Shown here piece by piece: positions 1 to 64,000 of a DNA stretch of 64,000 bases (the first letter of the stretch is position 1; each line of letters begins with the position of its first letter). Source of the stretch: Eledone cirrhosa (taxonomy: Eukaryota); assembly GCA_964016885.1 (NCBI GenBank), contig OZ024760.1:29946001-30010000 (forward strand), written 5' to 3'. Both the position numbers and the translations under genes were made by a program. The notes under the pieces were generated by a model that made no database searches, was not told where the DNA came from, and saw nothing but the letters and a program-made list of their open reading frames with translations.

Positions 1-3000
1 TAATGTAATGTAATGTAATGTAATGTAATGTAATGTGTAATGTAATGTAATGTAATGTGTAATGTAATGTAATCTAATGTAATGTAATGTAATGTAATGT
101 AATGTGTAATGTAATGTAATGTAATGTAATGTAATGTGTAGTGTAATGTAATGTAATGTAATGTAAAGTAATGTAATGTTTAATGTAATGTAATGTAATG
201 TGGAATGTAATGTAATGTAATGTAATGTAATGTAATGTAATGTAATGTAATGTAACGAATGTGTAATGTAATGTAATGTAATGTAATGTAATGTAATGTA
301 ATGTAATGTAATGTAATGTAATGCGTAATGTAATGTAACGTAATGTAATGTAATGTGTAATGTAATTTAATGTAATGTAATGTAATGTAATGTAATGTGT
401 GATGTAATGTAATGTAATGTAATGTAATGTAATGTAATGTAATGTGTAATGTAATGTAATGTAATGTAATGTGTAATGTAATGTAATGTAATGTAATGTG
501 TAATGTAATGTAATATAATGTGTAATGTAATGTAATGTAATGTAATGTGTAATGTAATGTAATGTAATGTAATGTAATGTAATGTAATGTGTAATGTAAT
601 TTAATGTAATGTAATGTAATGTAATGTAATGTAATGTAATGTGTGATGTATTGTAATGTAATGTAACGTAATGTAATGTAATGTGTAATGTAATATGTAA
701 TGTAATGTAATGTGTAATGTAATGTAATGTAATGTAATGTAATGTAATGTAATGTGTAATGTAATGTAATGTAATGTAATATAATGTAATGTAACGTAAT
801 GCAATGTAATGTGTAATGTGTAATGTAATGTAATGTAATGTAATGTGTAATGTAATGTAATGTAATGCAATGTAATGTAATGTGTAATGTAATGTAATGT
901 AACGTGTAATGTAATGTAATGTAATGTAATGTAATGTAATGAATGTATAATGTAATGTAATGTAATGTAATGTGTAATGTAATGTAATGTAATGTAATGT
1001 AATGTAATGTGTAGTGTAATGTAATGTAATGTTTAATGTAATGTAACGTAATGTGTAATGTAATGTAATGTAATGTAATGTAATGTAATGTAATGTAATG
1101 TAATGGGTAATGTAATGTAATATAATGTAATGTAATGTGTAATGTAATGTGTAATGTATTGTAATGTAATATAAGGTGTAATGTAATGTAATGTAATGTA
1201 ATGTGTAATGTAATGTAATGTAATGTGTAATGTAATGTAATGTAATGTAATGTAATGTAATGTAATGTAATGTAATGTGTAATGTAATGTAATGTAATGT
1301 AATGGAATGTTTAATGTAAAGTAATGTAATGTAATGTGTAAAGTAATGTAATGTGTAATGTAATCTAATATAATGTAATGTGTGATGTAATGTGTGATGT
1401 AATGTAATGTAATGTTAAGTAATGTAATGTAATGTAATGTAATGTAGTGTAATGTGTAATGTGTAGTGTAATGTAATGTAATGTAATGTAATGTGTAATG
1501 TAAGGTAATGTAATGTATGTAATGTAATGTAATGTAATGTGTGATGTAATGTAATGTAATTTAATGTAATGTAATGTGTAATGTAATGTAATGTAAGGTA
1601 ATGTAACGTGTGATATGATGTAATGTAATGTAATGTAATGTAATGTAATGTGTAATGTAATGTAATGTTTAATGTAATGTAATGTAATGTAATGTGTAAT
1701 GTAATGTAATGTAATGTAATGTAATGTAATGAAATGTAATGTAATGTAATGTTAAATGTAATGTAATGTTAAATGTAATGTAATGTAATGTAATGTGGAA
1801 TATAATGTAATGTAATGTAATATAATGTAATGTGTAATGTAATGTAATGTAATGTAATGTAATGTAATGCAATGTGTAATGTAATGTAATGTAATGTAAT
1901 GTAATGTTATGTAATGTGTAATGTAATGTAATGTAATGTGCAATGTAATGTGTAATGTACTGTAATGTGTAATGTAATGTAATGTAATGTAATGTAATGT
2001 GTAATGTAATGTAATGTAATGTAATCTAATGTTTAATGTAATGTAATGTAACGTAATTTTTAATGTAATGTAATGTAATGTAATGTAATGCGTAATGTAA
2101 TGTAATGTAATGTAATGTAATGTAATGTAGCGTAATGTAATTTAATGAAATGTAATGTAATGTGTAATGTAATGTAATGTAATGTAATGTAATGTAATGT
2201 AATGTAATGTAATTTAATGTAATGTAATGTAATGTAATGTAATGCGTAATGAAATGTAATGTAATGTAATGTGTAATGTAATGTAATGTAATGTAATGTA
2301 ATGTGTAATGTAATGTAATGTAATGTAATGTAATGTAATGTAATGTGTAATGTAATGTAATGTAAGGTAATGTAATGTTTAATGTAATGTAATGTAATGT
2401 AATGTAATGTAATGTAATGTAATGTAATGTAATGTTATGTTTAATGTAATGTAATGTAATATAATTTAATTTTTAATGTAATGTAATGTAATGTAATGTA
2501 ATGTAATGTAATGTAATGTAATGTAATGTGTAATGTAATGTAATGTAATGTATGATGCAATGTAATGTAATGTAATGTAATGTAATGTAATGTAATGTAA
2601 TGTGTAATGTAACGTAATGTAATGTAATGTGTAACGTAAGTTAATGTAATGTAATGTAATGTAATGTAATTTGATGTAATGTAATGTACTGTAATGTAAT
2701 GTAATGTAATGTAATATGTAATGTAATGTAATGTAATGTAATTTAATGTAATGTCTAACGTAATGTAATGTGTAAGGTAATGTAAAGTAATGTAATGTAA
2801 TGTAATGTAATGTATTGTGTCATGTAGTGTAATGTAATGTAATGTAATATGTAACGTAATGTAATGTGTAATGTAATGTAATGTAATGTAATATAATGTA
2901 ATGTAATGTAATGTAACGTAATGTAATGTAATGTGTAATGTGTAATGTAATGTAATGTAATGTAATGTGTAATGTAATGTAATGTGTAATTTAATGTAAT

Positions 3001-6000
3001 GTAATGTAATATAATGTAATGTAATGTAATGTAATGTAATGTAACGTAATGTAATGTAATGTGTAATGTGTAATGTAATGTAATGTAATGTAATGTGTAA
3101 TGTAATGTAATGTAATGCAATGTAATGTAATGTGTAATGTAATGTAATGTAACGTGTAATGTAATGTAATGTAATGTAATGTAATGAATGTATAATGTAA
3201 TGTAATGTAATGTAATGTGTAATGTAATGTAATGTAATGTAATGTAATGTGTAGTGTAATGTAATGTAATGTTTAATGTAATGTAACGTAATGTGTAATG
3301 TAATGTAATGTAATGTAATGTAATGTAATGTAATGTAATGTAATGTGTAATATAATGTAATATAATGTAATGTAATGTGTAATGTAACGTGTAATGTATT
3401 GTAATGTAATGTAATGTAATATAAGGTGTAATGTAATGTAATGTAATGTAATGTAATGTGTAATGTAATGTAATGTAATGTGTAATGTAATGTAATGTAA
3501 TGTAATGTAATGTAATGTAATGTAATGTAATGTAATGTGTAATGTAATGTAATGTAATGTAATGTAATGTAATGTAATGTGTAATGTAATGTAATGTAAT
3601 GTAATGTGTAATGTAATGTAATGTAATATAATGGAATGTTTAATGTAAAGTAATGTAATGTAATGTGTAATGTAATGTAATGTGTAATGTAATCTAATGT
3701 AATGTAATGTGTGATGTAATGTAATGTAATGTTAAGTAATGTAATGTAATGTAATGTAATGTAGTGTAATGTGTAATGTGTAATGTAATGTAATCTAATG
3801 TAATGTAATGTGTAATGTAAGGTAATGTAATGTAATGTAATGTAATGTAATGTGTGATGTAATGTAATGTAATTTAATGTAATGTAATGTGTAATGTAAT
3901 GTAATGTAAGGTAATGTAACGTGTGATATAATGTAATGTAATGTAATGTAATGTAATGTGTAATGTAATGTGATTTTTAATGTAATGTAATGTAATGTAA
4001 TATAATGTGTAATGTAATGTAATGTAATGTAATGTAATGTAATGAAATGTAATGTAATGTTAAATATAATGTAATGTTAAATGTAATGTAATGTAATGTA
4101 ATGTAATGTAATGTGTAATATAATGTAATGTAATGTAATATAATGTAATGTGTAATGTAATGTAATGTAATGTAATGCAATGTGTAATGTAATGTAATGT
4201 AATGTAATGTAATGTAATGTAATGTAATGTGTAATGTAATGTAATGTAATGTGTAATGTAATGTAATCTAATGTAATGTAATGTAATGTAATGTAATGTG
4301 TAATGTAATGTAATGTAATGTAATGTAATGTGTAGTGTAATGTAATGTAATGTAATGTAAAGTAATGTAATGTTTAATGTAATGTAATGTAATGTGGAAT
4401 GTAATGTAATGTAATGTAATGTAATGTAATGTAATGTAATGTAACGAATGTGTAATGTAATGTAATGTAATGTAATGTAATGTAATGTAATGTAATGTAA
4501 TGTAATGCGTAATGTAATGTAACGTAATGTAATGTAATGTGTAATGTAATTTAATGTAATGTAATGTAATGTAATGTAATGTAATGTGTGATGTAATGTA
4601 ATGTAATGTAATGTAATGTAATGTAATGTAATGTGTAATGTAATGTAATGTAATGTAATGTGTAATGTAATGTAATGTAATGTAATGTGTAATGTAATGT
4701 AATATAATGTGTAATGTAATGTAATGTAATGTAATGTGTAATGTAATGTAATGTAATGTAATGTAATGTAATGTAATGTGTAATGTAATTTAATGTAATG
4801 TAATGTAATGTAATGTAATGTAATGTAATGTGTGATGTATTGTAATGTAATGTAACGTAATGTAATGTAATGTGTAATGTAATATGTAATGTAATGTAAT
4901 GTGTAATGTAATGTAATGTAATGTAATGTAATGTAATGTGTAATGTAATGTAATGTAATGTAATATAATGTAATGTAACGTAATGCAATGTAATGTGTAA
5001 TGTGTAATGTAATGTAATGTAATGTAATGTGTAATGTAATGTAATGTAATGCAATGTAATGTAATGTGTAATGTAATGTAATGTAACGTGTAATGTAATG
5101 TAATGTAATGTAATGTAATGTAATGAATGTATAATGTAATGTAATGTAATGTAATGTGTAATGTAATGTAATGTAATGTAATGTAATGTAATGTGTAGTG
5201 TAATGTAATGTAATGTTTAATGTAATGTAACGTAATGTGTAATGTAATGTAATGTAATGTAATGTAATGTAATGTAATGTAATGTAATGTAATGTAATGG
5301 GTAATGTAATGTAATATAATGTAATGTAATGTGTAATGTAATGTGTAATGTATTGTAATGTAATATAAGGTGTAATGTAATGTAATGTAATGTAATGTGT
5401 AATGTAATGTAATGTAATGTGTAATGTAATGTAATGTAATGTAATGTAATGTAATGTAATGTAATGTAATGTAATGTAATGTGTAATGTAATGTAATGTA
5501 ATGTAATGGAATGTTTAATGTAAAGTAATGTAATGTAATGTGTAAAGTAATGTAATGTGTAATGTAATCTAATGTAATGTAATGTGTGATGTAATGTGTG
5601 ATGTAATGTAATGTAATGTTAAGTAATGTAATGTAATGTAATGTAATGTAGTGTAATGTGTAATGTGTAGTGTAATGTAATGTAATGTAATGTAATGTGT
5701 AATGTAAGGTAATGTAATGTAATGTAATGTAATGTAATGTAATGTGTGATGTAATGTAATGTAATTTAATGTAATGTAATGTGTAATGTAATGTAATGTA
5801 AGGTAATGTAACGTGTGATATGATGTAATGTAATGTAATGTAATGTAATGTAATGTGTAATGTAATGTAATGTTTAATGTAATGTAATGTAATGTAATGT
5901 GTAATGTAATGTAATGTAATGTAATGTAATGTAATGAAATGTAATGTAATGTAATGTTAAATGTAATGTAATGTTAAATGTAATGTAATGTAATGTAATG

Positions 6001-9000
6001 TGGAATATAATGTAATGTAATGTAATGTAATGTAATGTAATGTGTAATGTAATGTAATGTAATGTAATGTAATGTAATGTAATGTGTAATGTAATGTAAT
6101 GTAATGTAATGTAATGTTTAATGTAATGTAATGTAATGTAATGTAATGTAATGTAATGTAATGTAATGTAATGTTATGTTTAATGTAATGTAATGTAATA
6201 TAATTTAATTTTTAATGTAATGTAATGTAATGTAATGTAATGTAATGTAATGTAATGTAATGTAATGTGTAATGTAATGTAATGTAATGTATGATGCAAT
6301 GTAATGTAATGTAATGTAATGTAATGTAATGTAATGTAATGTGTAATGTAACGTAATGTAATGTAATGTGTAACGTAAGTTAATGTAATGTAATGTAATG
6401 TAATGTAATTTGATGTAATGTAATGTACTGTAATGTAATGTAATGTAATGTAATATGTAATGTAATGTAATGTAATGTAATTTAATGTAATGTCTAACGT
6501 AATGTAATGTGTAAGGTAATGTAAAGTAATGTAATGTAATGTAATGTAATGTATTGTGTCATGTAGTGTAATGTAATGTAATGTAATATGTAACGTAATG
6601 TAATGTGTAATGTAATGTAATGTAATGTAATATAATGTAATGTAATGTAATGTAACGTAATGTAATGTAATGTGTAATGTGTAATGTAATGTAATGTAAT
6701 GTAATGTGTAATGTAATGTAATGTGTAATGTAATGTAATGTAATGTAATATAATGTAATGTAATGTAATGTAATGTAATGTAACGTAATGTAATGTAATG
6801 TGTAATGTGTAATGTAATGTAATGTAATGTAATGTGTAATGTAATGTAATGTAATGCAATGTAATGTAATGTGTAATGTAATGTAATGTAACGTGTAATG
6901 TAATGTAATGTAATGTAATGTAATGAATGTATAATGTAATGTAATGTAATGTAATGTGTAATGTAATGTAATGTAATGTAATGTAATGTGTAGTGTAATG
7001 TAATGTAATGTAATGTGTAGTGTAATGTAATGTAATGTTTAATGTAATGTAACGTAATGTGTAATGTAATGTAATGTAATGTAATGTAATGTAATGTAAT
7101 GTAATGTAATGTGTAATATAATGTAATATAATGTAATGTAATGTGTAATGTAACGTGTAATGTATTGTAATGTAATGTACTGTAATATAAGGTGTAATGT
7201 AATGTAATGTAATGTAATGTAATGTGTAATGTAATGTAATGTAATGTGTAATGTAATGTAATGTAATGTAATGTAATGTAATGTAATGTAATGTAATGTA
7301 ATGTGTAATGTAATGTAATGTAATGTAATGTAATGTAATGTAATGTGTAATGTAATGTAATGTAATGTAATGTGTAATGTAATGTAATGTAATATAATGG
7401 AATGTTTAATGTAAAGTAATGTAATGTAATGTGTAATGTAATGTAATGTGTAATGTAATCTAATGTAATGTAATGTGTGATGTAATGTAATGTAATGTTA
7501 AGTAATGTAATGTAATGTAATGTAATGTAGTGTAATGTGTAATGTGTAATGTAATGTAATCTAATGTAATGTAATGTGTAATGTAAGGTAATGTAATGTA
7601 ATGTAATGTAATGTAATGTGTGATGTAATGTAATGTAATTTAATGTAATGTAATGTGTAATGTAATGTAATGTAAGGTAATGTAACGTGTGATATAATGT
7701 AATGTAATGTAATGTAATGTAATGTGTAATGTAATGTGATTTTTAATGTAATGTAATGTAATGTAATATAATGTGTAATGTAATGTAATGTAATGTAATG
7801 TAATGTAATGAAATGTAATGTAATGTTAAATATAATGTAATGTTAAATGTAATGTAATGTAATGTAATGTAATGTAATGTGTAATATAATGTAATGTAAT
7901 GTAATATAATGTAATGTGTAATGTAATGTAATGTAATGTAATGCAATGTGTAATGTAATGTAATGTAATGTAATGTAATGTAATGTAATGTAATGTGTAA
8001 TGTAATGTAATGTAATGTGTAATGTAATGTAATCTAATGTAATGTAATGTAATGTAATGTAATGTGTAATGTAATGTAATGTAATGTAATGTAATGTGTA
8101 GTGTAATGTAATGTAATGTAATGTAAAGTAATGTAATGTTTAATGTAATGTAATGTAATGTGGAATGTAATGTAATGTAATGTAATGTAATGTAATGTAA
8201 TGTAATGTAACGAATGTGTAATGTAATGTAATGTAATGTAATGTAATGTAATGTAATGTAATGTAATGTAATGTAATGCGTAATGTAATGTAACGTAATG
8301 TAATGTAATGTGTAATGTAATTTAATGTAATGTAATGTAATGTAATGTAATGTAATGTGTGATGTAATGTAATGTAATGTAATGTAATGTAATGTAATGT
8401 AATGTGTAATGTAATGTAATGTAATGTAATGTGTAATGTAATGTAATGTAATGTAATGTGTAATGTAATGTAATATAATGTGTAATGTAATGTAATGTAA
8501 TGTAATGTGTAATGTAATGTAATGTAATGTAATGTAATGTAATGTAATGTGTAATGTAATTTAATGTAATGTAATGTAATGTAATGTAATGTAATGTAAT
8601 GTGTGATGTATTGTAATGTAATGTAACGTAATGTAATGTAATGTGTAATGTAATATGTAATGTAATGTAATGTGTAATGTAATGTAATGTAATGTAATGT
8701 AATGTAATGTGTAATGTAATGTAATGTAATGTAATATAATGTAATGTAACGTAATGCAATGTAATGTGTAATGTGTAATGTAATGTAATGTAATGTAATG
8801 TGTAATGTAATGTAATGTAATGCAATGTAATGTAATGTGTAATGTAATGTAATGTAACGTGTAATGTAATGTAATGTAATGTAATGTAATGTAATGAATG
8901 TATAATGTAATGTAATGTAATGTAATGTGTAATGTAATGTAATGTAATGTAATGTAATGTAATGTGTAGTGTAATGTAATGTAATGTTTAATGTAATGTA

Positions 9001-12000
9001 ACGTAATGTGTAATGTAATGTAATGTAATGTAATGTAATGTAATGTAATGTAATGTAATGTAATGTAATGGGTAATGTAATGTAATATAATGTAATGTAA
9101 TGTGTAATGTAATGTGTAATGTATTGTAATGTAATATAAGGTGTAATGTAATGTAATGTAATGTAATGTGTAATGTAATGTAATGTAATGTGTAATGTAA
9201 TGTAATGTAATGTAATGTAATGTAATGTAATGTAATGTAATGTAATGTAATGTGTAATGTAATGTAATGTAATGTAATGGAATGTTTAATGTAAAGTAAT
9301 GTAATGTAATGTGTAAAGTAATGTAATGTGTAATGTAATCTAATGTAATGTAATGTGTGATGTAATGTGTGATGTAATGTAATGTAATGTTAAGTAATGT
9401 AATGTAATGTAATGTAATGTAGTGTAATGTGTAATGTGTAGTGTAATGTAATGTAATGTAATGTAATGTGTAATGTAAGGTAATGTAATGTAATGTAATG
9501 TAATGTAATGTAATGTGTGATGTAATGTAATGTAATTTAATGTAATGTAATGTGTAATGTAATGTAATGTAAGGTAATGTAACGTGTGATATGATGTAAT
9601 GTAATGTAATGTAATGTAATGTAATGTGTAATGTAATGTAATGTTTAATGTAATGTAATGTAATGTAATGTGTAATGTAATGTAATGTAATGTAATGTAA
9701 TGTAATGAAATGTAATGTAATGTAATGTTAAATGTAATGTAATGTAATGTAATGTGCAATGTAATGTGTAATGTACTGTAATGTGTAATGTAATGTAATG
9801 TAATGTAATGTAATGTGTAATGTAATGTAATGTAATGTAATCTAATGTTTAATGTAATGTAATGTAACGTAATTTTTAATGTAATGTAATGTAATGTAAT
9901 GTAATGCGTAATGTAATGTAATGTAATGTAATGTAATGTAATGTAGCGTAATGTAATTTAATGAAATGTAATGTAATGTGTAATGTAATGTAATGTAATG
10001 TAATGTAATGTAATGTAATGTAATGTAATTTAATGTAATGTAATGTAATGTAATGTAATGCGTAATGAAATGTAATGTAATGTAATGTGTAATGTAATGT
10101 AATGTAATGTAATGTAATGTGTAATGTAATGTAATGTAATGTAATGTAATGTAATGTAATGTAATGTGTAATGTAATGTAATGTAATGTAATGTAATGTT
10201 TAATGTAATGTAATGTAATGTAATGTAATGTAATGTAATGTAATGTAATGTAATGTTATGTTTAATGTAATGTAATGTAATATAATTTAATTTTTAATGT
10301 AATGTAATGTAATGTAATGTAATGTAATGTAATGTAATGTAATGTAATGTAATGTAATGTTTAATGTAATATATTGTAATGTAATGAAATGTAATGTAAC
10401 GTGTAATGTAATGTAATGTAATGTAATGTGTAATGTAATGTAATGTAAAGTAATGTAATGTAATGTAATGTAATGTAATGTGTAATGTAATGTAATGTAA
10501 TGTGTAATGTAATGTAATGTAATGTAATGTAATGTAATGTAATGTAATGTGTAATGTAATGTAATGTAATGTAATGTAACGTAATGTAATGTAATGTAAT
10601 GTAATGTAATGTAATGTAATGTAATGTGTAATGTAATGTAATGTACTGTAATGTAATGTGTAATGTAATTTAATGTAATGTAATGTAATGTAATGTAATG
10701 TAATGTAATGTGTAATGTAATGTAATGTAATGTATGATGCAATGTAATGTAATGTAATGTAATGTAATGTAATGTAATGTAATGTGTAATGTAACGTAAT
10801 GTAATGTAATGTGTAACGTAATTTAATGTAATGTAATGTAATGTAATGTAATTTGATGTAATGTAATGTACTGTAATGTAATGTAATGTAATGTAATATG
10901 TAATGTAATGTAATGTAATGTAATTTAATGTAATGTCTAACGTAATGTAATGTGTAAGGTAATGTAAAGTAATGTAATGTAATGTGTAATGTAATGTAAT
11001 GTAATGTATTGTGTCATGTAGTGTAATGTAATGTAATGTAATATGTAACGTAATGTAATGTGTAATGTAATGTAATGTAATGTAATGTAATGTAATGTAA
11101 TGTAATGTAACGTAATATAATGTAATGTGTAATGTGTAATGTAATGTAATGTAATGTAATGTAATGTGTAATGTAATGTAATGTGTAATGTAATGTAATG
11201 TAATGTAATATAATGTAATGTAATGTAATGTAATGTAATGTAACGTAATGTAATGTAATGTGTAATGTGTAATGTAATGTAATGTAATGTAATGTGTAAT
11301 GTAATGTAATGTAATGCAATGTAATGTAATGTGTAATGTAATGTAATGTAACGTGTAATGTAATGTAATGTAATGTAATGTAATGAATGTATAATGTAAT
11401 GTAATGTAATGTAATGTGTAATGTAATGTAATGTAATGTAATGTAATGTGTAGTGTAATGTAATGTAATGTTTAATGTAATGTAACGTAATGTGTAATGT
11501 AATGTAATGTAATGTAATGTAATGTAATGTAATGTAATGTAATGTGTAATATAATGTAATATAATGTAATGTAATGTGTAATGTAACGTGTAATGTATTG
11601 TAATGTAATGTAATGTAATATAAGGTGTAATGTAATGTAATGTAATGTAATGTGTAATGTAATGTAATGTAATGTGTAATGTAATGTAATGTAATGTAAT
11701 GTAATGTAATGTAATGTAATGTAACGTAATGTGTAATGTAATGTAATGTAATGTAATGTAATGTAATGTAATGTGTAATGTAATGTAATGTAATGTAATG
11801 TGTAATGTAATGTAATGTAATATAATGGAATGTTTAATGTAAAGTAATGTAATGTAATGTGTAATGTAATGTAATGTGTAATGTAATCTAATGTAATGTA
11901 ATGTGTGATGTAATGTAATGTAATGTTAAGTAATGTAATGTAATGTAATGTAATGTAGTGTAATGTGTAATGTGTAATGTAATGTAATCTAATGTAATGT

Positions 12001-12950
12001 AATGTGTAATGTAAGGTAATGTAATGTAATGTAATGTAATGTAATGTAATGTGTGATGTAATGTAATGTAATTTAATGTAATGTAATGTGTAATGTAATG
12101 TAATGTAAGGTAATGTAACGTGTGATATAATGTAATGTAATGTAATGTAATGTAATGTAATGTAATGTGTAATGTAATGTGATGTTTAATGTAATGTAAT
12201 GTAATGTAATATAATGTGTAATGTAATGTAATGTAATGTAATGTAATGTAATGTAATGTAATGTAATGAAATGTAATGTAATGTTAAATATAATGTAATG
12301 TTAAATGTAATGTAATGTAATGTAATGTAATGTAATGTGTAATATAATGTAATGTAATGTAATATAATGTAATGTGTAATGTAATGTAATGTAATGTAAT
12401 GCAATGTGTAATGTAATGTAATGTAATGTAATGTAATGTAATGTGTAATGTAATGTAATGTAATGTGTAATGTAATGTAATCTAATGTAATGTAATGTAA
12501 TGTAATGTAATGTGTAATGTAATGTAATGTAATGTAATGTGTAGTGTAATGTAATGTAATGTAATGTAAAGTAATGTAATGTTTAATGTAATGTAATGTA
12601 ATGTGGAATGTAATGTAATGTAATGTAATGTAATGTAATGTAATGTAATGTAATGTAATGTAACGAATGTGTAATGTAATGTAATGTAATGTAATGTAAT
12701 GTAATGTAATGTAATGTAATGTAATGTAATGCGTAATGTAATGTAACGTAATGTAATGTAATGTGTAATGTAATTTAATGTAATGTAATGTAATGTAATG
12801 TAATGTAATGTAATGTGTGATGTAATGTAATGTAATGTAATGTAATGTAATGTAATGTAATGTAATGTAATGTGTAATGTAATGTAATGTAATGTAATGT
12901 GTAATGTAATGTAATGTAATGTGTAATGTAATGTAATATAATGTGTAATG
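1..12950. repeat. Higher-order repeat domain A: about three units of 3.8-4.4 kb plus a partial fourth, each a dimer of ~2-kb subunits; no SINE
   Basis: Rare marker TGGAATG at ~201, 4395, 8161, 12604 and TAACGAATG at ~253, 4442, 8207, 12661. Subunit marker GGAATGTTTAATGTAAAG at ~1304, 3633, 5508, 7399, 9279, 11827. Boundaries are approximate. Confidence 0.85.
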
Positions 12951-15900
12951 TAATGTAATGTAATGTAATGTGTAATGTAATGTAATGTAATGTAATGTAA
13001 TGTAATGTAATGTGTAATGTAATGTAATGTAATGTAATGTAATGTAATGTAATGTAATGTAATGTGTAATGTAATGTAATGTAATGTAATGTAATGTAAT
13101 GTGTAATGTAATGTAATGTAATGTAATGTGTAATGTAATGTAATATAATGTGTAATGTAATGTAATGTAATGTGTAATGTAATGTAATGTAATGTAATGT
13201 GTAATGTAATGTAATGTAATGTAATGTAATGTAATTTAATGTAATGTAATGTAATGTAATGTAATGTAATGTAATGTAATGTAATATGTAATGTAATGTA
13301 ATGTCTAATGTAATGTAATGTAATGTGTAATGTAATGTAATGTAAAGTGTAATGTAATGTAATGTAATGTAATGTAATGTATAATGTAATGTGATGTAAT
13401 GTGTAATGTAATGTAATGTAATGTAATGTAATGTAATGTAATGTAATGTAATGTGTAATGTAATGTAATGTAATGTGTAATGTAATGTAATGTAATGTGT
13501 AATGTTATGTAATGTAATGTGTAATGTAATGTAATGTGTAATGTAATGTAACGTAATGTAATGTAATGTAATGTAAAGTAATGTAATGGGTGATGTAATG
13601 TAATGTAATGTAATGTAATGTAATGTTTAATGTAATGTAATGTAATGTAATGTTTAATGTAATGTAATGTAATGTGTAATGTAATGTAATGTAATGTAAT
13701 GTAATGTAATGTAATGTAATGTGTAATGTAATGTAATGTAATGTAATGTTATGTAATGTAATGTAATGTAATGTAATGTAATGTATCGTTTACTGTAATG
13801 TAATGTAATGTAATGTAATGTAATGTAATGTAATGTAATGTAATGTGTAATGTAATGTAATATAATGTGTAATGTAATGTAATGTAATGTAATGTTTAAT
13901 GTAAAGTAATGTAATGTAATGTAATGTAATGTGTAATGTAATGTAATGTAATGTAATGTAATGTAACGTTTAATGTAACGTAATGTAATGTAATGTAATG
14001 TGTAACGTAATGTATAATGTAATGTAATGTAATGTAATGTAATGTAATGTAATGTAATGTGTAATGTAATGTAATGTAATGTGTAATGTAATGTAATGTG
14101 TAATGTAATGTAATGTAATGTAATGTAATGTAATGTAATGTATAATGTAATGTAATGTAATGTAATGTGTAACATAATGTAATGTAATGTAATGTAGTGT
14201 AATGTAATGTAATGTAATGTAATGTGATGTGATGTAATGTAATGTAATGTAATGTAATGTAATGTAATGTAATGAAATGTAATGTAATGTAATGTAATGT
14301 AATGTGTAATGTGTAATGTAATGTAATGTAATGTAATGTAATGTAATGTGTAACGTAATGTAACGTAATGTAATGTAATGTAATGTAATGTAATGTAATG
14401 TAATGTAATGTAATGTGTGATGTAATGTAATGTAATGTAATGTAATGTAATGTAATGTAATGTTTAATGTAATGTAATGTAATGTAATGTTTAATGTAAT
14501 GTAATGTAATGTGTAATGTAATGTAATGTAATGTGTAATGTAATGTAATGTAACGTACTGTAACGTTTAATGTAATGTAACGTAATGTGTAATGTAATGT
14601 AATGTAATATAATATAATATAATGTAATGTAATGTAATGTAATGTAATGTAATGTAATGTAATGTAATGTAATGTAATGTAATGTAATGTAATGTGTAAT
14701 GTAACGTAATGCAATGTAATGTAGTGTAATGTTATGTAATGTAATGTAATGTAATGTAATGTAATGTAATGTGTGATGTAATGTAATGTAATGTAATGTA
14801 ATGTAATGTAATGTGTAATGTAACGTAATGCAATGTAATGTAGTGTAATGTTATGTAATGTAATGTAATGTAATGTAATGTGTGATGTAATGTAATGTAA
14901 TGTAATGTAATGTAATGTGTAATGTGTAATGTTTAATGTAATGCAATGTAATGTAATGTGTAACGTAATGTAACGTAATGTAATGTAATGTAATGTAATG
15001 TGTGATGTAATGTAATGTAATGTAATGTAATGTAATATAATGTAATGTAATGTAATGTAATGTAATGTGTAACGTAATGTGTAATGTAATGTAATGTAAT
15101 GTAATGTTATGTAATGTAATGTAATGTGTAATGTAATGTAATGTAATGTAATGTAATGTAATGTAATGTAATGTAATGTGTAATGTAATGTAATGTAATC
15201 TAATGTAATGTAATGTAATGTAATGTAATGTAATGTAATGTAATGTAATGTAATGTAATGTAATGTAATGTAATGTAATGTAATTTAATGTAATGTGTAA
15301 TGTAATGTAAGGTAATGTAATGTAATGTAATGTGTAATGTAATGTAATGTAATGTGTAACGTAATGTAATGTAATGTAATGTAATGTAACATTTAATGTA
15401 ATGTAATGTAATGTAATGTGTAATGTTATGTAATATAATGTATAATGTAATGTAATGTAATGTAATGTAATGTGTAATGTAATGTGTAATGTAATGTAAT
15501 GTGTAATGTAATGTAATTTAATGTAATGTAATGTGTAATGTAATGTAATGTAATGACAATGTAATGTAATGTGTAATGTAATGTGTAATGTACTGTAATG
15601 TGTAATGTAATGTAATGTAATGTAATGTAATGTGTAATGTAATGTAATGTAATGTAATCTAACGTTTAATGTAATGTAATGTAATGTAATTTTTAATGTA
15701 ATGTAATGTAATGTAATGTGTAATGTAATGTAATGTAATGTAGTGTAATGTAATTAGATGAAATGTAATGTAATGTGTAATGTAATGTAATGTAATGTAA
15801 TGTAATGTAATGTAATGTAATGTAATGTAATTTAATGTAATGTAATGTAATGTAATGTAATGCGTAATGAAATGTAATGTAATGTAATGTAATGTAATGT

Positions 15901-18900
15901 GTAATGTAATGTAATGTAATGTAATGTAATGTGTAATGTAATGTAATGTAATGTAATGTAATGTAATGTGTAATGTAATGTAATGTAATATAATGTAATG
16001 TAATGTTTAATGTAATGTAATGTAATGTAATGTAATGTAATGTAATGTAATGTTATGTTTAATGTAATGTAATGTAATATAATGTAATTTTTAATGTAAT
16101 GTAATGCAATGTAATGTAATGTAATGTAATGTTTAATGTAATATAATGTAATGTAATGAAATGTAATGTAACGTGTAATGTAATGTAATGTAATGTAATG
16201 TGTAATGTAATGTAATGTAAAGTAATGTAATGTAATGTAATGTAATGTAATGTGTAATGTAATGAAATGTAATGTAATGTGTAATGTAATGTAATGTAAT
16301 GTAATGTACTGTAATGTGTAATCTAATGTAATATAATGTAATGTAATGAAATGTAATGTTTAATGTAATGTAATGTAATGTAATGAAATGTAATGTAATG
16401 TAATGTAATGTAATGTAATGTAATGTAATGTAATGTAATGTAATGTAATGTAATGTAATGTAATGTAATGTAATGTAATGTAATGTAATGTAATGTAATG
16501 TAATGTAATGTAATGTAATGTAATGTAATGTAATGTAATGTAATGTAATGTAATGTAATGTGTAATGTAATGTAATATAATGTAATGTAATGTGTAATGT
16601 AATGTGTAATGTATTGTAATGTAATGTAATGTAATATAAGGTGTAATGTAATGTAATGTAATGTAATGTGTAATGTAATGTAATGTAATGTGTAATGTAA
16701 TGTAATGTAATGTAATGTAATGTAATGTAATGTAATGTGTAATGTAATGTAATGTAATGTAATGTAACGTAATGTAATGTAATGTAATGTAATGTGTAAT
16801 GTAATGTAATGTACTGTAATGTAATGTAATGTGTAATGTAATTTAATGTAATGTAATGTAATGTAATGTAATGTAATGTAATGTGTAATGTAATGTAATG
16901 TAATGTATGATGCAATGTAATGTAATGTAATGTAATATAATGTAATGTAATGTAATGTAATGTGTAATGTAATGTAATGTAATGTAATGTAATGTAATGT
17001 AATGTAATGTGTAATGTAACGTAATGTAACGTAATGTAATGTAATGTGTAACGTAATTTAATGTAATGTAATGTAATGTAATGTAATTTGATGTAATGTA
17101 ATGTACTGTAATGTAATGTAATGTAATGTAATTTAATATGTAATGTAATGTAATGTAATGTAATGTCTAACGTAATGTAATGTGTAAGGTAATGTAAAGT
17201 AATGTAATGTAATGTGTAATGTAATGTAATGTAATGTATTGTGTCATGTAGTGTAATGTAATGTAATGTAATATGTAATGTAATGTAATGTGTAATGTAA
17301 TGTAATGTAATGTAATGTAATGTAATGTAATGTAATGTAATGTAATGTGTAATGTAATGTAATGTGTAATGTAATGTAATGTAATGTAATATAATGTAAT
17401 GTAATGTAATGTAACGTAATGTAATGTAATGTGTAATGTGTAATGTAATGTAATGTAATGTAATGTGTAATGTAATGTAATGCAATGTAATGTAATGTGT
17501 AATGTAATGTAATGTAACGTGTAATGTAATGTAATGTAATGTAATGTAATGTGTAATGTAATGTAATGTAATGTAATGTAATGTGTAGTGTAATGTAATG
17601 TAATGTAATGTGTAATGTAATGTAATATAATGTAATGTAATATGTAATGTAATGTGTAATGTATTGTAATGTAATGTAATGTAATATAAGGTGTAATGTA
17701 ATGTAATGTAATGTAATGTGTAATGTAATGTAATGTAATGTGTAATGTAATGTAATGTAATGTAATGTAATGTAATGTAATGTAATGTGTAATGTAATGT
17801 AATGTAATGTAATGTAACGTAATGTAATGTAATGTAATGTAATGTGTAATGTAATGTAATGTACTGTAATGTAATGTAATGTGTAATATAATTTAATGTA
17901 ATGTAATGTAATGTAATGTAATGTAATGTAATGTAATGTGTAATGTAATGTAATGTAATGTAATGTAATGTAATGTGTGATGCAATGTAATGTAATGTAC
18001 TGTAATGTAATGTAATGTAATGTAATGTAATGTAATGTAATGTAATGTAATGTAATGTAATGTAATGTAATGTAATGTGTAATGTAATGTAATATAATGT
18101 AATGTAATGTAATGTAATGTGTAACGTAATGTAATGTAATGTAATGTAATGTAATGTAATGTGTAATGTAATGTAATGTAATGTAATGTAATGTAATATG
18201 TAATGTAATGTAATGTAATGTAATATGTAATGTAATGTAATGTAATGTAATTTAATGTAATGTCTAACGTAACGTAATGTAATGTGTAATGTAATGTAAA
18301 GTAATGTAATGTAATGTGTAATGTAATTTATGTAATGTATTGTGTCATGTAGTGTAATGTAATGTAATGTGTAATGTAATGTAATGTGTAATGTAATGCA
18401 ATGTAATGTAATGTAATGTGTAATGTAATGTAATGTGTAATGTAATGTAATGTAATGTAATATAATGTAATGCAATGTAATGTAATGTAACGTAATGTAA
18501 TGTAATGTGTAATGTGTAATGTAATGTAATGTAATGTAATGTGTAATGTAATGTAATGTAACGTGTAATGTAATGTAATGTAATGTAATATAATGTAATG
18601 TAATATAATGTAATGTAATGTAATGTAATGTGTAATGTAATGTAATGTAATGTAATGTGTAATATAATGTAATGTAATGTAATGTAATGTATAATGTAAT
18701 GTAATGTAATGTAATGTGTAATGTAATGTAATGTAATGTAAAGTAATGTGTAATGTAATGTAATGTAATGTATTGTAATGTGTAATGTAATGTAATGTAA
18801 TGTAATGTGTAATGTAATGTAATGTAATGTAACGTTTAATGTAATTAATGTAGTCTAATGTATAAGGTAATGTAATGTAATGTGTAATGTAATGTAATGT

Positions 18901-21205
18901 AATGTAATGTGATGTGTAATGTAATGTAATGTAATGTGTAATCTAATGTAATGTAATGTAATGTAATGTAATGTAATGTAATGTAATGTGTAATGTGTAA
19001 TGTAATGTAATGTAATGTAATGTAATGTAATGTAAAGTAATTAAATGTAATGTAATGTGTAATGTAATGTAATGTAATGTAATGTAATGTAATGTAATGT
19101 AATGTAATGTAATGTGTAATGTAATGTAAAGTAATCTAATGTAATGTAATGTAATGTAATGTAATGTAATGTAATGTGTAATGTAATGTAATGTAATGTA
19201 ATGTGTAATGTAATGTAATGTAATGTAATGTAATGTAATGTAATGTAATGTAATGTAATGTGTAATGTAATGTAATGTAACGTAATGTAATGTGTAATGT
19301 AATGTAATGTAATGTAATGTAATGTTTAATGTAATGTAATGTAATGTAATGTAATGTAATGTAATGTAATGTAATGTAATGTAATGTGTAATGTAATGTA
19401 ATGTAATGTAATGTAATGTGTAATGTAATGTAATGTAATGTGACGTGTAATGTAATGTAATGTAATGTATGATGTAATGTAATGTAATGTAATGTGTAAT
19501 GTAATGTAATGTAATGTTAAGTGTAATGTAATGTGACGTAATATAATGTGTAATGTAATGTAATGTAATGTAATGTGTAATGTAATGTAATGTAATGTAA
19601 CGTAATGTAATTTAATGTAATGTAATGTAATGTATAATGTAATGTAATGTAATGTAATGTATAATGTAATGTAATGTAATGTAATGTAATGTATAATGTA
19701 ATGTAATGTAATGTAACGTAAAGTAATGTGTAATGTAATGTAATGTAATGTATTGTAATGTGTAATGTAATGTAATGTAATGTAATGTAATGTGTAATGT
19801 AATGTAATGTAATGTAATGTAATGTGTAATGTAATGTAATGTAATGTAATGTAATGATATGTAATGTTTAATGTAATGTAACGTAATGAAATGTAATGTA
19901 ATGTAATGTGTAATGTAATGTAATGTAATGTAATGTAATGTAATGTAATGTATAATGTAATGTAATATAATGTAATGTGTAATGTAATGTAATGTAATGT
20001 AATGTAACGTTTAACGTTATGTAATGTAATGTAATGTAATGTGTAATGTAATGTAATGTAATATAATGTAATGTAATGTAATGTAATGTAATGTAATGTA
20101 ATGTAATGTAATGTGTAATGTAATGTAATGTAATGTAATGTAATGGGTAATGTAATGTAATGTAATGTAATGAAATGTAATGTTTAATGTAATGTAACGT
20201 AATGAAATGTAATGTAATGTAATGTAATGTAATGTAATGTAATGTAATGTAAAGTGTAATGTAATGTAATGTAATGTAATGTAATGTAATGTAATGTGTA
20301 ATGTAATGTAATGTAATGTAATGTAACGTTTAATGTAATGTAATGTAATGTGTAATGTAATGTATAATGTAATGTAATGTAATGTAATGTGTAATGTAAT
20401 GTATAATGTAATGTAATGTAATGTAATGTAATGTAATGTAATGTAATGTGTAATGTAATGTAATGTGTAATGTAACGTAATGTAATGTAATGTAATGTGT
20501 AATGTAATGTAAGGTAATGTGTAATGTAATGTAATATAATGTAATGTGTAATGTAATGTGTAATGTAATGTAATGTAATGTTATGTAATGTAATGTAATC
20601 TGTAATGTAATGTAATGTAATGTAACGTTTAACGTTACGTAATGTAATGTAATGTAATGTGTAATGTAATGTAATGTAATGTAATGTGTAATGTAATGTA
20701 ATGTAATGTAATGTAATGTATAATGTAATGTGTAATGTAATGTAATGTAATGTAACGTTTAATGTAATGTAATGTAATGTAATGTAATGTAATGTGTAAT
20801 GTAATGTATAATGTAATGTAATGTAATGTAATGTGTAATGTAATGTAATGTGTAATGTAATGTAATGTAATGTGTAATGTAATGTAATGTGTAATGTAAT
20901 GTAATGTAATGTACAATGTAATGTAACGTAATGTAATGTGTAATGTAATGTAATATAATGTGTAATGTAATGTAATGTAGTGTAATGTAACGTATTGTAA
21001 TGTAATGTAATGTAATGTAATGTGTAATGTAATGTAATGTGTAATGTGTAATGTAATGTGTAATGTAATGTGTAATGTAATGTAATGTATTGTAATATAA
21101 TGTAATTGTTTCTAATTTAGGCACAAGGTCAGCAATTACCCTGTGCATTACTGGTACTTTCTTTTATCGACCCCGTAAGGATGAAAAGCAAAGTCAACCT
21201 CGGTG

Positions 21206-21217
21206 GGATTTGAACTC
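21206..21217 (-). promoter_or_regulatory. RNA polymerase III internal promoter B box (copy 1; GTTCAAATC core intact in all 8 copies)
   Basis: GAGTTCAAATCC on - matches GTTCRANNC and lies 51 nt downstream of the A box. Confidence 0.8.
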
Positions 21218-21268
21218 AGATCGTAAAGGGACGTAACTATGCTAGAAAGCATGGCGTCCGACCCTCTA

Positions 21269-21280
21269 CCGATACTGCCA
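21269..21280 (-). promoter_or_regulatory. RNA polymerase III internal promoter A box (copy 1; present in all 8 copies)
   Basis: TGGCAGTATCGG on -, similar to the TRGCNNARYNNG consensus. It starts about 11 nt from the presumed 5' end (GGCGG at 21290). Confidence 0.65.
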
Positions 21281-24200
21281 ATCCACCGCCGTTTGTAATG
21301 TAATGTAATGTAATGTAATGTAATGTAATGTTTAATGTAATGTAATGTATTTTAATGTAATGTAATGTGTAATGTAATGTAATGTAATGACAATGTAATG
21401 TAATGTGTAATGTAATGTGTAATGTACTGTAATGTGTAATGTAATGTAATGTAATGTAATGTAATGTAATGTAATGTAATGTGTAATGTAATGTAATATA
21501 ATGTAATATAATGTTTAATGTAATGTAATGTAATGTAATGTAATGTAATGTGTGATGTAATGTAATGTAATGTAATGTAATGTAATGTAATGTAATGTGT
21601 AATGTGTAATGTTTAATGTAATGTAATGTAATGTAATGTGTAACGTAATGTAACGTAATGTAATGTAATGTAATGTAATGTGTGATGTAATGTAATGTAA
21701 TGTAATGTAATGTAATATAATGTAATGTAATGTAATGTAATGTAATGTGTAACGTAATGTGTAATATAATGTAATGTAATGTAATGTTATGTAATGTAAT
21801 GTAATGTAATGTGTAATGTAATGTAATGTAATGTGTAATGTAATGTAATGTAATGTAATGTAATGTAATGTAATGTAATGTAATGTGTAATGTGTAATGT
21901 TTAATGTAATGTAATGTAATGTAATGTGTAACGTAATGTAACGTAATGTAATGTAATGTAATGTAATGTGTGATGTAATGTAATGTAATGTAATGTAATG
22001 TAATATAATGTAATGTAATGTAATGTAATGTAATGTGTAACGTAATGTGTAATATAATGTAATGTAATGTAATGTTATGTAATGTAATGTAATGTAATGT
22101 GTAATGTAATGTAATGTAATGTGTAATGTAATGTAATGTAATGTAATGTAATGTGTAATGTAATGTAATGTAATATAATGTAATGTAATGTAATGTAATG
22201 TAATGTAATGTAATGTAATGTAATGTAATGTAATGTGTAATGTAATGTAATGTAATGTAATGTGTAATGTAATGTAATGTAATGTAATGTTATGTTTAAT
22301 GTAAAGTAATGTAATGTAATGTGTAATGTAATGTAATGTAATGTGTAACGTAATGTAATGTAATGTAATGTAATGTAACGTTTAATGTAATGTAATGTAA
22401 TGTAATGTGTAATGTTATGTAATATAATGTATAATGTAATGTAATGTAATGTAATGTAATGTAATGTGTAATGTAATGTGTAATGTAATGTAATGTGTAA
22501 TGTAATGTAATTTAATGTAATGTAATGTGTAATGTAATGTAATGTAATGTTTAATGTAATATAATGTAATGTAATGAAATGTAATGTAACGTGTAATGTA
22601 ATGTAATGTAATGTAATGTAATGTAATGTAATGTAATGTAATGTAATGTGTAATGTAATGTAATGTAATGTAATGTAATGTGTAATGTATTGTAATGTAA
22701 TGTAATGTAATATAAGGTGTAATGTAATGTAATGTAATGTAATGTGTAATGTAATGTAATGTAATGTAATGTAATGTGTAATGTAATGTAATGTAATGTA
22801 ATGTAACGTAATGTAATGTAATGTAATGTAATGTGTAATGTAATGTAATGTACTGTAATGTAATGTAATGTGTAATGTAATTTAATGTAATGTAATGTAA
22901 TGTAATGTAATGTAATGTGTAATGTAATGTAATGTAATGTATGAAGCAATGTAATGTAATGTAATGTAATGTGTAATGTAATGTAATGTAATGTAATGTA
23001 ACGTAATGTAATGTAATGTAATGTAATGTGTAATGTAATGTAATGTACTGTAATGTAATGTAATGTGTAATATAATTTAATGTAATGTAATGTAATGTAA
23101 TGTAATGTAATGTAATGTGTAATGTAATGTAATGTAATGTAATGTAATGTAATGTGTGATGCAATGTAATGTAATGTACTGTAATGTAATGTAATGTAAT
23201 GTAATGTAATGTAATGTAATGTAATGTAATGTAATGTAATGTAATGTAATGTAATGTGTAATGTAATGTAATATAATGTAATGTAATGTAATGTAATGTG
23301 TAATGTAATGTAATGTAATGTAATGTAATGTAATGTAATATGTAATGTAATGTAATGTAATTTAATGTAATGTCTAACGTAATGCAATGTGTAATGTAAT
23401 GTAAAGTAATGTAATGTAATGTGTAATGTAATGTAATGTAATGTATTGTGTCATGTAGTGTAATGTAATGTAATGTGTAATGTAATGTAATGTGTAATGT
23501 AATGTGATGTAATGTAATGTGTAATGTAATGTAATGTGTAATGTAATGTAATGTAATGTAATATAATGTAATGCAATGTAATGTAATGTAACGTAATGTA
23601 ATGTAATGTGTAATGTGTAATGTAATGTAATGTAATGTAATGTGTAATGTAATGTAATGTAACGTGTAATGTAATGTAATGTAATGTAATATAATGTAAT
23701 GTAATATAATGTAATGTAATGTAATGTGTAATGTAATGTAATGTAATGTAATGTAATGTGTAATATAATGTAATGTAATGTAATGTAATGTATAATGTAA
23801 TGTAATGTAATGTAATGTAATGTGTAATGTAATGTAATGTAATGTAAAGTAATGTGTAATGTAATGTAATGTAATGTATTGTAATGTGTAATGTAATGTA
23901 ATGTAATGTAATGTGTAATGTAATGTAATGTAATGTAACGTTTAATGTAATGTAATGTAGTCTAATGTATAAGGTAATGTAATGTAATGTGTAATGTAAT
24001 GTAATGTAATGTAATGTGATGTGTAATGTAATGTAATGTAATGTAATGTAATGTGTAATCTAATGTAATGTAATGTAATGTAATGTAATGTAATGTGTAA
24101 TGTGTAATGTAATGTAATGTAATGTAATGTAATGTAATGTAAGGTAATTAAATGTAATGTAATGTGTAATGTAATGTAATGTAATGTAATGAAATGTAAT

Positions 24201-25980
24201 GTAATGTGTAATGTAATGTAATGTAATGTAATGTAATGTAATGTAATGTAATGTAATGTGTAATGTAAAGTAATGTAATGTAATGTAATGTAATGTAATG
24301 TAATGTAATGTAATGTGTAATGTAATGTAATGTAATGTAATGTGTAATGTAATGTAATGTAATGTAATGTAATGTAATGTAATGTGTAATGTAATGTAAT
24401 GTAACGTAATGTAATGTGTAATGTGATGTAATGTAATGTAATGTAATGTATAATGTAATGTAATGTAATGTAATGTAATGTAATGTAATGTAATGTGTAA
24501 TGTAATGTAATGTAATGTAATGTAATGTAATGTGTAATGTAATGTAATGTAATGTGACGTGTAATGTAATGTAATGTAATGTATAATGTAATGTAATGTA
24601 ATGTAATGTGTAATGTAATGTAATGTAATGTTAAGTGTAATGTAATGTGACGTAATATAATGTGTAATGTAATGTAATGTAATGTAATGTAATGTGTAAT
24701 GTAATGTAATGTAACGTAATGTAATTTAATGTAATGTAATGTAATGTAATGTCTAATGTAATGTAATGTAATGTAATGTATAATGTAATGTAATGTAATG
24801 TAATGTATAATGTAATGTAATGTAAAGTAATGTGTAATGTAATGTAATGTAATGTATTGTAATGTGTAATGTAATGTAATGTAATGTAATGTGTAATGTA
24901 ATGTAATGTAATGTAATGTAATGTAATGTGTAATGTAATGTAATGTAATGTAATGTAATGAAATGTAATGTTTAATGTAATGTAACGTAATGAAATGTAA
25001 TGTAATGTAATGTGTAATGTAATGTAATGTAATGTAATGTAATGTAATGTATAATGTAATGTAATATAATGTAATGTGTAATGTAATGTAATGTAATGTA
25101 ATGTAACGTTTAACGTTATGTAATGTAATGTAATGTAATGTGTAATGTAATGTAATGTAATATAATGTAATGTAATGTAATGTAATGTAATGTAATGTAA
25201 TGTAATGTAATGTAATGTAATGTGTAATGTAATGTAATGTAATGTAATGTAATGTAATGTAATGTGTAATGTAATGTAATGTAATGTAATGAAATGTAAT
25301 GTTTAATGTAATGTAACGTAATAAAATGTAATGTAATGTAATGTAATGTAATGTAAAGTGTAATGTAATGTAATGTAATGTAATGTTATGTAATGTAATA
25401 TAATCTGTAATGTAATGCAATGTAATGTAATGTAACGTTTAACGTTACGTAATGTAATGTAATGTAATGTGTAATGTAATGTAATGTAATGTAATGTGTA
25501 ATGTAATGTAATGTAATGTATAATGTAATGTAATGTAATGTGTAATGTAATGTAATGTAATGTAACGTTTAATGTAATGTAATGTAATGTAATGTAATGT
25601 GTAATGTAATGTATAATGTAATGTAATGTAATGTAATGTAATGTGTAATGTAATGTAATGTGTAATGTAATGTAATGTAATGTGTAATATAATGTAATGT
25701 GTAATGTAATGTAATGTAATGTACAATGTAATGTAATGTAATGTAATGTAATGTGTAATGTAATGTAATGTAATGTAATGTGTAATGTAATGTAACGTAA
25801 TGTAATGTGTAATATAATGTAATATAATGTGTAATGTAATGTAATGTAGTGTAATGTAACGTATTGTAATGTAATGTAATGTAATGTAATGTGTAATGTA
25901 ATGTAATGTGTAATGTGTAATGTAATGTGTAATGTAATGTGTAATGTAATGTAATGTAATGTATTGTAATATAATGTAAT

Positions 25981-26167
25981 TGTTTCTAATTTAGGCACAA
26001 GGTCAGCAATTACCCTGTGCATTACTGGTACTTTCTTTTATCGACCCCGTAAGGATGAAAAGCAAAGTCAACCTCGGTGGGATTTGAACTCAGATCGTAA
26101 AGGGACGTAACTATGCTAGAAAGCATGGCGTCCGACCCTCTACCGATACTGCCAATCCACCGCCGTT
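25981..26167 (-). mobile_element. SINE-like element, copy 2 (subtype I)
   Basis: 187 bp, identical to copy 1 by eye, with the same junctions (GTAAT|TGTTTCT ... CCGCCGTT|TGTAAT). Confidence 0.85.
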
Positions 26168-27670
26168 TGTAATGTAATGTAATGTAATGTAATGTAATGT
26201 TTAATGTAATGTAATGTATTTTAATGTAATGTAATGTGTAATGTAATGTAATGTAATGACAATGTAATGTAATGTGTAATGTAATGTGTAATGTACTGTA
26301 ATGTGTAATGTAATGTAATGTAATGTAATGTAATGTAATGTAATGTAATGTGTAATGTAATGTAATATAATGTAATATAATGTTTAATGTAATGTAATGT
26401 AATGTAATGTAATCTAATGTTTAATGTAATGTAATGTAATGTAATGTAATGTAATGCAATGTAATGTAATGCAATTTGTAATGTAATGTAATGTAATGTA
26501 ATGTAATGTAGTGTAATGTAATTTAATGAAATGTAATGTAATGTAATGTAATGTAATGTAATGTAATGTAATGTAATGTAATGTAATGTAATGCGTAATG
26601 AAATGTAATGTAATGTAATGTAATGTAATGTGTAATGTAATGTAATGTAATGTAATGTAATGTAATGTAATGTGTAATGTAATGTAATGTAATGTAATGT
26701 AATGTGTAATGTAATGTAATGTAATGTAATGTTTAATGTAATGTAATGTAATGTAATGTAATGTAATGTAATGTAATGTAATGTAATTTTTAATGTAATG
26801 TAATGTAATGTAATGTAATGCATAATGTAATGTAATGTAATGTAATGGAATGTAATGTAATGTTTAATGTAATGTAATGTAATGAAATGTAATGTAACGT
26901 GTAATGTAATGTAATGTAATGTGTAACGTAATGTAATGTAATGTAATGTGTAATGTAATGTAATGTAATGAAATGTAATGTTTAATGTAATGTAATGTAA
27001 TGAAATGTAATGTAATGTGTAATGTAATGTAATGTAATGTAATGTAATGTAATGTAATGTGTAATGTAATGTAATGTAATGTAATGTAATGTAATGTAAC
27101 GTTTAACTTTATGTAATGTAATGTAATGTAATGTGTAATGTAATGTAATGTAATATAATGTAATGTAATGTAATGTAATGTAATGTAATGTAATGTAATG
27201 TGTAATGTAATGTAATGTAATGTAACGTGTAATGTAATGTAATGTAATGTAATGTTTAATGTAAAGTAATGTAATGTAATGTGTAATGTAATGTAATGCA
27301 ATGTAATGTAATGTAATGTAATGTGTAATGTAATGTAATGTAATGTAACGTTTAACGTAATGTAATGTAATGTAATGTGTAATGTAATGTAATGTAATGT
27401 GTAATGTAATGTAATGTGTAATGTAATGTAATGTAATGTAATGTATAATGTAATGTAATGTAATGTGTAATGTAATGTAATGTAATGTTATGTGTAATGT
27501 AATGTAATGTAACGTAATGTAATGTGTAATGTAATGTAATGTAATGTGTAATGTAATGTAATGTAATGTAATGTAACGTATTGTAATGTAATGTAATGTG
27601 TAATGTAATGTAATGTAATGTAATGTGTAATGTAATGTGTAATGTAATGTGTAATGTAATGTAATGTAAT

Positions 27671-27857
27671 TGTTTCTAATTTAGGCACAAGGTCAGCAAT
27701 TACCCTGTGCATTACTGGTCCTTTATTTTATCGACCCCATAAGGATGAAAAGCAAAGTCAACCTCGGTGGGATTTGAACTCAGATCGTAAAGGGACGTAA
27801 CTATGCTAGAAAGCATGGCGTCCGACCCTCTACCGATACTGCCAATCCACCGCCGTT
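27671..27857 (-). mobile_element. SINE-like element, copy 3 (subtype II)
   Basis: 187 bp. Differs from subtype I at GGTCCTTTATTTT (vs GGTACTTTCTTTT) and CCCCAT (vs CCCCGT). Confidence 0.85.
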
Positions 27858-30800
27858 TGTAATGTAATGTTATGTAATGTAATGTAATGTAATGTAATGT
27901 AATGTAATGTTTAATGGAATGTAATGTAATTTAATGTAATGTGTAATGTAATGTAATGTAATGACAATGTAATGTAATGTGTAATGTAATGTGTAATGTA
28001 CTGTAATGTGTAATGTAATGTAATGTAATGTAATGTGTAATGTAATGTAATGTAATGTAATATAATGTTTAATGTAATGTAATGTAATGTAATGTAATCT
28101 AATGTTTAATGTAATGTAATGTAATGTAATTTTTAATGTAATGTAATGTAATGTAATGTAATGTAATGTAATGTAATGTAGTGTAATGTAATTTAATGAA
28201 ATGTAATGTAATGTCTAATGTAATGTAATGTAATGTAATGTAATGTAATGTAATGTAATGTAATGTAATGTAATGTAATGCGTAATGAAATGTAATGTAA
28301 TGTAATGTGTAATGTAATGTAATGTAATGTAATGTAATGTAGTGTAATGTAATTTAATGAAATGTAATATAATGTAATGTAATGTAATGTAATGTAATGT
28401 AATGTAATGTAATGCGTAATGAAATGTAATGTAATGTAATGTAATGTGTAATGTAATGTATTGTAATGTAATGTAATGTAATGTAATGTAATGTAATGTT
28501 ATGTTTAATGTAATGTAATGTAATAAAATGTAATTTTTAATGTAATGTAATGTAATGTAATGTAATGCATAATGTAATGTAATGTAATGTAATGTAATGT
28601 TTAATGTAATGTAATGTAATGTAATGAAATGTAATGTAACGTGTAATGTAATGTAATGTAATGTAATGTGTAACGTAATGTAATGTAATGTAATGTAATA
28701 TAATGTGTAATGTAATGTAATGTGTAATGTAATGTAATGTAATGTAATGTAATGTAATGTGTAATGTTATGTAATGTAATGTAATGTTTAATGTAATGTA
28801 ATGTAATGTAATGTAATGTTTAATGTAATGTAATGAAATGTTATGTAACGTGTAATGTAATGTAATGTAATGTGTAACGTAATGTAATGTAATGTAATGT
28901 GTAATGTAATGTAATGTGTAATGTAATGTAATGTAATGTAATGTAATGTAATGTGTAATGTTATGTAATGTAATGTAATGTAATGAAATGTAATGTTTAA
29001 TGTAATGTAATGTAATGTAATGTAATGTAATGTAATGTAATGTAATGTAATGTAATGTAAAGTAATGTAATGTAAAGTAATGTAATGTGTAATGTAATGT
29101 AATGTAATGTAATGTAATGTAATGTAATGTAATGTGTAATGAAATGTAATGTAATGTAATGTAATGTAATGTAATGTAATGTGTAATGAAATGTAATGTA
29201 ACGTAATGTGTAATGTAATGTAATGTAATGTAATGTCATGTAATGTGTAATGTAATGTAATGTAATGTAATGTGTAATGTGTAATGTAATGTAATGTAAT
29301 GTAATGTGTAATGTGTAATGTAATGTAATGTAATGTAATGTTTAATGTAATGTAATGTAATGTAATGTAATGTAATGTAATGTGTAATGTAATGTAATGT
29401 AATGTAATGTAATGTAATGTGTGATGCAATGTAATGTAATGTACTGTAATGTAATGTAATGTAATGCAATGTAATGTAATGTAATGTAATGTAATGTAAT
29501 GTAATGTAATGTGTAATGTAATGTAATATAATGTAATGTAATGTAATGTAATGTGTAATGTAATGTAATGTAATGTAATGTAATGTAATGTAATGTAATA
29601 TGTAATGTAATGTAATGTAATTTAATGTAATGTCTAACGTAATGCAATGTGTAATGTAATGTAAAGTAATGTAATGTAATGTGTAATGTAATGTAATGTA
29701 ATGTATTGTGTCATGTAGTGTAATGTAATGTAATGTGTAATGTAATGTAATGTGTAATGTAATGTGATGTAATGTAATGTGTAACGTAATGTAATGTGTA
29801 ATGTAATGTAATGTAATGTAATATAATGTAATGCAATGTAATGTAATGTAACGTAATGTAATGTAATGTGTAATGTGTAATGTAATGTAATGTAATGTAA
29901 TGTGTAATGTAATGTAATGTAACGTGTAATGTAATGTAATGTAATGTAATATAATGTAATGTAATATAATGTAATGTAATGTAATGTGTAATGTAATGTA
30001 ATGTAATGTAATGTGTAATATAATGTAATGTAATGTAATGTAATGTATAATGTAATGTAATGTAATGTAATGTAATGTGTAATGTAATGTAATGTAATGT
30101 AAAGTAATGTGTAATGTAATGTAATGTAATGTATTGTAATGTGTAATGTAATGTAATGTAATGTAATGTGTAATGTAATGTAATGTAATGTAACGTTTAA
30201 TGTAATGTAATGTAGTCTAATGTATAAGGTAATGTAATGTAATGTGTAATGTAATGTAATGTAATGTAATGTGATGTGTAATGTAATGTAATGTAATGTA
30301 ATGTAATGTGTAATCTAATGTAATGTAATGTAATGTAATGTAATGTAATGTGTAATGTGTAATGTAATGTAATGTAATGTAATGTAATGTAATGTAAGGT
30401 AATTAAATGTAATGTAATGTGTAATGTAATGTAATGTAATGTAATGAAATGTAATGTAATGTGTAATGTAATGTAATGTAATGTAATGTAATTTAATGTA
30501 ATGTAATGTAATGTGTAATGTAAAGTAATGTAATGTAATGTAATGTAATGTAATGTAATGTAATGTAATGTGTAATGTAATGTAATGTAATGTAATGTGT
30601 AATGTAATGTAATGTAATGTAATGTAATGTAATGTAATGTGTAATGTAATGTAATGTAACGTAATGTAATGTGTAATGTGATGTAATGTAATGTAATGTA
30701 ATGTATAATGTAATGTAATGTAATGTAATGTAATGTAATGTAATGTAATGTAATGTGTAATGTAATGTAATGTAATGTAATGTAATGTAATGTGTAATGT

Positions 30801-32230
30801 AATGTAATGTAATGTGACGTGTAATGTAATGTAATGTAATGTATAATGTAATGTAATGTAATGTAATGTGTAATGTAATGTAATGTAATGTTAAGTGTAA
30901 TGTAATGTGACGTAATATAATGTGTAATGTAATGTAATGTAATGTAATGTAATGTGTAATGTAATGTAATGTAACGTAATGTAATTTAATGTAATGTAAT
31001 GTAATGTAATGTCTAATGTAATGTAATGTAATGTAATGTATAATGTAATGTAATGTAATGTAATGTATAATGTAATGTAATGTAAAGTAATGTGTAATGT
31101 AATGTAATGTAATGTATTGTAATGTGTAATGTAATGTAATGTAATGTAATGTGTAATGTAATGTAATGTAATGTAATGTAATGTGTAATGTAATGTAATG
31201 TAATGTAATGTAATGAAATGTAATGTTTAATGTAATGTAACGTAATGAAATGTAATGTAATGTAATGTGTAATGTAATGTAATGTAATGTAATGTAATGT
31301 AATGTATAATGTAATGTAATATAATGTAATGTGTAATGTAATGTAATGTAATGTAATGTAACGTTTAACGTTATGTAATGTAATGTAATGTAATGTGTAA
31401 TGTAATGTAATGTAATATAATGTAATGTAATGTAATGTAATGTAATGTAATGTAATGTAATGTAATGTAATGTGTAATGTAATGTAATGTAATGTAATGT
31501 AATGTAATGTAATGTGTAATGTAATGTAATGTAATGTAATGAAATGTAATGTTTAATGTAATGTAACGTAATAAAATGTAATGTAATGTAATGTAATGTA
31601 ATGTAAAGTGTAATGTAATGTAATGTAATGTAATGTTATGTAATGTAATATAATCTGTAATGTAATGCAATGTAATGTAATGTAACGTTTAACGTTACGT
31701 AATGTAATGTAATGTAATGTGTAATGTAATGTAATGTAATGTAATGTGTAATGTAATGTAATGTAATGTATAATGTAATGTAATGTAATGTGTAATGTAA
31801 TGTAATGTAATGTAACGTTTAATGTAATGTAATGTAATGTAATGTAATGTGTAATGTAATGTATAATGTAATGTAATGTAATGTAATGTAATGTGTAATG
31901 TAATGTAATGTGTAATGTAATGTAATGTAATGTGTAATATAATGTAATGTGTAATGTAATGTAATGTAATGTACAATGTAATGTAATGTAATGTAATGTA
32001 ATGTGTAATGTAATGTAATGTAATGTAATGTGTAATGTAATGTAACGTAATGTAATGTGTAATATAATGTAATATAATGTGTAATGTAATGTAATGTAGT
32101 GTAATGTAACGTATTGTAATGTAATGTAATGTAATGTAATGTGTAATGTAATGTAATGTGTAATGTGTAATGTAATGTGTAATGTAATGTGTAATGTAAT
32201 GTAATGTAATGTATTGTAATATAATGTAAT

Positions 32231-32417
32231 TGTTTCTAATTTAGGCACAAGGTCAGCAATTACCCTGTGCATTACTGGTACTTTCTTTTATCGACCCGGT
32301 AAGGATGAAAAGCAAAGTCAACCTCGGTGGGATTTGAACTCAGATCGTAAAGGGACGTAACTATGCTAGAAAGCATGGCGTCCGACCCTCTACCGATACT
32401 GCCAATCCACCGCCGTT
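32231..32417 (-). mobile_element. SINE-like element, copy 4 (subtype I)
   Basis: 187 bp, same as copy 2 except CCCGGT for CCCCGT. Lies 6250 bp after copy 2 with matching flanks. Confidence 0.85.
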
Positions 32418-33834
32418 TGTAATGTAATGTAATGTAATGTAATGTAATGTTTAATGTAATGTAATGTATTTTAATGTAATGTAATGTGTAATGTAATGTA
32501 ATGTAATGACAATGTAATGTAATGTGTAATGTAATGTGTAATGTACTGTAATGTGTAATGTAATGTAATGTAATGTAATGTAATGTAATGTAATGTAATG
32601 TGTAATGTAATGTAATATAATGTAATATAATGTTTAATGTAATGTAATGTAATGTAATGTAATCTAATGTTTAATGTAATGTAATGTAATGTAATGTAAT
32701 GTAATGCAATGTAATGTAATGCAATTTGTAATGTAATGTAATGTAATGTAATGTAATGTAGTGTAATGTAATTTAATGAAATGTAATGTAATGTAATGTA
32801 ATGTAATGTAATGTAATGTAATGTAATGTAATGTAATGTAATGTAATGCGTAATGAAATGTAATGTAATGTAATGTAATGTAATGTGTAATGTAATGTAA
32901 TGTAATGTAATGTAATGTAATGTAATGTGTAATGTAATGTAATGTAATGTAATGTAATGTGTAATGTAATGTAATGTAATGTAATGTTTAATGTAATGTA
33001 ATGTAATGTAATGTAATGTAATGTAATGTAATGTAATGTAATTTTTAATGTAATGTAATGTAATGTAATGTAATGCATAATGTAATGTAATGTAATGTAA
33101 TGTAATGTAATGTAATGTTTAATGTAATGTAATGTAATGTAATGAAATGTAATGTAACGTGTAATGTAATGTAATGTAATGTGTAACGTAATGTAATGTA
33201 ATGTAATGTGTAATGTAATGTAATGTAATGAAATGTAATGTTTAATGTAATGTAATGTAATGAAATGTAATGTAATGTGTAATGTAATGTAATGTAATGT
33301 AATGTAATGTAATGTAATGTGTAATGTAATGTAATGTAATGTAATGTAATGTAATGTAACGTTTAACTTTATGTAATGTAATGTAATGTAATGTGTAATG
33401 TAATGTAATGTAATATAATGTAATGTAATGTAATGTAATGTAATGTAATGTAATGTAATGTGTAATGTAATGTAATGTAATGTAACGTGTAATGTAATGT
33501 AATGTAATGTAACGTTTAACGTAATGTAATGTAATGTAATGTGTAATGTAATGTAATGTAATGTGTAATGTAATGTAATGTGTAATGTAATGTAATGTAA
33601 TGTAATGTATAATGTAATGTAATGTAATGTGTAATGTAATGTAATGTAATGTTATGTGTAATGTAATGTAATGTAACGTAATGTAATGTGTAATGTAATG
33701 TAATGTAATGTGTAATGTAATGTAATGTAATGTAATGTAACGTATTGTAATGTAATGTAATGTGTAATGTAATGTAATGTAATGTAATGTGTAATGTAAT
33801 GTGTAATGTAATGTGTAATGTAATGTAATGTAAT

Positions 33835-34021
33835 TGTTTCTAATTTAGGCACAAGGTCAGCAATTACCCTGTGCATTACTGGTCCTTTATTTTATCGACC
33901 CCATAAGGATGAAAAGCAAAGTCAACCTCGGTGGGATTTGAACTCAGATCGTAAAGGGACGTAACTATGCTAGAAAGCATGGCGTCCGACCCTCTACCGA
34001 TACTGCCAATCCACCGCCGTT
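33835..34021 (-). mobile_element. SINE-like element, copy 5 (subtype II)
   Basis: 187 bp, identical to copy 3 by eye. Lies 6164 bp after copy 3 with matching flanks. Confidence 0.85.
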
Positions 34022-35909
34022 TGTAATGTAATGTTATGTAATGTAATGTAATGTAATGTAATGTAATGTTTAATGGAATGTAATGTAATTTAATGTAATG
34101 TGTAATGTAATGTAATGTAATGACAATGTAATGTAATGTGTAATGTAATGTGTAATGTACTGTAATGTGTAATGTAATGTAATGTAATGTAATGTGTAAT
34201 GTAATGTAATGTAATGTAATATAATGTTTAATGTAATGTAATGTAATGTAATGTAATCTAATGTTTAATGTAATGTAATGTAATGTAATTTTTAATGTAA
34301 TGTAATGTAATGTAATGTAATGTAATGTAATGTAATGTAATGTAGTGTAATGTAATTTAATGAAATGTAATGTAATGTGTAATGTAATGTAATGTAATGT
34401 AATGTAATGTAATGTAATGTAATGTAATGTAATGTAATGTAATGCGTAATGAAATGTAATGTAATGTAATGTGTAATGTAATGTAATGTAATGTAATGTA
34501 ATGTAGTGTAATGTAATTTAATGAAATGTAATGTAATGTAATGTAATGTAATGTAATGTAATGTAATGTAATGTAATGTAATGCGTAATGAAATGTAATG
34601 TAATGTAATGTAATGTGTAATGTAATGTAATGTAATGTAATGTAATGTAATGTAATGTAATGTAATGTTATGTTTAATGTAATGTAATGTAATAAAATGT
34701 AATTTTTAATGTAATGTAATGTAATGTAATGTAATGCATAATGTAATGTAATGTAATGTAATGTAATGTTTAATGTAATGTAATGTAATGTAATGAAATG
34801 TAATGTAACGTGTAATGTAATGTAATGTAATGTAATGTGTAACGTAATGTAATGTAATGTAATGTAATGTAATGTGTAATGTAATGTAATGTGTAATGTA
34901 ATGTAATGTAATGTAATGTAATGTAATGTAATGTGTAATGTTATGTAATGTAATGTAATGTTTAATGCAATGTAATGTAATGTAATGTAATGTTTAATGT
35001 AATGTAATGAAATGTAATGTAACGTGTAATGTAATGTAATGTAATGTGTAACGTAATGTAATGTAATGTAATGTGTAATGTAATGTAATGTGTAATGTAA
35101 TGTAATGTAATGTAATGTAATGTAATGTGTAATGTTATGTAATGTAATGTAATGTAATGAAATGTAATGTTTAATGTAATGTAATGTAATGTAATGTAAT
35201 GTAATGTAATGTAATGTAATGTAATGTAATGTAAAGTAATGTAATGTAAAGTAATGTAATGTGTAATGTAATGTAATGTAATGTAATGTAATGTAATGTG
35301 TAATGAAATGTAATGTAATGTAATGTAATGTAATGTAATGTAATGTGTAATGAAATGTAATGTAACGTAATGTGTAATGTAATGTAATGTAATGTAATGT
35401 CATGTAATGTGTAATGTAATGTAATGTAATGTAATGTGTAATGTGTAATGTAATGTAATGTAATGTAATGTTTAATGTAATGTAATGTAATGTAATGTTA
35501 TGTTTAATGTAATGTAAAGTAATGTAATATAATGTAATTTTTAATGTAATGTAATGTAATGTAAAGTAATGTAATGTAATGTAATGTAATGTAATGTAAT
35601 GTAGTGTGTAATGTAATGTAATGTAACGTGTAATGTAATGTAATGTAATGTGTAATGTAAAGTAATGTAATGTAATGTAATGTAACGTGTACTGTAATGT
35701 AATGTAATGTAATGTAATGTAAAGTAACGTAAAGTGTAATGTAATGTAACGTAATGTAATGTAATGTAATGTAATGTAATGTAATGTAATGTAATGTAAT
35801 GTAATGTCATGTCATGTCATGTCATGTCATGTAATGTGTAATGAAATGTAATGTAATGTAATGTGCAACGTAATGTAATGTAATGTAATGTATCGTAATA
35901 TAATGTAAT

Positions 35910-36095
35910 TGTTTCTAATTTAGGCACTCGTCAGCAATTACCCTGTGCATTACTGGTACTTTATTTTATCGACCCCGTAAGGATGAAAAGCAAAGTCAAC
36001 CTCGGTGGGATTTGAACTCAGATTGTAAAGGGACGTAACTATGCTGGAAAGCATAGCGTCCGACCCTCTACCGATACTGCCAATCCACCGCCGTT
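35910..36095 (-). mobile_element. SINE-like element, copy 6 (subtype III)
   Basis: 186 bp. Has GGCACTCGTCAG (vs GGCACAAGGTCAG) and GCTGGAAAGCATAG (vs GCTAGAAAGCATGG), plus a private variant CAGATTGTAA. Confidence 0.85.
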
Positions 36096-39000
36096 TGTAA
36101 TGTAATGTAATGTAATGTAATGTAATGTAATGTAATGTGTAATGTAATGTAATTTAACGTAATGTGTAATGTAATGTAATGTAATGTAATGTAATGTGTA
36201 ATGTAATGTAATGTTTAATGTAATGTAATGTAATATAATGTAATGTGTAATATAATGTAATGTAATGTAATGTAATGTAATATAATATAATGTGTAATGT
36301 AATGTAATGTAATGTAATGTAATGTAATGTAATGTAATGTAATGCAATGTGTAATGTAATGTAATGTAATGTAATGTGTAATGTAATGTAATGTAATATG
36401 TAATGTGTAATGTAATGTAATGTAATGTAATGTAATGTAACGTAATGTGTAATTTAATGTAATGTAATGTGTAATGTAATGTAATGTAATGAAATGTGTA
36501 ATGTAATGTAATGTAATGTTTAATGTAATGTAATGTAATGTAATGTAATGTAATGTAATGTGTAATGTAATGTAATGTAATGTAATGTGTAAAGTAATGT
36601 AATGTAATGTAATGTAATGTAATGTAATGTAATGTGTAATGTGTAATGTAATTTAATGTAATGTAATGTAATGTAATGTAATGTAATGTGTAATGTAATG
36701 TAATATAATATAATGTAATGTAATGTAATGTGTAATGTAATGTAATGTAATGTAATGTAATGTGTAATGTAATGTAATGTAATGTAATGTAATGTGTAAT
36801 GCAATGTAATGTAATGTAATGTAATGTAATGTAATGTAATGTAATGTAACGTAGTGCAATGTAGTGTAATGTGAAATGTAATGTAATGTAATGTGTAATG
36901 TAATTTAATGTAATGTAATGTAATGTAATGTAATTTAATGTAATGTAATGTAAGGTAATGTAATATGTAACGTAATGTAATGTAATGTAATTTAATGTAA
37001 TGTCTAATGTAATGTAATGTAATGTAATGTAATGTGTAATGTAATGTAATGTAATGTGTAATGTAATGTAATGTAATGTAATGTGTCATGTAGTGTAATG
37101 TAATGTAACGTAATATGTAATGTAACGTAATGTGTAATGTAATGTAACGCAATGTAATGTAATGTAATGTGTAATGTAGTGTAATGTAATGTAATGTAAT
37201 GTAATGTAATGCAATGCAATGCAATGTAATGTAATGTAATGTAAAGTATTGTAATGTGTAATGTGTAATGTAATGTAATGTGTAATGTAATGTAATGTAA
37301 TGTAATGTAATGTGTAACGTAATGTCATGTAATGTAAAGTAATGTGTAATGTAATGTAATGTAATGTGTAATGTAATGTAATGTAATGTAATATGTAATG
37401 TAATGTAATGTAATGTAAAGTAATGTGTAATGTAATGTAATTATAATGTAATGTAATGTAATGTAAAGTAATGTGTAATGTAATGTAATGTAATGTAATG
37501 TAATATGTAATGTAATGTAATGTAATGTAAAGTAATGTGTAATGTAATGTAATTATAATGTAATGTAATGTAATGTAAAGTAATGTGTAATGTAATGTAA
37601 TGTAATGTAATGTGTAATGTAATGTAATTTAATGTAGTGTAATGTATAATGTAATGTAATGTAATGTGTAATGTAATGTAATGTAATGTAATATAATGTA
37701 ATGTAATGTAATGTAATGTGTAATGTAATGTAATGTAATGTAACGTGTAATGTAATTTAATGTAATGTAATGTGTAATGTAATGTAATGTAATGTGTAAT
37801 GTAATGTAATGTTATGTAATGTAATGTATAATGTAATGTAATGTAATGTGTAATGTAATGTAATGTAATGTAATGTAATGTGTAATGCAATGTAATGTAA
37901 TGTGTAATGTAATGTAATGTAATGTAATGTAATGTAATGTAATGTAATGTAATATAATGTAATGTAATGTGTAATGTAATGTAATGTAATGTAATGTAAT
38001 GTGTAATGTAATGTATTGTAATGCAATGTAATGTATAAGGTAATGTAATGTAATGTAATGTGTAATGTAATGTAATGTAATGTAAAGTAATGTAATGTAA
38101 TATAATGTAATGTGTAATGTAATGTAATGTAATGTAATGTGTAATGTAATGTAATGTAATGTAATGTAATGTGTCATGTAGTGTAATGTAATGTAACGTA
38201 ATATGTAATGTAATGTAATGTGTAATGTAATGTAACGCAATGTAATGTAATGTAATGTGTAATGTAGTGTAATGTAATGTAATGTAATGTAATGTAATGT
38301 AATGCAATGCAATGCAATGTAATGTAATGTAATGTAAAGTATTGTAATGTGTAATGTGTAATGTAATGTAATGTAATGTAATGTGTAATGTAATGTAATG
38401 TAGTGTAACGTGTAATGTAATGTAACGTGTAGTGTAATGTAATGTAATGTAATGTAATGTGTAATGTAATGTCATGTAATGTAATGTAATGTGTAATGTA
38501 ATGTAATGTGTAATGTAATGTCATGTAATGTAATGTAATGTGTAATGTAATGTAATGTAATGTGTAATGTAATGTAATGTAATGTAATGTAATGTAATGT
38601 AATGTAATGTAATGTATAATGTAATGTAATGTAATGTAAAGTAATGTGTAATGGAAAGTATTGTAATGTGTAATGTGTAATGTAATGTAATGTAATGTAA
38701 TGTAATGTAATGTAATGTAATGTAATATGTAATGTAATGTAATGTAATGTAAAGTAATGTGTAATGTAATGTAATTATAATGTAATGTAATGTAATGTAA
38801 AGTAATGTGTAATGTAATGTAATGTGTAATGTAATGTAATTTAATGTAGTGTAATGTATAATGTAATGTAATGTAATGTGTAATGTAATGTAATGTAATG
38901 TAATATAATGTAATGTAATGTAATGTAATGTAATGTGTAATGTAATGTAATGTAATGTGTAATGTAATTTAATGTAATCTAATGTGTAATGTAATGTAAT

Positions 39001-41917
39001 GTAATGTGTAATGTAATGTAATGTTATGTAATGTAATGTATAATGTAATGTAATGTGTAATGTAATGTAATTTAATGTAATGTATTGTGTAATGTAATGT
39101 AATGTAATGTAATGTAATATAATGTAATGTAATGTAATGTAATGTAATGTGTAATGTAATGTAACGCAATGTAATGTAATGTAATGTGTAATGTAGTGTA
39201 ATGTAATGTAATGTAATGTAATGTAATGCAATGCAATGCAATGTAATGTAATGTAATGTAAAGTATTGTAATGTGTAATGTGTAATGTAATGTAATGTAA
39301 TGTAATGTGTAATGTAATGTAATATAATGTAGTGTAACGTGTAATGTAATGTAACGTGTAGTGTAATGTAATGTCATGTAATGTAAATTAATGTGTAATG
39401 TAATGTAATGTAATGTGTAATGTAATGTAATGTAATGTAATGTAATGTAATGTAATGTAATGTATAATGTAATGTAATGTAATGTAAAGTAATGTGTAAT
39501 GGAAAGTATTGTAATGTGTAATGTGTAATGTAATGTAATGTAATGTAATGTAATGTAATGTAATATGTAATGTAATGTAATGTAATGTAAAGTAATGTGT
39601 AATGTAATGTAATTATAATGTAATGTTATGTAATGTAAAGTAATGTGTAATGTAATGTAATGTGTAATGTAATGTAATTTAATGTAGTGTAATGTATAAT
39701 GTAATGTAATGTAATGTGTAATGTAATGTAATGTAATGTAATATAATGTAATGTAATGTAATGTAATGTGTAATGTAATGTAATGTAATGTGTAATGTAA
39801 TTTAATGTAATGTAATGTGTAATGTAATGTAATGTAATGTGTAATGTAATGTAATGTTATGTAATGTAATGTATAATGTAATGTAATGTAATGTGTAATG
39901 TAATGTAATGTAATGTAATGTAATGTAATGTGTAATGTAATGTAATGTAATGTAATGTAATGTGTCATGTAGTGTAATGTAATGTAACGTAATATGTAAT
40001 GTAATGTAATGTGTAATGTAATGTAACGCAATGTAATGTAATGTAATGTGTAATGTAGTGTAATGTAATGTAATGTAATGTAATGCAATGCAATGCAATG
40101 TAATGTAATGTAATGTAAAGTATTGTAATGTGTAATGTGTAATGTAATGTAATGTAATGTAATGTGTAATGTAATGTAATGTAATATAGTGTAACGTGTA
40201 ATGTAATGTAACGTGTAGTGTAATGTAATGTAATGTAATGTGTAATGTAATGTCATGTAATGTAAAGTAATGTGTAATGTAATGTAATGTAATGTGTAAT
40301 GTAATGTAATGTAATGTAATGTATAATGTAATGTAATGTAATGTAATGTAAAGTAATGTGTAATGGAAAGTATTGTAATGTGTAATGTAATGTAATGTAA
40401 TGTAATGTAATGTAATGTAATGTAATGTAATGTAATGTAATGTAATGTAATATGTAATGTAATGTAATGTAATGTAAAGTAATGTGTAATGTAATGTAAT
40501 TATAATGTAATGTAATGTAATGTAAAGTAATGTGTAATGTAATGTAATGTAATGTAATGTGTAATGTAATGTAATTTAATGTAGTGTAATGTATAATGTA
40601 ATGTAATGTAATGTGTAATGTAATGTAATGTAATATAATGTAATGTAATGTAATGTAATGTAATGTAATGTTTAATGTAATGTAATGTAATGTGTAATGT
40701 AATTTAATGTAATGTAATGTGTAATGTAATGTAATGTAATGTGTAATGTAATGTAATGTTATGTAATGTAATGTATAATGTAATGTAATGTAATGTGTAA
40801 TGTAATGTAATGTAATGTAATGTAATGTAATGTGTAATGTAATGTAATGTAATGTGTAATGTAATGTAATGTAATGTAATGTAATGTAATGTAATGTAAT
40901 GTAATGTAATGTAATGTAATGTGTAATGTAATGTAATGTAATGTAATGTAAGGTGTAATGTAATGTATTGTAATGTAATGTAATGTATAAGGTAATGTAA
41001 TGTAATGTAATGTGTAATGTAATGTAATGTAATGTAAAGTAATGTAATGTAATGTGTAATGGAATGTAATGTAATGTAACGTAATGTAATGTGTAATGTA
41101 ATGTAATGTAATGTGTACTGTAATGTAATGTAATGTAAAGTAATGTAATGTAAAGTAATGTAATGTAATGTAATGTAATGCAATGTAATATAATGTAATG
41201 TGTAATGAAATGTAATGTAATGTAATGTAATGTGTAATGTAATGTAATGTAATGTAATGTAATGTGTAATGTAATGTAATGTAATGTAATGTAATGTAAT
41301 GTAATGTGTAATGTAATGTAATGTAATGTAATGTCATGTAATGTAATGTGTAATGTAATGTAATGTAGTGTAATGTATAATGTAATGTAATGTAATGTGT
41401 AATGTAATGTAATGTAATGTAATGTGTAATGTAAAGTAATGTGTAATGATGTGTAATGTAATGTAATGTAATGTAATGTAATGTAATGTGTAATGTAATG
41501 TAATGTAATGTAACGTAATGTAACGTAATGTGATGTAATGTGTAATGTAATGTAATGTAAAGTAATGTGTAATGTAATGTAATTTAATGTAATGTAACGT
41601 GTAATGAAATGTAATGTAATGTAATGTAATGTGTAATGTAATGTAATGTAATATAATGTGTAATGTAATGTGTAATGTAATGTAATGTAATGTAATGTGT
41701 AATGTAATGTAATGTTATGTAATGTAATGTATAATGTAATGTAATGTAATGTAATGTGTAATGTAATGTAATGTAATGCAATGTAATATGTAATGTAACG
41801 TAATGTAATGTGTAATGTAATGTAATGTAATGTGTAATGTAATGTAATGTAATGTGTAATGTCATGTAATGTAATATAATGTGCAATGTAATGTAATGTA
41901 TTGTAATGTAATGTAAT

Positions 41918-42103
41918 TGTTTCTAATTTAGGCACTCGTCAGCAATTACCCTGTGCATTACTGGTACTTTATTTTATCGACCCCGAAAGGATGAAAAGCA
42001 AAGTCAACCTCGGTGGGATTTGAACTCAGATCGTAAAGGGACGTAACTATGCTGGAAAGCATAGCGTCCGACCCTCTACCGATACTGCCAATCCACCGCC
42101 GTT
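41918..42103 (-). mobile_element. SINE-like element, copy 7 (subtype III)
   Basis: 186 bp with the subtype III diagnostic sites and a private variant CCCCGAAAGG. Confidence 0.85.
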
Positions 42104-42749
42104 TGTAATGTAATGTAATGTAATGTAATGTAATGTAATGTGTAATGTAATGTAATTTAACGTAATGTGTAATGTAATGTAATGTAATGTAATGTGTAAT
42201 GTAATGTAATGTTTAATGTAATGTAATGTAATGTAATGTAATGTGTAATATAATGTAATGTAATGTAATGTAATGTAATATAATATAATGTGTAATGTAA
42301 TGTAATGTAATGTAATGTAATGTAATGTAATGCAATGTGTAATGTAATGTAATGTAATGTAATGTAATGTAATGTAATGTAATGTGTAATGTAATGTAAT
42401 GTAATATGTAATGTGTAATGTAATGTAATGTAATGTAATGTAATGTAATGTAACGTAATGTGTAATTTAATGTAATGTAATGTAATGTGTAATGTAATGT
42501 AATGTAATGAAATGTGTAATGTAATGTAATGTAATGTTTAATGTAATGTAATGTAATGTAATGTAATGTAATGTGTAATGTAATGTAATGTAATGTAATG
42601 TGTAATGTAATGTAATGTAATGTGTAAAGTAATGTAATGTAATGTAATGTAATGTAATGTAATGTAATGTGTAATGTGTAATGTAATTTAATGTAATGTA
42701 ATGTAATGTAATGTAATGTGTAATGTAATGTAATATAATGTAATGTAAT

Positions 42750-45700
42750 GTAATGTAATGTGTAATGTAATGTAATGTAATGTAATGTAATGTGTAATGT
42801 AATGTAATGTAATGTAATGTGTAATGCAATGTAATGTAATGTAATGTAATGTAATGTAATGTAATGTAATGTAATGTAATGTAATGTAATGTAATGTAAT
42901 GTAATGTAGTGCAATGTAGTGTAATGTGAAATGTAATGTAATGTAATGTGTAATGTAATTTAATGTAATGTAATGTAATGTAATGTAATTTAATGTAATG
43001 TCTAATGTAATGTAATGTAATGTAATGTAATGTGTAATGTAATGTAATGTAATGTAATGTGTAATGTAATGTAATGTAATGTAATGTGTCATGTAGTGTA
43101 ATGTAATGTAACGTAATATGTAATGTAATGTAATGTGTAATGTAATGTAACGCAATGTAATGTAATGTAATGTGTAATGTAGTGTAATGTAATTTAATGT
43201 AATGTAATGTAATGCAATGCAATGTAATGTAATGTAATGTAAAGTATTGTAATGTGTAATGTGTAATGTAATGTAATGTAATGTAATGTGTAATGTAATG
43301 TAATGTAATGTAGTGTAACGTGTAATGTAATGTAACGTGTAGTGTAATGTAATGTAATGTAATGTAATGTGTAATGTAATGTCATGTAATGTAAAGTAAT
43401 GTGTAATGTAATGTAATGTAATGTGTAATGTAATGTAATGTAATGTAAAGTAATGTGTAATGGAAAGTATTGTAATGTGTAATGTGTAATGTAATGTAAT
43501 GTAATGTAATGTAATGTGTAATGTAATGTAATGTTTAATGTAATGTAATGTAATGTAATGTAATGTGTAATATAATGTAATGTAATGTAATGTAATGTAA
43601 TATAATATAATGTGTAATGTAATGTAATGTAATGTAATGTAATGCAATGTGTAATGTAATGTAATGTAATGTAATGTAATGTAATGTAATGTAATGTGTA
43701 ATGTAATGTAATGTAATATGTAATGTGTAATGTAATGTAATGTAATGTAACGTAATGTGTAATTTAATGTAATGTAATGTAATGTGTAATGTAATGTAAT
43801 GTAATGAAATGTGTAATGTAATGTAATGTAATGTTTAATGTAATGTAATGTAATGTAATGTGTAATGTAATGTAATGTAATGTAATGTAATGTGTAATGT
43901 AATGTAATGTAATGTGTAAAGTAATGTAATGTAATGTAATGTAATGTGTAATGTGTAATGTAATGTAATGTAATGTAATGTAATGTAATGTAATGTGTAA
44001 TGTGTAATGTAATTTAATGTAATGTAATGTAATGTAATGTAATGTGTAATGTAATGTCATGTAATGTAAAGTAATGTGTAATGTAATGTAATGTAATGTG
44101 TAATGTAATGTAATGTAATGAAATGTGTAATGTAATGTAATGTAATGTTTAATGTAATGTAATGTAATGTAATGTAATGTAATGTGTAATGTAATGTAAT
44201 GTAATGTAATGTGTAATGTAATGTAATGTAATGTGTAAAGTAATGTAATGTAATGTAATGTAATGTAATGTAATGTGTAATGTGTAATGTAATTTAATGT
44301 AATGTAATGTAATGTAATGTAATGTAATGTGTAATGTAATGTAATATAATGTAATGTAATGTAATGTAATGTGTAATGTAATGTAATGTAATGTAATGTA
44401 ATGTGTAATGTAATGTAATGTAATGTAATGTAATGTGTAATACAATGTAATGTAATGTAATGTAATGTAATGTAATGTAATGTAATGTAATGTAATGTAA
44501 TGTAATGTAGTGCAATGTAGTGTAATGTGAAATGTAATGTAATGTAATGTGTAATGTAATTTAATGTAATGTAATGTAATGTAATGTAATTTAATGTAAT
44601 GTAATGTAAGGTAATGTAATATGTAACGTAATGTAATGTAATGTAATTTAATGTAATGTCTAATGTAATGTAATGTAATGTAATGTGTAATGTAATGTAA
44701 TGTAATGTAATGTGTAATGTAATGTAATGTAATGTAATGTAATGTGTCATGTAGTGTAATGTAATGTAACGTAATATGTAATGTAATGTAATGTGTAATG
44801 TAATGTAACGCAATGTAATGTAATGTAATGTGTAATGTAGTGTAATGTAATTTAATGTAATGTAATGTAATGCAATGCAATGTAATGTAATGTAATGTAA
44901 AGTATTGTAATGTGTAATGTGTAATGTAATGTAATGTAATGTGTAATGTAATGTAATGTAATGTAGTGTAACGTGTAATGTAATGTAACGTGTAGTGTAA
45001 TGTAATGTAATGTAATGTGTAATGTAATGTCATGTAATGTAAAGTAATGTGTAATGTAATGTAATGTAATGTGTAATGTAATGTAATGTAATGTAATGTA
45101 ATGTAATGTAATGTAATGTAATGTAATGTATAATGTAATGTAATGTAATGTAAAGTAATGTGTAATGGAAAGTATTGTAATGTGTAATGTGTAATGTAAT
45201 GTAATGTAATGTAATGTAATGTAATGTGTAATGTAATGTAATGTTTAATGTAATGTAATGTAATGTAATGTAATGTGTAATATAATGTAATGTAATGTAA
45301 TGTAATGTAATATAATATAATGTGTAATGTAATGTAATGTAATGTAATGTAATGTAATGTAATGCAATGTGTAATGTAATGTAATGTAATGTAATGTAAT
45401 GTAATGTAATGTAATGTGTAATGTAATGTAATGTAATATGTAATGTGTAATGTAATGTAATGTAATGTAATGTAACGTAATGTGTAATTTAATGTAATGT
45501 AATGTAATGTGTAATGTAATGTAATGTAATGAAATGTGTAATGTAATGTAATGTAATGTTTAATGTAATGTAATGTAATGTAATGTGTAATGTAATGTAA
45601 TGTAATGTGTAATGTAATGTAATGTAATGTGTAAAGTAATGTAATGTAATGTAATGTAATGTAATGTAATGGGTAATGTGTAATGTAATGTAATGTAATG

Positions 45701-48700
45701 TAATGTAATGTAATGTAATGTGTAATGTGTAATGTAATTTAATGTAATGTAATGTAATGTAATGTAATGTGTAATGTAATGTCATGTAATGTAAAGTAAT
45801 GTGTAATGTAATGTAATGTAATGTGTAATGTAATGTAATGTAATGTAATGTAATGTAATGTATAATGTAATGTAATGTAATGTAAAGTAATGTGTAATGG
45901 AAAGTATTGTAATGTGTAATGTGTAATGTAATGTAATGTAATGTAATGTAATGTAATGTAATGTAATATGTAATGTAATGTAATGTAATGTAAAGTAATG
46001 TGTAATGTAATGTAATTATAATGTAATGTAATGTAATGTAAAGTAATGTGTAATGTAATGTAATGTAATGTAATGTGTAATGTAATGTAATTTAATGTAG
46101 TGTAATGTATAATGTAATGTAATGTAATGTGTAATGTAATGTAATGTAATGTAATATAATGTAATGTAATGTAATGTAATGTAATGTGTAATGTAATGTA
46201 ATGTAATGTAATGTGTAATGTAATTTAATGTAATGTAATGTGTAATGTAATGTAATGTAATGTGTAATGTAATGTAATGTTATGTAATGTAATGTATAAT
46301 GTAATGTAATGTAATGTGTAATGTAATGTAATGTAATGTAATGTAATGTAATGTAATGTGTAATGTAATGTAATGTAATGTGTAATGTAATGTAATGTAA
46401 TGTAATGTAATGTAATGTAATGTAATGTAATGTGTAATGTAATGTAATGTAATGTAATGTGTAATGTAATGTATTGTAATGCAATGTAATGTATAAGGTA
46501 ATGTAATGTAATGTAATGTGTAATGTAATGTAATGTAATGTAAAGTAATGTAATGTAATATAATGTAATGTGTAATGTAATGTAATGTAATGTAATGTGT
46601 AATGTAATGTAATGTAATGTAATGTAATGTGTCATGTAGTGTAATGTAATGTAACGTAATATGTAATGTAATGTAATGTGTAATGTAATGTAACGCAATG
46701 TAATGTAATGTAATGTGTAATGTAGTGTAATGTAATGTAATGTAATGTAATGTAATGTAATGCAATGCAATGCAATGTAATGTAATGTAATGTAAAGTAT
46801 TGTAATGTGTAATGTGTAATGTAATGTAATGTAATGTAATGTAATGTAATGTGTAATGTAATGTAATGTAATGTAGTCTAACGTGTAATGTAATGTAACG
46901 TGTAGTGTAATGTAATGTAATGTAATGTAATGTGTAATGTAATGTCATGTAATGTAATGTAATGTGTAATGTAATGTAATGTGTAATGCAATGTCATGTA
47001 ATGTAATGTAATGTGTAATGTAATGTAATGTAATGTGTAATGTAATGTAATGTAATGAAATGTAATGTAATGTAATGTAATGTAATGTATAATGTAATGT
47101 AATGTAATGTAAAGTAATGTGTAATGGAAAGTATTGTAATGTGTAATGTGTAATGTGTAATGTAATGTAATGTAATGTAATGTAATGTAATGTAATGTAA
47201 TGTAATGTAATGTAATATGTAATGTAATGTAATGTAATGTAAAGTAATGTGTAATGTAATGTAATTATAATGTAATGTAATGTAATGTAAAGTAATGTGT
47301 AATGTAATGTAATGTAATGTAATGTGTAATGTAATGTAATTTAATGTAGTGTAATGTATAATGTAATGTAATGTAATGTGTAATGTAATGTAATGTAATG
47401 TAATATAATGTAATGTAATGTAATGTAATGTAATGTGTAATGTAATGTAATGTAATGTGTAATGTAATTTAATGTAATGTAATGTGTAATGTAATGTAAT
47501 GTAATGTGTAATGTAATGTAATGTTATGTAATGTAATGTATAATGTAATGTAATGTAATGTGTAATGTAATGTAATTTAATGTAATGTAATGTGTAATGT
47601 AATGTAATGTAATGTGTAATGTAATGTAATGTAATGTAATGTAATGTAATGTAATGTAATGTAATGTAATGTAATGTAATGTAATGTAATATAATGTAAT
47701 GTAATGTGTAATGTAATGTAATGTAATGTAATGTAATGTGTAATGTAATGTATTGTAATGTAATGTAATATATAAGTTAATGTAATGTAATGTAATGTGT
47801 AATGTAATGTAATGTAATGTAAAGTAATGTAATGTAATGTAATGTAATGTGTAATGTGATGTAATGTAACGTAATGTGTAATGTAATGTAATGTAATGTA
47901 ATGTGTCATGTAGTGTAATGTAATGTAACGTAATATGTAATGTAATGTAATGTGTAATGTAATGTAACGCAATGTAATGTAATGTAATGTGTAATGTAGT
48001 GTAATGTAATATAATGTAATGTAATGTAATGCAATGCAATGCAATGTAATGTAATGTAATGTAAAGTATTGTAATGTGTAATGTGTAATGTAATGTAATG
48101 TAATGTAATGTAATGTGTAATGTAATGTAATGTAATGTAGTGTAACGTGTAATGTAATGTAACGTGTAGTGTAATGTAATGTAATGTAATGTAATGTGTA
48201 ATGTAATGTCATGTAATGTCATGTAATGTAAAGTAATGTGTAATGTAATGTAATGTAATGTGTAATGTAATGTAATGTAATGTAATGTAATGTAATGTAA
48301 TGTAATGTAATGTATAATGTAATGTAATGTAATGTAATGTAATGTAATGTATAATGTAATGTAATGTAATGTAAAGTAATGTGTAATGGAAAGTATTGTA
48401 ATGTGTAATGTGTAATGTAATGTAATGTAATGTAATGTAATGTAATGTAATGTAATATGTAATGTAATGTAATGTAATGTAAAGTAATGTGTAATGTAAT
48501 GTAATTATAATGTAATGTAATGTAATGTAAAGTAATGTGTAATGTAATGTAATGTAATGTAATGTGTAATGTAATGTAATTTAATGTAGTGTAATGTATA
48601 ATGTAATGTAATGTAATGTGTAATGTAATGTAATGTAATGTAATGTAATATAATGTAATGTAATGTAATGTAATGTAATGTGTAATGTAATGTAATGTAA

Positions 48701-51700
48701 TGTGTAATGTAATTTAATGTAATGTAATGTGTAATGTAATGTAATGTAATGTGTAATGTAATGTAATGTTATGTAATGTAATGTATAATGTAATGTAATG
48801 TAATGTGTAATGTAATGTAATGTAATGTAATGTAATGTAATGTGTAATGTAATGTAATGTAATGTGTAATGTAATGTAATGTAATGTAATGTAATGTAAT
48901 GTAATATAATGTAATGTAATGTGTAATGTAATGTAATGTAATGTAATGTAATGTGTAATGTAATGTAATGTAATGTAATGTAATGTGTAATGCAATGTAA
49001 TGTAATGTAATGTAATGTAATGTAATGTAATGTAATGTAATGTAATGTAATGTAATGTAATGTAATGTAGTGCAATGTAGTGTAATGTGAAATGTAATGT
49101 AATGTAATGTGTAATGTAATTTAATGTAATGTAATGTAATGTAATTTAATGTAATGTCTAATGTAATGTAATGTAATGTAATGTAATGTGTAATGTAATG
49201 TAATGTAATGTAATGTGTAATGTAATGTAATGTAATGTAATGTGTCATGTAGTGTAATGTAATGTAACGTAATATGTAATGTAATGTAATGTGTAATGTA
49301 ATGTAACGCAATGTAATGTAATGTAATGTGTAATGTAGTGTAATGTAATTTAATGTAATGTAATGTAATGCAATGCAATGTAATGTAATGTAATGTAAAG
49401 TATTGTAATGTGTAATGTGTAATGTAATGTAATGTAATGTAATGTGTAATGTAATGTAATGTAATGTAGTGTAACGTGTAATGTAATGTAACGTGTAGTG
49501 TAATGTAATGTAATGTAATGTAATGTAATGTGTAATGTAATGTCATGTAATGTAAAGTAATGTGTAATGTAATGTAATGTAATGTGTAATGTAATGTAAT
49601 GTAATGTAAAGTAATGTGTAATGGAAAGTATTGTAATGTGTAATGTGTAATGTAATGTAATGTAATGTAATGTAATGTGTAATGTAATGTAATGTGTAAT
49701 ATAATGTAATGTAATGTAATGTAATGTAATATAATATAATGTGTAATGTAATGTAATGTAATGTAATGTAATGCAATGTGTAATGTAATGTAATGTAATG
49801 TAATGTAATGTAATGTAATGTAATGTGTAATGTAATGTAATGTTATATGTAATGTGTAATGTAATGTAATGTAATGTAACGTAATGTGTAATTTAATGTA
49901 ATGTAATGTAATGTGTAATGTAATGTAATGTAATGAAATGTGTAATGTAATGTAATGTAATGTTTAATGTAATGTAATGTAATGTAATGTGTAATGTAAT
50001 GTAATGTAATGTAATGTAATGTGTAATGTAATGTAATGTAATGTGTAAAGTAATGTAATGTAATGTAATGTAATGTAATGTAATGTGTAATGTGTAATGT
50101 AATGTAATGTAATGTAATGTAATGTAATGTAATGTGTAATGTGTAATGTAATTTAATGTAATGTAATGTAATGTAATGTAATGTGTAATGTAATGTCATG
50201 TAATGTAAAGTAATGTGTAATGTAATGTAATGTAATGTGTAATGTAATGTAATGTAATGAAATGTGTAATGTAATGTAATGTAATGTTTAATGTAATGTA
50301 ATGTAATGTAATGTAATGTAATGTGTAATGTAATGTAATGTAATGTAATGTGTAATGTAATGTAATGTAATGTGTAAAGTAATGTAATGTAATGTAATGT
50401 AATGTAATGTAATGTGTAATGTGTAATGTAATTTAATGTAATGTAATGTAATGTAATGTAATGTAATGTGTAATGTAATGTAATATAATGTAATGTAATG
50501 TAATGTAATGTGTAATGTAATGTAATGTAATGTAATGTAATGTGTAATGTAATGTAATGTAATGTAATGTAATGTGTAATACAATGTAATGTAATGTAAT
50601 GTAATGTAATGTAATGTAATGTAATGTAATGTAATGTAATGTAATGTAGTGCAATGTAGTGTAATGTGAAATGTAATGTAATGTAATGTGTAATGTAATT
50701 TAATGTAATGTAATGTAATGTAATGTAATTTAATGTAATGTAATGTAAGGTAATGTAATATGTAACGTAATGTAATGTAATGTAATGTAATTTAATGTAA
50801 TGTCTAATGTAATGTAATGTAATGTAATGTGTAATGTAATGTAATGTAATGTAATGTGTAATGTAATGTAATGTAATGTAATGTAATGTGTCATGTAGTG
50901 TAATGTAATGTAACGTAATATGTAATGTAATGTAATGTGTAATGTAATGTAACGCAATGTAATGTAATGTAATGTGTAATGTAGTGTAATGTAATTTAAT
51001 GTAATGTAATGTAATGCAATGCAATGTAATGTAATGTAATGTAAAGTATTGTAATGTGTAATGTGTAATGTAATGTAATGTAATGTGTAATGTAATGTAA
51101 TGTAATGTAGTGTAACGTGTAATGTAATGTAACGTGTAGTGTAATGTAATGTAATGTAATGTAATGTAATGTGTAATGTAATGTCATGTAATGTAAAGTA
51201 ATGTGTAATGTAATGTAATGTAATGTGTAATGTAATGTAATGTAATGTAATGTAATGTAATGTAATGTAATGTATAATGTAATGTAATGTAATGTAAAGT
51301 AATGTGTAATGGAAAGTATTGTAATGTGTAATGTGTAATGTAATGTAATGTAATGTAATGTAATGTAATGTGTAATGTAATGTAATGTTTAATGTAATGT
51401 AATGTAATGTAATGTAATGTGTAATATAATGTAATGTAATGTAATGTAATGTAATATAATATAATGTGTAATGTAATGTAATGTAATGTAATGTAATGTA
51501 ATGTAATGCAATGTGTAATGTAATGTAATGTAATGTAATGTAATGTAATGTAATGTAATGTGTAATGTAATGTAATGTAATATGTAATGTGTAATGTAAT
51601 GTAATGTAATGTAATGTAACGTAATGTGTAATTTAATGTAATGTAATGTAATGTGTAATGTAATGTAATGTAATGAAATGTGTAATGTAATGTAATGTAA

Positions 51701-54700
51701 TGTTTAATGTAATGTAATGTAATGTAATGTGTAATGTAATGTAATGTAATGTGTAATGTAATGTAATGTAATGTGTAAAGTAATGTAATGTAATGTAATG
51801 TAATGTAATGTAATGGGTAATGTGTAATGTAATGTAATGTAATGTAATGTAATGTAATGTAATGTGTAATGTGTAATGTAATTTAATGTAATGTAATGTA
51901 ATGTAATGTAATGTGTAATGTAATGTCATGTAATGTAAAGTAATGTGTAATGTAATGTAATGTAATGTGTAATGTAATGTAATGTAATGTAATGTAATGT
52001 AATGTATAATGTAATGTAATGTAATGTAAAGTAATGTGTAATGGAAAGTATTGTAATGTGTAATGTGTAATGTAATGTAATGTAATGTAATGTAATGTAA
52101 TGTAATGTAATATGTAATGTAATGTAATGTAATGTAAAGTAATGTGTAATGTAATGTAATTATAATGTAATGTAATGTAATGTAAAGTAATGTGTAATGT
52201 AATGTAATGTAATGTAATGTGTAATGTAATGTAATTTAATGTAGTGTAATGTATAATGTAATGTAATGTAATGTGTAATGTAATGTAATGTAATGTAATA
52301 TAATGTAATGTAATGTAATGTAATGTAATGTGTAATGTAATGTAATGTAATGTAATGTGTAATGTAATTTAATGTAATGTAATGTGTAATGTAATGTAAT
52401 GTAATGTGTAATGTAATGTAATGTTATGTAATGTAATGTATAATGTAATGTAATGTAATGTGTAATGTAATGTAATGTAATGTAATGTAATGTAATGTAA
52501 TGTGTAATGTAATGTAATGTAATGTGTAATGTAATGTAATGTAATGTAATGTAATGTAATGTAATGTAATGTAATGTGTAATGTAATGTAATGTAATGTA
52601 ATGTGTAATGTAATGTATTGTAATGCAATGTAATGTATAAGGTAATGTAATGTAATGTAATGTGTAATGTAATGTAATGTAATGTAAAGTAATGTAATGT
52701 AATATAATGTAATGTGTAATGTAATGTAATGTAATGTAATGTGTAATGTAATGTAATGTAATGTAATGTAATGTGTCATGTAGTGTAATGTAATGTAACG
52801 TAATATGTAATGTAATGTAATGTGTAATGTAATGTAACGCAATGTAATGTAATGTAATGTGTAATGTAGTGTAATGTAATGTAATGTAATGTAATGTAAT
52901 GTAATGCAATGCAATGCAATGTAATGTAATGTAATGTAAAGTATTGTAATGTGTAATGTGTAATGTAATGTAATGTAATGTAATGTAATGTAATGTGTAA
53001 TGTAATGTAATGTAATGTAGTCTAACGTGTAATGTAATGTAACGTGTAGTGTAATGTAATGTAATGTAATGTAATGTGTAATGTAATGTCATGTAATGTA
53101 ATGTAATGTGTAATGTAATGTAATGTGTAATGCAATGTCATGTAATGTAATGTAATGTGTAATGTAATGTAATGTAATGTGTAATGTAATGTAATGTAAT
53201 GAAATGTAATGTAATGTAATGTAATGTAATGTATAATGTAATGTAATGTAATGTAAAGTAATGTGTAATGGAAAGTATTGTAATGTGTAATGTGTAATGT
53301 AATGTAATGTAATGTAATGTAATGTAATGTAATGTAATGTAATGTAATGTAATATGTAATGTAATGTAATGTAATGTAAAGTAATGTGTAATGTAATGTA
53401 ATTATAATGTAATGTAATGTAATGTAAAGTAATGTGTAATGTAATGTAATGTAATGTAATGTGTAATGTAATGTAATTTAATGTAGTGTAATGTATAATG
53501 TAATGTAATGTAATGTGTAATGTAATGTAATGTAATGTAATATAATGTAATGTAATGTAATGTAATGTAATGTGTAATGTAATGTAATGTAATGTGTAAT
53601 GTAATTTAATGTAATGTAATGTGTAATGTAATGTAATGTAATGTGTAATGTAATGTAATGTTATGTAATGTAATGTATAATGTAATGTAATGTAATGTGT
53701 AATGTAATGTAATTTAATGTAATGTAATGTGTAATGTAATGTAATGTAATGTGTAATGTAATGTAATGTAATGTAATGTAATGTAATGTAATGTAATGTA
53801 ATGTAATGTAATGTAATGTAATGTAATGTAATATAATGTAATGTAATGTGTAATGTAATGTAATGTAATGTAATGTAATGTGTAATGTAATGTATTGTAA
53901 TGTAATGTAATATATAAGTTAATGTAATGTAATGTAATGTGTAATGTAATGTAATGTAATGTAAAGTAATGTAATGTAATGTAATGTAATGTGTAATGTG
54001 ATGTAATGTAACGTAATGTGTAATGTAATGTAATGTAATGTGTCATGTAGTGTAATGTAATGTAACGTAATATGTAATGTAATGTAATGTGTAATGTAAT
54101 GTAACGCAATGTAATGTAATGTAATGTGTAATGTAGTGTAATGTAATATAATGTAATGTAATGTAATGCAATGCAATGCAATGTAATGTAATGTAATGTA
54201 AAGTATTGTAATGTGTAATGTGTAATGTAATGTAATGTAATGTAATGTAATGTGTAATGTAATGTAATGTAATGTAGTGTAACGTGTAATGTAATGTAAC
54301 GTGTAGTGTAATGTAATGTAATGTAATGTAATGTGTAATGTAATGTCATGTAATGTAAAGTAATGTGTAATGTAATGTAATGTAATGTGTAATGTAATGT
54401 AATGTAATGTAATGTAATGTAATGTAATGTAATGTATAATGTAATGTAATGTAATGTAATGTAATGTAATGTAATGTATAATGTAATGTAATGTAATGTA
54501 AAGTAATGTGTAATGGAAAGTATTGTAATGTGTAATGTGTAATGTAATGTAATGTAATGTAATGTAATGTAATGTAATGTAATATGTAATGTAATGTAAT
54601 GTAATGTAAAGTAATGTGTAATGTAATGTAATTATAATGTAATGTAATGTAATGTAAAGTAATGTGTAATGTAATGTAATGTAATGTAATGTGTAATGTA

Positions 54701-55050
54701 ATGTAATTTAATGTAGTGTAATGTATAATGTAATGTAATGTAATGTGTAATGTAATGTAATGTAATGTAATGTAATATAATGTAATGTAATGTAATGTAA
54801 TGTAATGTGTAATGTAATGTAATGTAATGTGTAATGTAATTTAATGTAATGTAATGTGTAATGTAATGTAATGTAATGTGTAATGTAATGTAATGTTATG
54901 TAATGTAATGTATAATGTAATGTAATGTAATGTGTAATGTAATGTAATGTAATGTAATGTAATGTAATGTGTAATGTAATGTAATGTAATGTGTAATGTA
55001 ATGTAATGTAATGTAATGTAATGTAATGTAATGTAATATAATGTAATGTA
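42750..55050. repeat. Recent tandem duplication with a ~6.14-kb period inside domain C
   Basis: Identical ORF-track entries offset by 6144 (45489/51633, 46092/52236, 46225/52369, 46280/52424). Rare markers AATGGGTAAT at ~45668/51812 and TATATAAGTT at ~47770/53911. Confidence 0.9.
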
Positions 55051-57144
55051 ATGTGTAATGTAATGTAATGTAATGTAATGTGTAATGTAATGTATTGTAA
55101 TGTAATGTAATGTATAAGGTAATGTAATGTAATGTAATGTGTAATGTAATGTAATGTAATGTAAAGTAATGTAATGTAATGTAATGTAATGTAATGTAAT
55201 GTGTAATGTAATGTAATGTAATGTAATGTGTAATGTAATGTAATGTAATGTAATGTGTCATGTAGTGTAATGTAATGTAACGTAATATGTAATGTAATGT
55301 AATGTGTAATGTAATGTAACACAATGTAATGTAATGTAATGTGTAATGTAGTGTAATGTAATGTAATGTAATGTAATGCAATGCAATGCAATGTAATGTA
55401 ATGTAATGTAAAGTATTGTAATGTGTAATGTGTAATGTAATGTAATGTAATGTAATGTGTAATGTAATGTAATGTAATATAGTGTAACGTGTAACGTAAT
55501 GTAACGTGTAGTGTAATGTAATGTAATGTAATGTGTAATGTAATGTCATGTAATGTAAAGTAATGTGTAATGTAATGTAATGTAATGTGTAATGTAATGT
55601 AATGTAATGTAATGTAATGTAATGTAATGTATAATGTAATGTAATGTAATGTAAAGTAATGTGTAATGGAAAGTATTGTAATGTGTAATGTGTAATGTAA
55701 TGTAATGTAATGTAATGTAATGTAATGTAATGTAATGTAATATGTAATGTAATGTAATGTAATGTAAAGTAATGTGTAATGTAATGTAATTATAATGTAA
55801 TGTAATGTAATGTAAAGTAATGTAATGTGTAATGTAATGTAATTTAATGTAGTGTAATGTATAATGTAATGTAATGTAATGTGTAATGTAATGTAATGTA
55901 ATGTAATATAATGTAATGTAATGTAATGTAATGTAATGTGTAATGTAATGTAATGTAATGTGTAATGTAATTTAATGTAATGTAATGTGTAATGTAATGT
56001 AATGTAATGTGTAATGTAATGTAATGTTATGTAATGTAATGTATAATGTAATGTAATGTAATGTGTAATGTAATGTAATGTAATGTAATGTAATGTAATG
56101 TGTAATGTAATGTAATGTAATGTGTAATGTAATGTAATGTAATGTAATGTAATGTAATGTAATGTAATGTAATGTAATGTAATGTAATGTAATGTAATGT
56201 AATGTAATATAATGTAATGTAATGTGTAATGTAATGTAATGTAATGTAATATGTAATGTAATGTATTGTAATGTAATGTAATGTATAAGGTAATGTAATG
56301 TAATGTAATGTGTAATGTAATGTAATGTAATGTAAAGTAATGTAATGTAATGTAATGTAATGTGTAATGGAATGTAATGTAATGTAACGTAATGTAATGT
56401 GTAATGTAATGTAATGTAATGTAATGTGTACTGTAATGTAATGTAATGTAAAGTAATGTAATGTAAAGTAATGTAATGTAATGTAATGTAATGCAATGTA
56501 ATATAATGTAATGTGTAATGAAATGTAATGTAATGTAATGTAATGTGTAATGTAATGTAATGTAATGTAATGTAATGTGTAATGTAATGTAATGTAATGT
56601 AATGTAATGTAATGTGTAATGTAATGTAATGTAATGTAATGTAATGTGTAATGTAATGTAATGTAGTGTAATGTATAATGTAATGTAATGTAATGTGTAA
56701 TGTAATGTAATGTAATGTAATGTAATGTAATGTGTAATGTAATGTAATGTAATGTAACGTAATGTAACGTAATGTGATGTAATGTGTAATGTAATGTAAT
56801 GTAAATTAATGTGTAATGTAATGTAATTTAATGTAATGTAACGTGTAATGAAATGTAATGTAATGTAATGTAATATAATGTGTAATGTAATGTGTAATGT
56901 AATGTAATGTAATGTAATGTGTAATGTAATGTAATGTTATGTAATGTAATGTATAATGTAATGTAATGTAATGTAATGTAATGTGTAATGTAACGTAATG
57001 TAATGCAATGTAATATGTAATGTAACGTAATGTAATGTGTAATGTAATGTAATGTGTAATGTAATGTAATGTAATGTGTAATGTCATGTAATGTAATATA
57101 ATGTGCAATGTAATGTAATGTAATGTATTGTAATGTAATGTAAT

Positions 57145-57330
57145 TGTTTCTAATTTAGGCACTCGTCAACAATTACCCTGTGCATTACTGGTACTTTATT
57201 TTATCGACCCCGTAAGGATGAAAAGCAAAGTCAACCTCGGTGTGATTTGAACTCAGATCGTAAAGGGACGTAACTATGCTGGAAAGCATAGCGTCCGACC
57301 ATCTACCGATACTGCCAATCCACCGCCGTT
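57145..57330 (-). mobile_element. SINE-like element, copy 8 (subtype III)
   Basis: 186 bp with the subtype III diagnostic sites and private variants GTCAACAATT, CGGTGTGATTT and GACCATCTACC. Confidence 0.85.
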
Positions 57331-60300
57331 TGTAATATAATGTAATGTAATGTAATGTAATGTAATGTGTAATGTAATGTAATTTAACGTAATGTGTAAT
57401 GTAATGTAATGTAATGTAATGTGTAATGTAATGTAATGTAATGTTTAATGTAATGTAATGTAATATAATGTAATGTGTAATATAATGTAATGTAATGTAA
57501 TGTAATGTAATATAATATAATGTGTAATGTAATGTAATGTAATGTAATGTAATGTAATGTAATGTAATGTAATGCAATGTGTAATGTAATGTAATGTAAT
57601 GTAATGTAATGTAATGTGTAATGTAATGTAATGTAATATGTAATGTGTAATGTAATGTAATGTAATGTAATGTAATGTAACGTAATGTGTAATTTAATGT
57701 AATGTAATGTAATGTGTAATGTAATGTAATGTAATGAAATGTGTAATGTAATGTAATGTAATGTTTAATGTAATGTAATGTAATGTAATGTAATGTAATG
57801 TGTAATGTAATGTAATGTAATGTAATGTGTAATGTAATGTAATGTAATGTGTAAAGTAATGTAATGTAATGTAATGTAATGTAATGTAATGTGTAATGTG
57901 TAATGTAATTTAATGTAATGTAATGTAATGTAATGTAACGTAATGTGTAATGTAATGTAATATAATGTAATGTAATGTAATGTAATGTGTAATGTAATGT
58001 AATGTAATGTAATGTAATGTGTAATGTAATGTAATGTAATGTAATGTAATGTGTAATGCAATGTAATGTAATGTAATGTAATGTAATGTAATGTAATGTA
58101 ATGTAATGTAATGTAATGTAATGTAGTGCAATGTAGTGTAATGTGAAATGTAATGTAATGTAATGTGTAATGTAATTTAATGTAATGTAATGTAATGTAA
58201 TGTAATTTAATGTAATGTAATGTAAGGTAATGTAATATGTAACGTAATGTAATGTAATGTAATTTAATGTAATGTCTAATGTAATGTAATGTAATGTAAT
58301 GTAATGTGTAATGTAATGTAATGTAATGTAATGTGTAATGTAATGTAATGTAATGTAATGTGTCATGTAGTGTAATGTAATGTAACGTAATATGTAATGT
58401 AATGTAATGTGTAATGTAGTGTAATGTAATTTAATGTAAAGTAATGTAATGCAATGCAATGTAATGTAATGTAATGTAAAGTATTGTAATGTGTAATGTG
58501 TAATGTGTAATGTAATGTAATGTAATGTAATGTGTAATGTAATGTAATGTAATGTAGTGTAACGTGTAATGTAATGTAACGTGTAGTGTAATGTAATGTA
58601 ATGTAATGTAATGTAATGTGTAATGTAATGTCATGTAATGTAAAGTAATGTGTAATGTAATGTAATGTAATGTGTAATGTAATGTAATGTAATGTAATGT
58701 AATGTAATGTAATGTAATGTAATGTATAATGTAATGTAATGTAATGTAAAGTAATGTGTAATGGAAAGTATTGTAATGTGTAATGTGTAATGTATTGTAA
58801 TGTAATGTAATGTAATGTGTAATGTAATGTAATGTTTAATGTAATGTAATGTAATGTAATGTAATGTGTAATATAATGTAATGTAATGTAATGTAATGTA
58901 ATATAATATAATGTGTAATGTAATGTAATGTAATGTAATGTAATGTAATGTAATGCAATGTGTAATGTAATGTAATGTAATGTAATGTAATGTAATGTAA
59001 TGTGTAATGTAATGTAATGTAATATGTAATGTGTAATGTAATGTAATGTAATGTAATGTAACGTAATGTGTAATTTAATGTAATGTAATGTAATGTGTAA
59101 TGTAATGTAATGTAATGAAATGTGTAATGTAATGTAATGTAATGTTTAATGTAATGTAATGTAATGTAATGTGTAATGTAATGTAATGTAATGTAATGTA
59201 ATGTAATGTGTAATGTAATGTAATGTAATGTGTAAAGTAATGTAATGTAATGTAATGTAATGTAATGTAATGTAATGTAATGTGTAATGTGTAATGTAAT
59301 TTAATGTAATGTAATGTAATGTAATGTAATGTGTAATGTAATGTAATATAATGTAATGTAATGTAATGTAATGTAATGTAATGTGTAATGTAATGTAATG
59401 TAATGTAATGTAATGTAATGTGTAATGTAATGTAATGTAATGTAATGTAATGTGTAATGCAATGTAATGTAATGTAATGTAATGTAATGTAATGTAATGT
59501 AATGTAATGTAATGTAATGTAATGTAGTGCAATGTAGTGTAATGTGAAATGTAATGTAATGTAATGTGTAATGTAATTTAATGTAATGTAATGTAATGTA
59601 ATGTAATTTAATGTAATGTAATGTAATGTGTAATGTAATGTCATGTAATATAAAGTAATGTGTAATGTAATGTAATGTAATGTGTAATGTAATGTAATGT
59701 AATGTAATGTAATGTAATGTAATGTATAATGTAATGTAATGTAATGTAAAGTAATGTGTAATGGAAGGTATTGTAATGTGTAATGTGTAATGTAATGTAA
59801 TGTAATGTAATGTAATGTAATGTAATATGTAATGTAATGTAATGTAATGTAAAGTAATGTGTAATGTAATGTAATATAATGTAATGTAATGTAATGTAAA
59901 GTAATGTGTAATGTAATGTAATGTAATGTAATGTGTAATGTAATGTAATTTAATGTAGTGTAATGTATAATGTAATGTAATGTAATGTGTAATGTAATGT
60001 AATGTAATGTAATATAATGTAATGTAATGTAATGTAATGTAATGTAATGTGTAATGTAATGTAATGTAATGTGTAATGTAATTTAATATAATGTAATGTG
60101 TAATGTAATGTAATGTAATCTGTAATGTAATGTAATGTTATGTAATGTAATATATAATGTAATGTAATGTAATGTGAAATGTAATGTAATGTAATGTAAT
60201 GTAATGTGTAATGTGTAATGTAATGTAATGTAATGTAATGTGTAATGTAATGTAATGTAATGTAATGTAACGTAATGTAATGTAATATAATGTAATGTAA

Positions 60301-63300
60301 TGTGTAATGTAATGTAATGTAAAGTAATGTAATGTAATGTAATGTAATGTAATGTAATGTAATGTGTAATGTAATGTAATGTAATGTAACGTAATGTAAT
60401 GTGTAATGTAATGTAATGTAATGTGTAATGTAATGTAATGTAATGTAATGTAATGTAATGTGTACTGTAATGTAATGTAATGTAAAGTAATGTAATGTAA
60501 AGTAATGTAATGTGTAATGTAATGTAATGTAATGTAATGTAATGTAATGTGTAATGAAATGTAATGTAATGTAATGTAATGTAATGTAATGTAATGTGTA
60601 ATGTAATGTAATGTAATGTAATGTAATGTAATGTAATGTGTAATGTAATGTAATGTAATGTAATGTAATGTAATATAATGTAATGTAATGTAATGTAATG
60701 TAATGTAATGTGTAATGAAATGTAATGTAACGTAATGTGTAATATAATGTAATGTAATGTAATGTAATGTAATGTCATGTAATGTAATGTAATGTGTAAT
60801 GTAATGTAATGTAATGTAATGTGTAATGTAATGTAATGTAATGTAATGTAATGTTATGTTTAATGTAATGTAATGTAATGTAATATAATGTAATTTTTAA
60901 TGTAATGTAATGTAATGTAAAGTAATGTAATGTAATGTAATGTAATGTAATGTAGTGTGTAATGTAATGTAATGTAATGTAACGTAATGTAATGTGTAAT
61001 GTAATGTAATGTGTAATGTAATGTAATGTAATGTAATGTAATGTAATGTAATGTAATGTAATGTAATGTAACGTGTACTGTAATGTAATGTAATGTAAAG
61101 TAACGTAAAGTGTAATGTAATGTAATGTAACGTAATGTAATGTAATGTAATGTAATGTAATGTAATGTAATGTAATGTAATGTAATGTAATGTAATGTAA
61201 TGTAATGTAATGTAATGTAATGTAATGTAATGTTTAATGAAATGTAATGTAATGTAATGTAATGTAATGTAATGTAATGTGTAATGAAATGTAATGTAAT
61301 GTAATGTAACGTAATGTGTAATGTAATGTAATGTAATGTAATGTAACGTAATGTAATGTCATATAATGTAATGTAATGTGTAATGTGTAATGTAATGTAA
61401 TGTAATGTAATGTTTAATGTAATGTAATGTAATGTAATGTAATGTAATGTTATGTTTAATGTAATGTAATGTAATGTAATATAATGTAATTTTTAATGTA
61501 ATGTAATGTAATGTAATGTAATATAATCTAATGTGTAATGTAATGTAATGTAATGTAACGTAACGTAATGTAATGTTTAATGTAATGTAATGTAATGTAA
61601 TGTAATGTAATGAAATGTAATGTAACGTGTAATGTAATGTAATGTAATGTAATGTAATGTAACGTAATGTAATGTTTAATGTAATGTAATGTAATGAAAT
61701 GTAATGTAACGTGTAATGTAATGTAATGTAATGTAATGTAATGTAATGTGATGTAATGTAATGTAACGTAATGTAATGTACTGTGTAATGTAATGTAATG
61801 TAATGTGTAATGTAATGTAATGTCATGTAATGTAATGTGTAATGTAATGTAATGTAATGTGTAATGTAATGTAATGTTTAAAGTAACGTAATGTAACGTA
61901 ATGAAATGTAATGTAATGTGTAATATACTGTAATGTAATGTAATGTGTATTGTAATGTAATGTAACGTAATGTAATGTAATGTGTAATGTAATGTAATGT
62001 AATGTAATGTAATGTGTAATGTAATGTAATGTAATGTAATGTAATGTAATGTAATGTGTAATGTAATGTAATGTAATGTAATGTAATGTAATGTGTAATG
62101 TAATGTAATGTAATGTAATGTGTAATGTAATGTAACGTGTAATGTAATGTAATGTAATGTAATGTGTAATGTAATGTAATGTAATGTAGTGTAATGTATA
62201 ATGTAATGTAATGTAATGTGTAATGTAATGTAATGTAAAGTAATGTAATGTAATGTGTAATGTAATGTAATGTAATGTAATGTAATTTAATGTAATGTAA
62301 CGTAATGTAATGTGTAATGTAATGTAATGTAATATAATGTAATCTAAAGTAATGTAATTTAATGTAACGTGTAATGTAATGTAATGTAATGTAATGTAAT
62401 GTAATGTAATGTAATGTAATGTGTAATGTAATGTAATGTAACGTAATGTAATGTAATGTAATGTAATGTAATGTAATGTAATGTAATGTAATGTAATGTA
62501 ATGTAATGTAATGTGTAATGTGTAATGTAATGTAATATAATGTAATGTAATGTGTAATGTAATGTAATGTAATGTAATGTAATGTAACGTGTAATGAAAT
62601 GTAATGTAATGTAATGTAATGTGTAATGTAATGTAATGTAATATAATGTGTAATGTAATGTAATGTAATGTGTAATGTAATGTAATGCAATGTAATGTAA
62701 CGTAATGTGTATTGTAATGTAATGTTATGTAATGTAATGTATAATGTAATGTAATGTAATGTAATGTGTAACGTAATGTAATGTAATGTAATGTAATTTA
62801 CTGTAATGTCTAACGTAATGTAATGTAATGTAATGTAATGTAATGTAATGTGTAATGTAATGTAATGTAATGTAATGTAATGTGTAATGTAATGTAATGT
62901 AATATAATGTAATTTTTAATGTAATGTAATGTAATGTAATGTAATCTAATGTGTAATGTAATGTAATGTAATGTAATGTAACGTAATGTAATGTTTAATG
63001 AAATGTAATGTAATGTAATGTAATGTAATGAAATGTAATGTAACGTGTAATGTAATGTAATGTAATGTAATGTAATGTAATGTAACGTAATGTAATGTAC
63101 TGTGTAATGTAATGTAATGTAATGTGTAATGTAATGTAATGTAATGTAATGTAATGTGTAATGTAATGTAATGTAATGTGTAATGTAATGTTTAAAGTAA
63201 CGTAATGTAACGTAATGAAATGTAATGTAATGTGTAATATACTGTAATGTAATGTAATGTGTAATGTAATGTAATGTAATGTAATGTAATGCAATGTAAT

Positions 63301-64000
63301 GTAATGTAATGTGTATTGTAATGTAATGTTATGTAATGTGTAATGTAATGTAACGTAATATGTAATGTAATGTAACGCAATGTAATGTAATGTAATGTGT
63401 AATGTAGTGTAATGTAATTTAATGTAATGTAATGTAATGCAATGCAATGTAATGTAATGTAATGTAAAGTATTGTAATGTGTAATGTGTAATGTAATGTA
63501 ATGTAATGTAATGTAATGTGTAATGTAATGTAATGTAATGTGTAAAGTAATGTAATGTAATGTAATGTAATGTTAATGTAATGTGTAATGTGTAATGTGT
63601 AATGTAATTTAATGTAATGTAATGTAATGTAATGTAATGTAATGTAATGTAATGCGTAATGTAATGTAATATAATGTAATGTAATGTAATGTAATGTGTA
63701 ATGTAATGTAATGTAATGTAATGTAATGTAATGTGTAATGTAATGTAATGTAATGTAATGTAATGTGTAATGCAATGTAATGTAATGTAATGTAATGTAA
63801 TGTAATGTAATGTAATGTAATGTAATGTAATGTAATGTAATGTAATGTAGTGCAATGTAGTGTAATGTGAAATGTAATGTAATGTAATGTGTAATGTAAT
63901 TTAATGTAATGTAATGTAATGTAATGTAATTTAATGTAATGTAATGTAAGGTAATGTAATATGTAACGTAATGTAATGTAATGTAATTTAATGTAATGTC

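What the first reader, a model, noticed from the sequence alone, without database searches (positions are those of the whole stretch)
21107..57330. A Pol III-promoter SINE built into a satellite array: eight co-oriented copies from one ancestral insertion
Seen: eight 186-187-bp copies on the same strand with base-identical junctions and shared flanking variants. Most are preceded by TATTGTAAT[A/G]TAATGTAAT. Copies 1-5 are followed by GACAATG...GTACTG and copies 6-8 by AATTTAACG. Established: independent retrotransposition gives variable orientation, ends and flanks. Inference: the SINE is part of the macro-repeat unit and was multiplied by unequal exchange or replication-based duplication. The result is a composite satellite with intact A/B boxes every 1.6-15 kb. 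tRNA genes and B boxes act as heterochromatin barriers in fission yeast centromeres, so a role as an internal promoter or boundary is plausible but unshown.
Basis: partly seen in the sequence, partly recalled or inferred. Interest (0 to 1): 0.75.

Follow-up and report, generated by a model that had tools for sequence, protein, structure and literature searches.

The report
Megabase satellite intron carrying SINE passengers
The eight short jumping-gene copies come from one insertion that was likely copied passively as a 1.3-million-base simple repeat grew, and that repeat lies between the exons of what is likely one octopus-type gene, so it would be a giant satellite intron like those of fruit-fly fertility genes; whether the gene is still read through it is untested.

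Summary
Observation confirmed. The eight copies belong to one insertion lineage: 77 copies over 744 kb, one 17-bp target-site duplication, five shared substitutions, tree support 100/99. They sit in a single 1.296-Mb (TAATG)n array, the only large one in the assembly. Co-orientation is not diagnostic: all 169 copies, from at least 16 separate insertions, point the same way, because the family inserts at ATTA, present on one strand only. There is no fixed macro-unit (SINEs 2.3% of bases, gaps up to 175 kb). Fragments lacking boxes were amplified too, and 69 of 77 lineage copies carry an internal TTTT, so a Pol III or barrier role has no support. New: seven open, phase-1 exons flank the array on both sides; four match one Octopus sinensis protein in order. 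The array therefore fills a predicted 1,298,682-bp intron of a single-copy gene, with the G-poor strand as sense. No RNA evidence was obtained, and a possible upstream 3' end exists. The scan had no note on this locus; it had noted a 66-kb satellite intron in a flatworm.

The parts
1..64000 (-). (TAATG)n satellite, read (ATTAC)n on the strand of the predicted host gene; part of a 1,296,286-bp array (G000:C21:29,659,555-30,955,840) inside a predicted 1,298,682-bp intron whose exons lie outside the window
   Evidence: array; exons, intron length
21107..21292 (-). SINE copy 1 (lineage E02), full length
21090..21106 (-).
21293..21309 (-).
   Evidence: exact in 64 of 77 copies
21269..21280 (-). A-box-like motif of copy 1 (box consensus recalled; imperfect match)
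21206..21215 (-). B-box-like motif of copy 1 (box consensus recalled)
21184..21187 (-). Internal TTTT made by the lineage's shared C>T change; a likely early Pol III stop (terminator rule recalled)
   Evidence: 69 of 77 E02 copies
25981..26166 (-). SINE copy 2, identical to copy 1
27671..27856 (-). SINE copy 3, identical to copy 5
32231..32416 (-). SINE copy 4; with copy 5 it repeats the copy 2-3 block about 6.2 kb further on
   Evidence: (1.7 kb of left and 0.8 kb of right variant pattern shared with copy 2)
33835..34020 (-). SINE copy 5
35910..36094 (-). SINE copy 6, sub-lineage with a 1-bp deletion near the 3' end
41918..42102 (-). SINE copy 7, same sub-lineage
57145..57329 (-). SINE copy 8, same sub-lineage; one change in the B-box-like motif

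Best explanation
The eight copies descend from one insertion of a common short SINE and were likely carried along passively by local tandem duplications of a single 1.3-Mb (TAATG)n satellite, which lies in a predicted giant intron of a single-copy octopod gene. Step 1 (shown): the family inserts with target-site duplications that begin ATTA; the satellite offers ATTA about 420 times more often on one strand, so every insertion lands in the same direction and register. That the SINE's ATT tail pairs with the cut target is inferred. Step 2 (shown): one such insertion, E02, now has 77 copies over 744 kb, and other insertions have 1-25 copies. Step 3 (inferred): kb-scale unequal exchange or slippage did the copying, blind to the SINE's boxes. 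Step 4 (anatomy shown, use inferred): exons on both sides belong to one gene; if the long form is made, RNA polymerase II crosses 1.3 Mb of (AUUAC)n, a strand almost free of splice-site dinucleotides, which would be why this orientation is tolerated.
For: One lineage: the exact 5' junction occurs 55 times in the genome, all 55 in this array on one strand; a lineage-specific 27-mer occurs 40 times, 39 in the array, and the other is a different subfamily with its own duplication; E02 is one side of a branch, 100/99, 200 of 200 bootstrap trees. Target rule: 20 of 30 dispersed copies show a flanking duplication starting ATTA at the 3' end (6 spurious-looking, 4 none); ATTA sites 214,901 versus 513 by strand; 169 of 169 array copies co-oriented, from 23 junction types, 16 after conservative lumping, while the family is balanced genome-wide (29,336 versus 29,408); the opposite-orientation junction pattern has 0 matches in the genome. 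No targeting: at most 13 junction types in 1.3 Mb carry the family 31-mer, against 19.6 matches per Mb genome-wide. Passive copying: exact 150-mer repeats lie mostly 1-30 kb apart; satellite variants without any SINE are multiplied likewise (28 of 323 have 10 or more copies); fragments lacking the A box (6 and 3 copies) or both boxes (8 copies) were amplified. Intron: seven exons with AG/GT ends, all phase 1, 1,290 nt without a stop; X and Y (one side) match residues 14-39 and 40-124, and B and C (other side) match best at 336-397 and 396-459, of one O. sinensis protein; the gene is single-copy (3 matches, all here). With SINEs masked, the sense strand has 1.2% G and 132 GTRA words, against 214,002 on the other strand.
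Against: No transcript joins the exons across the array in any data seen. A roughly 300-bp stretch upstream of the array resembles the gene's presumed 3' end (score 115, best of 200 shuffles 50), so a short form could stop before the array. Exons Z and D have no clear counterpart in the homolog, A only a weak one, and the protein is internally repetitive, so the order rests on best matches. The homolog is a computed gene model and the only one found. Neutral survival of exons A-D is not negligible (0.03-0.27; B and C alone 0.12-0.47). E02's 77 copies exceed every one of 323 exact satellite markers (largest 50), and box positions carry 14 substitutions against 18.6 expected: weak room for selection. 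153 of 169 SINE copies put an AATAAA on the gene's sense strand. Array length rests on one assembly.
Confidence: 0.75

Rival explanations
1. The SINE copies are functional Pol III promoters or TFIIIC-bound barriers that were selected as part of a composite satellite.
For: Both boxes are intact in 119 of 169 copies and 68 of 77 E02 copies; 14 box substitutions against 18.6 expected; E02 is more numerous than any exact satellite marker. Barrier activity of tRNA genes and B boxes is recalled; one search gave only a search listing.
Against: Intact boxes are expected in copies 1.4% from their ancestor. No regular spacing (CV 2.4, gap up to 175 kb). Box-less fragments amplified. Internal TTTT in 69 of 77. 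At least 58,744 family copies exist elsewhere.
Confidence: 0.07
2. The SINE part is as in the best explanation, but the array has broken the gene: only a short upstream form is made, or none, and exons Z and A-D are young relics.
For: A 3'-end-like duplicate lies between exons Y and Z; neutral survival of A-D is 0.03-0.27; sense AATAAA in 153 SINE copies; no clean terminal exon was found after D.
Against: All five exons from Z to D keep frame and splice dinucleotides; no open coding stretch or clear acceptor was seen ahead of the upstream duplicate; the sense strand is the one nearly free of splice words.
Confidence: 0.35
3. The copies are repeated retrotranspositions from a source gene, targeted to this satellite.
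For: At least 16 separate insertions exist in the array, and 7 of 16 chose the rare ATTAT monomer (3.4% of sites, p 5e-7).
Against: For the eight window copies: same 5' junction, same 17-bp duplication and shared flank variants; the lineage haplotype is confined to the array; insertion density is not above the genome average.
Confidence: 0.03
4. The array itself grew out of an ATTAT microsatellite at the tail or target site of the same-family SINE that sits at its right edge.
For: A SINE at G000:C21:30,955,865-30,956,042 (7 of 178 from the family majority) runs through its 15-bp duplication into the array; both edges are ATTAT-type; 2 of 7 small ATTAC runs elsewhere touch this family in the same sense, and a third touches it in the opposite sense; one marker of the older long subfamily has 0 matches in the array.
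Against: The family prefers ATTAT, so an insertion at an ATTAT-rich edge of an existing array is not rare; the order of events cannot be read from one genome. This is compatible with the best explanation, not exclusive of it.
Confidence: 0.2
5. The copy number or the array length is an assembly artefact.
For: One assembly; satellites can be collapsed or doubled.
Against: No N in 1.3 Mb; 13,034 of 17,770 sampled 150-mers are unique and only 10 repeat pairs lie 100 kb or more apart; E02 copies form nested sub-lineages with private deletions.
Confidence: 0.05

Closest known systems
Drosophila genes with satellite-filled gigantic introns: Y-linked kl-3 and kl-5 (PMC6508621, passages; PMC6508613, first part); autosomal Pzl, Myo81F, Mitf (PMC11207136, passages); intronic TEs in these genes (PMC13370334, abstract)
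   Same: Small exons separated by megabases of a simple AT-rich pentamer satellite, with transposon passengers inside the intron.
   Different: There the introns are shown to be transcribed; here transcription is untested. Here one intron holds one single-strand-oriented array of a mollusc gene of unknown function; sex linkage and tissue are unknown.
Human HSat1B/DYZ2 and HSat3-associated Alu fragments (10.1101/2022.12.01.518724, passages)
   Same: A SINE amplified inside satellite DNA by tandem duplication; SINE copies interleaved with a pentamer satellite.
   Different: DYZ2 is a homogenised 2.5-kb unit with an old Alu fragment in every copy. Here there is no fixed unit, the SINEs are young, and several separate insertions are amplified to different degrees.
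Cuscuta europaea CUS-TR24 arrays with L1-CS LINEs (PMC8091179, passages)
   Same: Recurrent insertions at a target motif in the monomer give mostly one orientation; segmental duplication follows.
   Different: L1-CS is strongly enriched at the satellite (91%); this SINE is not enriched. Here one insertion dominates through amplification.
RTE-related SINEs whose duplication start matches their microsatellite tail (PMC6007223, abstract and sections 16-17)
   Same: Tail sequence and first bases of the target-site duplication agree.
   Different: The partner LINE of this SINE was not identified; RTE dependence is not shown.
SINE-derived satellites of squamates (PMC10702118, abstract)
   Same: A link between SINEs and tandem repeats.
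   Different: There the repeat unit is a piece of the SINE; here the SINE is a 2.3% passenger in an unrelated pentamer array.

Membership tests
SINE (non-autonomous retroposon) | Short, non-coding, high-copy, dispersed on both strands | tested here: met
   58,744 exact 31-mer matches, 29,336 forward and 29,408 reverse
SINE (non-autonomous retroposon) | Target-site duplications, simple-repeat tail, 5' truncations | tested here: met
   20 of 30 dispersed copies with a duplication starting ATTA; (ATT)n tails; truncated copies
tRNA-derived SINE | Head with A and B boxes at tRNA spacing, homologous to a tRNA | tested here: inconclusive
   Box-like motifs at positions 11 and about 75 (consensus recalled). 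ARAGORN found 0 genes in the window, Rfam 0 matches at E up to 10 on 401 bases
tRNA-derived SINE | Transcribed by Pol III | not testable with these tools
   Needs ChIP or small-RNA data; internal TTTT in 69 of 77 E02 copies argues against full-length RNA from this lineage
Named octopus SINE families (OK, OR1, OR2; Ceph-SINE) | Sequence match to the published consensus | not testable with these tools
   No Dfam, Repbase or SINEBase here; the 1994 paper was seen only as a reference line; names partly recalled
RTE-mobilised SINE | 3' end shared with an RTE LINE of the same genome | tested here: inconclusive
   30 top RVT_1 loci of 118,944 candidates were examined; the LINE seen in most of them ends in (ATT)n but shares no 3' sequence with the SINE
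Composite satellite with a SINE subunit (HSat1B type) | Fixed repeat unit containing the SINE in each copy | tested here: not met
   Gaps 0.3-175 kb, CV 2.4, SINE 2.3% of bases; shared flank patterns of window copies reach at most 1.7 kb
Satellite-targeting retroelement (L1-CS type) | Enrichment of separate insertions in the satellite | tested here: not met
   At most 13 junction types per 1.3 Mb with the family 31-mer, against 19.6 matches per Mb genome-wide
Intron gigantism with simple satellite (kl-3/kl-5 type) | Megabase simple satellite between exons of one gene | tested here: met
   1,298,682 bp from GT to AG between exons Z and A; exons on both sides match one homolog in order; rests on a computed homolog
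Intron gigantism with simple satellite (kl-3/kl-5 type) | Intron transcribed and spliced as one unit | not testable with these tools
   No RNA run was on hand
Intron gigantism with simple satellite (kl-3/kl-5 type) | Spermatocyte expression, loop structure, Y linkage | not testable with these tools
   No expression or cytology data
Centromeric satellite with tRNA-type barriers | Same satellite on most chromosomes; CENP-A domain bounded by B boxes | tested here: not met
   Only the first part was tested: 14,186 of 14,255 (TAATG)8 matches and 333 of 333 matches of a 34-mer lie in this one array. CENP-A not testable

The most novel reading that the evidence does not exclude
A cephalopod gene is transcribed and spliced across a recently grown 1.3-Mb (AUUAC)n intron, a Y-loop-like giant transcription unit outside flies. 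The array expanded from a microsatellite in the one orientation that presents almost no splice signals, possibly starting at a SINE tail, and its SINE lineages record the order of growth.
Probability: 0.4. Interest if true: 0.8.

Novelty: new member of a known kind. Interest (0 to 1): 0.55.

Why it matters
Why megabase satellite introns arise and how cells tolerate them is open, and the worked examples in the papers read are Drosophila genes whose introns are old. Here a gap-free 1.3-Mb simple-satellite intron is predicted in a mollusc, with unique flanks, a homolog in a relative and at least 16 internal SINE lineages that act as markers of how the array grew. One RT-PCR and one strand-specific RNA-FISH would show whether it is crossed. 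The locus also gives a clean warning: shared orientation and 3' junctions of retroposons in a strand-asymmetric satellite do not show common ancestry or selection. If the gene is not crossed, it is a case of a gene cut by runaway satellite growth.

Tried and rejected
tRNA and Rfam scans: nothing. Sequencing runs: no RNA holder listed. Laying four runs on the copy-1 stretch: one 54-base contig of run X1 (depth 331) covers 21266-21312 across the 5' junction without a difference, but with fewer than 31 letters a side, so it is not counted as bridging. Laying runs X5, X1, X2 and X6 on exon A: 0 records in all four, which the tool says can be false; no inference drawn. Partner LINE: not found among 30 loci; my recalled RTE link stays unproven. 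Purging of AATAAA from the satellite's sense strand: 0 seen, 16.2 expected, but 17 of 214 comparable double variants are also at zero, so not significant. SINE tail as (ATTAC)n in general: rejected, dispersed tails are (ATT)n. Exon A alone found no homolog; Pfam gave no match over its cut-off for six exon peptides; the Atlas gave no usable hit for the homolog. No first coding exon was found in 200 kb upstream and no clean last exon. Ten literature searches listed no paper on this satellite, this SINE lineage or a satellite intron in a cephalopod; subscription papers are not covered and no supplements were opened.
Full report
1. Observation. The window is one (TAATG)n satellite, about 80% exact pentamer. 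Copies differ at 0-10 positions. Copies 4-5 repeat the copy 2-3 block about 6.2 kb further on.

2. The element. It reads on the minus strand, has A- and B-box-like motifs (consensus recalled) and belongs to a very common family: a 31-mer has 58,744 exact matches, balanced between strands. ARAGORN and Rfam see nothing. Dispersed copies end in (ATT)n, and 20 of 30 examined have a flanking duplication that begins ATTA at the 3' end; 6 gave spurious-looking matches and 4 none. This is a SINE inserted by target-primed reverse transcription. Agreement of tail and duplication start is described for RTE-related SINEs (PMC6007223, sections 16-17), but no partner LINE was found here.

3. The array. The window is G000:C21:29,946,001-30,010,000. 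I fetched the whole array: 29,659,555-30,955,840, 1,296,286 bp, one orientation, no N. It is the only large one in the assembly: 14,186 of 14,255 (TAATG)8 matches and 333 of 333 matches of a variant 34-mer lie in it.

4. One ancestor for the eight. The exact 5' junction has 55 matches in the genome, all in the array. Allowing variants, 77 copies (E02) span 744 kb, share five substitutions against the family majority and average 1.4% from their own majority. They form one side of a branch at 100/99 in a tree of 111 distinct rows (163 near-full-length rows de-duplicated; 18 truncated array copies and 1 dispersed row left out; bootstrap not fully settled). A lineage 27-mer has 39 of 40 matches in the array; the other is a different subfamily with its own duplication.

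5. Orientation proves nothing. The array holds 169 copies, all co-oriented, in 23 junction types with 77, 25, 10, 10, 10, 8, 6, 3, 3, 3, 2 copies and 12 singletons. Lumping types that could derive from each other leaves 16 (my judgement); many have their own duplications of 14-23 bp that include a variant monomer. Sixteen of 16 in one direction has p 3e-5 if random, but ATTA occurs 214,901 times on that strand and 513 on the other. Seven of 16 sit at the rare ATTAT monomer, the motif most dispersed copies use. The opposite junction has 0 matches in the genome. Insertion density is no higher than the genome's.

6. Passenger, not subunit. SINEs are 2.3% of the array; gaps have median 2.7 kb, maximum 175 kb, CV 2.4. 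Exact repeats lie mostly 1-30 kb apart. Of 323 complex satellite variants 163 are single and 28 have 10 or more copies, the largest 50, a spread like that of the SINE types, although E02's 77 is above all of them; a 186-bp marker stays recognisable where an exact word does not. Fragments without the A box or without both boxes were amplified 3-8 times; box positions carry 14 of 149 substitutions against 18.6 expected, about one standard deviation low by my arithmetic. A shared C>T gives 69 of 77 E02 copies an internal TTTT just after the B box.

7. The array lies inside a predicted gene. About 50 bp beyond the left edge, on the minus strand, a splice acceptor opens a 150-nt exon (A), followed by exons B, C and D; 2.3 kb beyond the right edge lies exon Z, and further up Y and X. 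All seven have AG/GT ends, are phase 1 at both ends, and give 429 codons without a stop; introns are 974, 10,273, 1,298,682, 3,222, 201 and 443 bp. Y, Z, A, B and C share a short repeat motif. The one homolog found is a 619-aa Octopus sinensis model, XP_036368543.1, named 'proteoglycan 4-like' by its source; X, Y, B and C match it in order at 58, 66, 52 and 48%. The gene is single-copy. The sense strand reads (ATTAC)n: with SINEs masked it has 1.2% G, 0 GTAAG and 132 GTRA words, against 1,385 and 214,002 on the other strand. I infer that this orientation is the one a spliceosome could ignore. Against an active long form: a 3'-end-like duplicate between Y and Z, weak or no homolog match for Z, A and D, AATAAA in 153 SINE copies, and neutral survival of A-D of 0.03-0.27 for 3.9-1.4% divergence, with the caveat that open exons are the ones that get noticed.

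8. Origin. Both edges are ATTAT-type microsatellite, and a same-family SINE at the right edge runs through its duplication into the array. Growth from such a microsatellite is likely; seeding by that SINE is possible but not separable from insertion at a preferred site.

9. Comparison. The SINE part resembles Alu in human HSat1B and HSat3 and oriented LINEs in Cuscuta CUS-TR24, but fails the fixed-unit and enrichment tests. The intron part resembles Drosophila kl-3 and kl-5 in anatomy; transcription is untested. Papers seen: PMC6007223 abstract and two sections; PMC13282606, PMC5786205, PMC4758252, PMC8091179, PMC6508621, PMC11207136 and 10.1101/2022.12.01.518724 passages; PMC10702118 and PMC13370334 abstracts; PMC6508613 first of two parts. 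No supplements were opened. Ten searches listed no report of this locus. The scan's own notes held nothing near this place and a 66-kb satellite intron in a flatworm.

10. Verdict. The finding as framed is real but ordinary: a passively amplified insertion with no sign of a Pol III role (about 0.3 alone). Its setting, a predicted 1.3-Mb simple-satellite intron in an octopod gene with internal lineage markers, is the part worth following. Overall 0.55; new member of a known kind.

Noticed in passing
G000:C21:30,346,516-30,346,584: A 69-bp fragment of a second repeat family, single copy, is the only other foreign insert seen in the array; its repeated end faces the same way as the SINE tails.
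   Followed up: partly
G000:C21:30,955,865-30,956,042 (L237:5865-6042): Same-family SINE at the array's right edge, with a 15-bp duplication that merges into the first monomers.
   Followed up: partly
L280 (G000:C5:120,792,001-120,792,900): A 5'-truncated SINE is extended at its truncation point by nine GTAAT units inside its own duplication, next to the SINE's internal GTAAT word: the pentamer can apparently arise from the SINE during insertion, in the opposite sense to the big array.
   Followed up: no
L244-L273: A LINE family with many intact 945-aa frames (endonuclease plus reverse transcriptase) ends in (ATT)n like the SINE but shares no 3' sequence with it; candidate partner, clade not determined.
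   Followed up: partly
G000:C21:30,965,100-30,965,450 and 29,653,300-29,653,640: Two diverged, roughly 300-bp stretches, one on each side of the array, look like duplicated 3' ends of the gene; unexplained.
   Followed up: partly
G000:C21:29,729,488-29,786,530: Two E02 sub-lineages with private deletions (35 bp in 7 copies, 8 bp in 7 copies) were amplified locally.
   Followed up: yes
G000:C21 about 30.16-30.33 Mb: Runs of the variant monomer CAATG recur through a SINE-poor part of the array, a sub-domain with its own history; a short TCATG run sits at window 35798-35837.
   Followed up: no
L228:1800-3060 and L237:6120-8100: The neighbouring introns hold other tandem arrays (a unit of about 40 bp, and a GA-rich one), so this gene's introns are generally repeat-filled.
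   Followed up: no
G000:C21:29,642,335-29,644,800: An LTR-retrotransposon-like element lies about 9 kb past the gene's presumed 3' end; observed only.
   Followed up: no
G000:C1:228,254,444-228,254,803: Four matches of the SINE 3' end about 110 bp apart: a small tandem repeat made of SINE sequence.
   Followed up: no
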